This document shows, piece after piece, positions 1-43,550 of a stretch of 43,550 bases of DNA. The position numbers were made by a program, and so were the translations under genes. Position 1 is the stretch's first letter. The number at the start of each line of letters is the position of its first letter. Source of the DNA: Candidatus Woesearchaeota archaeon (lineage in GTDB: Archaea > Nanobdellota > Nanobdellia > Pacearchaeales > GW2011-AR1); the NCBI GenBank assembly GCA_964465625.1, contig CAYXIC010000001.1, positions 1-43,550 of the forward strand. Direction: 5' to 3'. Below the pieces are notes generated by a model. It ran no database searches. It was given only the letters and a program-made list of their open reading frames with translations, and had not been told where the DNA came from.

Positions 1-48
1 GAGTACTGGAATGTCGAGGGAAAATTGATAGTAAAGAGGAAACTGTAA
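1..48 (+). CDS. 3' end of an unidentified upstream CDS (partial)
   Basis: Frame 1 is open from the window edge (EYWNVEGKLIVKRKL) to TAA at 46-48. That stop forms the recurrent TAAAATG stop-start junction with the next gene. Too short to identify. Confidence 0.25.
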   Translation, partial: EYWNVEGKLIVKRKL

Positions 49-49
49 A

Positions 50-211
50 ATGGCAAAAATAATAGAGGCGCAAAACAGGCTTTTCAAGAATGTCTTTGTC
101 TGCAAGAGATGCAGTTCCAAAATAAAGTCCAACCCGACAAAAATTCTCGAGGGAAAGGTAAAATGCAGAAAATGCAACAGCAAGGCATTCAGGCCTTTGA
201 GAAGAAAATAA
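50..211 (+). CDS. rpl40e: ribosomal protein eL40 (L40e), 53 aa
   Basis: Hand translation gives MAKIIEAQNRLFKNVFVCKRCSSKIKSNPTKILEGKVKCRKCNSKAFRPLRRK. It has a CxxC...CxxC zinc ribbon and the size and pattern typical of archaeal L40e. It is below the 60-aa cut-off of the ORF track. Confidence 0.8.
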   Translation: MAKIIEAQNRLFKNVFVCKRCSSKIKSNPTKILEGKVKCRKCNSKAFRPLRRK

Positions 212-245
212 AAAATACGAGAATAAAGAGGCTTAAAAAAGATAA

Positions 246-1700
246 ATGGCTGTAAATGCGTTCATCATACTTGACCTAATACTTTTGGTAGTTATTCTTG
301 CCTCTTTGGTATTTTTTCTGAGGAAAAACAAGGAAAGGCTTTCCAAAGACGGGATTTTGTACCTTTACAAAACTACCTGGGGAATAAAACTGATAGACAA
401 AATAGGGAACAGGTACAAAAAAACCCTTGAGTTTTCGGCTTATCTGTCAATCGTAGTGGGTTATTTGCTTATGATTGGCATCCTTTACCTTCTCGGATTG
501 ACGGTTTTCCAGTATCTCACAAGGCCGGAAATCGTTGAGACGATAAGGGCTCCCCCAATAGCCCCGGTAATCCCGTACTTTCCGCAGCTGTTCGGATTGG
601 GGGAATTCTTTCCGCCCCTGTATACGATTTATTTTATTGCCTCCATACTCATAGTTGCCACAATCCATGAGTTCTCCCACGGAGTTTTTGCAAAGAGATG
701 GGGCGTAAGGATAAAAACCACCGGCTTTGCGTTCCTCAGGTTTTTTCCGGTGATATTCGGCGCGTTTGTTGAGCCTGATGAAAAACAAATGAAGAAAAAA
801 AGCAAATTCCAGGAAATGTCGGTTCTTTCGGCGGGTGTTTTTGCAAATGTCATAACGGGAATTGTTTTTTTCATTTTGCTCGTGCTGTTCTTCCACGCTG
901 CATTCTCTCCTGCGGGAATTGCATTTAGCACATATCCCTATTCTTCGGTTAACGTCTCAACCATCTCCTCTGTAAATGATATCGGCTTAAACGATCCGAC
1001 TTATGAGAAAATTCTTGGCTTGACAAACGAACAGGGTTACAGCAAAGTAAGGGCAGACGGCATAGGTTATGTGATTACCAAGGAATCTTTGGAAAGGCAG
1101 AAAAGCAACGGCAGCATATCTTTTTATTACGACGCCCCTGCAATCAACTCTGATCTTGAGAGAGTTATACTAAAAATAAACGGAAACGAAATTACAGACA
1201 TAGAAGACCTAAGAGACGACATTTCCAACCGTCTTCCCGGGGAAAAAATAACCCTCACTGTGCTGGGCGATGACGGAGAGAGTTACAACAGAGACGTGAT
1301 TTTGGGCGAAAACCCGGCGCAAAACGGCTCTGCCTGGCTAGGAATTGCGTTCTTTGAAGACAACAAAGGGTTTGTTAAAAAAGAATTTCTCCATTTTATG
1401 AGCTCGTTCAGGTCTGAAAATCTCGGCTTTTTCGGAAATACCTATTACGAGCCGTTGATGGGAAAATTTTCCGGATTCATTTACTATCTGATTTGGTGGA
1501 TTGTCCTGATAAACTTCCTTGTCGCCCTGTTTAACATGCTTCCAGTAAGCATTCTTGACGGAGGGAGATTTTTTTACCTGACTGTCCTGGCCGCAACGGG
1601 CTCTGAAAGGGCGGCAAAAAACGCCTACGGATTTTTCGGATACGCGATACTTTTTGTTTTTCTTCTCCTGATGTTCAGGTGGGTTTTCAGCTTTTTGTGA
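246..1700 (+). CDS. M50 family site-2 metalloprotease with PDZ-like insert
   Basis: HEFSH zinc motif at 666-680, multiple hydrophobic helices, and a soluble central segment. The C-terminal NMLPVSILDGG matches the NxxPxxxLDG motif of S2P proteases. Confidence 0.85.
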   Translation: MAVNAFIILDLILLVVILASLVFFLRKNKERLSKDGILYLYKTTWGIKLIDKIGNRYKKTLEFSAYLSIVVGYLLMIGILYLLGLTVFQYLTRPEIVETIRAPPIAPVIPYFPQLFGLGEFFPPLYTIYFIASILIVATIHEFSHGVFAKRWGVRIKTTGFAFLRFFPVIFGAFVEPDEKQMKKKSKFQEMSVLSAGVFANVITGIVFFILLVLFFHAAFSPAGIAFSTYPYSSVNVSTISSVNDIGLNDPTYEKILGLTNEQGYSKVRADGIGYVITKESLERQKSNGSISFYYDAPAINSDLERVILKINGNEITDIEDLRDDISNRLPGEKITLTVLGDDGESYNRDVILGENPAQNGSAWLGIAFFEDNKGFVKKEFLHFMSSFRSENLGFFGNTYYEPLMGKFSGFIYYLIWWIVLINFLVALFNMLPVSILDGGRFFYLTVLAATGSERAAKNAYGFFGYAILFVFLLLMFRWVFSFL

Positions 1701-1830
1701 TTTTTCCGACGGCAATTTCAAAAATTTCTTTTTGATGGACGTTTTGTTTTTGCTCAAAAAAATGCGCCGAGTCAGAAAAATATTTAAACTTAAATTACAT
1801 CTTAAAGTGTAAATAAAAAGAGGTGCTAAA

Positions 1831-1908
1831 ATGGCTAAAAAAAGAAAGAAGAAGGCGAAGAGGAAAACAAAAAGAAAGTCTTCAAAGAAGAAAAAAAGAA
1901 GAAGATAA
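1831..1908 (+). CDS. candidate 25-aa polybasic micro-protein (eL41-like?)
   Basis: ATG..TAA encodes MAKKRKKKAKRKTKRKSSKKKKRRR. AAAGAGGTG lies 8 nt upstream, an A/T-rich TATA-like box at about 1776-1790, and a T-rich tract follows the stop. Same length and charge class as eL41. Confidence 0.3.
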   Translation: MAKKRKKKAKRKTKRKSSKKKKRRR

Positions 1909-1943
1909 TTTATTCAATTTTTTATTATTTTTTTATTGATTTT
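1909..1943. terminator. T-rich tract between convergent genes (putative bidirectional archaeal terminator)
   Basis: TTTATTCAATTTTTTATTATTTTTTTATTGATTTTTC lies between the micro-ORF stop and the stop of the minus-strand 117-aa gene. Confidence 0.35.
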
Positions 1944-2297
1944 TCAAAATGTGATTACCCCTTCCTTGGTCAGGGCGACAAACCTTATCCCGACAGGAAG
2001 GTTGATCAAAGCGGATATCAGCGCCATGTGCTCCTTCCCTTCTCCTGATGCGATGCTTAATGCAACCTCGGTTCCCCTTATTTTTCCCCTGAGCTTTTCC
2101 AAAATCTCCTCCTTCAGGTCTTTTATTTTCCTTTCAAGGTCAACTTTGACAAAATCGAATTTTTTTTCAGAGGTGAACTTTCTCGCAAACTCGTCTCCGA
2201 CAACTATCACATTGTCCCATTCCCCGTACTTTATCAGCCCCGACACTTGCGCCCACGTTCCCTTTCCGGTAGACAAAAGAACCACCAATTCCATCAA
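1944..2297 (-). CDS. hypothetical protein, 117 aa
   Basis: Clean ORF (MMELVVLLSTGKGTW...SGEGKEHMAL...) with an alternating beta/alpha-looking pattern. The overlapping plus-strand ORF 1936-2310 translates to Ser/Phe/Leu-rich low complexity. No motif recognised. Confidence 0.5.
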   Translation of the reverse strand: MMELVVLLSTGKGTWAQVSGLIKYGEWDNVIVVGDEFARKFTSEKKFDFVKVDLERKIKDLKEEILEKLRGKIRGTEVALSIASGEGKEHMALISALINLPVGIRFVALTKEGVITF

Positions 2298-2455
2298 AAA
2301 GATAAAATAAATTTGTTTATAAGAATTTCTGTGAAAAACGCCTGAAAAGCTTTATAAACATGGATTTTCTCGGCTTGGAATACCGTTAATTAACTACATC
2401 GCCTTAACACCAAGACAAGGGTTCTGTGTTTTCGGCGCATAATGTAGGAGGTAAA

Positions 2456-3103
2456 ATGGATTTGGAAAAAAGCCTTAAGAATGCATTAGTGGAATTGAGG
2501 AAGGAAAAGGAAAGGAAGTTTGACCAAAGCGTCGACCTTCTGATCAACCTGCAAAAGTTCGACAATAAAAAGACTCCTCTTAACATATTCGTGTTTCTGC
2601 CCCACAAGGTCAAGGAAAAGAAGATCTGTGCCTTTCTGGAATCAAAAAACAAGAATTTGGAGACGATAACCAGGGAAGAGTTCAAAAAGTATTCCTCAAA
2701 GGGGGAGCTAAAAAGGCTAGTTAAAAGGTTTGACTTCTTTGTGTCGCAGGCGAGCCTGATGGCAAATGTCGCGACGGTTTTCGGAAGGTTTTTGGGGCCT
2801 GCCGGAAAGATGCCTTCCCCTCAGCTTGGAATTTTGACAAATGTTAATGACAGGGAAATAGAAAACCTCAAGGAAAGAATAAACAAGAGCGCAAGGATCA
2901 GGACAAAAGAGGCGAGCATAAAGCTTTCCATAGGAAAACAGAGCATGAAGGACGAGGAAATAGCGGAAAATGCCTCGGCGCTATATGGCGCTGTTTTGAA
3001 GGCTTTGCCAAAGGGAAAAGAAAACATAAAGAGCGTTGAAATAAAATTCACAATGACTAAACCTGTGAGGATAAGGGAAGATGAAAAAGAAAACAGCCAA
3101 TGA
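2456..3103 (+). CDS. rpl1: ribosomal protein uL1
   Basis: MDLEKSLKNALVELRKEKERKFDQSVDLLINL... is a typical L1 N-terminus. GGAGGT sits just upstream of ATG 2456, so the track start at 2426 is judged an upstream extension. Confidence 0.9.
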   Translation: MDLEKSLKNALVELRKEKERKFDQSVDLLINLQKFDNKKTPLNIFVFLPHKVKEKKICAFLESKNKNLETITREEFKKYSSKGELKRLVKRFDFFVSQASLMANVATVFGRFLGPAGKMPSPQLGILTNVNDREIENLKERINKSARIRTKEASIKLSIGKQSMKDEEIAENASALYGAVLKALPKGKENIKSVEIKFTMTKPVRIREDEKENSQ

Positions 3104-4013
3104 TGTGAAAAAGATCTCTGGCAAGAAGGTCGGAATCGTCAACGAGCTGTCGGAATTGGTAAGCGGCAAGGGCACTGTTCTTGTCGCGTCGATAAAAAAC
3201 CTTCCCGCATCCCAATTTCAGGAAATATCAAAAAAGCTGAGGGGAAAAGCGATAATAAAGGTTCCAAAAAAGAACCTCATTTTGAGGGTTTTGGAAAGCT
3301 CAAAAAGCGACAAAATAAAGGAGATGGAAAAGTACATTGAGGAGAATACCGCGATTTTATTTTCGGACATGGATTCTTTTGAACTTGCGTCCGAACTGCT
3401 TGAAAGCAAGAACTTTGTCGGCGCGAAAGCTGGCCAGGAAGCTCCGGAAGACATAGAGGTTTCGGCAGGGCCGACAGAAATGGTTCCAGGGCCTGCAATC
3501 TCTGAGCTTGGGGCACTGGGAATACAAATCCAGATAGAAAAAGGAAAGATAAGCATAAAGCAGCCGAAAGTCATCGTAAAAAAAGGCGAGAGAATATCTG
3601 AAAATGCGGCGGGAATAATGAACAAGCTTGACATAAAGCCGTTTCAGGTGGGGTTTGTTCCTTTGACGGCGTTCGACAACAAAAAAAACAAGATTTATCT
3701 TGAAATAAGGATTGACAGGGAAGGCGCGAAAAAAGATTTGAGAGAAAGCCACATGAAGTCTTTGGCATTCGCCGTTGAAAAACTGGCATATGTGTCAAAT
3801 GACACCATTTCTTTCCTGATAGGAAAGGCCGGAGTTCACGAGAAAGCGATTGTTAACTTGCTGGGCAGAGATAATGCTGATAAAGATTCCAAGACAAGCG
3901 AAAAAAATTCCAAATCCGATGCCAATGAAGAAGAATCCTCCAAAACAGATATAGAAATTATAAAAGATAAAAGTAAAGTTCAAAAACAAAATTCCGGGGA
4001 GGTTAAAAAATAA
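3081..4013 (+). CDS. rplP0: ribosomal stalk protein uL10 / P0
   Basis: The L10/P0-like N-terminal domain reads VGIVNELSELVSGKGTVLVASIKNLPASQFQEISKKLRG. Its position between L1 and P1 is as in other archaea. Confidence 0.9.
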   Translation: MKKKTANDVKKISGKKVGIVNELSELVSGKGTVLVASIKNLPASQFQEISKKLRGKAIIKVPKKNLILRVLESSKSDKIKEMEKYIEENTAILFSDMDSFELASELLESKNFVGAKAGQEAPEDIEVSAGPTEMVPGPAISELGALGIQIQIEKGKISIKQPKVIVKKGERISENAAGIMNKLDIKPFQVGFVPLTAFDNKKNKIYLEIRIDREGAKKDLRESHMKSLAFAVEKLAYVSNDTISFLIGKAGVHEKAIVNLLGRDNADKDSKTSEKNSKSDANEEESSKTDIEIIKDKSKVQKQNSGEVKK

Positions 4014-4315
4014 TGGAATACATATATGCGGCGCTTTTGCTGCACAAACTTGGCAAGGAGGTCAATGAAGACAGCGTGAAAAAGGTTGTTTCGGCCGCAG
4101 GGGCTGAATTTGACGAGTCAAAGGCAAAGTCTCTTGTCGCGAGCCTTAAGGGAGTTGACATAGCGAAGGAGCTTGAGAGTTCAAGCTTGGCTATTGCGGG
4201 TGCAGGAGCTTCTTCAAGCGCGTCTTCAGGAGAAGGAAAGGAAAAGAAGACCGAGGAAAAGAAGGAAGAAAAGCATGAAGCAGCAGCAGAGGGCTTGTCC
4301 GCTTTATTCGGATAA
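4013..4315 (+). CDS. rpl12: ribosomal stalk protein P1 (aL12)
   Basis: MEYIYAALLLHKLGKEVNEDSVKKVV..., followed by an Ala/Ser/Glu/Lys-rich hinge and the conserved C-terminal EGLSALFG. Confidence 0.9.
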   Translation: MEYIYAALLLHKLGKEVNEDSVKKVVSAAGAEFDESKAKSLVASLKGVDIAKELESSSLAIAGAGASSSASSGEGKEKKTEEKKEEKHEAAAEGLSALFG

Positions 4316-4317
4316 TC

Positions 4318-4330
4318 TGTTTTTTATTTG
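4318..4330 (+). terminator. oligo-T archaeal terminator after the stalk operon
   Basis: CTGTTTTTTATTT lies immediately after the P1 stop codon (4313-4315). Confidence 0.4.
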
Positions 4331-4398
4331 GGCGGACAATCCCGGGTTAGTAAGAACTCTTGAGATAATTTTATAAATGAATATTCTTGAGGTGAATT

Positions 4399-4653
4399 AT
4401 GAGTGAAAGGTCTATTGATGATTATGCAGTTGGATTAGTTGAAAGGCATCCCGGAGAATACGGTTTAACTGATTTAGTTAAAGAATTAAGACGAAAGGAA
4501 ATTGAAGAGGGAAGAGAAGATATGGGATTAAGAAAGGCGAGAGAGGTTGTAGAGAGATTGATTTCTGAAAGAAAAATTATAGGAAGGGAAAAAAGATTAG
4601 GTCTTTTAAACCATGTTAATTTTGGTGAGAGATATTATCTTCCAAATCAATAA
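4399..4653 (+). CDS. hypothetical protein, 84 aa (orphan F)
   Basis: ORF with GAGGTG upstream and a TTTTATAAA box about 30 nt upstream. About 33% GC by hand count (85/255). Charged, helix-rich sequence with no motif recognised. Confidence 0.5.
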   Translation: MSERSIDDYAVGLVERHPGEYGLTDLVKELRRKEIEEGREDMGLRKAREVVERLISERKIIGREKRLGLLNHVNFGERYYLPNQ

Positions 4654-4654
4654 A

Positions 4655-4662
4655 TTTTATAA
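4655..4662 (+). promoter_or_regulatory. TATA box for tRNA-Thr
   Basis: TTTTATAA is centred about 27-28 nt upstream of the mature tRNA 5' end at 4687. Confidence 0.45.
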
Positions 4663-4686
4663 CTTGTTCTTCCAAGATAGATACAT

Positions 4687-4760
4687 GCCCCTGTAGCTCA
4701 GCTTAGTAGAGCGCTGTCCTCGTAAGACAGAGGTCCCGAGTGCAATCCTCGGCGGGGGCT
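4687..4760 (+). tRNA. tRNA-Thr (anticodon CGU)
   Basis: Hand-folded cloverleaf. Acceptor GCCCCTG/CGGGGGC, D stem GCTC/GAGC, anticodon stem CTGTC/GACAG with loop CTCGTAA, T stem CCGAG/CTCGG, discriminator T. No encoded CCA. Confidence 0.85.
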
Positions 4761-4761
4761 T

Positions 4762-5682
4762 TTATATTGTAAAAATGTTTTTGAAAAAATCCGTTATTCT
4801 TTGAATAAATCTTGGTTTTTCTTTGTTTTTGATATTATTAGACTCTTCGATGACATTGCCCGTTATTTGATTTAAACTTTCCCCCTTTTCAATTTCTTCA
4901 GAATTATTCAGATTCTTATTTAATGGGTTTTTACTTTCTATGAGAGTTATGTTTGCGTTAGGAAAATCATTTTCAAAAAATATGCTCTCTACTACTATTT
5001 GTGAATAATTATCTAAATTAAAAGTCTTATTGCCAAAGATATATGTTTCATTATTAATTAAAAAGACGAAGTCACTTTCATTTTTACCAAATCCAATAGA
5101 ATAATCTTTGTTCAAACCCGAAAAATAGAATAACTCCTTTTCTCGGAAAAACAAATTTATCTTTACTATTTCATTATTTGATATTTCATTTATTTGTATT
5201 CCTTGTTTTTGAACGCATTTATTATTCAAGCATTTATTACTCTGACATTCAAAATCATTTTCACAAAATTTTTCAGTTATTTTTTGTGTAACAAGTTTTT
5301 TGCTACCTCCTTCACAATAAAAAAAAGTTTCGTTTAACCAAGAAAGTGGTTTGTTTTTATATTCTGGTTTTATTGTAACTCTTACTCCAAAACCATAACA
5401 TTGGTTATCGTGCCAGCAAAATCCTAGTCTATTGCAATCTTCTTTTGCAGTCAGTTTTTCAGGAATTGTTACAGAACTTGTTGTTTCTTTAATAATTGGC
5501 ACACATTCTCCAGAAATATGGCTTATTCCTATTCCATCTAAGGATGAGGTTATCGCAAGCCCATTTGATTCAAAAGTATATCCTTCAGGGCAATCATTAC
5601 TATCAGTTGCACCATTAATAAAATAAGGCATAAATACCATTAAGAATAAGAAAAAAACCACAGCAATTACTTCTTTTTTCAT
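4762..5682 (-). CDS. secreted or membrane-anchored Cys-rich, Asn-rich surface protein (hypothetical)
   Basis: N-terminal hydrophobic signal/anchor (VIAVVFFLFLMVFMPYF), then a Cys-rich module (CENDFECQSNKCLNNKC). Many N-x-S/T sequons in the C-terminal half. Very AT-rich (49 GC in the 180 nt 4801-4980). Confidence 0.6.
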   Translation of the reverse strand: MKKEVIAVVFFLFLMVFMPYFINGATDSNDCPEGYTFESNGLAITSSLDGIGISHISGECVPIIKETTSSVTIPEKLTAKEDCNRLGFCWHDNQCYGFGVRVTIKPEYKNKPLSWLNETFFYCEGGSKKLVTQKITEKFCENDFECQSNKCLNNKCVQKQGIQINEISNNEIVKINLFFREKELFYFSGLNKDYSIGFGKNESDFVFLINNETYIFGNKTFNLDNYSQIVVESIFFENDFPNANITLIESKNPLNKNLNNSEEIEKGESLNQITGNVIEESNNIKNKEKPRFIQRITDFFKNIFTI

Positions 5683-5731
5683 ATCTTTTAAGAAAGAAAG
5701 TGTTTTAAAAAACTTTACTAAAATTAAAAAA

Positions 5732-5843
5732 CGCCCCCGCCAGGAATCGAACCTGGAGGCCCGTGAGGGCCCGGTTTGCTATTTCCTTCACTCTATAACG
5801 AAGCAAACTCAAGACCGGTGCACTACCATTATGCGACAGGGGC
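5732..5843 (-). tRNA. tRNA-Ser (anticodon UGA) with a canonical-position intron
   Basis: The reverse complement folds with acceptor GCCCCTG/CGGGGGC, D arm GCAT-AATGGTA-GTGC, anticodon stem CCGGT/ACCGG and loop CTTGAG[intron]A. Long variable arm CCC-TCAC-GGG, T arm CCAGG-TTCGATT-CCTGG, discriminator G. Confidence 0.8.
5777..5807 (-). other. tRNA-Ser intron (about 31 nt, between positions 37 and 38)
   Basis: The insert TTTGCTTCGTTATAGAGTGAAGGAAATAGCA interrupts the anticodon loop. Its ends (TTTGCT...AGCAAA) can pair, as expected for a bulge-helix-bulge splice substrate. The exact borders are ambiguous by 1-2 nt. Confidence 0.7.
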
Positions 5844-5871
5844 TTGACAATATTTTTTGGTATTCCTCTTT

Positions 5872-5879
5872 ATTTAAAA
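5872..5879 (-). promoter_or_regulatory. TATA box for tRNA-Ser
   Basis: Minus-strand TTTTAAAT is centred about 32 nt upstream of the mature 5' end at 5843, which predicts a leader of only a few nt. Confidence 0.4.
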
Positions 5880-5897
5880 TTAACTGGCATAAATAGT

Positions 5898-6173
5898 TTA
5901 CCTGAACCAATCCAAAAATCTTCGCCACAATGACATTTTTCCGACATCCACCGGATTGTTGTTTTGGTCGTAAAGCTCGTATTTTATCTCCGGCTTGTCC
6001 TTTTCCCTCTTCCTGTCAGAAAGTTCCTTTTTCACCTTGGCCAAGGCCCTTGTGACCTCTGTCCTTGAGTTGCCCTGCTTTATAAGGGCCCATTTCAACG
6101 AATCCTCCGAGTATCCCTTCTCGAGGTTTGTCCTCAAATACCTCTCAATCCTGTCCTTGTACAGCTCATCCAT
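5898..6173 (-). CDS. hypothetical protein, 91 aa
   Basis: MDELYKDRIERYLRTNLEKGYSEDSLKWALIKQG... The track start at 6188 is a TTG only about 10 nt from the TATA-like TTTTTAAA. ATG 6173 lies about 27 nt downstream of that box, which fits a leaderless mRNA. Confidence 0.5.
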   Translation of the reverse strand: MDELYKDRIERYLRTNLEKGYSEDSLKWALIKQGNSRTEVTRALAKVKKELSDRKREKDKPEIKYELYDQNNNPVDVGKMSLWRRFLDWFR

Positions 6174-6217
6174 ATGAAAATATGACAAATGAAGTTTAAA
6201 AATTTAAGGAAATTGGC

Positions 6218-7696
6218 TTACCTTAAAACAACCGGCTTTTTTTCGCTGTAAAATTTAATAGCCTCGTTCAGCCTGGTTTTTGTCTCCGAATAAATAGTCA
6301 ATATCCTGTCTTTTTTCCTTATCCTGTCCCCGACATGGAAATAAAGGTAAATTCCGGAAAACTTGTCTGCAGGACAGCCGAGAATTCTTGCCATTGAGAC
6401 TATTTTTTTGTTGTTTATCTCTGCAATTTTGCCGCCTCTTTTCGCGATTATGTCTTTCTTGAACTTCGCTTCCCTCAATTTTCGCAGGCTTCCCCCCTGG
6501 GCTTTTATTATCTGCTTGAATTTCTCAAACGCCTTTCCGGAATAAAGAATTTCCCTTGCAGCGTCCTTTCCCTTGCCGTTTTGCGCCTTTCCGGTCATCT
6601 CAAGTATCTTTCCAGAAAGAAGCAGCGCTTTTTCCTCCAGGTCTTGCGGGCTTTTTTTCTTGGGATCAAGAACGCTTGCCACATCCCTCATTTCCAAACC
6701 AGGACCTATGCCGTTGCCTATTGGCTGGTTTCCTTTTGTGATTACGCATTTCAGCCTTTTGTTGAAGTATCTCGCGATGTCCTTAAATTCCTCCTTTAGC
6801 CTTTCAGCCCTGTTTTTGCTGACCTTTGAATTTTTTCCGTACGGAATGTCCAACAAGATATACTTGCTTCCGACTGCAAGCTTTTTGGAAAGTATCGAGG
6901 CAATCATTTGAGAATAAGGATCTATGGCCAACGTCTTTTCAACGCCCAATATCCTCGAGTCTGCAGGAACCATTTCCAAAGAGCCACCCCACACCATGAA
7001 TGCATTGGTTTTCTTCAGGATTTTTTTTAATTCGTTCAAGGAGAAGTCAACTCTCGCGATTGACTCCACAGCGTCCGCGGTTCCGGCTGCGCTTGTTATC
7101 GCTCTTGACGAGGTTTTGGGAAATGTCAATCCTGCCGCGGCGCAGATTGAAACAACTATCGGCGTTGTCCTGTTTCCGGGAACCCCTCCGACAGAGTGCT
7201 TGTCGACAATAAACTCGCTCCTTATGCTCATCTTGTTTCCGTACTTCAGCATCGCCTTTATCATGTTGATGATTTCTTTTTTTGTCATTCCCTCCTTGCA
7301 CATTCCCGAGACGAAAAGCGCGATTTCCGCCTCAGAGAGCGAATTGCCGACAATGTCCTTGACAATCTCGTTTATCTCGTTCCCGGAGAGCCTGTGCCCG
7401 TTGAGTTTTTTCTTGATGAACGCCAAACTCCTTGTCACGGAGGCTATGTTCACGTCAACCTTTTGGCGGTTCTTCAGGCCAAGCCTGTTCTTCACTTCGG
7501 AAGAAACAAGAATCTCGTCCTTTTTTATGCGCCCGTTCATGTCTATGACAGAGGAAATTTCCTTGGGATATTTGGAAATGGTTTTTATCGAGACCATTTC
7601 CTGCGTGTGAACGCCGATTGTTTTCGCGGTCTCCTGATTAAGCATTACAACTGGAAGACCTGCATCCCAATCGGAAAGCCTTACCTTAAGTTCCAT
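6218..7696 (-). CDS. deoA: AMP phosphorylase (thymidine phosphorylase family, archaeal DeoA type)
   Basis: 492 aa. An extra N-terminal domain (MELKVRLSDWDAGLPVVMLNQETAKTIGVH...) precedes a thymidine-phosphorylase-family core with KHSVGGVPGNRTT. The architecture matches archaeal AMP phosphorylases. Confidence 0.8.
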   Translation of the reverse strand: MELKVRLSDWDAGLPVVMLNQETAKTIGVHTQEMVSIKTISKYPKEISSVIDMNGRIKKDEILVSSEVKNRLGLKNRQKVDVNIASVTRSLAFIKKKLNGHRLSGNEINEIVKDIVGNSLSEAEIALFVSGMCKEGMTKKEIINMIKAMLKYGNKMSIRSEFIVDKHSVGGVPGNRTTPIVVSICAAAGLTFPKTSSRAITSAAGTADAVESIARVDFSLNELKKILKKTNAFMVWGGSLEMVPADSRILGVEKTLAIDPYSQMIASILSKKLAVGSKYILLDIPYGKNSKVSKNRAERLKEEFKDIARYFNKRLKCVITKGNQPIGNGIGPGLEMRDVASVLDPKKKSPQDLEEKALLLSGKILEMTGKAQNGKGKDAAREILYSGKAFEKFKQIIKAQGGSLRKLREAKFKKDIIAKRGGKIAEINNKKIVSMARILGCPADKFSGIYLYFHVGDRIRKKDRILTIYSETKTRLNEAIKFYSEKKPVVLR

Positions 7697-7709
7697 TTAC
7701 CATACCCCT

Positions 7710-8750
7710 TTACGGCTTTTTTTCCGGCACAAAAATTCCTCCCACTATCTGTTTTCCCCTATAAATTTCGAGCATTATGAATGCATAGGCTATTATCAAA
7801 GGCCCAACTATTAATCCAAGAATTCCGAAGAAGAACAATCCCCCTATCATTCCCACAAGGACTAGCAATGGATGAAGGTTGGTCATTCTTGACACAAAAA
7901 GAGGCCTTAGAATATTGTCGATGAAAGTTGAGAGAACTCCGAAAATCGTAACCCCGACTGCGGGAAAGGTGTTTCCGGCAATGATGAGATAAATAACAAC
8001 AGGGAGCCAAACGACAGCGGTGCCGATTATAGGGAGTATGCCCGCCAATATTGCAAGGAAAGTGAGAAGGAACGCGTTGTTCACGCCGAATGCGAAAAGC
8101 CCTATTCCCACGATTATTCCCTGTATTGTCCCTATTATGACCTGCCCGTAGATTACGGAGTAAATCATGTCTTTTGACGAAAGGAAAAGCTTGTCCTTTA
8201 CGTCCTTTGAAAAAGGAAGTATGTTTTTCAGGTAATCGCCAAAATACTCCTTGTCCCTCAGGACAAAGAAGAAAGTAAAGAATATGACCAGTACCTGCAG
8301 GACTATTGTCGGAAAGTTAAGTATCAGTTGAGAGAGCCAGTTGACGAGGGCGTTTATGGCTTTTGTCGTGAAAGAGGAGATTATGGGACCTATCTCGTTT
8401 GAGAACTGTTCCGAGGCAAAAAAAGAGGGGAATATGGTTTTTAGTATGGCTATGAAGTCTATTTGCTGCGACACCTGATAAATTTGGAAGGATTGGTTCA
8501 CAAAGATAGGTATCAAAAACCAAAACGGAAGGATTAGCAAAAGGAACAGGAATATGCATATAAGAGAAGCGGAAATTGTAGCTGACCTGAATATCCTAAG
8601 AAGCCAGTTGTGCAGCGGAGAGAACAAAACAACAAGTATTATTCCGAGGATTATCGACAAAAGTATTGGCTTCAGAATGAGAAAGGACAGCGCGGCAAGC
8701 GCCAAGAGAACAATGGTAGTTGTCGTCTTTTTCAGGTATTCGTCTTCCAT
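7710..8750 (-). CDS. AI-2E family transporter (PerM/UPF0118) membrane protein
   Basis: About 8 hydrophobic helices. The C-terminal ILRPLFVSRMTNLHPLLVLVGMIGGLFFFGILGLIVGP is typical of the family. Confidence 0.75.
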   Translation of the reverse strand: MEDEYLKKTTTTIVLLALAALSFLILKPILLSIILGIILVVLFSPLHNWLLRIFRSATISASLICIFLFLLLILPFWFLIPIFVNQSFQIYQVSQQIDFIAILKTIFPSFFASEQFSNEIGPIISSFTTKAINALVNWLSQLILNFPTIVLQVLVIFFTFFFVLRDKEYFGDYLKNILPFSKDVKDKLFLSSKDMIYSVIYGQVIIGTIQGIIVGIGLFAFGVNNAFLLTFLAILAGILPIIGTAVVWLPVVIYLIIAGNTFPAVGVTIFGVLSTFIDNILRPLFVSRMTNLHPLLVLVGMIGGLFFFGILGLIVGPLIIAYAFIMLEIYRGKQIVGGIFVPEKKP

Positions 8751-8826
8751 CGGATTAAAAAACTGATTAAATTTATAAACTTATGCAAATAAAAAGATTA
8801 AAAACCATGTTAGCGAGGAAAAATTA

Positions 8827-9543
8827 ATGAATTTTATAAAAAAAATCTTTGACGGCAGGATTGACGAATCCGTGCACTTGCAGTTTCAGAAGTTCAGCAA
8901 GGGGCGGTTCAGTCAAAGGGCCATAATAGTCGCAAAAAAGTCAAGGGATTCCCACAGGATTTCCACAGGCCCTGAATTTGCAAACGAACTTGTCAGGCAG
9001 TTGGCGGAAGAGCTTGGAAATTCCAAAACAAGTGTGACAGGCGTAATAGTGTCGACGCTGAATCTCAACGAAGAACCCAAGTTCAGGGATATTCTTGGAC
9101 ATTGCGACGTAAAGCAGTTCATGGGGGTAAAACAGTTCAAGGTTAACAAGGAACTTTCGGGAAATGAAATTCTTGAACTTGCGGAAAATTTCCAAAAGGC
9201 GTTTTTTGCCCTTAGCTTCGGCGCTAAAGACTCTGAACTGAAGATAAAACCCAAGGCTCCAAAGTCCGCAAAGCCGTCGACAAAGTCTGATGAAAAGATA
9301 AAGGCTGACTTTTGCAAGATTGCGACAAAAAACAAATCCTTCGGAGAAGAGTTTGTCTTTGAAAAAAAGGACTTCAAAAGCGCGGAGATAAGCCATGACT
9401 TCATGATAGAAAACATAATCCTTCCAAAGAGCGAGAAGGACTTCGCAAAAATCCGCGAGATGGCGCAGAGGCAGGGAAGAATTTTAAGAAATGCCGTGAT
9501 TGACGGCAAAGAAATGAAAAGCGAGAAGGAATTCACGGCGTGA
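8827..9543 (+). CDS. hypothetical protein, 238 aa
   Basis: ORF directly upstream of the r-protein operon. It has a Lys/Pro/Ser-rich linker (KPKAPKSAKPSTKSDEK). No motif recognised, and the antisense ORF 8913-9536 is low-complexity shadow. Confidence 0.55.
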   Translation: MNFIKKIFDGRIDESVHLQFQKFSKGRFSQRAIIVAKKSRDSHRISTGPEFANELVRQLAEELGNSKTSVTGVIVSTLNLNEEPKFRDILGHCDVKQFMGVKQFKVNKELSGNEILELAENFQKAFFALSFGAKDSELKIKPKAPKSAKPSTKSDEKIKADFCKIATKNKSFGEEFVFEKKDFKSAEISHDFMIENIILPKSEKDFAKIREMAQRQGRILRNAVIDGKEMKSEKEFTA

Positions 9544-9558
9544 TTTTCCCCAAAACAC

Positions 9559-9566
9559 TTTTAAAG
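9559..9566 (+). promoter_or_regulatory. TATA-like box upstream of the uL3 operon
   Basis: TTTTAAAG lies in the 84-nt gap before uL3, about 62 nt before ATG 9628, so this transcript would carry a short 5' UTR. Confidence 0.35.
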
Positions 9567-9627
9567 CCAGATTTTCTCATTCTTTACATTCCAGGGAAAA
9601 GTAAAATGCAATCCGCATTAGAAAGAA

Positions 9628-10599
9628 ATGCCAACAAAAAGATCGCCGAGAAAGGGAAGTCTGCAGTTCTGGCCAAGAAAAAGGGCCAGGAAATTCTTGC
9701 CTAGTGTCAACTGGAAAGCGATCAATTCCCAAAATTCGAATAATTCTCCAAAAAACCTCAAGGGTTTCATATGCTACAAGGTGGGAATGGCCTCTGCAAG
9801 CGTGAAGGACAACACGCCTGATTCAATGACGAAGGGAAAAACAATCGTGATTCCCGTGACAATTCTCAGCTGCCCTGAAATGAAGATTCTATCGGCAAGA
9901 TTCTACAAAAATCAAAAAGTTGCGAAAGAGGTTCTCGCCGAAAATCTTGACAAGGAAATTGCAAGCAGGATTAGGGTTCCAAAAAACAAGGGGAAAAAAA
10001 TAGGCCTTGAGGGCTTTAAGGCAGAGGAATACGAAGACATAAGGCTTGTTGCGTACTCACAGGTCAAAAAAACAGGGCTGAAGAAAACCCCTGACATTGC
10101 GGAAATAGGGCTTAGGGGAAACAGCGACGAAAAGTTAAGGTTCATAAAGGAAAATATTGGAAAGGAAATTTCCATTGCAGACGTTTTTTCAAAGGGGCAG
10201 CTTGTGGACCTAAGGGGTTTGACGAAGGGAAAGGGCTTTGTCGGCCCTGTAAAGAGATTCGGAATACAATTGAAGCAGCACAAGTCGGAGAAGGGAAGGA
10301 GGCGTCCTGGAAGTTTGGGACCATGGCATCCCGCGCGTGTAACCTTCAAAGCCCCCTTAGCAGGCCAATTGGGGATGTTTTCAAGGGTAAGCTACAACAA
10401 CAAAATCATTGACATAAAAAGCTCCAAAGATTCCGAGATGAAAGGAGTGAAAAATTTTGGTGACGTCAAAAACGACTATGCAATAGTCTACGGAAGCGTC
10501 CAGGGTCCTGAAAAAAGGCAATTGATCATCACTTCCGCCCTGAGGGAGACAAAAAGGCAGTCCAAGAAAAATTACGAACTTTTGGAGATGATAAAATGA
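9628..10599 (+). CDS. rpl3: ribosomal protein uL3
   Basis: MPTKRSPRKGSLQFWPRKRA... and GKGFVGPVKRFG are hallmark archaeal L3 segments. Confidence 0.95.
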   Translation: MPTKRSPRKGSLQFWPRKRARKFLPSVNWKAINSQNSNNSPKNLKGFICYKVGMASASVKDNTPDSMTKGKTIVIPVTILSCPEMKILSARFYKNQKVAKEVLAENLDKEIASRIRVPKNKGKKIGLEGFKAEEYEDIRLVAYSQVKKTGLKKTPDIAEIGLRGNSDEKLRFIKENIGKEISIADVFSKGQLVDLRGLTKGKGFVGPVKRFGIQLKQHKSEKGRRRPGSLGPWHPARVTFKAPLAGQLGMFSRVSYNNKIIDIKSSKDSEMKGVKNFGDVKNDYAIVYGSVQGPEKRQLIITSALRETKRQSKKNYELLEMIK

Positions 10600-10907
10600 C
10601 TTCTGAAACACAAAACATAAGAAAAGTGGCAAAATTTAGGGCGGATAGCGCTTTGCACAGCATGAACACATGTTTGACTCTTGCAGAATATGCTATTGGA
10701 AAATTGAATTTAGGACATCCAAACAACAATCTTATTATCACTTTAAATGAGTGTGCCAAAAATTATGTGCATAACAGGGATACTGCAATTGGATATTATG
10801 GAAATTTACCCGGTTTTCCAAGGAGAATTAGAGTACCGTCAAAATTTAGGGGTAACATCGATGAGTTAAACAGAAGAGGCATAGTTTCTGGAGAGGTTTC
10901 ATATTAA
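10596..10907 (+). CDS. orphan ORF A, 103 aa, inserted between uL3 and uL4
   Basis: A single open frame fills the junction exactly. ATGA overlap with the uL3 stop, TAAAATG junction to uL4, and GGAGAGG near its 3' end. About 36% GC (111/312, hand count). No motif recognised. Confidence 0.65.
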   Translation: MTSETQNIRKVAKFRADSALHSMNTCLTLAEYAIGKLNLGHPNNNLIITLNECAKNYVHNRDTAIGYYGNLPGFPRRIRVPSKFRGNIDELNRRGIVSGEVSY

Positions 10908-10908
10908 A

Positions 10909-11766
10909 ATGAAAGCCGCTGTTTTGTCCGTAGACGGAAAGAAAATCAGGGACGTGGAATTGCCGGCATGCTTCTCATATGAAATAAGGGATGACGTTGT
11001 CTCAAAAGTTCTTGAGGCAAGAAAGACAAAGCAGCCTTATTACCCAATGCTTCTTGCGGGAAAGCAGTATTCGGCAAGCGGGATAATTCCCCACAGAAGA
11101 AACGTATGGAAAACCCACTACAAAAAAGGCATTTCAAGAATCCCGAGAAAAATAGTTTCGAGAAAAGGTTCGCAGTTTGTGTGGATAGGGGCAACTATTC
11201 CGGGAACTGTCGGCGGTCGCAGGGCGCATCCCCCAAAACTTCTTTCAATGACTACAAGAAAAAAGATAAACAAAAACGAGATGAAAATAGCCCTTTTGTC
11301 GGCTTTAAGCGCAACAGCCAGCGAAAAGCAATTGTCCAGGAAATATCCTGCATTAAATTCAAAGAGCATCGAGAATGTAAAACTTCCCCTGATCGTTGAA
11401 TCAAAGTTATTGTCCCTAAAGACAAAAGATATGATCGGCAGCCTGAGAAAAATCCTGGACAAGGACCTTGCCAATATCGCATTCAAAAAAAAATCCATAA
11501 GAAGCGGCAGAGGCAAGCTGAGGGGAAGAAAGCACAAAAAAAATGCAGGGGCGCTGATGGTTTTTGGCGACAGGGAAAAAATGAAGGCAAATGTCCTTGA
11601 CAGTTCAAACGTTAAAAACCTGAGCGTTGCAAATCTTGCAAAAGGCGGACAGGGAAGGCTTGTTGTCTACACCGAAGAGGCGATTAAGGAGATTGATGAA
11701 AAGTTCAAAAATTCGCCCAAGGTTGGCCAAATTAAGGAATTAAACGGCAAATTTAAGGAAAAATGA
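10909..11766 (+). CDS. rpl4: ribosomal protein uL4
   Basis: MKAAVLSVDGKKIRDVELP...GKQYSASG...RGRKHKKNAG is typical archaeal L4 (L1e). Confidence 0.95.
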   Translation: MKAAVLSVDGKKIRDVELPACFSYEIRDDVVSKVLEARKTKQPYYPMLLAGKQYSASGIIPHRRNVWKTHYKKGISRIPRKIVSRKGSQFVWIGATIPGTVGGRRAHPPKLLSMTTRKKINKNEMKIALLSALSATASEKQLSRKYPALNSKSIENVKLPLIVESKLLSLKTKDMIGSLRKILDKDLANIAFKKKSIRSGRGKLRGRKHKKNAGALMVFGDREKMKANVLDSSNVKNLSVANLAKGGQGRLVVYTEEAIKEIDEKFKNSPKVGQIKELNGKFKEK

Positions 11767-12398
11767 ACGCGAATCCCGTTGTTTTGGACATTGAAACATC
11801 CGGCCTTGACAAAGAAAAGTGCGGAATATGGCAGATAGGCGCAATAGACCTAGACGACACAAATGAAATTTTCTTTGAGGAGTCAAAGATTGACAATGAA
11901 GACATGGTTGAAGACGATGCGGCGGAAGTTATTGGAAAAAATGAATCAGACTTGAGGGACAAAAACAAGCAATCCCAAAAAGAGCTTTTGGAGAATTTTT
12001 TCAAATGGATGCAAAAAAGAAAGATAAGAAATCTGCTGTGCCAAAATCCGCAGTTTGACGTAACCTTTTTGGAGATAAGGGCAAAAAAATACGGGATAAA
12101 AAAAACAGTACAGCACAGGGCATTTGACCTTCATTCAATAGCGCAGACAAAATATCTTGCCATAAATGACGGCTTTTTGCTTAAGAGGAATAATGATTCA
12201 AGGATGGAAAGCGACATGGGGCTTACAAATACGCTTAATTTTTGCGGAATTCCCGACGAAAGGGGCAAGCACAACGCGCTTGAGGATTGCAAGCTTACCG
12301 CGGAATGTTTTTTTAGGATCATGCACGGAAAGGGCCTTTTTCCAGAGTATTCACAATTTAAAATCCCGAATTATCTTTTGAAGGAGAAAACAAAATGA
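11763..12398 (+). CDS. DEDDh (DnaQ-like) 3'-5' exonuclease, inserted between uL4 and uL23
   Basis: Exo I VVLDIETSGLD, Exo II NPQFDVTFL, Exo III HNALEDCKLTAE (H-x4-D). ATGA overlaps at both ends. Confidence 0.8.
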   Translation: MNANPVVLDIETSGLDKEKCGIWQIGAIDLDDTNEIFFEESKIDNEDMVEDDAAEVIGKNESDLRDKNKQSQKELLENFFKWMQKRKIRNLLCQNPQFDVTFLEIRAKKYGIKKTVQHRAFDLHSIAQTKYLAINDGFLLKRNNDSRMESDMGLTNTLNFCGIPDERGKHNALEDCKLTAECFFRIMHGKGLFPEYSQFKIPNYLLKEKTK

Positions 12399-12670
12399 GT
12401 GAATCTGAATTGAGGAAAATGGAAACATATCACGTATCTACAAACCCGAATAGCTTGTCAAAAGGTATGGAAATGGAATATTTAGGAAGAGACGTTAATG
12501 GGGAGTATGTATTTGGGAGTTTTATGAGAGAAAGAGGCGATATGACAATTGTTAATGGAAAAAGAATAAGGGTTGATGGAACAAATGTTTTAATTGAAGA
12601 TGGTGAGTTTGTAAATCGCGGGAATATTCCCGATATTAAAATTAAATCAGAAGAAAGAGGGGTGCATTGA
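12395..12670 (+). CDS. orphan ORF B, 91 aa
   Basis: The open frame fills the gap between the exonuclease (ATGA overlap) and uL23, ending 2 nt before ATG 12673. AGAGGGGTG near its 3' end. About 35% GC (96/276). Acidic, beta-rich-looking, no motif recognised. Confidence 0.6.
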   Translation: MSESELRKMETYHVSTNPNSLSKGMEMEYLGRDVNGEYVFGSFMRERGDMTIVNGKRIRVDGTNVLIEDGEFVNRGNIPDIKIKSEERGVH

Positions 12671-12672
12671 AA

Positions 12673-12915
12673 ATGACATTAAAGCCCCTAACGACGGAAA
12701 AGGCGGTAATGCTGATTGAAAGGGAAAACACCCTTACGTTCGAAACTTCCAGGGACATGAAAAAGGAAGAGATAAAGAAGAACGTTGAGGAAATTTTTGA
12801 GGTAAAGGTCGAAAGAATAAGGGCTTTGGTAAGAAGCGGAAAAAAATACGCTTATGTCAAACTTAAAAAGGAATTTCCGGCCATAGACGTGGCGACGAAA
12901 TTGGGGATGATATGA
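12673..12915 (+). CDS. rpl23: ribosomal protein uL23
   Basis: MTLKPLTTEKAVMLIERENTLTFETSRDMKKEEIKKNVEEIFEVKV... is typical L23. The track start at 12667 is a TTG, so ATG 12673 is preferred. Confidence 0.9.
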   Translation: MTLKPLTTEKAVMLIERENTLTFETSRDMKKEEIKKNVEEIFEVKVERIRALVRSGKKYAYVKLKKEFPAIDVATKLGMI

Positions 12916-13217
12916 TGGCATTGGCGGAAAAACTTAGTTATTCAGATAGAAAACATGAATTCAGAGAAGGAGATGTCTTGATAATTTGGTTTGGAGAAAA
13001 AAGCAGGTTATGTGTTTATGATGGAATGGATGAAGACACTGGAAGGGAAAGATTTATTTCAAGATTATGCGGCGAAGTTGTCGAATACCATGGAGTTTGT
13101 ACAGGTTATGATCCAAGAAAGGGATATATAATGGGCATGGGTGAACAAATGCACCTTCCAAAGGACGGTAAAGACAATGAAAGAATAAAAAAAATCTTGG
13201 AGGACATAGGAAATTAA
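12912..13217 (+). CDS. orphan ORF C, 101 aa, inserted between uL23 and uL2
   Basis: ATGA overlap with the uL23 stop, TAAAATG junction to uL2, and GGAGGACATAGG near its 3' end. About 36% GC (111/306). Contains C34, C53, H60 and C63. No motif recognised. Confidence 0.6.
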   Translation: MMALAEKLSYSDRKHEFREGDVLIIWFGEKSRLCVYDGMDEDTGRERFISRLCGEVVEYHGVCTGYDPRKGYIMGMGEQMHLPKDGKDNERIKKILEDIGN

Positions 13218-13218
13218 A

Positions 13219-13920
13219 ATGGGCAAGAGAATAATACAGCAGGCCAGGGGAAAGGGAAGCAACACATATCGCGTTAGAAGAAAGGCTTTTGTATACAGGC
13301 TGAAATATCCAAACAGAATGGAGGGCGAGGGTTTCGTGATAAGGCTGATAAATTCAAGCGGGCACAGCGCGCCTTTGGCAAAAATAAAATACAGCGAGGG
13401 CGTCTTTTACATTCCTGCCTTCCAGGGAATGACTGAAAACCAAAAGATAAGCTTCGGTTCGAAGGATGTTTCTCCTGGAAACATCATGATGCTTAAGGAC
13501 ATTCCCGTAAAGACCAACGTGTATTGCATTGAGTCAAGGCCGGGAGACGGGGGCATTTTCATAAAAACAGCGGGAAGCTCCGCAGTTGTCAGCAAGGTAA
13601 TCGGCGATGACATATTTTTGCTTATGGCGTCGAAAAAGGAAAAAAAATTCAACAAGGAATGCAGGGCTATTGTGGGAACAATTGCCGGCGCAGGAAGGCT
13701 GGAAAAGCCGATAGTAAAGGCGGGAAAAATGCATTTCATAAAAAAGACAAGGAACAAGCTTTGGCCAAGGACATCCGCCGTCAAGATGAACGCAGTGGAC
13801 CATCCGTTTGGTTCGGGAAGGGGGAAGAGGATAAAGAGCAAGATAGCAAAGAGAAACGCGCCTCCGGGGGCGAGAGTCGGGTTGATAAGGCCGAGAAGGA
13901 CCGGGAGAAGGAAAAAATGA
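13219..13920 (+). CDS. rpl2: ribosomal protein uL2
   Basis: MGKRIIQQARGKGS...SSGHSAPLAKIKY...VDHPFGSGRG are hallmark L2 motifs. Confidence 0.95.
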   Translation: MGKRIIQQARGKGSNTYRVRRKAFVYRLKYPNRMEGEGFVIRLINSSGHSAPLAKIKYSEGVFYIPAFQGMTENQKISFGSKDVSPGNIMMLKDIPVKTNVYCIESRPGDGGIFIKTAGSSAVVSKVIGDDIFLLMASKKEKKFNKECRAIVGTIAGAGRLEKPIVKAGKMHFIKKTRNKLWPRTSAVKMNAVDHPFGSGRGKRIKSKIAKRNAPPGARVGLIRPRRTGRRKK

Positions 13921-13967
13921 AAACATTCACATTCCATCAATTAAAATCGACGGAGGGGAAAAAATAA

Positions 13968-14357
13968 ATGGTTGAGAAAAAGCAGTTCACATTCAGGGGA
14001 AAAACCCTTGACGAGCTGAAAAAAATGGAAGTAAGGGAATTTGCAAAGTTCCTAAAATCAAAGGGAAGAAGGTTTGCATTAAGGCATTTTCAGGAAATTG
14101 ATGGATTCATAAGCAGGGCGAACAGGAAAATAGAGAAAAACAAGCCTGTAAAAACCCACTTGAGGGATCTGATAATAGTTCCAAGAATGGTCGGAATGAA
14201 ATTGCATATACACGACGGAAGAAAATTCGCGCCGGTTGACATCGTCGAAGAAATGCTGGGCCACAGATTCGGCGAATTTGCGCTTACAAGGGCAAGAATA
14301 AAGCACGGCAAGGCGGGAATCGGCGCAACCAAGGGAACAAAGGCCAAGGCAAAATAA
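13968..14357 (+). CDS. rps19: ribosomal protein uS19
   Basis: FTFRGKTLDELKKMEVREFAKFL...VGMKLHIHDGRKFAPVDIVEEMLGHRFGEFALTR is typical S19. GGAGGGG lies upstream. Confidence 0.95.
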   Translation: MVEKKQFTFRGKTLDELKKMEVREFAKFLKSKGRRFALRHFQEIDGFISRANRKIEKNKPVKTHLRDLIIVPRMVGMKLHIHDGRKFAPVDIVEEMLGHRFGEFALTRARIKHGKAGIGATKGTKAKAK

Positions 14358-14359
14358 AA

Positions 14360-15007
14360 ATGACAGAAGAAAAAACAAAACTTATGCGGGAAAACAAGAT
14401 GGAAGGGAAAAAGGCGGTTGAAACCCCAAAGAGGGACGTAGACTCCAAAGGCAAACAGGTTTCCCAAGAGGATAAAGGGCTGTCAATTGAAAAGAAATCC
14501 CAGGACGGCAAAAAAGATTTAAAAGACAAAAAACCCGAGCCAGCGGACGAAGCAAAGGAAAAGAAAGACGGCAAACAAACTGGAAAAGAAAAGCCAAAGG
14601 CCAAGAAAACAGAGGCTGTTGTAAATTCATTTGACCTCCCGATATCCACAATAGAGTCTGCGGCGATTTGCAGGTTCATAAAGGGGAAAAAAATCGACCT
14701 CGCAATTGGTGATTTGGAAAAAGTCATGTCATTAAAGAAGGCCGTTCCGATGAAAGGGGAACTGCCGCACAGGCGCGGAAAAGGCATGATGTCCGGAAGA
14801 TACCCGAAAAAATCCGCGAAGCACTTCATAAAGGTCCTCAAAAGCCTGTCCGGAAACGCAATCGCCAACGGGGTTGAAAATCCGATTGTTGTTGAAGCCG
14901 TCGCAAACATAGGGCAAAGGCAGTATGGAAGGTTCGGAAGCGTGAGAAGAAAGAGGACGCATTTGAAAATAGTCGCGAAAAGTAAACCAGAATCCATTAA
15001 AAAATAA
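14360..15007 (+). CDS. rpl22: ribosomal protein uL22 with a Lys/Glu/Asp-rich N-terminal extension
   Basis: The C-terminal roughly 130 aa (DLPISTIESAAICRFIKGKKIDLAIGDLEKV...) are L22-like. The first roughly 85 aa are low-complexity K/E/D-rich, with no internal Met that could serve as an alternative start. Confidence 0.85.
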   Translation: MTEEKTKLMRENKMEGKKAVETPKRDVDSKGKQVSQEDKGLSIEKKSQDGKKDLKDKKPEPADEAKEKKDGKQTGKEKPKAKKTEAVVNSFDLPISTIESAAICRFIKGKKIDLAIGDLEKVMSLKKAVPMKGELPHRRGKGMMSGRYPKKSAKHFIKVLKSLSGNAIANGVENPIVVEAVANIGQRQYGRFGSVRRKRTHLKIVAKSKPESIKK

Positions 15008-15008
15008 A

Positions 15009-15704
15009 ATGGAAGAAAAGAAAACAGTCCAGTTCAAGAAAGACGAGTTTGCGGTAAGGGAGTTCGTAAAGGGATATCTAGGAAAGGGCAAAATGAGCGG
15101 CATAAGGATAGAGTACACCCCTGTCGGGGAAAAAATCATATTGACCACGAACAAGCCCGGTTTGGTGATAGGAAGAAGGGGCGAGAAAATCGAGGATTTG
15201 ACAAAAAATCTCAAGTCAAGGTTCAAGCTTGAAAATCCGAGGATTGAAATAGAAGAGGTAAAGGAGCCGGAATTTGAGGCGCAAATAATGGTTGACGAAA
15301 TAGCAGGGGCATTGGAGAACATGGGCCCGTTAAGGTTCAAGGTCATTGCATACAGGGCTTTGCAAAAAATAATGGCGGCGGGGGCTTTAGGAGCAGAGAT
15401 AAGAATAAGCGGAAAAGTTCCGGGGGCGAGGGCAAAGACGTGGAGGTTCGCGCAGGGTTATTTAAAAAAGGTGGGAGACAGCGCGAAAGTTGTTAGCAAG
15501 GCTCAGGCAAAGGCCCAAACAAGACCGGGAACAATAGGGGTTAAGGTAAGCATCCTTTCGCCGCATGCAAAGCTAAGCGACAGGGTGGAAGTCAACGAGG
15601 AATTTCTGAAGAAGGTCAGGGAAAATGAGGAAAAAATAATGCAAACAGCCTCGGAAGCAGCTTCAAACAAACCAATCAACAAAAAAAGGAGGAAGGCGAA
15701 ATAA
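15009..15704 (+). CDS. rps3: ribosomal protein uS3
   Basis: KH-domain segment KPGLVIGRRGEKIEDL and overall S3 pattern. TAAAATG junction on both sides. Confidence 0.95.
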   Translation: MEEKKTVQFKKDEFAVREFVKGYLGKGKMSGIRIEYTPVGEKIILTTNKPGLVIGRRGEKIEDLTKNLKSRFKLENPRIEIEEVKEPEFEAQIMVDEIAGALENMGPLRFKVIAYRALQKIMAAGALGAEIRISGKVPGARAKTWRFAQGYLKKVGDSAKVVSKAQAKAQTRPGTIGVKVSILSPHAKLSDRVEVNEEFLKKVRENEEKIMQTASEAASNKPINKKRRKAK

Positions 15705-15705
15705 A

Positions 15706-15879
15706 ATGGCGGCATTGAAATCAAAGGACATTTTGAACATGAGCAGGGAAGAAAGGGAGAAGAAAATGAGGGAGTTAAGATTTGAGCTGGTAAAGTCAAG
15801 GGCAAACGCCTCAAAAAAAGGCTCAAAAGTCAAGGAAATTAAAAAAATGCTGGCGAGAATGCTTGCGGTGAAGAAATAA
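15706..15879 (+). CDS. rpl29: ribosomal protein uL29, 57 aa
   Basis: Hand translation gives MAALKSKDILNMSREEREKKMRELRFELVKSRANASKKGSKVKEIKKMLARMLAVKK. It is in the expected position after uS3 and below the ORF-track cut-off. Confidence 0.85.
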   Translation: MAALKSKDILNMSREEREKKMRELRFELVKSRANASKKGSKVKEIKKMLARMLAVKK

Positions 15880-15880
15880 A

Positions 15881-16180
15881 ATGGAAATATGCCCAAAATG
15901 CGGTTTGCCAAAACAGGCATGCGTGTGCGAACAGATAGTCAAGAGCGCGCAAAAAATACAGATAACCACTGACAAAAAAAAATACGGAAAAATCGTGACA
16001 GTCATATCTGGATTTGAGAAGGACATTGAAATAAAAAAAATCGCAAAATCTTTGAAAAACAGGCTTGCTTGCGGGGGAACTTACAAGGACAACATCATAG
16101 AGCTTCAGGGAGACCATAGAAAAAAAGTGAAGCCAATCCTAATAGACCTCGGATTCGATGAAAGCTCGATAAGCGATTAA
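15881..16180 (+). CDS. translation initiation factor aIF1 / SUI1
   Basis: MEICPKCGLPKQACVCE zinc knuckle plus the SUI1 core (KIVTVISGF...LKNRLACGGTYKDNIIELQGDHRKKV). Confidence 0.9.
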   Translation: MEICPKCGLPKQACVCEQIVKSAQKIQITTDKKKYGKIVTVISGFEKDIEIKKIAKSLKNRLACGGTYKDNIIELQGDHRKKVKPILIDLGFDESSISD

Positions 16181-16188
16181 AAACAAAA

Positions 16189-16566
16189 ATGGAAAAGAAA
16201 AAGGCAAAAATGGAAAATGCGAAGGGCGATGCAGTTTTAGCCGATGCCGAAAAAGGAAGGGATTGCGACGACGGCAAGTGCCCTTTTCACGGGTCATTGA
16301 GGGCAAGGGGAAGGATTTTTGAGGGAATAGTAAAGAAAAAATTTCCAGGAAGAATCGTCATTGAGCTTGAGAGGATGATTTACGTGAGAAAATACGAAAG
16401 GTACAAGAAATCAAGGACAAAAATCCATGCGCGTTTGCCCAAGTGCATTGGGGAAAAAATAAGCGTGGGGGATATTGTAAGGGTTCAGGAATGCAGGCCC
16501 TTAAGCAAGATAATCCACTTTGTCGCCATGGAAAAGATAAAAAGTTCAGAGGCGAGGGAAAAATGA
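16189..16566 (+). CDS. rps17: ribosomal protein uS17
   Basis: CPFHGSLRARGRIFEGIVKKK...VGDIVRVQECRPLSK is typical archaeal S17. Confidence 0.9.
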   Translation: MEKKKAKMENAKGDAVLADAEKGRDCDDGKCPFHGSLRARGRIFEGIVKKKFPGRIVIELERMIYVRKYERYKKSRTKIHARLPKCIGEKISVGDIVRVQECRPLSKIIHFVAMEKIKSSEAREK

Positions 16567-16964
16567 AGGCCATATCCGCAAGGGTTACAAAAGGCCTGAA
16601 TTTGGGCTCTGAGGTTGTAGCAGCGGACAACAGCGGGGCCAAGATTGTGAGAATTGTCTCTGTCAAAAGGGCGAAGGGAAGAAAGGGAAGGCAAGTGAGC
16701 GCGAGGGTCGCGGATTTCGTCAAGGTAAGCGTGAGAAAGGGGGATCCGGAAATGAAGGGAAAGGTCTTTGACGCAATAGTGATAAGGCAAAAAAAGCCTT
16801 ATGTAAGACTTCATGGGGAAAGGGTTGCGTTCGAGGACAATGCGGTGGCAATATTGAAGGACGACAAGGGAAATCCGAAGGGAACGCAAATCAAGGGTCC
16901 CGTGGCAAGGGAAGTTTTTGAGAGATGGAAGGAGGTCGCAAAAATCGCGCAATTTGTTTACTAA
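16563..16964 (+). CDS. rpl14: ribosomal protein uL14
   Basis: MKAISARVTKGLNLGSEVVAADNSGAK... is typical L14. ATGA overlap with the uS17 stop, so the track start at 16443 is an out-of-gene extension. Confidence 0.95.
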   Translation: MKAISARVTKGLNLGSEVVAADNSGAKIVRIVSVKRAKGRKGRQVSARVADFVKVSVRKGDPEMKGKVFDAIVIRQKKPYVRLHGERVAFEDNAVAILKDDKGNPKGTQIKGPVAREVFERWKEVAKIAQFVY

Positions 16965-16965
16965 A

Positions 16966-17391
16966 ATGCCATTAGATGATACAACTTACTACGGAAACAA
17001 TGAAAGAAGGGATCCTAGACTGGAGAGGATTTGCAGTAGAATTGAGGGCATAATCAGTAAGTTAGAGAAGCTTAGAAAAAAGATTGGCGAGATGAATTTT
17101 GATTCATACGAGAGGATGGCCAGAGAATCCATCTTGATGATGGGATTTGGAATTGCAGAAGCAAGAGTTTTAGCAGAAGAGGGGGGATCGGAATACATAG
17201 GCAAAATTGCAGAGATTTTAGCCGAGACAAAAAGGGAAAAAGATGGCGTATATGCGGGTTTGATTAGGGGGAGGAAATTTTCACCAGAATTATTTTATGG
17301 AGTGGGAAAACACCCTCTTGCAGTTAAAGCCGAAAATTTATATGAAAAAGGGGAATTAATGATAATAAAATATTTGGAAGGTAAAAAATGA
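16966..17391 (+). CDS. orphan ORF D, 141 aa, inserted between uL14 and uL24
   Basis: TAAAATG junction after uL14, ATGA overlap with the uL24 start, and GGAAGGT near its 3' end. About 38% GC (161/426). Helix-rich-looking, no motif recognised. The track start at 16918 lies inside uL14. Confidence 0.6.
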   Translation: MPLDDTTYYGNNERRDPRLERICSRIEGIISKLEKLRKKIGEMNFDSYERMARESILMMGFGIAEARVLAEEGGSEYIGKIAEILAETKREKDGVYAGLIRGRKFSPELFYGVGKHPLAVKAENLYEKGELMIIKYLEGKK

Positions 17392-17786
17392 AAAAAGAAT
17401 TTTCAAAAAAATGGAAGGGCAGCAAGCAGCCAAGAAAGCAGCGCAAGTACAGGGCAAACGCGCCTCTTCACATAAAAAGAAAATTCCTCGGAGTGAACCT
17501 GTCAAAGGACCTAAGAAAGAAGTACGGCAGAAGAAACATTGAAATTAAAAAGGGGGACACTGCAAAAATCATGAGGGGAAAGTTCAAAAAAAAGCAGGGG
17601 AAAGTCACGGGAGTGAATGTAAAAAGCCTGAGGGTGGAAATAGAGGGAATTCAGGCAAAAAAGCAGGACGGCTCAAAGGTAAACATTGGCTTAAAGCCTT
17701 CAAACCTGCAGATTACGGAGTTAAACATGGACGACAAAAAAAGAATCGCCGGAAAAAGCCCGGAAAAGAAGGAGGAAAATAAATAA
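17388..17786 (+). CDS. rpl24: ribosomal protein uL24
   Basis: SKQPRKQRKYRANAPLHIKRKFL...KKGDTAKIMRGKFKKKQGKV (KOW motif). Confidence 0.9.
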   Translation: MKKEFSKKWKGSKQPRKQRKYRANAPLHIKRKFLGVNLSKDLRKKYGRRNIEIKKGDTAKIMRGKFKKKQGKVTGVNVKSLRVEIEGIQAKKQDGSKVNIGLKPSNLQITELNMDDKKRIAGKSPEKKEENK

Positions 17787-18433
17787 TGCACCTAAAAAGA
17801 CAGGGAAGCCCGAAGGTATGGCCTGTTGAGAGAAAGGGAAAGGCTTATCTGGCAAGGCCCAGTTCAAGCGGCAATTTCGGGATTCCGATAATTATAGTCC
17901 TGAGAGACATGCTTAAAGCGGCCCAAAACAGGAAAGAGGTCAAGGAACTGGTAAGCTCAAAAAAAATCTTCATCAACCACAAGGCTGTCAACGACGAAAA
18001 GAGGGATCTTTTGTTTTTCGACGTTTTGTCTATGCCTTCAATGGGCAAATTTTACAGGCTTGTCCTATCTGAAAGGGGAAAATTCAGCCTAGAGGAAATA
18101 GGTGAAAACGAGGCTGGCAGAAAAATCTCAAAGATAATCAACAAAAAAGTATTAAAGGGGAAAAAAGTGCAGTTGAACCTCATGGACGGAAGGAATTTCC
18201 TTTCAGGCATGAAATGCAGCGTGAACGACTCGGTCATCATAGACCTTAAAAAAAACACGTTGGAAAAATGCCTTCCCCTTAAGGAAGCGTCGACGGCGTT
18301 TGTCTTTGAGGGAAAGCACCTTGGAAAAAGCGGCAAAATAACAAAAATAAGCGGCAATGGGAAAATGGCAGAGGTAGACGGCAAAGGCGGGAAGATTAAC
18401 GTCCTAATTAAACAGGTTATGGTGATAGAGTAA
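17786..18433 (+). CDS. rps4e: ribosomal protein eS4
   Basis: MHLKRQGSPKVWPVERKGKAYLARPS... is a typical S4e N-terminus, in the expected position. Confidence 0.9.
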   Translation: MHLKRQGSPKVWPVERKGKAYLARPSSSGNFGIPIIIVLRDMLKAAQNRKEVKELVSSKKIFINHKAVNDEKRDLLFFDVLSMPSMGKFYRLVLSERGKFSLEEIGENEAGRKISKIINKKVLKGKKVQLNLMDGRNFLSGMKCSVNDSVIIDLKKNTLEKCLPLKEASTAFVFEGKHLGKSGKITKISGNGKMAEVDGKGGKINVLIKQVMVIE

Positions 18434-18435
18434 AA

Positions 18436-18966
18436 ATGAAAGATCCGCAGGCCAAAAAGCCAACCAACGGGGAGAATCCCATGAGGAAGATAAGGATAGA
18501 AAAAATTGTTTTCAGCATCGGGGCGAAGGGGGATGCCCTGGAAAAGGGGGTTAAACTCCTAAAGCTGCTGACAGGAAGAAAACCAGCAAAGATGAAATCA
18601 AGAAAAAGAATTCCGAATTTCGGGGTGAGACCAGACCTGGAGGTCGGCACTGTTGTGACAATAAGAAAAGACATGGACGCGGCATTAAAAAGAATGCTCG
18701 CCTCAGTGGGAAACACGCTCAAAAAAAGCCAGATTGGAGAGAACGGATTCTCGTTCGGAATTGAGGAGTACATAGAAATTCCGGGAATGGAATACCAAAG
18801 GGACATAGAAATAATGGGTCTGGACGTGACGGTGACTTTTAAGAGGTCGGGAAGAAGGGTTGCCCTCAAAAAGGCTAAAAGGGGAAGAATATCTAAAAAG
18901 CAGAGGGTTTCAAGGGAGGAAATAATCAAATTCATGGAGGAAAATTTCGGGACGGGTTTCACATAA
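18436..18966 (+). CDS. rpl5: ribosomal protein uL5
   Basis: [20 protein letters not shown]...[30 protein letters not shown] is typical L5. Confidence 0.95.
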
Positions 18967-18967
18967 A

Positions 18968-19198
18968 ATGACAGCAAGCGATTGGAGGAAAATACTGAAA
19001 CAGCTTAAGAACAAGCCGGCAATAGCCGAAAGGTTCCTCAAGCACAACAGGCCTAAGGAAAGAAAGACGGGAATAGCGAGAAAAAAGTGCGAGAGGTGCG
19101 GCAGATTCGGGGCCCACATAAGCTCATACGGACTAAACTTGTGCAGGCACTGCTTTAGGGAGACGGCAGTGGAACTGGGATTTAAAAAATACAACTAA
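18968..19198 (+). CDS. rps14: ribosomal protein uS14 (zinc type)
   Basis: [36 protein letters not shown] carries a CxxC...CxxC site. The N-terminus is somewhat longer than in most archaeal S14. Confidence 0.9.
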
Positions 19199-19199
19199 A

Positions 19200-19580
19200 A
19201 TGTCGCATGATATAGTGGCCGACGCTTTGAACATGATAAGGAACGCGAAAAGGTCAAGAAAGGAAAGCGTAAATGTAAAGAAAATTTCGAACTTGCTAAT
19301 CGAGGTTCTGAAGATCATGAAGCAGAAAGGCGCGATAAAAAAATACAAGATAAACAGCAAAACAAAAAGCGCGGAAATAATCATAGGGAGTTTCATTGAC
19401 TGCAGGGCGATAAAGCCAAGGTTCAGCGCAAAGACAGAACAGATAGACAGATACGTAAGAAGATACCTTCCTGCAAGAAATTTTGGGACGATAATAATCT
19501 CGACAAACAAGGGATTGGTGGTACATGAAGAAGCCCTGGAGAAGAACATGGGAGGAAGCCTAATAGCTTATTTTTACTAA
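19200..19580 (+). CDS. rps8: ribosomal protein uS8
   Basis: MSHDIVADALNMIRNAKRSRKESV... is a typical S8 N-terminus. Confidence 0.95.
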   Translation: MSHDIVADALNMIRNAKRSRKESVNVKKISNLLIEVLKIMKQKGAIKKYKINSKTKSAEIIIGSFIDCRAIKPRFSAKTEQIDRYVRRYLPARNFGTIIISTNKGLVVHEEALEKNMGGSLIAYFY

Positions 19581-19581
19581 A

Positions 19582-20124
19582 ATGAAAAGGGAGATATTTC
19601 AGAGAATAAAGGCGCCGGAGGGCATTGACGTGAAAATAGAAGGAAGCGAAATAAGCCTGACTTCCAATGGAAAGGAGGCAAGAAAAAAATTTGACACAAG
19701 CAAAATTTCCCTGGAAAAAAATGGCAATGAGATTGTCGTTGGAAGCAAAAAAGCCTCAAAAAACGAGAAAAAAATGATAAACACAATCGCCGCGCACATA
19801 AGGAACATGATAAGGGGCTTTGAGAAGGAATTTGAGTACAAACTCAAGGTGTGCTCCACGCATTTCCCGATAAGCACCGAGATAAAGGGAAGCGAGATTT
19901 TAATAAAAAACTTTTTGGGGGAGAAAACACCAAGGAAATCCAAGGTGTTGGAAGGTACCAAAGTGAAGATAGAAAAGGACATTATTACAGTAACCTCTTC
20001 CGACAAGGAAAAGGCAGGACAGACGGCGTCAAATCTTGAGAAGGCGACATGGATAAGGCTGAGGGACAGAAGGGTTTTTCAGGACGGAATTTTCATAACA
20101 AACAAGGCAGGTAAGCAAATATGA
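19582..20124 (+). CDS. rpl6: ribosomal protein uL6
   Basis: IKAPEGIDVKIEGSEISLTSNGKE... shows the two-repeat L6 pattern, in the expected position. Confidence 0.9.
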   Translation: MKREIFQRIKAPEGIDVKIEGSEISLTSNGKEARKKFDTSKISLEKNGNEIVVGSKKASKNEKKMINTIAAHIRNMIRGFEKEFEYKLKVCSTHFPISTEIKGSEILIKNFLGEKTPRKSKVLEGTKVKIEKDIITVTSSDKEKAGQTASNLEKATWIRLRDRRVFQDGIFITNKAGKQI

Positions 20125-20492
20125 GGGCGTTTTTAAGGAGAAATGCGAAAATGCACCTGAAGCTCGGAAGAAGGAGAAAGAAAAAGCTTAAGTGGCACAG
20201 GCCGAAGGGAAGGGACAACAAGATGAGGGAAAAAAGGAAAGGCAGGCCGAAGACGGTAAGCATCGGATACAAAAATTCCCTTGATGATGAAATGAAAAAA
20301 ACAGCATTCGTAAAAAACCTGAATGACTTTGAAAAAACCGCAAAAAACGGCGCCATATTTTTAGGGCATATGGGAAAGAAGAAAAGGGTTGAAATTGCGA
20401 AAAAGGCCGCGGAAATGGGGATAACCATAAGGAACCTGAACTCAAAAAAGTTTCTTAAAAGACTAAATCCAAAATCAGGAGTGAAAAAATGA
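20121..20492 (+). CDS. rpl32e: ribosomal protein eL32
   Basis: KWHRPKGRDNKMREKRKGRPKTVSIGYKN...GHMGKKKRVEIAKKAAEMGITIRN is typical L32e. Confidence 0.9.
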   Translation: MRAFLRRNAKMHLKLGRRRKKKLKWHRPKGRDNKMREKRKGRPKTVSIGYKNSLDDEMKKTAFVKNLNDFEKTAKNGAIFLGHMGKKKRVEIAKKAAEMGITIRNLNSKKFLKRLNPKSGVKK

Positions 20493-20896
20493 ACCTTTCG
20501 AAGAAAAAAAAGCTTGCTGCGAGAACGCTTAATGTTGGATTGGGAAGAATTGTTTTTGCAGACTCTAGGAAAGGCGAAATTAAGGAAGCAATAACAAAGC
20601 AGGACATAAGGGATTTGGTTAACTCCGGCGCAATATACGTAAAAGACAAAAAGGGAAAAAGAAAATCCTCAAGAAAGAAAAGATCAGGACCGGGAAAAAT
20701 CAGGATGAGCGTGAACAGGAGGAAAAAAAACTATGTGTCATTGACGAGAAAATTAAGGGGTTATTTGTCTGCATTAAAAAAAGAAGGAAGAATCTCTGCC
20801 GAGGAATTCGGCGAGGCGAGAAAGGGAATAAGAAACGGATTTTTCAAGAGCAAATCACATCTAAAATCGCACATCGCCACTATAAAAAACAAGTAA
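20489..20896 (+). CDS. rpl19e: ribosomal protein eL19
   Basis: KKKKLAARTLNVGLGRIVFADSRKGEIKEAITKQDIRDLVNSGAI is typical L19e. Confidence 0.9.
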   Translation: MNLSKKKKLAARTLNVGLGRIVFADSRKGEIKEAITKQDIRDLVNSGAIYVKDKKGKRKSSRKKRSGPGKIRMSVNRRKKNYVSLTRKLRGYLSALKKEGRISAEEFGEARKGIRNGFFKSKSHLKSHIATIKNK

Positions 20897-20897
20897 A

Positions 20898-21401
20898 ATG
20901 AAAACGCTAAAAAGAAGAAGAAAAAGGAATTTGACAGACTACAGGAAAAGAATCAACCTGCTGAAGGGCAACAGGCCGAGAATCGTCTTCAGAAAAACAA
21001 ACAGATACCTTATAGCGCAATACGTGACAAGCATCGAGACCAAGGATAGGGTTGAAATGGGAACAAGTTCAAAGGTCCTCATGGAATACGGATGGCCCAA
21101 GGAGTTTCAGAACAGCCTGAAGTCAATTCCCGCGGCATACCTTTTGGGATTTTTAATCGGAAAAAAAATCATCGCGGAAAAAAAGGAAGTTCCGATAGCT
21201 GATTTTGGCATGGCAAGGGTTTTGCACAAGTCAAGGGCTTTTGCTTTCATCAAGGGGCTGACGGATTCCGGGGTCGGTTTGGGAATTGGCGAAAAGAAAA
21301 ACGTTTTCCCTAGCGAGGAAAGAATCGCTGGAAAAAACCTAAAGAGGGATTTTTCCGGGAATTTCAAGGAAATTAAATCAAAAATAAGCAAGGAGAAATA
21401 A
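20898..21401 (+). CDS. rpl18: ribosomal protein uL18
   Basis: RRRKRNLTDYRKRINLLKGNRPRIVFRKTNRYLIAQYV is typical archaeal L18 (L5e). Confidence 0.9.
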   Translation: MKTLKRRRKRNLTDYRKRINLLKGNRPRIVFRKTNRYLIAQYVTSIETKDRVEMGTSSKVLMEYGWPKEFQNSLKSIPAAYLLGFLIGKKIIAEKKEVPIADFGMARVLHKSRAFAFIKGLTDSGVGLGIGEKKNVFPSEERIAGKNLKRDFSGNFKEIKSKISKEK

Positions 21402-22186
21402 TGCCGAAGAAAAAATTAATGCAGGAGGAGGAGAACGTGAACGTTATTTTGGATGACATAAAAACTATTTCCAAAGAGGAGGACTTGCCCTTGGAACCCG
21501 AAAAGGCCAAGGAGCCAGGCCGGGAGAAGAAATTCGACGAGAGGGTTGTCGGCTGGGAGCCGAAAACAAGGCTTGGAAGAGAGGTAAAGGACGGCAAGAT
21601 AAGGAACATAGACGAGATACTCAAAAACAACAGGAAAATTCTCGAAAGCGAGATAGTGGATTACCTTCTTGACCTGAAATCAGACTTGATAAACATAGGG
21701 CAATCAAAGGGAAAGTTCGGAGGCGGAAAAAGAAGGGTATGGAGGCAAACGCAGAGAAAAACAAAAGAGGGTAATATACCGAAATTTTCAACCCTCGCGA
21801 TAGTCGGGGATGAAAACGGGCACGTGGGAATGGGATTGGGAAAATCAAAGGAAACGCTTCCTGCGAAGGAAAAGGCAATAAGAAAGGCCAAGCTGAACAT
21901 TTTCAGGGTTGAAAGAGCCTGTTCCGGCTTTGACTGCGCCTGCTCTGAACTGCACACAGTGCCCTACAAGGTTGAAGGAAAAGGCGGAAGCATAAGAATC
22001 ATACTGACTCCTGCAGCGCAGGGGACAGGGCTTGTCGTTGCGAAGGAACTGAGGAAATTCCTGAAATTGGTCGGAATAAAGGACGTTTACAGCAAGACCT
22101 TCGGGAAAAAAAGAACGACTTTCAACATGATTAAAGCGTGCGCCGACGCCCTCAAAAAATCCTCGAATGCCGGAGGCACAAGATGA
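21401..22186 (+). CDS. rps5: ribosomal protein uS5
   Basis: WEPKTRLGREVKDGKI...FSTLAIVGDENGHVGMGLGKSKETLPAKEKAIRKAK is typical S5. Confidence 0.95.
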   Translation: MPKKKLMQEEENVNVILDDIKTISKEEDLPLEPEKAKEPGREKKFDERVVGWEPKTRLGREVKDGKIRNIDEILKNNRKILESEIVDYLLDLKSDLINIGQSKGKFGGGKRRVWRQTQRKTKEGNIPKFSTLAIVGDENGHVGMGLGKSKETLPAKEKAIRKAKLNIFRVERACSGFDCACSELHTVPYKVEGKGGSIRIILTPAAQGTGLVVAKELRKFLKLVGIKDVYSKTFGKKRTTFNMIKACADALKKSSNAGGTR

Positions 22187-22605
22187 TTTGCATAATAAGG
22201 ATAAAGGGAAGGGTGGGTTTAAACGAAAAGGTAAATGAAACCCTTGACAGGCTAAGGCTGAAAAGAAAATACGCGTGCGTTGTGGTTCAGGAAAAAAGAG
22301 AAGTTATGGGAATGGTCAAAAAAGTCAAGGACTTTGTGGCCTTCGGGAAAATCAGCGGCGAGATGCTTGAAACGCTGATAGAAAAGAGGGGAAAGCCTTT
22401 GGAAAAGGAAAAAAAGGTAAATCCAAAATCCGCGGCAGAGGCATTGGAAAGTGGAAAAGGCTATGAGGAAATGAACCTGAAGCCTTTTTTCAGATTGCAT
22501 CCGCCAAGAGGGGGAATTGAAAGCAAAAGGCATTTCGGCGTCGGAAAGGGGGTTTTGGGAAATCACGGGGATAAAATAAACGAGCTTTTGGAGAGAATGA
22601 TTTAA
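22183..22605 (+). CDS. rpl30: ribosomal protein uL30
   Basis: MICIIRIKGRVGLNEKVNETLDRLRLKRKYACVVV is typical L30. ATGA overlap with the uS5 stop, so the track start at 22138 lies inside uS5. Confidence 0.9.
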   Translation: MICIIRIKGRVGLNEKVNETLDRLRLKRKYACVVVQEKREVMGMVKKVKDFVAFGKISGEMLETLIEKRGKPLEKEKKVNPKSAAEALESGKGYEEMNLKPFFRLHPPRGGIESKRHFGVGKGVLGNHGDKINELLERMI

Positions 22606-22606
22606 G

Positions 22607-23011
22607 ATGGCAAATGCAAATTCAGAATTTAATAGAGTAGTCCCTATTTATGGGAAAGAGCATGATTTGGTTGAAATGGTTAGGGGAACACAAATGTATG
22701 GTTCACTTAGAAACTTCAAAGGAGTTTTTATAGGGAAAAATCCAAATGAAACAGATTATTTTTTTAGGGTCAATTTTCCAGAGGGATTTTTGTTTGCAGG
22801 AAGGGATAAAGAAGGTAATTTGGGCATTTACATGCAAAGAAGTGAAGTTTTAACTGAAATGTGGCTGAGTGAGGGAAGTGATGGTCCTTCTTGGCCAGAA
22901 GGAATAGAAGTTAGTAGATTTGAGGGAAAATTGAAAGAATTCGAGAAAAACTATCTTGAAAAAATACTGAAAAAATATGGTGGTAAAATAAAAGATATGG
23001 AGGCTGCATAA
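22607..23011 (+). CDS. orphan ORF E, 134 aa, inserted between uL30 and uL15
   Basis: Starts 1 nt after the uL30 stop (TAAGATG) and ends in a TAAAATG junction to uL15, with GGAGGCTG near its 3' end. About 34% GC (138/405) against about 49% for the first 268 nt of uL15. No motif recognised. Confidence 0.65.
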   Translation: MANANSEFNRVVPIYGKEHDLVEMVRGTQMYGSLRNFKGVFIGKNPNETDYFFRVNFPEGFLFAGRDKEGNLGIYMQRSEVLTEMWLSEGSDGPSWPEGIEVSRFEGKLKEFEKNYLEKILKKYGGKIKDMEAA

Positions 23012-23012
23012 A

Positions 23013-23492
23013 ATGAAACTCAAAAAAAGGAAAAAATCGTCGAGAATGCACGGTCGCGGCATGGGCACTCACGGCTGGGGCGCTAGGAAAAAGCACAAGA
23101 AGAAAGGCCATCGCGGCGGGCATGGAATGGCAGGAACCGGAAAAAGGGCTGACCACAAAAAAACACTTATCAACAAACTTTATGGCCATGGCTATTTCGG
23201 AAAACAAGGCGTTACAAGCAAGGGCACAAAGAGGGACAAGAGCGACAGGATAAACCTCTGGGAAATTGAGGCAAACCTTGACAGCTTCGTAAAAAAAGGG
23301 ACTGCAAAAAAATCAAAAGACGGATTTGAGTTAAATCTAGAAACGTACAAAATTCTTGGCGAGGGAGATTTAAAAAACAAGTTTTTGATAAAAGCCATGG
23401 GTGCGTCGAATTCCGCGGTTGAGAAGGTGAAAAAGGCCGGCGGTGAAATTCAATTTGTCAAGAAACTTAATAAATCAAACAATGCTTCTTGA
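23013..23492 (+). CDS. rpl15: ribosomal protein uL15
   Basis: RKKSSRMHGRGMGTHGWGARKKHKKKGHRGGHGMAGTGKRADHKK is typical L15. Confidence 0.95.
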   Translation: MKLKKRKKSSRMHGRGMGTHGWGARKKHKKKGHRGGHGMAGTGKRADHKKTLINKLYGHGYFGKQGVTSKGTKRDKSDRINLWEIEANLDSFVKKGTAKKSKDGFELNLETYKILGEGDLKNKFLIKAMGASNSAVEKVKKAGGEIQFVKKLNKSNNAS

Positions 23493-23498
23493 TAGCAA

Positions 23499-24938
23499 AT
23501 GGACCTAAGAGACATTTTCAAATATATTCCCGAGGTTTCCAAGCCAGAGGAAAAAAAGCTTGACTTCAGGACAAAGCTGAAGTGGACCTTCGTCGTGCTC
23601 ATTGCGTTTTTCATTTTGGCAAACATACCGCTCTTTGGCTTGACAAACAACGCGCTAAGCAGGTTTGAATACCTGGCAATAATTCTCGGGACAGAATTCG
23701 GAAGCATAATCTCATTGGGTGTTGGCCCGATAGTCATGGCATCCATTATACTCCAGTTGCTCACGGGTTCGGGAATTTTAAGCATAGACGTGACAACAGA
23801 GGACGGAAAAAGGCTGTTCCAGGGGATTCAAAAATTGTTCATTTTCTTCTTCATAATTTTTGAAGCGAGCATTTACGTTTTCATGCAGGGACTTCAGGCA
23901 GCCCCTGGCTTTGCCTATGTGGTAATTTTGCAGCTTATTCTTGGCGGGTTGGCAATTTATTACATGGACGGGCTGACGACAAAATGGGGATTCGGCTCTG
24001 GAGTAAGCCTGTTTATAGGCGCAGGGGTTTCATGGCGCTTGATAACAAGCGCATTCCAGTTTGTCAACCAGCAGGGCGAAAACTGCCTTGCTAATTTTGC
24101 AAATATTCCCTGTTCCGGAAAAGTCCTCGTACTGCTGCAGTCTGTGATAAGCAGGTATCCTGTTGAATTTTGGTCTGCACTTGCCGCGGTAATCTCCACG
24201 CTAGTCGTTTTTTTGCTGGTTGTTTGGGCGCAATCCCTGAAGGTGGAGGTTCCATTGTCGTTCGGAAGGCTTAGGGGATACAGCGTCAAGTGGCCTTTGT
24301 CTTTCTTTTACGCCTCTGTTATCCCTGTAATTTTAACCGCCGCACTTGTTGCGAACATACAGCTTTTCGGGGGAATTTTTGAAAACGCCGCCTCGTCCTG
24401 CATATCGGACACAAGTTCCTGTACTGGATTGTCGAAATTTGCGTCATATTTCAAATTTCTCGGAGGGTTCAATCAAGGTGTTGCAATTTCGGGACTGGCA
24501 TTTTGGATAGGCTCCACAAATCTTCTTGACCTTTTCATCAGGGGAGGCTTTTTGCCCATTTATCTTCTTCAGGGGCTGATTCACACCTTGTTTTTCATGT
24601 TTTTCTCGACGCTGTTTGCGGTCTTCTGGGTAAGGACATCTGGAATGGACGCAAAGACCCAGGCCCACAAGATAGCCTCTTCCGGACTTCAGGTTGCAGG
24701 TTTTCGCCAGGACGAAAGAATACTTGAAAGCATACTTGACAGGTACATTATGCCTCTTACAGTCATGGGGGGATTGGCGATAGGCTTCCTTGCCTCGATC
24801 ACAAATCTTCTCGGAGCCTTGGTTTCGGGAACCGCAATACTTCTGGTGATAATGATAATGTTCCAGTTCTACCAAAACATAGCCCAGCAGCACCAAGTGG
24901 ACATGGCTCCGATAATGAAGAAGTTCATAGGGGGTTAA
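23499..24938 (+). CDS. secY: preprotein translocase subunit SecY
   Basis: 479 aa, about 10 TM helices. The N-terminal KLDFRTKLKWTFVVL...GSIISLGVGPIVMASIILQLL is typical, and it sits after uL15 as expected. Confidence 0.95.
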   Translation: MDLRDIFKYIPEVSKPEEKKLDFRTKLKWTFVVLIAFFILANIPLFGLTNNALSRFEYLAIILGTEFGSIISLGVGPIVMASIILQLLTGSGILSIDVTTEDGKRLFQGIQKLFIFFFIIFEASIYVFMQGLQAAPGFAYVVILQLILGGLAIYYMDGLTTKWGFGSGVSLFIGAGVSWRLITSAFQFVNQQGENCLANFANIPCSGKVLVLLQSVISRYPVEFWSALAAVISTLVVFLLVVWAQSLKVEVPLSFGRLRGYSVKWPLSFFYASVIPVILTAALVANIQLFGGIFENAASSCISDTSSCTGLSKFASYFKFLGGFNQGVAISGLAFWIGSTNLLDLFIRGGFLPIYLLQGLIHTLFFMFFSTLFAVFWVRTSGMDAKTQAHKIASSGLQVAGFRQDERILESILDRYIMPLTVMGGLAIGFLASITNLLGALVSGTAILLVIMIMFQFYQNIAQQHQVDMAPIMKKFIGG

Positions 24939-24941
24939 AGG

Positions 24942-24950
24942 CTTTAAAAA
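24942..24950 (+). promoter_or_regulatory. TATA box, leaderless-type spacing to the DUF106 gene
   Basis: CTTTAAAAA ends 22 nt before ATG 24972. Confidence 0.4.
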
Positions 24951-24971
24951 CCTGGTTGCTTTTTTCATAAA

Positions 24972-25376
24972 ATGGCATTAACAGAGTTAATCGTGGCAAA
25001 TCCAAAAATAGGGATAATTTCGATTTCCTTTTTTGTGACTTTGGCTATGACGCTTGTCACAAAGTTCTTTACAGATCAGACAAGGATGAAGGAGCTGAAG
25101 GAAATACAGAAAAAGCACCAGGAAAAGCTTAAGGAGCACAAGGGTGATTTTGAAAAGCAGAAGGAAATTCAAAGCCAGCTTATGGAATCGTCAATGGAAA
25201 TGATGAAGCATTCGTTCAAACCGCTAATCATAACTTTCCTGCCTATAATCTTCATCTTTGTGTGGATGAAAAATTTATTTGCAGGCACCGCAATCGCCGG
25301 TTCTTGGATATGGTGGTACATAGGCAGCTCAATAATCTTCAGCATAATTCTAAGAAAGGTTTTGAAGGTTGTTTGA
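24972..25376 (+). CDS. DUF106 / EMC3-Oxa1-like membrane insertase homologue (Mj0480 type)
   Basis: TM helix, then a Lys/Glu-rich coiled segment (MKELKEIQKKHQEKLKEHKGDFEKQKEIQSQLMESSMEMMK), then two TM helices. Conserved neighbourhood downstream of secY in archaea. Confidence 0.7.
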   Translation: MALTELIVANPKIGIISISFFVTLAMTLVTKFFTDQTRMKELKEIQKKHQEKLKEHKGDFEKQKEIQSQLMESSMEMMKHSFKPLIITFLPIIFIFVWMKNLFAGTAIAGSWIWWYIGSSIIFSIILRKVLKVV

Positions 25377-25378
25377 GA

Positions 25379-25669
25379 TTAAGGAATATTTAAACGCGCC
25401 TTGAATAATCTTATCTCTTCCTCATTTAAAGGCCTTAATTTAGCAGTGAGTCCTGGGTTGTAGGGATACGCTCTTTTGGGCACCCCTCCTGCAGGGTCAA
25501 ATGGTTCTTTAAATATAGGTTCTGGCCCTCTCACGCTATCTCTCATGCTGCTTACAAGATAACCTAAAGAGGTGCTAACCACGGTGTTTCCACCTATACC
25601 TCCATCCCAAGGCCTGTAATAACCATATTCCCTTGTTTCAGGATTTTGCCACATCATTGTATTTCCCAT
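25379..25669 (-). CDS. hypothetical Gly/Pro/Tyr-rich protein, 96 aa
   Basis: ORF with a TATA-like TTTTATAC about 25 nt upstream of its ATG. No motif recognised. Confidence 0.45.
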   Translation of the reverse strand: MGNTMMWQNPETREYGYYRPWDGGIGGNTVVSTSLGYLVSSMRDSVRGPEPIFKEPFDPAGGVPKRAYPYNPGLTAKLRPLNEEEIRLFKARLNIP

Positions 25670-25741
25670 AAAATAATTTTAATCTTTTCGTATAAAAGCA
25701 TTTCTATATTTAACGGCAATGCTTAAAAGCCAGGATATTTT

Positions 25742-26182
25742 ATGTTTTTAATGCCAGGAAAAAACAATGGACAAGAACATAAACATGACAATCAGCAGGA
25801 AATTCTTTTTCAGCTGAGCATGTTTGAACAGCAAATTCAACAGCTGCAGCAGCAGATTCAGGCTGTTGAAAGGGGCATTATTGAGCTAAAATCTCTGAAC
25901 CTTGACTTGAACGACCTTTCCGGGAAAAAGGACTCGGAGATTTTCGCCTCTGTCGGAAAGGGCATTTTTGCCAAGGCAAAGCTTGTTTCCGAGGAGTTGG
26001 TTGTTGACGTCGGCGGAAAGAGGTTTGTTTCAAAAAGCATTCCTGAAACGCAAAATCTTATTTTGGGGCAGGTAAAAAAGCTTGAGGATGTAAAGAAAGA
26101 GATAAATGACAATATTGAAAGCCTTGGAAAAGAGGCGAGAAAGATTGTTCAAGAATTTAGCGAGGGAAAAGGGAATCAATAA
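25742..26182 (+). CDS. pfdA: prefoldin alpha subunit
   Basis: N- and C-terminal coiled-coil segments flank two beta hairpins (IFASVGKGIFAKAKLVSEELVVDVGGKRFVSKS). The true start may be ATG 25751, which lies about 20 nt after the GCTTAAAAGCC box. Confidence 0.75.
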   Translation: MFLMPGKNNGQEHKHDNQQEILFQLSMFEQQIQQLQQQIQAVERGIIELKSLNLDLNDLSGKKDSEIFASVGKGIFAKAKLVSEELVVDVGGKRFVSKSIPETQNLILGQVKKLEDVKKEINDNIESLGKEARKIVQEFSEGKGNQ

Positions 26183-26275
26183 AAATTCTTAACTAAAAGT
26201 AATTGAAGATAAAAAGTCCGGATTGGATTTACTTATTAGAGATAAAAAAATTAATAATGTAAACGCGATTGGCCA

Positions 26276-27103
26276 TTATCCCTTCCTGACTTTCCTCAAA
26301 AAAGCATCGTAGCTTAATATTCCCAATTCAGAAACAATTCCCGCTATGTACTTTTTAGGCACGAATTCAAATGCAGGGTTTTTTATTTTCACTTTCTTGG
26401 GTGCCTTGTCCCACACCTCGTTCAACGGCCTTTGCTCCATCGGAATTTTCTCCTTTGTGAATTTCCACGAATCCGCAACGACATAAAAGGGTATTTTTTC
26501 CTCTTTTGCAATTCTGGCAACCAACTCTGACCCTACCTTGTTAATCACCCCTTTTTTTAGCAGCGCATCCGCACCTATAAAGACAATTTTGACGTTTTTT
26601 GCGCCCGGCTTTTTTGAAATGGCAATCCCCATTGCCGAATCCACAAACATTGTGACCTTGATTCCCGCATTTCTCAACTCCTTCGCCGTTTTCCTACCCT
26701 GGTACAACGGGCGCGTTTCAGTGTTGTAAACCTGGAATTTTTTCCCGTGTTTTTTTGCATAAATCAGTGCGTTGGAGACATTTGTCGAATGACAATGGGT
26801 AAAAATGACAGAGTTGTCCCTTATCAGATTAAAAACAAGCCTGTTTATTCTTTCCTGCGCATAGTCAAAATGGCCCAAAATTTCCTTTTTCGGGCAATAA
26901 CCTATCATGCCGAGAACTTTCTTCATCATCGGTTCTGTTGGCCTTGAATTCAAAAGAATTTTTTTCGATTTTTCCGAGGGCAAAATAAAATATGCCCTAA
27001 TAGCCTCTTTTGCTATGTTTCTTGCCCCCTGAATCCTCACGCTTTTTATGTCCTTTACAATCCTGCCAAATTTTTTTCTGTTGCCGGAAACGCCTTCTTT
27101 CAT
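26276..27103 (-). CDS. eIF-2B alpha/beta/delta family protein, putative ribose-1,5-bisphosphate isomerase
   Basis: Family pattern seen in GARNIAKEAIRAY, FTHCHSTNV (Cys-containing active-site-like motif) and FIGADALLKKGVINKVGS (GAD motif). Confidence 0.65.
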   Translation of the reverse strand: MKEGVSGNRKKFGRIVKDIKSVRIQGARNIAKEAIRAYFILPSEKSKKILLNSRPTEPMMKKVLGMIGYCPKKEILGHFDYAQERINRLVFNLIRDNSVIFTHCHSTNVSNALIYAKKHGKKFQVYNTETRPLYQGRKTAKELRNAGIKVTMFVDSAMGIAISKKPGAKNVKIVFIGADALLKKGVINKVGSELVARIAKEEKIPFYVVADSWKFTKEKIPMEQRPLNEVWDKAPKKVKIKNPAFEFVPKKYIAGIVSELGILSYDAFLRKVRKG

Positions 27104-27123
27104 TCCATTAAACAGGTATCAAG

Positions 27124-27133
27124 ATTTAAAAAA
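27124..27133 (+). promoter_or_regulatory. TATA box, leaderless-type spacing
   Basis: ATTTAAAAAA ends 21 nt before ATG 27154. Confidence 0.4.
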
Positions 27134-27153
27134 TCTGTTTTTTTATTAGTGTG

Positions 27154-28017
27154 ATGCTTGAATCAATCGTCAATCCGAAAAGAACCGCCAAGGGACCGGT
27201 TAAAATGTTTTTTGTGGGGCTTTTCTATGCCTCATTGTCGATTCTTTTTGTCAAGTTTCTCTTTTCCCAGCAGCCATCCTTTTACCAGTCAGCGGGAATA
27301 TTGGTGGTGTCCTTCTCTGTGTTTTTTTCCATGCCCTTCATGTATTTTCTCATAAAGAAGGAGGAAAAGATTGACGAGAGAATAGAGGGCTTCGTGAGCG
27401 TCTGGAAATTCCACAGGAACGCAATCTATGCCTTTATGTGGCTTTTTCTCGGCTTTCTCGTTGCGTTTTCATTTTGGTACATTGTTTTGCAGGACGCGAA
27501 CTTGCTAAATGCGCAGGTGGAGACTTACTGCTCTATAAACAGCCCTGGAAACATAAACGACTGCATTTTGGATAATTCTCCGAAACAGCAGAGCGTAATA
27601 ACCGGAAATTCTGTTTCAAAGGAGCTGAGGTTTCTTTCCATAATCAGCAACAACATCTACGTGATGATTTTCACCCTTTTGTTCTCGCTTGTCTTTGGGG
27701 CAGGGGCAATATTCATACTTGCCTGGAACGCGAGCGTCATTGCCGCTGCAATAGGCATATTTACAGAGTACAGCCTGAGCGAAGTCCCTTTCGGCATTGC
27801 AAGGTACATGATTCACGGCATACCTGAAATAGCGGCGTATTTCATAACCGCGCTTGCTGGAGGAATACTCGGGATAGGCGTGATAAAAAACGGCATAATG
27901 AACAGAACATTTTTAAGGCTTTTTGAAAATGTCGTAATTTTGCTTTTCATGGGAATTCTGTTTTTGGTTTTGGGGGCTGCAATAGAAGTGTATCTTACCC
28001 CTGTGCTGTTTAATTAG
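27154..28017 (+). CDS. SpoIIM-like (DUF95) integral membrane protein
   Basis: Multi-TM protein with FGAGAIFILAWNASVIAAAIG and ARYMIHGIPEIAAYFITALAGG, which is typical of the family. The track start at 27151 is a GTG one codon upstream. Confidence 0.65.
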   Translation: MLESIVNPKRTAKGPVKMFFVGLFYASLSILFVKFLFSQQPSFYQSAGILVVSFSVFFSMPFMYFLIKKEEKIDERIEGFVSVWKFHRNAIYAFMWLFLGFLVAFSFWYIVLQDANLLNAQVETYCSINSPGNINDCILDNSPKQQSVITGNSVSKELRFLSIISNNIYVMIFTLLFSLVFGAGAIFILAWNASVIAAAIGIFTEYSLSEVPFGIARYMIHGIPEIAAYFITALAGGILGIGVIKNGIMNRTFLRLFENVVILLFMGILFLVLGAAIEVYLTPVLFN

Positions 28018-28027
28018 GCTTCACAAA

Positions 28028-28035
28028 TTTTAAAA
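28028..28035 (+). promoter_or_regulatory. TATA box, leaderless-type spacing
   Basis: TCACAAATTTTAAAAGCC. The TTTTAAAA core ends 23 nt before ATG 28058. A near-identical element occurs at 38251-38267. Confidence 0.5.
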
Positions 28036-28057
28036 GCCGCGAATCACATTTCATTGA

Positions 28058-29065
28058 ATGAACCTGCTGATATTTTTGCCGTTGCTCGCCAGTTTTTTTA
28101 TTGTAATGGCGTTCATGCCATTATGGATAAAAAAAGCCAGAACGAGAAAATTTCTTTGGAACGACATGAACAAGTTTGGTAGCCCGAAAAATGTGGCTGC
28201 CTCCGGGGGCATTGTCGTTGTTTTGGCGTTTGTTTTAGGAGCTTTGACTTATGTAGGATTCAGGACATTTATAGCAAAGGCGTATGACGGGGAGAGTATC
28301 GGAATATTTGCGGCAGTCATAACCATACTTATTCTCGGGCTGGTGGGAATTATCGACGATTTGTGGGGCTGGAAGTCAAAGGGCATGGCAAAAAAATGGA
28401 AGCTTTTGCTGGCATTTTTCGCATCTATCCCGTTGATCGTCATAAATGCCGGCGTGTCCACGATGAACGTTCCGTTTCTTGGGTCTGTAAATTTCGGCTT
28501 GCTTTACCCCTTGCTATTGGTTCCCTTAGGAATCGTTGGCGCTGCAAACGCGTTTAATTTTTTGGCAGGGATGAACTCTCTTGAGGCCACCCAGGGAATA
28601 ATCATTTTGTCGTTCCTGTCCTTTGTTGCATATCTTACCGGATCGGCATGGCTTGCAGTTGTAGGGATGACCATGGTTTTTTCATTGCTTGGGTTTTACA
28701 TCTTCAACAGGTTTCCTGCAAGGGTTTTTCCAGGTGATTCCATGACGCTTAGTGTTGGTGCGCTGGCTGCGATAATGTCCATTCTGGGAAATTTCGAGAA
28801 GATTGCGGTTTTTGTGTTCATTCCCTATATCATTGAGACCGTATTGAAGGCAAGGGGAAAATTGGAGAAGCAGTCTTTCGGCAAGCCAAACAGGGACGGA
28901 AGCCTTGAGTTGCCGGAAGGAAAAGTCTACGGGCTTACGCATTTTGCGATTTACATCCTTAAAAAAATCAAGCCAAACCACAAGGCCTATGAAAAAGAGG
29001 CCGTATATTTGATAAACGCGTTCCAAGTGTTAATTGTCGTCGTTGCATTTTTGCTGTTTTTTTAA
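28058..29065 (+). CDS. GT4-family polyprenyl-phosphate GlcNAc-1-phosphate transferase (AglH/WecA/MraY-like)
   Basis: About 10 TM helices with IIDDLWGWKSKG and NAFNFLAGMNSLEA motifs, as in archaeal AglH-type transferases. Adjacent to aglB. Confidence 0.8.
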   Translation: MNLLIFLPLLASFFIVMAFMPLWIKKARTRKFLWNDMNKFGSPKNVAASGGIVVVLAFVLGALTYVGFRTFIAKAYDGESIGIFAAVITILILGLVGIIDDLWGWKSKGMAKKWKLLLAFFASIPLIVINAGVSTMNVPFLGSVNFGLLYPLLLVPLGIVGAANAFNFLAGMNSLEATQGIIILSFLSFVAYLTGSAWLAVVGMTMVFSLLGFYIFNRFPARVFPGDSMTLSVGALAAIMSILGNFEKIAVFVFIPYIIETVLKARGKLEKQSFGKPNRDGSLELPEGKVYGLTHFAIYILKKIKPNHKAYEKEAVYLINAFQVLIVVVAFLLFF

Positions 29066-29107
29066 GAGGATTGCCGTTTGTTTAAGGTATACAGCCTATA
29101 ACTAACT

Positions 29108-29116
29108 TTTTAAAGA
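29108..29116 (+). promoter_or_regulatory. TATA box, leaderless-type spacing
   Basis: TTTTTAAAG ends 20 nt before ATG 29136. Confidence 0.4.
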
Positions 29117-29135
29117 AAAATCTCCTAAAAAAAAG

Positions 29136-31853
29136 ATGCCTGAACAAAAAGAATCTTTTACTTTCAAAATTCCAGAAGGATGGGAAAAAAGCAAAAATTG
29201 GGTTTATATCTCCTTGGTTTTGCTGATAGTCATCATAATTCTTGGAGTTTACATAAGAACGGTCAACATACCCAACTTAAAGGACATAACTACGGGAGAT
29301 TACACTCTCGGTCCTGATCTTGACCCTTTTCTTTATCTGAGGCTTGCCGGATACATAATTGAAAACGGCTCGCTCCCGTTTCCGGATGAAGCGAGGTACC
29401 TTGGGCTGGGCTTCTTCTACAAAAACCTCATGTCCTTTTACGTGGCTTATTTTTACAAGTTTCTTTCCCTCTTTTCCGACAAAATCACTTTGGAATACGC
29501 CGCGATAATCTTTCCCGTTGCTGCCTTCGGATTGAGCATAATTGTCTTCTTCTTTTTTGTAAGGGAGGTTTTTCACGGGAGAAGCGAGTTCGAGAAAAAT
29601 TCAATTGCCGTTTTGTCCTCCCTGCTTTATTCCGTGGTGCCGCAAATGCAGCACAGGACTGCCGCAGGAATACCTGAGCTGGAAAGCGCGGGATTGGTTT
29701 TCTTTTGGCTCTCCTTTTTCCTTTTTTTGCGCGCATGGAACAGCGACGGCAAAAATTTCTTGGGCGTTAACAGAAGGTATTTTTTTGGTTTTTTGGCGGG
29801 CTTGTCTACCTCAATGATGGTTTACACATGGGGCGGATTCAGGTTTATTTTTCTGAGCATCGCGCTGGCTACAATGGTTGCGTTTTTTCTCGGAAAAGTC
29901 AAAAAAGAGGAGTCCATTGTCTACGGGTTGTGGTTTCTGCCGTCATACTTGACGCTTATCTCGTGGCAGGGCCTCTCGGCAACGGTTTTTGACATTACAA
30001 CCTCTGTCCCGGCATTTTTTGTGCTGGTCCTTGTGTTCGCAAACGTGCTTTTCGGGAAATTTCTTGGAATAAAGGCAAGAAGCATTATTAAAAGGGATTG
30101 GTTTTCCGACGAGATTTCGTGCTTTTTTGCAGTGGTTTTGCTTGGCTTTCTGGCGTTGCTATTAATCAAGCCGGGTTTTGCATTAGGGCTGTTCGGTGAC
30201 TTTTTGGGCCGCCTTATTCACCCGTATGGCAGTGGGAGGGTTGGCCTAACTGTTGCTGAAAACCTTGAACCTTATACATCTGACTTGATAAACAGCCAGT
30301 TTGGAAAGCCGTTTTTCTGGATGATGTTTTTTGGGGTAATAATGATTTTTTACGACACAATCAGGCATTTCAACAAAAAACATAAGGCAATCCTTTTATC
30401 TTCATTTTTATTGTTTATGACTGCATTTATCTTTTTTAGATACTCTCCAAACAGCCTTTTCAACGGCGTGAATTTTGCAAGCCAATTGTTTTATTTTGGG
30501 TCAATAGTCATATTCCTGCTTTCTGCAATGTATGTCTACATAAAAAATTCAAAAAATGACGAAAAATCTGGTGAATTGGCCAACATCAATTATAACTGTT
30601 TATTTTTATTATCCTTAACTTTCTTCATGATCCTGGCTTCAAAAGCCGCGATAAGATTGATTTTTATTTCAACCCCTGTCTTCACGGTTTCGGTTGCATT
30701 TTTGCCGGTGATTTTTATTTCATACTGGATAAAAACAAAGGATGACCTTTGGAAAGTTTTGCTTTTAATTTTCATACTTGTCAGCGCCTTCTTTTTTGTA
30801 AAGACATTTATAAGCTATGAAAAAACAACGCTTTACAGCACTTATGGAACAGTCCCTTCGCAGTATACAATACAATGGCAGAAGGCTATGTCCTGGGTTA
30901 GGGCAGAAACCCCTGAAAATTCGGTTTTTGTGCATTGGTGGGATTACGGATACTGGGTGCAAACAATTGGCCAAAGACCTACAGTCACGGACGGGGGGCA
31001 TTTAATAGGTTATTGGGACCACCTTACAGGGAGATACCTCCTTACAACGCCGTATCCCGAAACAGCACTAAGCATAATGAAAACATACGGCGTTTCCTAT
31101 CTATTGATTGATTCTACAGACCTTGGAAAATATCCTGCATACAGCACGATTGGCAGTGATGAAACCAACGGTGACAGGGCTTCACAAGTTATTCTGACAG
31201 TCGTAAATCCAAGTCAGACCCAGGAAACCCAAAACGAGACCATAAGGGTTTATCAGGGGTTAGGGCCTGTTGATGAAGACATTATTTACGGAGAAGAAAA
31301 TCAAAAGGTGTTTTTGCCAAAGGGCAAGGCAGTTTTTGCGGGAATGATAATAAAGAGCTCGTTAAATCAAGATGGAATTTCATTTCTCCAGCCGACGGGG
31401 ATTTTTGTATATAACAACAGGCAGGTGAACATACCTGTAAGATACCTTTACTACGGCGAACAGGTCAATGACTTTGGCGGCGGCCTTGATGCAATAATTC
31501 AAATAATCCCAAAGATGGACCAAAACAATCAGCAGATTAACTTGGACAATCTTGGCGCGGCAATTTACCTATCTCCAAAAGTTTCTAAAAGCCTTTTCGC
31601 CCAGATTTACCTGCTTGGCGATCCATTCAATAAATACCCTACGGTAAAACTGACCCATTCTGAAAATGATCCTTTAATTGAAAGTTTAAACTCACAAGGG
31701 GCAAACATCAGGGATTTTGTCTTCTTTAACGGATTCAGGGGACCTATAAAAATATGGAAAGTTGATTACCCCTCAAACATACTGGAAAGGGGAGAATTTC
31801 TGGAAACAGATGGCGGCTACGCAGAACTTGATGGTCTACAGTTTACAAGATAA
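29136..31853 (+). CDS. aglB: archaeal oligosaccharyltransferase AglB (STT3 family)
   Basis: 905 aa. A multi-TM N-terminal half precedes the soluble C-terminal domain. WWDYG catalytic motif at 30936-30950 (HWWDYGYW). Confidence 0.9.
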   Translation: MPEQKESFTFKIPEGWEKSKNWVYISLVLLIVIIILGVYIRTVNIPNLKDITTGDYTLGPDLDPFLYLRLAGYIIENGSLPFPDEARYLGLGFFYKNLMSFYVAYFYKFLSLFSDKITLEYAAIIFPVAAFGLSIIVFFFFVREVFHGRSEFEKNSIAVLSSLLYSVVPQMQHRTAAGIPELESAGLVFFWLSFFLFLRAWNSDGKNFLGVNRRYFFGFLAGLSTSMMVYTWGGFRFIFLSIALATMVAFFLGKVKKEESIVYGLWFLPSYLTLISWQGLSATVFDITTSVPAFFVLVLVFANVLFGKFLGIKARSIIKRDWFSDEISCFFAVVLLGFLALLLIKPGFALGLFGDFLGRLIHPYGSGRVGLTVAENLEPYTSDLINSQFGKPFFWMMFFGVIMIFYDTIRHFNKKHKAILLSSFLLFMTAFIFFRYSPNSLFNGVNFASQLFYFGSIVIFLLSAMYVYIKNSKNDEKSGELANINYNCLFLLSLTFFMILASKAAIRLIFISTPVFTVSVAFLPVIFISYWIKTKDDLWKVLLLIFILVSAFFFVKTFISYEKTTLYSTYGTVPSQYTIQWQKAMSWVRAETPENSVFVHWWDYGYWVQTIGQRPTVTDGGHLIGYWDHLTGRYLLTTPYPETALSIMKTYGVSYLLIDSTDLGKYPAYSTIGSDETNGDRASQVILTVVNPSQTQETQNETIRVYQGLGPVDEDIIYGEENQKVFLPKGKAVFAGMIIKSSLNQDGISFLQPTGIFVYNNRQVNIPVRYLYYGEQVNDFGGGLDAIIQIIPKMDQNNQQINLDNLGAAIYLSPKVSKSLFAQIYLLGDPFNKYPTVKLTHSENDPLIESLNSQGANIRDFVFFNGFRGPIKIWKVDYPSNILERGEFLETDGGYAELDGLQFTR

Positions 31854-31935
31854 TTTCATCTAATCAAAATTTACTGCAAATATCTTACAAATCTTAAATT
31901 ACGTTAAAAATAAACATAATCTGCAATTTCATAAT

Positions 31936-31943
31936 CTTTAAAA
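31936..31943 (+). promoter_or_regulatory. TATA box, leaderless-type spacing
   Basis: CTTTAAAA ends 23 nt before ATG 31966. This supports that start over the TTG at 31948. Confidence 0.4.
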
Positions 31944-31965
31944 CGCCTTGATTTTAGAATTATCA

Positions 31966-33078
31966 ATGGAAAAAAGCCATTCGGGCATTGTAATATCCAT
32001 CGGAACCAAGGCAGAGCTTATAAAATGCATGCCAATTATGCTTGAGCTGCAAAGGCAAAAAAAAGATTATTGGTTCTTGCACACCGGTCAGCACAGTCTC
32101 AAGGATGCTTGTGAAAAGTTTGGCATAAAAAAACCCAACTTCATTTTAAGCCGCGCCCCAAGGGAAAACAACACAAAATTCTGGTCAAAAATAAACAAAT
32201 CCTCGGTGATATGGATTTTCAGGACAGTCCGAGATATTAAAAAAGTCATTAATAAGATTTCCCCAAGATATGTTATATACCATGGGGACACAATGAGCAC
32301 ACTTGCAAGTGCTGTTGCAACCTCCAAGATAATGAACCCGGGGAAAAAATGGAAAAATGTGCATTTAGAGGCGGGACTTCGCTCGGGAAGTTGGTTTGAG
32401 CCTTTTCCAGAGGAGATCTCAAGGAAGGTTTCAGACATGTTTTCGGACATTTTGCTTGCTGTATCTGATTTAAGCGACAAGAATCTCCATAATTACAAAG
32501 GTAAAAAAGAGATAATAAAAATTGGAAATACAATTATTGATTCTGCTGGCTTAGCTTACAAGAAATCTAAAAAAATGCATAAAAAAGGGAGGAGCAATTA
32601 TGCCTTGATAAACATGCACAGGCACGAGAATCTAAGGTCAAAGAAGAGGATGAAGATAATTGTCAGGATATTAAGCCATATAAAAATAAATGTGATATGG
32701 CCTTTGCATGACAATACAAGGCATTATCTTGAAAAATATGGATTAATTGAAGAAATTGAAAAAATGAAAAATATAAAAATAACCCCCTTGTTTGATTACT
32801 TCAAGTTTGTTTCCCTTTTGGCAGATTGCAGATATCTTGTCTGCGATGGCGGGAGCATACAGGAAGAAAGCCTGATTTTCAAAAAACCATGTTTGATACT
32901 GAGAAAAAAAACAGAGAGGCAGGAGGGTTTAACTACGGGAATTAATTTTATGACCATGAACGTTAATAAGGGAAAAGAAATTGTGGAAAAAATGGAAGCG
33001 GGTATAAAGGTTAAAAGCTTCGCCAATCCCTACGGAAAAAATGGCCTAAGTAAAAAAATAATTGAAATTTTAACATGA
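31966..33078 (+). CDS. wecB: UDP-N-acetylglucosamine 2-epimerase-like (WecB family)
   Basis: GTKAELIKCMPIMLEL...LHTGQHS..., GT-B-like epimerase pattern. Confidence 0.75.
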   Translation: MEKSHSGIVISIGTKAELIKCMPIMLELQRQKKDYWFLHTGQHSLKDACEKFGIKKPNFILSRAPRENNTKFWSKINKSSVIWIFRTVRDIKKVINKISPRYVIYHGDTMSTLASAVATSKIMNPGKKWKNVHLEAGLRSGSWFEPFPEEISRKVSDMFSDILLAVSDLSDKNLHNYKGKKEIIKIGNTIIDSAGLAYKKSKKMHKKGRSNYALINMHRHENLRSKKRMKIIVRILSHIKINVIWPLHDNTRHYLEKYGLIEEIEKMKNIKITPLFDYFKFVSLLADCRYLVCDGGSIQEESLIFKKPCLILRKKTERQEGLTTGINFMTMNVNKGKEIVEKMEAGIKVKSFANPYGKNGLSKKIIEILT

Positions 33079-33632
33079 AAATCCTAGACATTGGATGTGG
33101 AAACGGCAAATTTAAGGCTGAAGATCCCTTGGATGTGGTGATAGGGCTTGATTCTGTAAAATTAAATGGTGTTGATGTCGTTCATGATTTGGAAAAAACA
33201 CCACTGCCTTTAAAAAATAATGAATTTGACATGGTAATTGCATATCACGTCCTTGAGCACATCCGCAACTTCGTGCCTTTAATGAAAGAAATATGGAGAA
33301 TAACAAAAGAAAACGGTGTTGTAAAGATAAAAACCCCTTTTTACTCCTCTTGGGGCCAATTTAACGACCCCACCCATGTAAGGTTCTTTACACCGTTTAC
33401 GTTCAGTTATTTTGAAGGTGAAAACATATACTCTCACGAAGTAAAAAAACCAGGCAAAAAAGTTAATTTCAGGGTCGATAAAGTTAAAATAAATTTTGGA
33501 ATAGGAAAGTCAAGCATAATGAACAAGATTTTCAATCCTTTGCTAAACCTGAACCACAGGTTTTACTGCAGGTTTTTCGCATGGATATTTCCCGCGGCAG
33601 AGATAGCATTTGAATTGAAGGTTTTAAAATGA
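33075..33632 (+). CDS. class I SAM-dependent methyltransferase
   Basis: KILDIGCGNG motif I and DMVIAYHVLEHI. ATGA overlaps with both neighbours. Confidence 0.75.
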   Translation: MKILDIGCGNGKFKAEDPLDVVIGLDSVKLNGVDVVHDLEKTPLPLKNNEFDMVIAYHVLEHIRNFVPLMKEIWRITKENGVVKIKTPFYSSWGQFNDPTHVRFFTPFTFSYFEGENIYSHEVKKPGKKVNFRVDKVKINFGIGKSSIMNKIFNPLLNLNHRFYCRFFAWIFPAAEIAFELKVLK

Positions 33633-34777
33633 GAAAGATAAAGGTTTACCTGCAATATCCATGGAAATTTCCAGACAGCCCATATTACAAATATCTTGTT
33701 GACAGCCCTCCGAAAGGAATTGAGTATGTTAATGTTGAAAAACAAAAAGGGGTCATTACAAATAAAAGGGTTTTGTGGCTGTCAAATTTTTTAAAAAAAA
33801 GCATCAGATTTTTCATAGAAAAGCTAAAATTGCCCGTTATAAATGCGCATTTAACAAAAAGCGAAAAAGATTTGGATTTGATTCACTGCGCACATTGCCT
33901 TAGCTTAAACAAAAACAGGCCGTGGGTGGCTGATTTTGAATCACTGTGGCAGCTTTACTTTGGCAAGAGAACAAAAATGGCAAAGGAAAGGATAAAAAAG
34001 ATTTTTAGCGATAAAAAATGCAAAAAAGTCATGGTTTGGACTGAAAGGATAAAAAGAGATTTCGAGGAAGAATTTCCAGATGTGAAAAATAAGATAGAGG
34101 TTGTTTATCCAGCCGTCCCATTACAAAAAATCAGAAAAACAGGGCATAAAGGAACCAATCTTTTATTCGTTGGAAGATCATTTTATGAGAAGGGGGGTTT
34201 GGACGCATTAAAGGCTATTGACTATTTAACAAAAAACCACAAAAATGTCGAAGCAACCATAGTGTCAAAAACACCTAAAGAAGTAATAAAAAAATACTCT
34301 GAAAACAAAAAAATAAAATTTTTTGATTTGGTAGAAAAAGAAAAGCTGATAGGAATATATTCACAAACGGACATTTTTGTGTATCCAGGATATACGGACA
34401 CTTTTGGCTTTGGGATACTTGAATGTATGTCCTTCGGGATACCGTCAATAAGTGTGAGTGGTTTTATTGGCAGGGATTCGAAAAAAGAGTTGATCAATAA
34501 CGGGGCAAACGGTTTTTTAATAAGCACCCCAAAAAATTTTAATCTAGGAAAACTTAAATTTTCATTTGGCCAGTTGGTTTTGCTGTCAGAGGCGGAAACC
34601 AGAGAAAATCCTAAGATAATAAAAGAGTTAATTAAGAAAGCTTCGGCGATGATAGAAAATAAAAAAATTAGAGACAAAATGTCAAAAAATTGCATAGAAA
34701 CAATCAAAAACGGCAGGTTTTCCATAATGGAAAGAAATAAAAAATTAAAGAGGATATACGGAGAGGCTTTAAAATGA
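33629..34777 (+). CDS. GT-B glycosyltransferase (GT4-like)
   Basis: NLLFVGRSFYEKGG...DIFVYPGYTDTFGFGILECMSFGIPSIS...NGANGFLI has the typical GT4 C-terminal domain with E-x7-E-like region. Confidence 0.75.
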   Translation: MRKIKVYLQYPWKFPDSPYYKYLVDSPPKGIEYVNVEKQKGVITNKRVLWLSNFLKKSIRFFIEKLKLPVINAHLTKSEKDLDLIHCAHCLSLNKNRPWVADFESLWQLYFGKRTKMAKERIKKIFSDKKCKKVMVWTERIKRDFEEEFPDVKNKIEVVYPAVPLQKIRKTGHKGTNLLFVGRSFYEKGGLDALKAIDYLTKNHKNVEATIVSKTPKEVIKKYSENKKIKFFDLVEKEKLIGIYSQTDIFVYPGYTDTFGFGILECMSFGIPSISVSGFIGRDSKKELINNGANGFLISTPKNFNLGKLKFSFGQLVLLSEAETRENPKIIKELIKKASAMIENKKIRDKMSKNCIETIKNGRFSIMERNKKLKRIYGEALK

Positions 34778-36039
34778 ACAAGTCTTTTGAGATCAGTTTG
34801 TGCAGGTCATGCGGTTCTGAAAACTTAAGTCCAGTATTGTCTCTTGGAAAACAATACGTAACAAATTTCATAGAATTAAAGAGCGATCAAGAAGGTATAC
34901 CGAATGTTCCATTAGAAATTGTTCTTTGCGAAAATTGCAAGCTATTGCAGCTAAAGCACAATGCCCCTTCAGAGTCAATGTGGGGCGGCCAATACTGGTA
35001 CAAGTCAGGAATAAGCTCCACAATAAAAAACGACTTGAAAGACATTGTTGATAAAGTTAAATTTCTTGTTGACCTTAAAAAAGGGGATATTTTAGTTGAT
35101 ATAGGTTGCAATGACGGTACCCTTATGGATTTTTATGAAAAAGGCAAAGGTTTGAACGTAGTCGGGTTTGAACCTTCGAAAAATGTGGCTTTTGAGGCAA
35201 CGGTAAAGGGCCATAGGATTATCAATGATTTTTTCAACGCAGAGAAATTCAAGAAGGAATTTGGGGGTAAAAAAGCGAAAATCATCACTGCAATATCCAT
35301 GTTTTACGATCTTGAAAATCCAAATGAATTTATGGAGGACATTTTGGAATGCCTGGATGACCAAGGGTTGCTAGTAATTCAGCAAAACTATCTTTTGTCA
35401 ATGCTTGAGCAGAATGCTTTTGATAACATATGCCATGAACATAGGGAATATTACTCCTTGATATCCCTAAACAACCTACTGAAAAAATACGGGTTAGAAA
35501 TCTTTGATATTTGCGAAAGCGGTATCAACGGCGGAAGCATAAGGACATATATAAAAAAAATTGGCAATATAACATTGAAAGGCTTTCCAGGGGCAGAAGA
35601 CAGGATAAAAAAAGCCATGCAAAGAGAAAAAGAGATGGGGCTTGATTCATTAAAACCATATAAGGAATTTGCATCAAGAATTAACGGCATAAAGGAAAAA
35701 TTGGTGGGTTTTCTAAAACAAGAAAAGGCAAACGGAAAAAAGATATGGGTTTACGGGGCTTCAACAAGAGGGAATGTTATCCTGCAATATTTTAAGCTTG
35801 GGCCAGAGATAATTGACTGCATTGCCGACATGAACAAGGATAAGTGGGGAAAGAAAACAGTCGGCAGCTTTATCCCAATAGACTCTCCGGAAAATTTCAG
35901 AAAGGCAAATCCAGATTGCCTTCTTGTGAATACATGGCATTTCTTTGATGAAATAATGGGGCAGGAAAAGGATTATTTTGACAAAGGGGGAATATTCATA
36001 GTTGCCCTTCCGGAATTCAAGGTTATTGGTAAGGATTAA
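34774..36039 (+). CDS. NDP-hexose C-methyltransferase family protein (TylCIII-like)
   Basis: N-terminal CRSCGS...CENCKLLQL zinc ribbon, SAM motif ILVDIGCNDG, then a C-terminal Rossmann-like domain (KIWVYGASTRGN). This domain order is typical of sugar C-methyltransferases. Confidence 0.7.
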   Translation: MNKSFEISLCRSCGSENLSPVLSLGKQYVTNFIELKSDQEGIPNVPLEIVLCENCKLLQLKHNAPSESMWGGQYWYKSGISSTIKNDLKDIVDKVKFLVDLKKGDILVDIGCNDGTLMDFYEKGKGLNVVGFEPSKNVAFEATVKGHRIINDFFNAEKFKKEFGGKKAKIITAISMFYDLENPNEFMEDILECLDDQGLLVIQQNYLLSMLEQNAFDNICHEHREYYSLISLNNLLKKYGLEIFDICESGINGGSIRTYIKKIGNITLKGFPGAEDRIKKAMQREKEMGLDSLKPYKEFASRINGIKEKLVGFLKQEKANGKKIWVYGASTRGNVILQYFKLGPEIIDCIADMNKDKWGKKTVGSFIPIDSPENFRKANPDCLLVNTWHFFDEIMGQEKDYFDKGGIFIVALPEFKVIGKD

Positions 36040-37160
36040 TTCTTGTTATTTAAATAAAGGTATAATTTCTTATACTTTTTTGCCACCACAGACAGCCTAT
36101 TCTCCTTGAAATATCTACCGCATTCTTCAACAATTTTTTTGTAATTTTTTGGTTTCATTGACTGCTTTATAATTTTAGGATATTCGGAATCTTTTTCAGC
36201 TATTTTTACACATCCATAATCCTTTGAGATTTCATTAAAGAATTTTACATTACTTCCAATTACCGGTTTGTTTGCCGCCATCGAATGGGCAAATATTCCG
36301 CTTCCATGCCCAACCCTGTAAGGCAAAAGGACCAGGTCTGCGGCTGCAAAATATTTCCACCAAACAGGGTTTTTATCCGTTATTTTTTCGCTTACGTCAA
36401 AACGCACGAATTTTTCAAAATGATTTTCCTTGACAATTTTTTTATTATTTTCGAGATATGCCCTTGTCCTCTGGCTGTTTCTGTCATTTACCGAGCCAGG
36501 ATTTGCAACAACCAAAATCGTTTTCCCTATCTTGTCTGCCTGCCTTATGATTATATCGTGTCCGTGGTCTGGAATCATGCTTCCCATCAACAAATAAACA
36601 TTGCCTGAAAGCCTCAATTCTTTTCTTATTTTTTGTTTGCTATACTTTGGCAAACCTTCAAGGATTCCTTGCGGAAAAACAACTATTTTGCTTTTGTTTA
36701 CCCCATACTCCCTGGATAACGTTTCTTTTAAGAAATTTGTGTGCACCACAATCATATCTGAAAAAAGACCGATTATTCCGTTTTGTGCCATATATAGCAA
36801 TTTTCTGAAAAATGTCTTGGTTTTTTTCTCCCTGAATTTTTCTTTTAATGATAGTACGGTGTGCATTGTCACAACAAGCTTATTTTTCTTGAAAATTCCC
36901 AAGTATAAAAAAACCCAAAAAAAGGGCAGCCCGTATTTTCCAAGAAGATTATACTCGTGTTGGAGATGTATTAGATCGTATCTTGATAATTTTGAGAGAT
37001 TCTTAAATAATGTTAGTGGTTTTCCGGCAGAATAGTTAAAACCATTTATATCAACGCCTTGTTTTTTAATGATGTCCATTAAAGTGGAAGAATATCCTGA
37101 TATGGCCCTTTCAGATTCCCTTGTAGGAAAAACCATCGCCGCCCTAATTCTTTTCTTCAT
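36036..37160 (-). CDS. GT-B glycosyltransferase (GT4-like)
   Basis: Two-domain GT-B pattern (HLQHEYN..., VYLLMGSM...ADLVLLPYRVGHGSGIFAHSMAANKPVIGS). Overlaps the upstream SDR gene by 17 nt, so the two form an operon. Confidence 0.7.
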   Translation of the reverse strand: MKKRIRAAMVFPTRESERAISGYSSTLMDIIKKQGVDINGFNYSAGKPLTLFKNLSKLSRYDLIHLQHEYNLLGKYGLPFFWVFLYLGIFKKNKLVVTMHTVLSLKEKFREKKTKTFFRKLLYMAQNGIIGLFSDMIVVHTNFLKETLSREYGVNKSKIVVFPQGILEGLPKYSKQKIRKELRLSGNVYLLMGSMIPDHGHDIIIRQADKIGKTILVVANPGSVNDRNSQRTRAYLENNKKIVKENHFEKFVRFDVSEKITDKNPVWWKYFAAADLVLLPYRVGHGSGIFAHSMAANKPVIGSNVKFFNEISKDYGCVKIAEKDSEYPKIIKQSMKPKNYKKIVEECGRYFKENRLSVVAKKYKKLYLYLNNKN

Positions 37161-38190
37161 AAAAATCCAAAATTTCCTTTATTTTGCTAATAGTGTCTTT
37201 TGAAGATTCTTCCTTTAAGCCCTCGAACATTTTTTCCCTCCAGTATACTATCGCCTTCCTCAATCCGTCTTCGGGCGTAACTGTTTGCCTCCAACCAAGG
37301 ATTCTCTTTGCCTTTGAAGCATCCAAAGAAAGGTACGGCTGATCGGATGCAAGCGGCCTGTGAGGGTATTTTGGGGGATATTCCCCGAAATGCAATTTTC
37401 CCATTGGAAATTTGAGCTCTTCGGCTATTTTTGAGACCCACTCCCTATTTGTATATCCCCTACCTCCGGAAATGTTGAACACCTGACCTTTTGCCTCTGG
37501 AACAGACATCGCAAGAACGTATGCATTGACATGGTCATCAACATAGATGTAATCCCTTACTGAATTTGGCGCGCCTATGAATATGTCCTTTCCGCTTAGC
37601 ATTTCTGTGATGATATACTCTGTAAAAAAACTTTTGTCGTAATTTCTTCCGAAGGTGTTGGATGTCCTCATTATCACCACATTGAAATTGTACACTTTGT
37701 GGAGCATTCTTGCATACATGTCCATTGCAGCCTTGCTCACTGCATACGGGCTTGAAGGCTCCAGCCTTAAATCCTCTGTGAACGGCCTGTTATATTCCTG
37801 AATTCCGTAAACTTCGGCCGTTGAAGCCACTATAAGCCTGACTTTTTCAGGGCCGTAAAGCTCAAGCAGTGATTCTGCAATGTTCAAAGTTCCAATGTAA
37901 TTTACATCCTGAAAGCTAAATGGATTCTCAAAGCTTAGCCTTACAGGGGACAAGGCTGCAAGATGAAAGATCATTTCTGGTTGAGCCTTCTTTATTACCC
38001 TTCTAACGGAATGAAAATCCCTTATGTCGCAGGTTATGAGAGTTATTCTGTCTAAAATTCTCTCCAATGCGCTCAAATCACGGCCCACAACATGCTGAAC
38101 AATTCCGAAAACCTCATGTCCCTGCTCCAGAAGTCTGTGCGCGAGATTGGCGCCTATAAATCCTGTTATTCCCGTGATAAGGACTCTCAT
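37144..38190 (-). CDS. NAD(P)-dependent sugar epimerase/dehydratase/reductase (extended SDR)
   Basis: MRVLITGITGFIGANL (GxxGxxG) and catalytic YAVSK (YxxxK). Confidence 0.8.
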   Translation of the reverse strand: MRVLITGITGFIGANLAHRLLEQGHEVFGIVQHVVGRDLSALERILDRITLITCDIRDFHSVRRVIKKAQPEMIFHLAALSPVRLSFENPFSFQDVNYIGTLNIAESLLELYGPEKVRLIVASTAEVYGIQEYNRPFTEDLRLEPSSPYAVSKAAMDMYARMLHKVYNFNVVIMRTSNTFGRNYDKSFFTEYIITEMLSGKDIFIGAPNSVRDYIYVDDHVNAYVLAMSVPEAKGQVFNISGGRGYTNREWVSKIAEELKFPMGKLHFGEYPPKYPHRPLASDQPYLSLDASKAKRILGWRQTVTPEDGLRKAIVYWREKMFEGLKEESSKDTISKIKEILDFYEEKN

Positions 38191-38257
38191 GTTTTTTCTG
38201 ACACGGCATCATTTATTAAGATTATTGTAATGAGAGTACATAACTAAGTTTCACAAG

Positions 38258-38265
38258 TTTTAAAA
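38258..38265 (+). promoter_or_regulatory. TATA box, leaderless-type spacing
   Basis: TCACAAGTTTTAAAAGCA. The TTTTAAAA core ends 23 nt before ATG 38288. Confidence 0.5.
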
Positions 38266-38287
38266 GCATAGCTCTTAAGCCATCATT

Positions 38288-39025
38288 ATGGAAAATCAAT
38301 CAAAAGTAGAAACTTTCAAGACAATAATGAATCCTTTTTCAATCGAGTGCGTTGAGGAAGGGACTGATTTGGAAAGTCTAAGATATCTTGGAAGGGGTGA
38401 AAGAAGATACGGCATAGGTAGGCAACTGTTTGATAGGGGCTGCGATGACGCATTGGTTGGTTATGATGATGGGAACGGAAAGGGCATTCTTTTAATTAGA
38501 AGAAACGCAGAGCCTGCCAAAGGATACTTATGGCCTTTGGGGGGCTTTACAGATAGAGGAGTAAGAAAAAAAGACTCGCTTGCCTCTAGAATTGAGAATG
38601 AAAGCGGGTTAAAAATAGACAAAGAAACAATAATTAAAATTGGTGAGGGAAGAATGATTTGGAAAACCACTCCTTACCAACCAGTAAAAGTTACTCCAAA
38701 GATTCGAGATATGATATCTAATTCTGAAACCTCTAAAAAAAGTGTGCAAGAAGTATTAGCGTTACTTCAAAGCGAAGGGATTTATGGAGATGTTTCTAAA
38801 ATGGACATACAATCTTTTGCCGATTTGGTTCAAGAAAGAGATCTTCCATCCGGAATTGACGATTTTGGCAATTTATTTTATGCTGAAGCGACGGGAAATT
38901 TGAAACTGGATTTTTTACATAAGAATCCAGTGGTAGTCACCCCTAAAAAATATAACTATGAGTTCATGAGCACCCTTCATCCATATGTGAAATTAGGTAT
39001 GGATAGGGCTATAAAATTCTTATAG
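38288..39025 (+). CDS. Nudix-fold-like protein with degenerate Nudix box (hypothetical)
   Basis: GILLIRRNAEPAKGYLWPLGGFTDRGVRKKDSLASRIENESGL aligns to the Nudix strand plus box, but several catalytic Glu positions are substituted. Confidence 0.45.
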   Translation: MENQSKVETFKTIMNPFSIECVEEGTDLESLRYLGRGERRYGIGRQLFDRGCDDALVGYDDGNGKGILLIRRNAEPAKGYLWPLGGFTDRGVRKKDSLASRIENESGLKIDKETIIKIGEGRMIWKTTPYQPVKVTPKIRDMISNSETSKKSVQEVLALLQSEGIYGDVSKMDIQSFADLVQERDLPSGIDDFGNLFYAEATGNLKLDFLHKNPVVVTPKKYNYEFMSTLHPYVKLGMDRAIKFL

Positions 39026-39042
39026 ATTCAACTTCCATATTC

Positions 39043-39050
39043 TTTTTAAA
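39043..39050 (+). promoter_or_regulatory. TATA box, leaderless-type spacing
   Basis: TTTTTAAA ends 22 nt before ATG 39072. Confidence 0.4.
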
Positions 39051-39071
39051 TGGTTTTTTTCTAGACATTAA

Positions 39072-39785
39072 ATGGTTCTTAAAACTGCAATCATAATTGC
39101 GGGAGGCAAAGGTACGAGATTAGAGGAAAGGACAGAGGATCTTCCAAAGCCGTTGATTCCTGTCAACGAAAAACCAATTCTTGAGAGGATTATTGAATGG
39201 CTCGCAAAAAGCGGCGTTAAAAAGATAGTGATAGGGGTTGCCTACAAAAAAGATATGGTTAAGCATTATTTTGGCGACGGGAGCGATTTTGGTATTGAAA
39301 TAGTCTATACGGAGCACAATGAAAACGGCGGGACAGAAGACGCTTTCAAGGCGGCTATAGACCAATCAAAAATTTGTGATATCGAGGAAAATTTTTATGC
39401 CATGAACGGGGACCAAATAACAGATCTCTCACTGGACAATCTTGAAAAACATCATTTAAAAAATGATTCAATAGTAACGATAGCTACGATAAATTTAAGG
39501 ACTAATTTTGGCATTATTCGCATAGATGATGTTGGAAAAATCAGGGAATTCAGGGAGAAGGGGGAATTAAAAGATAAGAAAATGAATTCTGGCATTTATG
39601 TTTTCAACAAAAAAATAAGGGATGTGCTAAAAGGGGGAAATATTGAAGAAAATGCGTTCAAAAAGCTTGTTGGCATTGGAAAGATACATTCATTTCATCA
39701 TGAGGGCATATGGCTGACTGTCAATGATAAAAAAGAGCTCAAACATGCAGAAGAAACATTAAAAAGCATGGGGGATTCGCAATAA
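39072..39785 (+). CDS. sugar-1-phosphate nucleotidylyltransferase
   Basis: AIIIAGGKGTRLEERTEDLPKPLIPV is the signature G-x-G-T-R-L...K-P-L motif. Confidence 0.8.
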   Translation: MVLKTAIIIAGGKGTRLEERTEDLPKPLIPVNEKPILERIIEWLAKSGVKKIVIGVAYKKDMVKHYFGDGSDFGIEIVYTEHNENGGTEDAFKAAIDQSKICDIEENFYAMNGDQITDLSLDNLEKHHLKNDSIVTIATINLRTNFGIIRIDDVGKIREFREKGELKDKKMNSGIYVFNKKIRDVLKGGNIEENAFKKLVGIGKIHSFHHEGIWLTVNDKKELKHAEETLKSMGDSQ

Positions 39786-39792
39786 GAATAAG

Positions 39793-40236
39793 ATGAAGAT
39801 ACTGTTAGTTTACAGGACGGAAAAGGACAAGACCGGGAAAACTGTAAAAGAGATAAAGGAAAGACTGGAAAAGATTGGACAGAAGGTTGAACTACTTTCA
39901 AGAGAGGACGACCTTAACATGAATTCTCTTTCCAGTTCAATGGGAAGCCTTTCTGCAGCAATAGAAAAGAAAAACAAGGAAAATAATTATGATATAATCT
40001 ATACTCATGACTGGAGCATAGCCATGCCCTTATTGATTCCATCAAGGGTTTTATCTGAGAAACACTACTGTCTTTTTCATGATATTGAGCCTTCCGGGGC
40101 CAAATCCAGAATTTTGCAGAGAATTGTCGGGAATATGATGGGTGAAAAGCTGTTGGTAAAAACCAAAGAATTAAGTGACAAATTCCCTAAAGCCGTATTT
40201 TCTTCTGATGGGATAACTAAAGAAATATCAAAATGA
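39793..40236 (+). CDS. hypothetical protein, 147 aa (resembles an isolated GT-B N-terminal half)
   Basis: MKILLVYRTEKD...YDIIYTHDWSIAMPLL resembles the first Rossmann half of GT4 enzymes. No C-terminal catalytic half follows. Confidence 0.4.
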   Translation: MKILLVYRTEKDKTGKTVKEIKERLEKIGQKVELLSREDDLNMNSLSSSMGSLSAAIEKKNKENNYDIIYTHDWSIAMPLLIPSRVLSEKHYCLFHDIEPSGAKSRILQRIVGNMMGEKLLVKTKELSDKFPKAVFSSDGITKEISK

Positions 40237-40251
40237 ATTTTGATATCATTA

Positions 40252-40261
40252 ATTTTAAATA
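40252..40261 (+). promoter_or_regulatory. TATA box, leaderless-type spacing
   Basis: ATTTTAAATA ends 22 nt before ATG 40283. Confidence 0.4.
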
Positions 40262-40282
40262 TGATATTTCTAATCTTAAATC

Positions 40283-41278
40283 ATGAAAACGGCACTAATC
40301 GCGGGAATAACGGGGCAGGACGGCAGCTATCTTGCAGAATTCTTGCTGGAAAAGGGCTACAAAGTTTATGGGTTAATTAGGAGGACTTCTTGGCCAAATA
40401 CATTTAGGATAGAACATATCCTTGATAAAATTGAGTTAATTAAGGGAGATCTTCTTGATCAGCAATCCCTTAACAGGGCGGTTCTTTTCTCCAAGCCAGA
40501 TGAAGTGTACAATCTTGCCGCCCAATCTGTAGGTGGCGAAACTGCTTGGAAAATGCCTGAATTTACTGGAGAAGTTAATGGACTTGGGGCTCTGAGAATG
40601 CTTGAAGCTGTTAGAATAGGGTGTGAGGTTTTGGGAAAAAAGATAAGATATTATCAAACTTCCTCTGGATATTTATTTGAAAAGGCCTCCGAAAACCCTC
40701 AAAGTGAGAACACCCCTCTTAGGGCAACGTCAAACCCCTATACGATTGCGAAGCTCTATGCCCACTATGCAGGAATTGCGTACCGTAAAGATCATGGAAT
40801 GTTTGTTGTGAATGGAATAACTTTGAGTCATGAATCCCCAAGAAGGGGTTTTGAATTCGTTACCAGAAAAATAAGCAGAGAGGTTGCAAAAATCTCTCTG
40901 GGTTTGTCTAATGAACTTCTAATAGGAAACTTAGAAGGGCAAAGAGATTGGGGTTTTGCTGGAGATTATGTAGAAGCTATGTGGCTTTCATTACAAAAAG
41001 ATGTTCCTGATGATTATGTTTTAGCGTCGGGAAAATTGCACTCTGTAAGGGATTTTGTCGAGGAAGCATTTAATTTTGTTGGACTGGATTGGAAAAAATA
41101 TGTTAAACAGGACCCAAAATTCATACAAAGAAAATTGGACGAACCTTTATATGGTGATTCAACAAAAGCGCGCGAACAACTAGGATGGGAACCCAAAGTT
41201 AATTTTAAGGAACTTGTTCATATGATGGTTAAGCATGATCTGGAAGAGTTAAAAAGTAAGAATAAAAATGAGATATGA
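40283..41278 (+). CDS. gmd: GDP-mannose 4,6-dehydratase
   Basis: MKTALIAGITGQDGSYLAEFLLEKGYKVYGLIRRTS is the hallmark Gmd N-terminus. Also has YTIAK (YxxxK) and NGITLSHESPRRG. Confidence 0.85.
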   Translation: MKTALIAGITGQDGSYLAEFLLEKGYKVYGLIRRTSWPNTFRIEHILDKIELIKGDLLDQQSLNRAVLFSKPDEVYNLAAQSVGGETAWKMPEFTGEVNGLGALRMLEAVRIGCEVLGKKIRYYQTSSGYLFEKASENPQSENTPLRATSNPYTIAKLYAHYAGIAYRKDHGMFVVNGITLSHESPRRGFEFVTRKISREVAKISLGLSNELLIGNLEGQRDWGFAGDYVEAMWLSLQKDVPDDYVLASGKLHSVRDFVEEAFNFVGLDWKKYVKQDPKFIQRKLDEPLYGDSTKAREQLGWEPKVNFKELVHMMVKHDLEELKSKNKNEI

Positions 41279-41834
41279 ATTTCTTAGTTATCCAGATAAC
41301 TTTGAACATAATCCGATTTCAGATATTATTTTGAAATACGTCAAACACGGGCCTGTTCTTGATATAGGATGCGGAAACGGAAATCTGCTCATGCTTTTGA
41401 AAGACAGGTTTGATGTTGAGGGCTTTGACATATCAAAAGTTGCTGTGGATTTAGCAAAAAAAAGGGGGCTTAACGTAAAAGAGGCGGGCATAGAAAACTT
41501 CAAAACCAAGAAAAAATTTAAAACAATTCTTATGATAGGACTCCTTGTTCTTGCAAAAAGCCCCGAGGTGTATCTTCATATCGCAGAGAAGTGGCTTGAT
41601 GAAAAAGGAATAATCATGCTTACAATTCCAAACGGAAATGCGCTGAAAAATGCTTTTGGTCTGGCAAAAAAAAGAAATAAACATCATCTTTATTATCCAG
41701 GTTATTTTGAATTCAGGAAATTTTTAAGAAAAAACGGCTTTCAGGTTTTGGATCTTATTGGCACAGGGAAATTTTCTAAATTTCCTTTTTTGAGCTCTGT
41801 GATTTTTTATATAATAAAACCAGGAAATCGTTAA
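41268..41834 (+). CDS. class I SAM-dependent methyltransferase
   Basis: VLDIGCGNGNLL motif I. Overlaps the gmd 3' end by 11 nt. Confidence 0.7.
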   Translation: MRYEFLSYPDNFEHNPISDIILKYVKHGPVLDIGCGNGNLLMLLKDRFDVEGFDISKVAVDLAKKRGLNVKEAGIENFKTKKKFKTILMIGLLVLAKSPEVYLHIAEKWLDEKGIIMLTIPNGNALKNAFGLAKKRNKHHLYYPGYFEFRKFLRKNGFQVLDLIGTGKFSKFPFLSSVIFYIIKPGNR

Positions 41835-41878
41835 TTAGTAATTCATTTTCATAAAATATATAAATTAACATATACCAA

Positions 41879-41887
41879 CTTTAAAAA
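41879..41887 (+). promoter_or_regulatory. TATA box, leaderless-type spacing
   Basis: CTTTAAAAA ends 21 nt before ATG 41908. Confidence 0.4.
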
Positions 41888-41907
41888 CCCAGTAAATAAA
41901 TATTGAA

Positions 41908-43550
41908 ATGGAAGAAAAAATTATTAGGTGTGAAATATGCTCGAGCCAAAATATGTATGAGGTTCTAGATTTGGGACATCAACCACCAAGTGATGCCTTT
42001 TTGTCTGAAGCAAAATTAAACGAAGAAGAGATTTTCTATCCGTTGAAAGTGTTTTTTTGCGAAGATTGCAAACTTGTTCAGCTTAGTTATGCGGTAGATC
42101 CAAAAATTCTATTCACAGATCAATATGTTTATACTTCAAGTTCAAACAAAGGAATTTTATCCCACATGAGGACTCTAACGGAAAATATGATAAAAGAACT
42201 TAATCTTGATTCTAAGGACCTAGTTATTGACATTGCATCCAATGACGGTTCATTACTTCAAGAATTTGCAAAGTACAAAGTAAGAATCCTAGGCGTAGAT
42301 CCTGCAAGCGTGGCGGACATAGCAATAAAAAACAATATTCCGACAATCAAAGATTTTTTTAATGAAAACTTAGCAAAATTGATTTTACAGAAATACGGCA
42401 GGGCAAAATTAATAACGGGGCTTAACGTGATTCCACACGCGAAAGAATTGACATCTGTAATAAACGGAGTAAAATTGCTCCTTGATGATAAAGGTATTTT
42501 TCTGACAGAATCGCATTATCTAGCAGACATGATGGAAAAACTCCAATACGATGAAATTTACCATGAGCACTTGAGATATTTTTCAGTCACAGCACTTGTC
42601 AATATTTTTAATCGCTTTGGTATGGATGTATTTAATGTAGAACACATTCCAATGCATCCCGGAACCGGAGGAGAGATTCGCGTACTTGCGTGCAAAAAAG
42701 GTGATTATCCTATTTCAGATTCAGTAAGATTTTTTCTTGAAGAGGAAAGAAAATCTAATCTAAATTCGCACGAAAATTTTTATAATTTTAGAAAAAAGGT
42801 AAATGACAACAGAAAAAAATTAAACACAATAATTCACGAAATTAAATCTAAAGGTTGCAAAATAATTGGGATTGGTGCACCGGCCAAAGGCACCACTTTG
42901 TTAAATTTTTGCAAAATAGACTCAAGCAAGATTGATTATCTGGTCGAGGTAAATGAGTTGAAATTTGGCAAGTATTCTCCAGGTATGCACATTAAAATAT
43001 TCCCAGAGCCAAAACTTTTTGAAGAAAATCCAGAGTATGCATTATTATTGTCTTGGAACTTAAAAGATACCATAATACCAAAACTAAGGGAGAAAGGCTA
43101 CCGTGGGAAGATAATTATCCCAAATCCCAATCCAGAAATAGTTGAAGATATAGAAAAAATTTATAAATCCCCGTCTCAAGATAAAAAAATGGAAACAGAA
43201 AATAAAGATCTAAAAGTAAAAAAAATTACAGTAGTACATGAAGATGAAAGAAGAAAAATATTTGATGTTATTGATGGGGAGGAATTTGTGCATGTAGGAA
43301 GGATTATACATAAGCCAGGATCATGGGGCGGAGCCCATTATCATAAGCAAACAGAACAGATTAATTACATACTTAAAGGAAAGTTAAGGTATCTCACAAA
43401 AGATCTCTCCAAAAAAGGGAGCAAGGTAAAAGAAGTAATCTTGGAAGAGGGAGATATGTTGGTTGACCCTGTCCTTGAATGGCACGCCAGCGAAGCCCTT
43501 GAAGAAACTGATGCGCTGTTTTTCACAAAAAAGGCAAGAAAAGAAGGAGG
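41908..43550 (+). CDS. C-methyltransferase (TylCIII-like) fused in frame to a C-terminal cupin domain (3' partial, runs off the window)
   Basis: I translated the whole frame by hand and found no stop. Zinc ribbon CEICSS...CEDCKLVQL, SAM motif LVIDIASNDG, and a second Rossmann domain KIIGIGAPAKGT. After a short linker come cupin motifs GSWGGAHYHKQTE and GDMLVDPVLEWH. Absent from the ORF track because it lacks a stop. Confidence 0.75.
   Translation, partial: MEEKIIRCEICSSQNMYEVLDLGHQPPSDAFLSEAKLNEEEIFYPLKVFFCEDCKLVQLSYAVDPKILFTDQYVYTSSSNKGILSHMRTLTENMIKELNLDSKDLVIDIASNDGSLLQEFAKYKVRILGVDPASVADIAIKNNIPTIKDFFNENLAKLILQKYGRAKLITGLNVIPHAKELTSVINGVKLLLDDKGIFLTESHYLADMMEKLQYDEIYHEHLRYFSVTALVNIFNRFGMDVFNVEHIPMHPGTGGEIRVLACKKGDYPISDSVRFFLEEERKSNLNSHENFYNFRKKVNDNRKKLNTIIHEIKSKGCKIIGIGAPAKGTTLLNFCKIDSSKIDYLVEVNELKFGKYSPGMHIKIFPEPKLFEENPEYALLLSWNLKDTIIPKLREKGYRGKIIIPNPNPEIVEDIEKIYKSPSQDKKMETENKDLKVKKITVVHEDERRKIFDVIDGEEFVHVGRIIHKPGSWGGAHYHKQTEQINYILKGKLRYLTKDLSKKGSKVKEVILEEGDMLVDPVLEWHASEALEETDALFFTKKARKEG

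Follow-up and report, generated by a model that had tools for sequence, protein, structure and literature searches.

Five unrelated small genes, probably accessory, in the junctions of an archaeal ribosomal-protein superoperon

The stretch of DNA analysed here (43,550 nt; hereafter the window) comes from an uncultured Candidatus Woesearchaeota archaeon, probably a member of DPANN, and its ribosomal-protein (r-protein) superoperon carries five small open reading frames, A to E, between genes that usually adjoin. We hold it to be probable (roughly 0.6) that these are five unrelated, lineage-restricted, fast-evolving accessory genes lodged in operon junctions, which ride on the transcription and translational coupling of the operon. 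Comparison with relatives showed that the pattern is clade-wide: among archaeal relatives of Pacearchaeota and Woesearchaeota, small genes have repeatedly entered a small number of the operon's junctions, and at least one other housekeeping operon likewise accepts them.

The superoperon and its inserts

The gene order of the host superoperon is that of 80 related loci, and its junctions are spaced by -4, -1 or +1 nt almost throughout. The operon, its inserts and their main flanks are:

9628..24938, + strand: r-protein superoperon, uL3 to SecY, host of the inserts (ORF map and translations; Pfam on key members)
10596..10907, + strand: insert A, uL3/uL4, 103 aa, pI 9.7, GC3 0.30; ATGA overlap with the uL3 stop, TAAAATG before uL4
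10909..11766, + strand: uL4, between A and the exonuclease (Pfam Ribosomal_L4, 3e-15)
11763..12398, + strand: DEDD 3'-5' exonuclease, between uL4 and B/uL23, 211 aa, GC3 0.46 (Pfam RNase_T, 1.6e-13; PADLOC DEDDh, 1e-18)
12395..12670, + strand: insert B, exonuclease/uL23, 91 aa, pI 5.4, GC3 0.27; ATGA overlap 5', TTGA overlap 3'
12667..12915, + strand: uL23, between B and C (Pfam Ribosomal_L23, 2e-14; omega 0.04-0.06 against a relative)
12912..13217, + strand: insert C, uL23/uL2, 101 aa, pI 5.4, GC3 0.29; ATGA overlap 5', TAAAATG 3'
16563..16964, + strand: uL14, 5' flank of D (Pfam Ribosomal_L14, 1e-31)
16966..17391, + strand: insert D, uL14/uL24, 141 aa, pI 8.6, GC3 0.35; TAAAATG 5', ATGA overlap 3'
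22183..22605, + strand: uL30, 5' flank of E (Pfam Ribosomal_L30); contains a cluster of strain differences
22607..23011, + strand: insert E, uL30/uL15, 134 aa, pI 5.6, GC3 0.24; two independent assemblies encode the same protein, likewise between uL30 and uL15
23013..23492, + strand: uL15, 3' flank of E (Pfam Ribosomal_L27A, 1e-10)

All five inserts were recovered as single open frames with the boundaries given in the first-pass annotation, and recomputed GC values (A 0.356, B 0.348, C 0.363, D 0.378, E 0.341) agree with its hand counts. The start that it chose for D, ATG 16966, agrees with the homologue alignment. Gene callers sometimes take TTG 16918 as the start of this gene; on clustering at 90% identity that longer TTG form groups with D, whereas A, B, C and E are singletons. 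Two statements needed amendment: A-E are real, but a sixth non-ribosomal insert exists, the DEDD exonuclease, and A is not the only basic insert because D is mildly basic too (pI 8.6). The remaining three (B, C and E) are acidic, with pI values of 5.4-5.6.

The flanks of A-E (by Pfam uL3, uL4, uL23, uL2, uL14, uL24, uL30 and uL15) had been described as normal neighbours, and so we found them: the junctions are empty in Pacearchaeota LFW-165_1 (L003, the closest species representative found), in the part covered, uL14-SecY, of the Methanosarcinales locus L004, both of these being free of inserts, and in many closer relatives. Every insert boundary is of the operon's own type, either an overlap of 4 nt (ATGA type) or a spacer of a single nucleotide, and nearly all native junctions are alike; the spacer reads TAAAATG at the inserts but TAAGATG before E. 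GGAGG-like motifs were present, as reported, 6-20 nt 5' of the start of each r-protein gene downstream of A-E, and lie in the 3' end of the insert. Since there is no room for promoters of their own, A-E would have to be expressed from the operon transcript, and the overlap or 1-nt spacer at each boundary points to stop/start-coupled translation. Co-transcription and coupling, which had been asserted outright, are what we infer from junction geometry, the compact junctions leaving room for nothing else.

A few junctions repeatedly take in small genes

Using uL14 as query (72-86% identical), we recovered 80 related metagenomic loci, in which a calling heuristic identified 152 inserts with a median length of 101 aa and from 0 to 15 per operon, the loci being phylogenetically non-independent (L007 equals L008 over the shared region). 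Occupancy was strongly uneven among junctions (chi-square p = 4e-17). The hottest were uL30/uL15, uL14/uL24, uL3/uL4, uS17/uL14, uL23/uL2 and uL22/uS3, and four of the five junctions occupied in the window rank among the hottest. About 90% of 145 inserts had no Pfam match; the annotated minority consists of enzymes of nucleotide house-cleaning and a few other kinds of protein, including a pair with a PIN domain, and comprises MazG (5), HAD/NT5C, NUDIX, GTP cyclohydrolase II, DUF5680, winged-helix and rubredoxin-like zinc-ribbon proteins, as well as the DEDD exonuclease, which occupies the same position in 12 related loci (its 3' end is on a 13th, L033) and lies between eL32 and eL19 in L105. 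After profile iteration 106 of the clustered insert sequences were still singletons, many of which, where they share a junction, may be orthologues diverged past detection, so that independent insertions are overestimated to some degree. Among these loci A-E are patchy and not universal, with B and C in 0 of 80 loci and E in one (L028), a distribution that argues against A-E as core ribosomal proteins.

A-E matched nothing in Pfam, NCBIfam, PHROGs, PADLOC or phage genomes, in line with the earlier view that they belong to no recognisable family, and none matches a well-known family usual at these positions. All-against-all comparison revealed no sequence or profile relationship among them, and profile comparison with all r-protein alignments was negative (best probability 8.6%). 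The label 'orphan' is nevertheless too strong for E, whose family is described below, and for A and D, of which related operons contain distant homologues. The search for E was more sensitive than those for the other four, which covered the 80 loci for A and D and were word-indexed for B and C. Homologues of A lie in L051 at the same junction, uL3/uL4 (30% identity), and in L076 at uL14/uL24. The D family has six helical members at three junctions: uL14/uL24 (window, L051, L084), eS4/uL5 (L055, L065) and uS8/uL6 (L028). Presence at two or more junctions is not confined to these two families but was seen also for MazG, the exonuclease and others. The context uL14-D-uL24 was also found in an independent assembly, SRR12113430. 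B and C have one homologue each, both of 78% identity (P0050 and P0049, respectively), on contigs colinear with the window over Exo-B-uL23 for the former and over uL23-C-uL2 for the latter (89% nucleotide identity).

For E, a full HMMER search returned 40 cluster representatives at E <= 1e-3 (39 without E itself), 38 of which, 100-140 aa long, form our alignment A1. The consensus motifs of A1 are PEGHxF and SDGxDGPxWPxGI, and columns G16, E59, G60, F63 and G99 are invariant. E has these motifs and the predicted fold in common with other members, its own versions being PEGFLF, in which F replaces the H that PEGHxF has in most members, and SEGSDGPSWPEGI; identity to the nearest representative is 50%. 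The AF2 model of E is a confident beta-plus-helix structure (pLDDT 89.5, pTM 0.82), for which Foldseek gave no significant fold match (best E 0.31 in PDB and 0.095 in BFVD). The family, which has no counterpart in Pfam, NCBIfam or PDB, is an undescribed family of 100-140 aa proteins. Eight of ten sampled members are at uL30/uL15; one member is encoded between the Rrp4 and Rrp41 genes of an exosome operon with three more unannotated small ORFs, and another 3' of a DHFR-TMPK-SHMT fusion gene in a folate/thymidylate gene cluster. Among close relatives only 2 of 33 uL30/uL15 junctions hold the family, the rest being empty or occupied by unrelated genes. Identity to E was 50, 46, 35, 34 and 31% where that of uL30 was 57, 61, 59, 46 and 53%, respectively; insert identity follows flank identity but lags behind.

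Composition, selection and inheritance

The GC3 of A-E (0.24-0.35) lies below that of the 24 flanking operon genes (0.43-0.61; Mann-Whitney p = 3e-4) and differs from that of the other core genes on the contig (p = 6e-5), and GC3 separates A-E from their flanks more sharply than does GC. The claim that A-E are distinctly low in GC holds against operon and core genes, but other orphan and accessory genes of the contig share the low GC (those at 4399-4653, 4762-5682 and 25379-25669, together with a cluster of sugar genes spanning 31.9-41.8 kb), and the GC of A-E is near that of the contig's intergenic DNA (0.33). Inserts in related loci had a GC3 of 0.18-0.27 whatever the GC3 of the host r-protein genes (paired p = 1.5e-5). 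Low GC need not mean foreign origin, because the contrast between insert and flank is kept in a relative at dS ~0.4, third-position changes in C are balanced (10 AT-to-GC, 12 GC-to-AT) and the inserts differ little in GC from intergenic DNA. Most likely, the low GC3 reflects weak codon selection near the neutral composition of the genome and not recent foreign origin; it could still have come from uptake out of AT-rich relatives with slow adjustment to host composition.

In a relative with 84-89% nucleotide identity, Exo-B-uL23 and uL23-C-uL2 are colinear with the window and the inserts contain no gaps. The dN/dS was 0.30 for B (p = 0.002) and 0.27 for C (p = 3e-4; dS 0.40), against an omega of 0.04 for uL23 (dS 0.34), and the non-synonymous divergence of the inserts is about 7 times that of this neighbour. 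At synonymous sites B and C (dS 0.37-0.40) have diverged about as much as the uL23 flanks (0.34-0.48). B and C are under purifying selection (omega ~0.3), and we propose that inserts, once lodged, are kept by such selection and inherited mostly vertically with their flanks, that they are often lost or replaced, and that now and then they appear at another junction or operon. The conserved housekeeping operons of these small genomes may thus be permissive, promoter-providing insertion sites, with relocation presumably by ordinary recombination and not by a dedicated element.

Other readings and known systems

It might instead be that A-E, in part or in full, are lineage-specific ribosome-, translation- or RNA-associated factors, with E the foremost candidate and B and C possible ones, a reading proposed earlier that we regard as unlikely overall. 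Such a role is possible for E because of the eight family members at uL30/uL15, which go down to ~30% identity (uL30 46-61% where measured), and E is a well-folded, clearly constrained domain. For B it is weakly possible, since part of the protein resembles the KOW region of the uL24 encoded in the window (pairwise E 5e-6; Smith-Waterman z = 7.6); the best PDB match of B is L26/uL24 (E 0.96), and the likeness is weak and was not confirmed by profile comparison. The models of E and C (the latter with pLDDT 68.5, five strands and a C-terminal helix, and no significant PDB match in Foldseek) are small beta-sheet-plus-helix structures with weak matches to SH3-like barrels (bL19, KOW, Tudor), although every Foldseek match was non-significant. 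There is also precedent in Methanococcus vannielii, where the once-unknown ORFa-e of S10/spc are eS4, eL32, eL19, SUI1 and an RNase P subunit. Against this reading stand the patchy distribution (the 2 of 33 junctions for the E family), the family members in the exosome operon and the folate/thymidylate cluster, the acidity of B, C and E, unlike typical r-proteins, and the negative profile comparison with r-proteins. Were it true, operon placement would tie the synthesis of A-E to ribosome production.

Active mobility through a dedicated mechanism (a free-standing homing endonuclease, integron-like site-specific recombination or recombination with r-protein genes as homology arms) appears improbable to us. 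It would agree with the occurrence of the same families at different junctions and operons, the range of 0 to 15 inserts among related operons, a 79-aa ORF adjoining a PIN-domain gene at uL15/SecY of L105, three paralogous elements of ~170 nt with a conserved hairpin in L039, the microhomology offered by uniform TAAAATG/ATGA junctions, and the strain differences, of which 16 of 26 between the window and assembly L001 fall in 150 nt of uL30 (22260-22409), ~200 nt 5' of E. However, A-E had no nuclease, recombinase or transposase motifs in Pfam, NCBIfam, PHROGs or PADLOC, and neither phages nor viruses gave a match; a search of the flanks for direct or inverted repeats was negative too, and hairpins are not enriched at insert 3' ends relative to r-protein genes (z -0.29 vs -0.64). 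In addition, B and C have the dS of their flanks, and although L050 and L070 carry MazG inserts with 83% identity, identity is not raised in the DNA around them. Of the three readings suggested earlier, that of selfish or hitch-hiking cassettes fits best, in a passive form, which suits the patchiness, the 0 to 15 inserts per operon, the occurrence of families at different junctions and in other housekeeping operons, and the PIN pair.

That A-E form one multi-component system with dosage tied to ribosome synthesis is highly improbable: five inserts do share one operon, and L051 holds A-like and D-like genes and L028 D-like and E-like genes, as in the window, but A-E are unrelated and independently distributed among relatives, and the D-like gene of L028 is at another junction. 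A-E are neither artefacts nor non-coding, and chimeric assembly joins or chance-open spacers can practically be dismissed, for although A-E are short, AT-shifted, unannotated and nearly all singletons, the contexts of four inserts were seen again, those of D and E in independent assemblies and those of B and C in a divergent relative, which refutes an artefact origin for these four. In addition, A has its homologue at the matching junction of L051, B and C have dN/dS values significantly lower than 1, and E has a conserved family and a high-confidence model.

Archaeal r-protein superoperons contain classic non-ribosomal genes, namely SUI1/aIF1, Rpp29 (RNase P), SecY, adenylate and cytidylate kinases and an EMC3-like membrane protein, of which the window has SUI1, SecY and the EMC3-like gene. 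Like A-E, these lie inside the operon on the same strand with tight junctions; unlike A-E, which are patchy, unannotated, confined to a narrow lineage and placed where flanks adjoin in other archaea, they belong to known families at fixed positions across archaea. In the 'life-cycle of operons' that Price, Arkin and Alm are said to have set out in 2006, orphan or horizontally acquired genes are inserted into existing operons, reportedly mostly at the ends and in ordinary operons. Here too, new genes would be expressed from a pre-existing transcription unit and follow the host junction pattern, but the junctions that they occupy, as many as 15, are internal to the operon that is most conserved, and hot ones recur. 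Phage morons and T4-like free-standing homing-endonuclease genes are likewise small, variable and often unannotated, lie between conserved syntenic genes and differ among related genomes by presence, absence and replacement, whereas A-E are on a cellular chromosome and no promoter or terminator of their own, nuclease motif or viral homologue was found. Integron cassettes resemble the inserts in being promoter-less, with about one ORF each, expression from an upstream platform and diverse, mostly unknown content; in contrast, the window's Pfam-scanned genes include no integrase, attC-like 3' structured repeats and flanking repeat families were not seen, and the inserts are scattered over many junctions and not arrayed.

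Under the reading that we prefer, of accessory genes carried in operon junctions, life's most conserved gene array would be, in this group, a recurrent landing site for fast-evolving accessory genes.

Inserts of the ribosomal-protein superoperon

The ribosomal-protein superoperon of the window holds five small inserts, A-E, all of them found exactly where the first-pass annotation had placed them, and a sixth non-ribosomal gene, an exonuclease gene, which had been missed:

9628-24938, + strand: ribosomal-protein superoperon of archaeal type, uL3 to SecY
10596-10907: insert A
11763-12398: DEDD 3'-5' exonuclease (Pfam RNase_T), between uL4 and B/uL23
12395-12670: insert B
12912-13217: insert C
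16966-17391: insert D
22607-23011: insert E

As had been described, the insert boundaries are like the operon's own: at every boundary of A-E the genes either overlap by 4 nt (ATGA type) or are separated by a single nucleotide (TAAAATG; TAAGATG before E), as they do at nearly all native junctions. The earlier GC counts for the five ORFs (0.34-0.38) were correct, and A is basic as claimed but is not the only basic insert, D being mildly basic as well (pI 8.6). The contrast with the operon genes is sharper in GC3 than in overall GC (GC3 of A-E: 0.24-0.35; remaining operon genes: 0.43-0.61; Mann-Whitney p = 3e-4), and GC3 is likewise higher in the contig's core non-ribosomal genes than in the inserts (p = 6e-5). 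Low GC is shared by other orphan or accessory genes of the contig, and intergenic GC is 0.33. An Rfam search of the window returned two tRNAs only, with no match within the inserts.

The ORF at 11763-12398 matches Pfam RNase_T with 52 bits (cutoff 24 bits) over profile positions 1-164 of 164, and its translation carries an N-terminal DIETSGLD motif, which identifies it as a predicted DEDD (RNase T/DnaQ-like) exonuclease. Its GC3 of 0.46 is host-like. Both the window and 12 related loci have the exonuclease gene at the uL4/uL23 junction (X/Y denotes the junction between neighbouring genes X and Y), a 13th locus carries part of the gene, and locus L105 has it at eL32/eL19.

The five inserts are real genes. 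Two independent assemblies contain the E protein in the context uL30-E-uL15, and one further independent assembly contains uL14-D-uL24. For B and for C a single homologue was recovered, 78% identical in either case, on groundwater contigs that are colinear with the window (Exo-B-uL23, where Exo is the exonuclease gene, and uL23-C-uL2) at a nucleotide identity of 84-89%. These assemblies and contigs reproduce the contexts of four inserts, B to E. In comparison with this relative, B has a dN/dS of 0.30 (test against neutrality, p = 0.002) and C one of 0.27 (p = 3e-4), against 0.04-0.06 in neighbouring uL23 segments, and synonymous divergence was alike in the two inserts (0.37-0.40) and their flanks (0.34-0.48). 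Because dN/dS is well below 1 and dS is like that of the flanks, B and C are protein-coding, constrained and co-diverged with their neighbours.

Several other features of the contig deserve mention. A tRNA-Thr gene (4687-4760, + strand) and a 112-nt tRNA gene (5732-5843, - strand; probably intron-containing) bracket a very AT-rich orphan gene (4762-5682, - strand; 306 aa, GC 0.277), and a second orphan (4399-4653; GC3 0.19) comes after the uL1-uL10-P1 genes; the layout of 4399-5843 resembles a tRNA-adjacent insertion spot. Directly upstream of uL3, 8827-9543 encodes a 238-aa protein of normal GC3 and without a Pfam match, whose position is kept in more than 20 related loci, including that of Pacearchaeota LFW-165_1, and which appears to be an uncharacterised lineage-conserved operon neighbour. 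No gene for the RNase P subunit Rpp29, found there in many archaea, is present at 16180-16189, where SUI1 and uS17 lie 8 nt apart. A cluster of about 11 genes at 31948-41834, apparently for sugar or surface-polysaccharide synthesis as judged from the translations, is AT-shifted (GC3 0.30-0.41, against 0.45-0.64 in core genes) with the single exception of 37144-38190 (GC3 0.46), and is a second compositionally distinct accessory region of the contig.

Homology searches and the E family

No motif had been recognised in A-E at first pass, and none of the five matched Pfam, NCBIfam, PHROGs or PADLOC. A tblastn search against 50,697 phage genomes gave zero matches, and phmmer and profile-profile comparison showed no relationship of the inserts among themselves or to ribosomal proteins. 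Likewise, the Pfam and NCBIfam ribosomal models did not match A-E; HMMs and hhalign profiles of 24 operon families across the loci reached a best probability of 8.6%. PDB sequences compared with the family profiles of A, C, D and E and with the single sequence of B gave nothing below E = 0.2, and pattern scans for D in species-representative genomes and for E in metagenomes were without a match. An AlphaFold model of C, built from two sequences only, was of moderate confidence (pLDDT 68.5), with five strands and a helix, and had no significant Foldseek match in the PDB. B aligns over 68 aa, at 31% identity, with the KOW barrel region of uL24 from the same operon (17388-17786), with a Smith-Waterman z of 7.6 against shuffles, and its best PDB match was L26/uL24 (E 0.96). 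The uL24 HMM, hhalign and Pfam KOW were all negative for B. We therefore rejected a uL24/KOW paralogue and retained the shuffle-significant pairwise similarity as a lead only, since the profiles do not support it.

The label of orphan does not fit E. In a sensitive homologue search, which covered E only, HMMER (phmmer) against 1.84 billion cluster representatives retrieved 40 at E ≤ 1e-3, namely E itself and 39 further homologues (E values 3.5e-30 to 8.7e-4). An alignment of 38 E-family sequences (A1; 100-140 aa) yielded the consensus motifs PEGHxF and SDGxDGPxWPxGI, and the AlphaFold model of E built from it (pLDDT 89.5; pTM 0.82) shows six strands followed by C-terminal helices. With its full-length match, shared motifs and modelled beta-plus-helix fold, E clearly belongs to this family. 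Foldseek found nothing significant for the model (best E 0.31 in the PDB and 0.095 in BFVD), and PDB sequences gave no match to the family, which is a hitherto undescribed protein family with an unmatched predicted fold.

Eight of 10 sampled E-family members sit at uL30/uL15, and the family is rare among close relatives (2/33 uL30/uL15 junctions). Of the other two, one comes behind a DHFR-TMPK-SHMT fusion gene and one lies between Rrp4 and Rrp41 in an exosome/proteasome operon of another archaeon (L086:200-5800; PsmA, SBDS, Rrp4, Rrp41, Rrp42 and an Rpo subunit). That operon contains three more ORFs of 85, 95 and 109 aa, all unannotated and likewise joined by 1-nt junctions, and the phenomenon thus extends beyond ribosomal-protein operons. 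In locus L090 an E-family gene is in tandem with a rubredoxin-like zinc-ribbon gene (4829-5008), and this zinc-ribbon family (59-66 aa, CxC...CxxC) recurs at uL30/uL15 in four loci (L055, L060, L072 and L076). We also observed an [AV]A C-terminus in 21 of 38 E-family representatives, against 10 of 152 inserts overall; a C-terminal signal acting at the level of the protein could explain such ends, as could a constraint on the nucleotides around the downstream start (GGAGGCTGCATAAAATG in the window).

Junction inserts across the clade

The closest species representative recovered, the Pacearchaeota genome LFW-165_1 (PMC8561730), has ribosomal proteins about 55% identical to those of the window, and all five of its junctions are empty, in keeping with the earlier view that these genes are normally direct neighbours. 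The taxonomic position of the window is a provisional one, taken from this nearest genome and from the kinds of sample. A uL14 metagenome scan gave 80 loci (uL14 72-86% identical), and mapping of the operon genes onto them revealed gaps of 200-800 nt at many junctions. Calling same-strand ORFs in the gaps with a heuristic that excluded undetected uL29 genes, we counted 152 inserts in the related loci (median 101 aa; median pI 6.9), with 0-15 per operon in operons with at least 18 mapped junctions. Occupancy was very uneven (chi-square p = 4e-17, the loci sharing ancestry and being phylogenetically non-independent); even the hottest junctions, which include four of the window's five occupied positions, are no more than 18-52% occupied, by unrelated families. 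The insert phenomenon is thus shown to be clade-wide, with hot junctions.

Occupancy of junctions by inserts (occupied loci/loci covering the junction)
uL30/uL15: 17/33
uL14/uL24: 25/74
uL3/uL4: 10/31
uS17/uL14: 17/72
uL23/uL2: 8/37
uL22/uS3: 10/47
uL29/SUI1: 0/41
SUI1/uS17: 1/59
uL24/eS4: 2/68

Approximately 90% of 145 inserts had no Pfam match. Annotated inserts include five MazG genes (four at uL30/uL15 and one at eL32/eL19), HAD and NT5C phosphatases, NUDIX, GTP cyclohydrolase II, DUF5680, winged-helix and rubredoxin-like zinc-ribbon proteins. A MazG transfer between loci L050 and L070 was considered (MazG 83% identical; ribosomal proteins 66%) and rejected: the flanking DNA has no raised identity, so that conservation of the enzyme suffices to account for the similarity. 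In L105, a 79-aa ORF upstream of a PIN-domain gene at uL15/SecY (4886-5543) forms a VapBC-like arrangement, and the same operon carries an E-family gene, the exonuclease at eL32/eL19 and a 71-aa orphan at uL18/uS5. Three junction inserts of the L039 operon, each roughly 170 nt long (12720-12890, 13482-13661 and 14267-14428), are paralogues with an invariant 3' hairpin and T-run (CTGGAGATTTTGACAAATCCCCAGTCTTTTAAA) that reaches the start of the next gene; seen in L039 alone among 108 loci, they resemble a terminator-like structure or a small element present in repeated copies, not a protein gene.

Upon clustering, 106 sequences stayed singletons even after profile iteration. Families with more than one member are often seen at several junctions, and families are shown to recur in different operons as well: the D family at uL14/uL24 (window, L051, L084), eS4/uL5 (L055, L065) and uS8/uL6 (L028), and the A family at uL3/uL4 (window, L051) and uL14/uL24 (L076). 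Insert identity follows flank identity but trails it (E 50-31% where uL30 is 61-46%), which points to descent that is mainly vertical, the inserts diverging rapidly, being lost many times and relocating now and then. In a 2.8-kb comparison of the window with L001, an independent strain assembly, 16 of the 26 differences fell within 150 nt of uL30 (22260-22409; divergence about 11%, against about 0.4% elsewhere). Situated approximately 200 nt upstream of E, this stretch resembles a homologous-recombination tract, and we take the cluster as a hint of relocation by recombination.

Origin and significance of the inserts

Over 49 loci, mean GC3 was 0.22 in inserts and 0.28 in ribosomal proteins (p = 1.5e-5). 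Insert GC3 stays at 0.18-0.27 while that of the host ribosomal proteins spans 0.16 to 0.46, and in AT-rich hosts (ribosomal-protein GC3 < 0.2) inserts do not stand out, just as E-family genes in AT-rich genomes match their flanks in composition; the contrast is largest in the window, where ribosomal-protein GC3 (about 0.52) exceeds that of every other locus. In the relative at dS of about 0.4, GC3 was 0.28 in C against 0.41 in the adjacent uL23 segment, and 0.23 in B against 0.46-0.52 in its exonuclease and uL23 flanks; third-position changes in C were balanced (AT-to-GC 10, GC-to-AT 12). Given a contrast that persists in the relative, balanced changes in C and an intergenic GC of 0.33, we attribute the low GC3 to weak codon selection near neutral composition and do not take it as proof of recent import. 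Import from AT-rich relatives followed by slow adjustment is a possible alternative.

A ribosome- or RNA-linked role for E, and possibly for B, is a live alternative. The patchy distribution of A-E speaks against core ribosomal proteins, and we rejected a known ribosomal-protein family given that there is no significant sequence or profile match and no conserved fixed-position presence across the lineage. A viral or phage origin found no PHROGs, phage-genome or significant BFVD match, a weak negative given the poor coverage of DPANN viruses. Integron-type cassettes were rejected in the absence of attC-like 3' structure, repeats and an integrase: the insert ends are not structure-enriched, because the mean folding z of the last 60 nt plus 10 nt was -0.29 for 152 inserts and -0.64 for 366 ribosomal-protein genes; we found no flanking repeats at the inserts, no repeat family in the window, no recombinase motifs in A-E, and no tyrosine-recombinase integrase in 37 Pfam-scanned window ORFs, a scan that ended at about 26 kb. 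Free-standing homing endonuclease genes were dismissed, as Pfam, PHROGs and PADLOC gave no nuclease domain (LAGLIDADG, GIY-YIG, HNH, PD-(D/E)xK or similar) in A-E, and such domains were also absent from the Pfam families matched by 145 inserts of relatives. Toxin-antitoxin modules do not fit single genes at separate junctions without a toxin or antitoxin match.

The inserts would be expressed by operon read-through and termination-reinitiation coupling, as their sequences suggest, and conserved housekeeping operons may tolerate insertions and lend them a promoter in genomes where regulators are few. Ordinary recombination could account for relocation, possibly aided by the uniform TAAAATG/ATGA junctions or by conserved flanks. 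The most far-reaching reading is an unlikely one, with a probability of roughly 0.2: in this DPANN clade, junctions of the superoperon and of other housekeeping operons may serve as a gene-capture or nursery platform where small promoter-less genes are gained, swapped between lineages and tried under ribosome-level transcription, the strongly conserved genes on either side may mediate this exchange through recombination, and at least one product, the E family fixed at uL30/uL15 (perhaps also the KOW-like B), may now be a new lineage-specific ribosome-associated protein.

The nearest known parallels are non-ribosomal genes with a fixed place in archaeal ribosomal-protein operons, the way in which orphan genes generally tend to enter operons that already exist, phage morons and integron cassettes, the defining features of the last having been sought in the inserts without success. 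A literature search did not find variable orphan inserts in DPANN ribosomal-protein operons described, though an earlier mention is possible. What the finding describes is hitch-hiking on an operon, the most conserved one, at a density that is unusual, and with it one or more new protein families.

No gene array of prokaryotes is larger or more conserved than the ribosomal-protein superoperon, on which both concatenated-marker phylogenies and genome binning rely. Throughout a group of ultra-small archaea the array is interspersed with variable genes, 0-15 in number and for the most part without annotation, which challenges its supposed resistance to insertion. It follows as a warning that synteny-based ribosomal marker extraction and gene calling in these lineages must allow for inserts. 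The inserts form a defined candidate set for DPANN-specific translation or host-interaction factors, first among them the E family with its confident, unmatched predicted structure, and they offer a natural system in which to study how new genes come to be expressed and are retained in genomes where promoters and regulators are few.

Follow-up and report, generated by a model that had tools for sequence, protein, structure and literature searches.

Which sugars would the glycosylation island at 28058-43550 of this DNA make, and by which route? The window, i.e., the whole stretch of 43,550 nucleotides analyzed here, is an entire contig (C1), and the first-pass annotation had assigned the two sugar C-methyltransferases (C-MTs) of the island to a single pathway, in which Gmd feeds the synthesis of one C-methylated 6-deoxyhexose. 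Comparison with 15 related loci points instead to two independent nucleotide-sugar tailoring modules linked to aglB, each around its own C-MT of the TylCIII/TcaB9 family, and we give this reading, together with the scheme proposed below, somewhat better than even odds (about 0.55).

Gene content of the aglB-linked island

The region is a glycosylation island linked to aglB, and its host is an uncultured DPANN archaeon with a small genome, of the Nanoarchaeota/Pacearchaeota type. Pfam and NCBIfam searches confirmed all 14 genes of the island at 28058-43550, and with them every entry of the first-pass gene list, a content listing whose order differs from the physical order given here:

28058..29065, plus strand: AglH-like GlcNAc-1-P transferase (GT family 4; PF00953, 111.5 bits)
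29136..31853, plus strand: AglB/STT3 oligosaccharyltransferase, 905 aa (PF02516, 39.9 bits, cut-off 24.5)
31948..33078, plus strand: WecB-type UDP-GlcNAc 2-epimerase (PF02350, 205 bits)
33075..33632, plus strand: small class I SAM methyltransferase MT1, 185 aa (PF08241 and PF13489)
33629..34777, plus strand: GT-B glycosyltransferase, GT1 group (PF00534, 59 bits)
34774..36039, plus strand: C-MT1, NDP-sugar C-methyltransferase of a divergent subfamily without a characterized member (PF08421, PF13489 and PF08484)
36036..37160, minus strand: GT-B glycosyltransferase, GT4 group (PF13439, 40.6 bits)
37144..38190, minus strand: extended SDR with T-A-E..Yx3K, the T-A-E SDR (closest family dTDP-glucose 4,6-dehydratase, 185 bits)
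38288..39025, plus strand: Nudix-like protein with a degenerate Nudix box, 245 aa (hhalign profile-profile comparison)
39072..39785, plus strand: sugar-1-phosphate nucleotidyltransferase (PF00483, 113 bits)
39793..40236, plus strand: stand-alone N-terminal GT-B half, 147 aa (similar to the N-half of a glycosyltransferase of locus L006)
40283..41278, plus strand: Gmd-family SDR without the catalytic Glu (PF16363, 344 bits; TIGR01472, 370 bits)
41268..41834, plus strand: small class I SAM methyltransferase MT2, 188 aa (PF13489, 55.6 bits)
41908..43550, plus strand: C-MT2, fused to a putative CapF-type cupin (PF08421, PF08484 and Cupin_2)

Besides PF02516 and weak core-domain matches, AglB displays the WWDYG motif at residue 601 of 905, in a protein with a multi-span N-terminal STT3 domain and a C-terminal domain, and orthologs of its AglH-like neighbor adjoin aglB in L001, L003, L014 and L016. 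The order AglH-AglB-WecB-(MT)-GT1-C-MT1-GT4 is conserved in L001, L003 and L005, with tight packing and overlapping genes: the GT1-group gene is syntenic in all three, MT1 overlaps its neighbors on both sides and keeps its position in L001 and L005, and the GT4-group gene is a constant neighbor of C-MT1 and the T-A-E SDR in related loci. WecB scores 191.5 bits against TIGR00236, under the cut-off of 210, and probably starts at the ATG at 31966, 18 nt downstream of the called start, because the spacing of a TATA-like box favors it. Farther downstream, MT2 is flanked by the Gmd-like gene and C-MT2, as in L001 and L009. The 147-aa GT-B protein, already recognized as an N-terminal half in the first-pass annotation, matches only the N-half of the full-length 316-aa glycosyltransferase of L006 (40% identity, 97% coverage); its L001 ortholog has a weak PF13439 match, L005 and L009 encode the two halves as separate adjacent genes, and it is probably one subunit of a split glycosyltransferase.

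GC content is 36.4% in the stretch after AglB (31948-43550), 42.8% in the r-protein operon (9000-25000) and 40.3% over the whole contig, which bears out the impression by eye that the island is AT-richer than that operon. The ATGs that open units are preceded by TTTAAA-type boxes, with about 20-30 nt between the end of the box and the ATG, a spacing that is compatible with leaderless island transcripts without proving them.

The C-methyltransferases and their modules

Both C-MTs are by sequence full-length members of the TylCIII/TcaB9/MtmC family of sugar C-methyltransferases, as had been proposed. Each combines an N-terminal Cys4 zinc ribbon (PF08421; 52.4 bits in C-MT1 and 81.8 bits in C-MT2), a class I SAM domain (PF13489) and PF08484 (152.8 and 145.9 bits), and their alignments to MtmC, KijD1 and TcaB9 run over the full length (E 2.5e-51 and 1.2e-73); against MtmC (4rv9), C-MT1 aligns over residues 7-416 with 177.9 bits and C-MT2 over residues 5-413 with 251.8 bits. 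For comparison, we used what we take to be the active-site set of TcaB9 (Tyr76, His181, Tyr222, Glu224 and His225), residues whose roles were reportedly established by Bruender and Holden in 2010/2012. C-MT2 is canonical at all residues checked, namely the Cys4 zinc site, both Tyr, the His and the Glu-His dyad. C-MT1 has an invariant zinc site and Glu-His dyad and keeps the Tyr76 equivalent; across its subfamily, however, Asp stands in for His181 (120/120) and Cys, in most members, for Tyr222 (105/120). The four zinc-site Cys are conserved in both clades. The phylogeny upholds the placement among characterized sugar enzymes for C-MT2, which shares a clade with MtmC and KijD1, and does not extend it to C-MT1, which forms part of a separate deep clade with no characterized member inside.

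C-MT2 also carries the C-terminal cupin noted in the first-pass annotation; its 3′ end is truncated by the contig end, with about 15 codons missing (full-length orthologs have 538-565 aa). An AlphaFold model of the cupin (pLDDT 78.9) has the cupin of Staphylococcus aureus CapF as its top fold match (TM 0.68, E 7.5e-9) at about 16% sequence identity, and the fold search also retrieves the FdtA/QdtA ketoisomerases. The domain scores 27.8 bits against PF14667, just under the cut-off of 28.7, and retains the metal-type motifs G-x5-H-x-H-x3-E and E-W-H (H-x-H...E...H). Based on the modeled fold, we propose that it is a CapF-type cupin, acting as an epimerase or ketoisomerase on 4-hexuloses. In L005, a DegT aminotransferase gene lies shortly downstream of the C-MT2::cupin fusion, and another contig of the same genome, C40, begins inside a DegT gene that is 87% identical to it (307.7 bits to PF01041 for the fragment). 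From this synteny we infer that C40 adjoins the window, with no read spanning the gap. The L001 ortholog (73% identical) reaches 324 bits against GDP-perosamine synthase (3bn1), while the aminotransferase scores under the LegC and PseC equivalog cut-offs; as on C40, a perosamine-synthase-like aminotransferase continues the locus in L001, L005 and L009. Hence, one product is probably an amino sugar rather than a simple 6-deoxyhexose.

C-MT1 and C-MT2 are about 28% identical, belong to different subfamilies and occur separately, which argues for two modules and against a single pathway. Module A (31948-39785) comprises WecB, MT1, the GT1-group gene, C-MT1, the GT4-group gene, the T-A-E SDR, the Nudix-like protein and the nucleotidyltransferase, and module B (39793 to the contig end) the Gmd-like gene, MT2 and C-MT2::cupin, followed by the DegT aminotransferase on C40. 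Module A is found without module B in L003/L004, L010 and L015; C-MT2 with the cupin (and Gmd or DegT) is found without C-MT1 in L012, L013 and L017; and the two modules stand together in L001 and L005. PF08484 is present in 9 of 41 relatives, and AglH and AglB are core genes. Canonical Gmd adjoins each C-MT type in relatives (L010, L013 and L017). In the examined stretch beside the C-MT1 module, every locus has a candidate dehydratase together with a candidate reductase, one of each: the T-A-E SDR and an RmlD-like protein in L003 and L015, canonical Gmd and an RmlD-like protein in L010 (same genus), and the T-A-E SDR and the Glu-less Gmd-like protein in the window and L005. Of the C-methylated 6-deoxyhexose predicted earlier, the placement of the C-MTs in conserved nucleotide-sugar modules beside aglB thus stands; the identity of the product does not carry over to module B, which probably makes a C-methyl amino-deoxy sugar.

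The Gmd-like protein, the dehydratase step and competing readings

The Gmd-like protein is clearly a member of its family (331 bits to Arabidopsis MUR1, 1n7g), with a TIGR01472 score under the equivalog cut-off of 415 bits, and retains the Ser, the Yx3K, the NADP motif GITGQDGSYL and the substrate motif SHESPRRG of an extended SDR. The fingerprint of GMDs is [ST]SE..Yx3K, with a single catalytic Glu (PMC8987622, Table 1); the window protein reads S-G-Y...Y153-x3-K157 instead, with Tyr at the Glu position. The Glu is absent from this protein and its 10 closest homologs (Tyr, Gln or Ala) and present in 106 of the 117 aligned family members. The phylogeny, too, sets the protein apart from the functional Gmd assumed in the first-pass annotation: the 11 Glu-less members are monophyletic (support 1.0) on a long stem branch and differ from other Gmds at about 15 further near-invariant positions, and the clade alignment holds no compensating acidic residue conserved across them. 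With 64-90% identity and all reading frames open, the clade is by these signs under purifying selection. Since the catalytic Glu is missing, production of GDP-4-keto-6-deoxymannose cannot simply be assumed, and most likely the protein no longer makes the 4-keto sugar. Our preferred reading is that it may be a 4-ketoreductase, as is its relative Rmd; bifunctional Gmds show the same activity. This reading does not cover every locus, since the Gmd-like protein at the corresponding place in the otherwise syntenic island of L001 retains the Glu (S-R-E). On the short contigs of L006 and L009, an aminotransferase neighbors the Glu-less protein and no further dehydratase is visible, a pattern that would fit a protein still making the keto sugar. 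More tentatively, and at less than even odds, we suggest that the Glu-less clade is a neofunctionalized GDP-sugar SDR, either a 4-ketoreductase for C-methylated GDP-4-keto sugars or a dehydratase/oxidase with another acid/base, in DPANN hosts that would decorate their proteins with GDP-made C-methyl deoxy and amino-deoxy sugars. In the ketoreductase variant, it would have been recruited from a dehydratase after the T-A-E SDR made the latter redundant.

The T-A-E SDR scores under all curated cut-offs and is about equidistant from epimerases and dehydratases in the PDB. It keeps the Glu and lacks the Asp of RmlB-type dehydratases, a single-Glu layout like that of GMD, and the STAEVYG motif is conserved in its orthologs in L001, L003, L005 and L015. 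In L015, it is the only dehydratase-type candidate in the examined stretch beside C-MT1, and in L003 the only other such candidate sits in a separate module. It is our best candidate for the nucleotide-sugar 4,6-dehydratase, better than the Gmd-like protein. The nucleotidyltransferase is the single PF00483 match in the genome (83% complete), in which no phosphohexomutase was found. Its NCBIfam scores are all under cut-offs (Arch_glmU N-domain 128, ManC 119 and HddC 118), placing it slightly closer to the UDP/dTDP-type archaeal GlmU N-domain than to ManC, and its nearest structures are mannose-1-P guanylyltransferases and HddC. The Nudix-like protein has no Pfam match; hhalign relates it to Nudix proteins encoded in L006 and L008 at 95.8% probability (E 6.9e-9), and its AlphaFold (AF2) model, at pLDDT 38.6, is too poor for use. 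A GDP-linked substrate is moderately supported, because the HESPRRG motif is kept in the Gmd scaffold, the aminotransferase resembles Per and the structures closest to the nucleotidyltransferase are those of ManC/HddC.

In the scheme that we propose, where the substrates, order of steps, nucleotide, methylation site and final acceptor are all predictions, the single nucleotidyltransferase would activate a hexose-1-phosphate, probably to a GDP-sugar, which the T-A-E SDR would oxidize and dehydrate to an NDP-4-keto-6-deoxyhexose; C-MT1 would then methylate the carbon adjoining the keto group (C3 or C5), and a 4-ketoreductase, the missing step potentially supplied by the Gmd-like protein, would complete a 6-deoxy-C-methylhexose. 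MtmC, the closest solved relative, doubles as a 4-ketoreductase (PMC3539893), which may make a separate reductase unnecessary. In module B, C-MT2::cupin would modify a 4-keto sugar, which the GDP-perosamine-synthase-like aminotransferase would then aminate, giving a C-methyl-branched amino-dideoxyhexose that the small methyltransferases may methylate further. The glycosyltransferases would place these sugars on a lipid-linked glycan for AglB to move to protein; it is the linkage to aglB that points to an N-glycan destination.

The motifs that the Gmd-like protein retains, the canonical Gmd at the same place beside C-MT2 and cupin in the distant relatives L013 and L017, the arrangement in L006 and L009 and the purifying selection on the clade would all suit a working Gmd whose GDP-4-keto-6-deoxymannose feeds both C-MTs, with the T-A-E SDR acting as a 4-ketoreductase or epimerase. 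We consider this rather unlikely, given that the sole acid/base residue which GMDs add to the SDR triad is replaced clade-wide with no conserved acidic residue to compensate, and the other altered positions, the long stem and the low curated score argue in the same direction. The sugars could also be made for another surface glycoconjugate (a glycolipid, O-glycan or lipid-linked polysaccharide), the proximity of aglB merely reflecting the clustering of glycan genes: neither a flippase nor a direct functional link to AglB is visible in the window, L009 has a Wzx-like flippase some way off, the tailoring modules are patchily distributed next to the core AglH and AglB, and the low GC suggests an exchangeable accessory region. 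Such a destination seems unlikely to us in view of the packed gene order conserved from AglH to the GT4-group gene, and archaeal aglB is typically surrounded by clustered agl genes.

The substitutions in C-MT1, its deep clade and the ketoreductase activity of MtmC-type enzymes (PMC3539893) would be consistent with an enzyme that only reduces keto groups or methylates another atom, leaving module B as the one source of a branched sugar. That seems improbable: the zinc ribbon, SAM domain, PF08484 and Glu-His dyad are intact and invariant, and C-MT1 is constantly accompanied by glycosyltransferases, a nucleotidyltransferase, an RmlD-like reductase and either canonical Gmd or a dehydratase-type SDR, the company one would expect of a C-MT with a 4-keto sugar as its substrate.

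Comparison with known sugar pathways

Read as two modules, the island draws on several known systems. Its C-MTs have the same zinc ribbon, SAM domain and PF08484 architecture as TylC3/EryBIII/MtmC (4rv9), TcaB9 (3ndi) and KijD1 (5t64), with the Asp/Cys pair and separate clade of C-MT1 as a departure from MtmC, TcaB9 and KijD1. The actinomycete enzymes belong to antibiotic clusters and act on dTDP-linked sugars, whereas those of the window lie in an archaeal glycosylation island and probably act on GDP-linked ones; unlike antibiotic sugar pathways, the window lacks 2-deoxygenation genes and has a cupin-fused C-MT. Known examples of quaternary-carbon C-methyl sugar chemistry come mainly from bacterial antibiotics and a few LPS, and, if our reading holds, DPANN proteins would bear such deoxy and amino-deoxy sugars. 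The GDP route proposed in silico for the virenose (6-deoxy-3-C-methylgulose) of Coxiella burnetii LPS, with ManC, Gmd, a TylCIII-like C-MT and an epimerase/reductase, is a precedent for Gmd plus a TylCIII-type C-MT on a GDP-sugar (PMC3539893). The island resembles it in its guanylyltransferase-like enzyme, Gmd-family SDR, TylCIII-type C-MT and putative reductase for a surface glycan; the virenose route, however, serves a bacterial LPS and has a canonical Gmd (T/S-x-E) and no aminotransferase, cupin fusion or second C-MT.

The GDP-perosamine pathway combines Gmd with Per/RfbE (e.g., Caulobacter crescentus Per, 3bn1/3dr4), often with a Nudix GDP-mannose hydrolase nearby. Module B similarly has a Gmd-family gene and a Per-like aminotransferase, with Nudix-like genes in the island or its relatives, but it inserts C-MT::cupin and a small methyltransferase between the two, and its Gmd-like protein lacks the Glu. 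In S. aureus CapF (Cap5F), an SDR reductase carries a C-terminal metal-binding cupin that epimerizes a UDP-4-hexulose; in both CapF and C-MT2 the cupin is fused to a 4-keto-sugar enzyme, which is a reductase in the former and a C-methyltransferase in the latter, where an FdtA/QdtA-type ketoisomerase role is possible. With the agl clusters of Haloferax volcanii and Methanococcus, the island shares an initiating glycosyltransferase, AglB with WWDYG, glycosyltransferases, tailoring genes and methyltransferases in one locus. We found no characterized DPANN glycan in the literature, and a 2024 review lists no C-methyl-branched sugar among characterized archaeal N-glycans (PMC11407970), in agreement with the first-pass annotation on this point. 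Methyl-branched deoxy sugars would thus be a sugar type so far unreported from archaeal glycoproteins; the enzyme families are all known, and the predicted archaeal variant would be new.

Gene content and setting of the island

The genome holding the window is an 83% complete assembly of 575 kb in 70 contigs, of which the window is one entire contig (C1), and its genes have their nearest homologues in metagenome bins labelled Nanoarchaeota, Pacearchaeota or Nanoarchaeia, which identifies the organism as a DPANN-type archaeon. From position 28058 to the contig end we found 14 genes, whose families agree with those of the first-pass annotation:

Gene 1: AglH-like GT4 glycosyltransferase
Gene 2: AglB, with WWDYG at residue 601
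Gene 3: WecB, ORF as listed from TTG 31948
Gene 4: small class I SAM methyltransferase (MT1)
Gene 5: GT1 glycosyltransferase
Gene 6: TylCIII/TcaB9/MtmC-family C-methyltransferase (C-MT1)
Gene 7, minus strand: GT4 glycosyltransferase
Gene 8, minus strand: extended SDR with a T-A-E motif (T-A-E SDR)
Gene 9: Nudix-like protein of 245 aa
Gene 10: nucleotidyltransferase
Gene 11, 39793-40236: N-terminal half of a GT-B glycosyltransferase, 147 aa (half-GT)
Gene 12, 40283-41278: Gmd-family SDR (Gmd-like)
Gene 13: small class I SAM methyltransferase (MT2)
Gene 14: second C-methyltransferase fused to a cupin (C-MT2::cupin), truncated by the contig end

Profile-profile comparison identifies the 245-aa protein as Nudix-like (95.8% probability, E 6.9e-9); its AlphaFold model, at pLDDT 38.6, is unusable. 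The AT-richness earlier judged by eye is borne out by the composition, the stretch after AglB having 36.4% GC versus 42.8% in the ribosomal-protein operon. TTTAAA-type boxes end ~20-30 nt upstream of the unit-starting ATGs, a spacing compatible with the leaderless transcripts proposed earlier but no proof of them; for WecB, ATG 31966 suits the spacing from the TATA-like box better than the listed TTG. An Rfam scan across 25000-43550 returned no families. The order of genes for a prefoldin, an IF-2B-family protein, a SpoIIM-like membrane protein and AglH/AglB is kept in relatives (window 25742-28017; L001:1102-3257; L003:1545-3669), which gives the island a constant place on the chromosome, directly downstream of the ribosomal-protein operon at its SecY end. 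Several related loci display split GT-B glycosyltransferases as separate genes for an N-half (147-154 aa) and a C-half (180-182 aa) (window 39793-40236; L005:14416-15430; L009:7171-8162), suggesting two-subunit enzymes; the window shows the N-half alone, and its C-half partner may lie past the contig end.

Two C-methyltransferase types and their modules

Both C-methyltransferases have the complete architecture of zinc ribbon, SAM domain and PF08484, and align over the full length with MtmC, KijD1 and TcaB9 (178 bits for C-MT1 and 252 bits for C-MT2 to MtmC, 4rv9), with an identity of only ~28% to each other. We compared the active site of each with 120 homologues, using MtmC and KijD1 as references and taking the roles of the compared residues to be those described for TcaB9. 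C-MT2 and its clade are canonical, with the four zinc cysteines, both tyrosines, the His181 and Tyr222 equivalents and the Glu-His dyad. C-MT1 and its clade retain the zinc site, a tyrosine and the Glu-His dyad; they show Asp at the His181 position (120/120) and mostly Cys at the Tyr222 position (105/120). In the tree, C-MT2 falls within the large clade holding MtmC and KijD1, while C-MT1 forms a distinct long-branch clade with no characterised member. The first-pass annotation had predicted sugar substrates for both: tree and active sites group C-MT2 with characterised sugar enzymes and not with a non-sugar clade, and for C-MT1 only the genomic context argues for a sugar. Other metagenomic C-MT2-type proteins (P0155, P0206, P0240) are fused to a cytidylyltransferase-like PF01467 domain or a Gmd/epimerase-type SDR; fusion of these enzymes to other predicted sugar-nucleotide enzymes is recurrent. 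A C-MT1-like protein of 535 aa (L008:1181-2788) carries an additional C-terminal region.

We compared the island with loci obtained by identical-protein look-ups (L001-L009) or drawn from genomes in this archaeon's family or order (L010-L019). Module A, WecB-(MT1)-GT1-C-MT1-GT4-SDR-(Nudix-like)-nucleotidyltransferase, is kept beside AglH and AglB in L001/L002, L003/L004 and L005, with a rearranged form in L015. Module B, (half-GT)-Gmd-like-MT2-C-MT2::cupin-aminotransferase-(small cupin), is present in L001, L005 and L009, and the more distant genomes L012, L013 and L017 show a looser arrangement in which C-MT2, a cupin of 129-157 aa and either canonical Gmd or DegT are encoded by separate genes. 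Module A occurs without module B in L003, L010 and L015, and the B-type sets of L012, L013 and L017 lack C-MT1. Thus, the single Gmd-based pathway envisaged earlier gives way to two modules, whose C-methyltransferase types separate in related genomes. We rejected a single doubly C-methylated sugar made by both enzymes, since the two types occur apart and have different sets of partners in related genomes. Of the 41 relatives searched, 9 have PF08484, which marks the modules as accessory. The L005 island additionally features a heptose module (L005:15541-20984: heptosyltransferase-like GT9, HldE-like kinase/adenylyltransferase, GmhA-like SIS isomerase and sulfotransferase), which is not present in the window.

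A tblastn search of the window's own genome recovered the probable continuation of module B on contig C40 (4133 bp, 36.4% GC), which starts within a DegT aminotransferase gene 87% identical to the L005 gene shortly downstream of the C-MT2::cupin fusion. The L001 orthologue of this aminotransferase is closest to GDP-perosamine synthase (Per; 324 bits to 3bn1). C40 further carries:

C40 (L007) 890-3052: B12-binding radical SAM protein of 720 aa with a CPFKCSFC motif, flanked by the aminotransferase and the remnant of the cupin
C40 (L007) 3042-3444: frameshifted copy of a small cupin, homologous to the 136-aa cupin that stands alone in L001 and L009
C40: third methyltransferase

The radical SAM protein, which may be a further (radical) methylase, has no homologue in L001-L009 at E<1e-6 and is therefore a variable insert outside the conserved module; L005 has a B12/radical-SAM gene too, but a different one, which separates the nucleotidyltransferase gene from the Gmd-like gene. 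The small cupin is broken over three reading frames, as a pseudogene or through an assembly error.

The fused cupin bears the motifs G-x5-H-x-H-x3-E and E-W-H. Its top sequence match would make it an oxalate-decarboxylase-like metalloenzyme; we set this aside because the sugar cupin of CapF ranks first in the fold search and both the fusion and the neighbourhood are sugar-specific. For the AlphaFold model (pLDDT 78.9), the top fold match is the cupin at the C-terminus of S. aureus CapF (TM 0.68, E 7.5e-9), with the ketoisomerases FdtA and QdtA and GDP-heptose epimerases ranking lower. Given this CapF-type cupin fusion and the Per-like aminotransferase on C40, the product of module B is most likely a C-methyl-branched amino-dideoxyhexose. 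Of the methyl-branched 6-deoxyhexose predicted earlier, the methyl branch remains a reasonable prediction for the island as judged from its genes, with one of the products probably being an amino sugar.

Nucleotide supply and a proposed division of labour between the SDRs

The nucleotidyltransferase is the single PF00483 protein of the assembled genome. Its family scores are close and all under cut-off (archaeal GlmU N-domain 128, ManC 119, HddC 118), and among solved structures it lies closest to mannose-1-P guanylyltransferases and HddC. Combined with the Gmd scaffold and the aminotransferase resembling Per, these matches give moderate support to the predicted sugars being GDP-linked. Both UDP-GlcNAc and at least one further NDP-hexose are required by the island, yet we found one nucleotidyltransferase and no phosphohexomutase (phosphogluco/mannomutase) in the genome, which is 83% complete. 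This suggests that the enzyme is promiscuous, that precursors are acquired from a host, or both; the sugar phosphates may be host-derived.

Aligned with solved Gmds and 116 homologues, the Gmd-like protein displays S-G-Y in place of the [ST]-S-E of Gmd. The missing Glu is the sole acid/base residue that GMDs add to the SDR triad (PMC8987622, Table 1). It is replaced by Y, Q or A in the ten nearest homologues as well, and these make up, with the window protein, a monophyletic clade on a long stem, at support 1.0 (window 40283-41278; P0242-P0251; L005:10001-10984; L006:922-1923; L009:257-1243), mostly from DPANN-like contigs and one labelled Patescibacteria. Relative to 106 canonical sequences, the clade has ~15 more near-invariant positions changed and a four-residue insertion; no compensating acidic residue is conserved across its alignment. 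The retention of Ser128, Y153-x3-K157, the NADP motif and HESPRRG, with 64-90% identity within the clade, makes this look like a change of function rather than decay. In a 50%-identity representative library, the clustering merges the clade with canonical short Gmds, and among the best 150 matches of a clade profile in that library, sequences without the Glu were few and isolated. Hence, the window protein, earlier taken to make GDP-4-keto-6-deoxymannose, is probably not the dehydratase of the island, lacking the Glu and scoring 370 bits against a curated Gmd cut-off of 415 bits.

The minus-strand SDR, by contrast, has T-A-E before Y-x3-K in every orthologue examined, a single-Glu arrangement as in GMD on an RmlB-like scaffold. 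In each locus, the retrieved stretch beside the C-MT1 module holds one dehydratase candidate and one reductase candidate: T-A-E SDR and RmlD-like reductase in L003 and L015, canonical Gmd and RmlD-like reductase in L010 (same genus), T-A-E SDR and Glu-less Gmd-like protein in the window and L005, and T-A-E SDR and a Gmd-like protein with S-R-E in L001. On the simplest reading, which we infer from these six related, non-independent loci, the T-A-E SDR would be the dehydratase that supplies the 4-keto-6-deoxy sugar in the window, and the Gmd-like protein, redundant as a dehydratase, would have become a 4-ketoreductase, the function of the Gmd homologue Rmd and an activity of bifunctional Gmds (PMC3539893). 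L001, L006 and L009 fit this division of labour imperfectly.

Relation to known systems

The host-attached life of DPANN cells makes it likely that the glycans on their surface play a part in host contact; to our knowledge, no DPANN glycan has been characterised. For the sugars predicted here, we infer both the nucleotide identity and the N-glycan destination. The compact enzyme set, with a probable C-methyltransferase for GDP-sugars, a naturally occurring fusion of C-methyltransferase and cupin and a Gmd homologue minus the dehydration residue, could widen the toolbox for branched-sugar synthesis, and the last illustrates how the scaffold of a dehydratase may find a new use. The earlier statement that C-methyl sugars are unreported in archaeal N-glycans holds against a 2024 review, which lists many unusual sugars and none C-methyl-branched (PMC11407970); when full texts were searched for archaeal glycoproteins with 3-C-methyl sugars, the only result was a general NMR review. 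The enzyme families are well known and related genomes commonly carry the cassette; the island is not a new kind of system. Its closest counterparts are the dTDP-sugar C-methyltransferase pathways of actinomycetes, virenose of Coxiella LPS with its proposed GDP route (PMC3539893), the GDP-perosamine pathway, CapF-type cupins and archaeal agl clusters, beside which the island appears as a putative archaeal, GDP-type variant in which the cupin is fused and Gmd has diverged.
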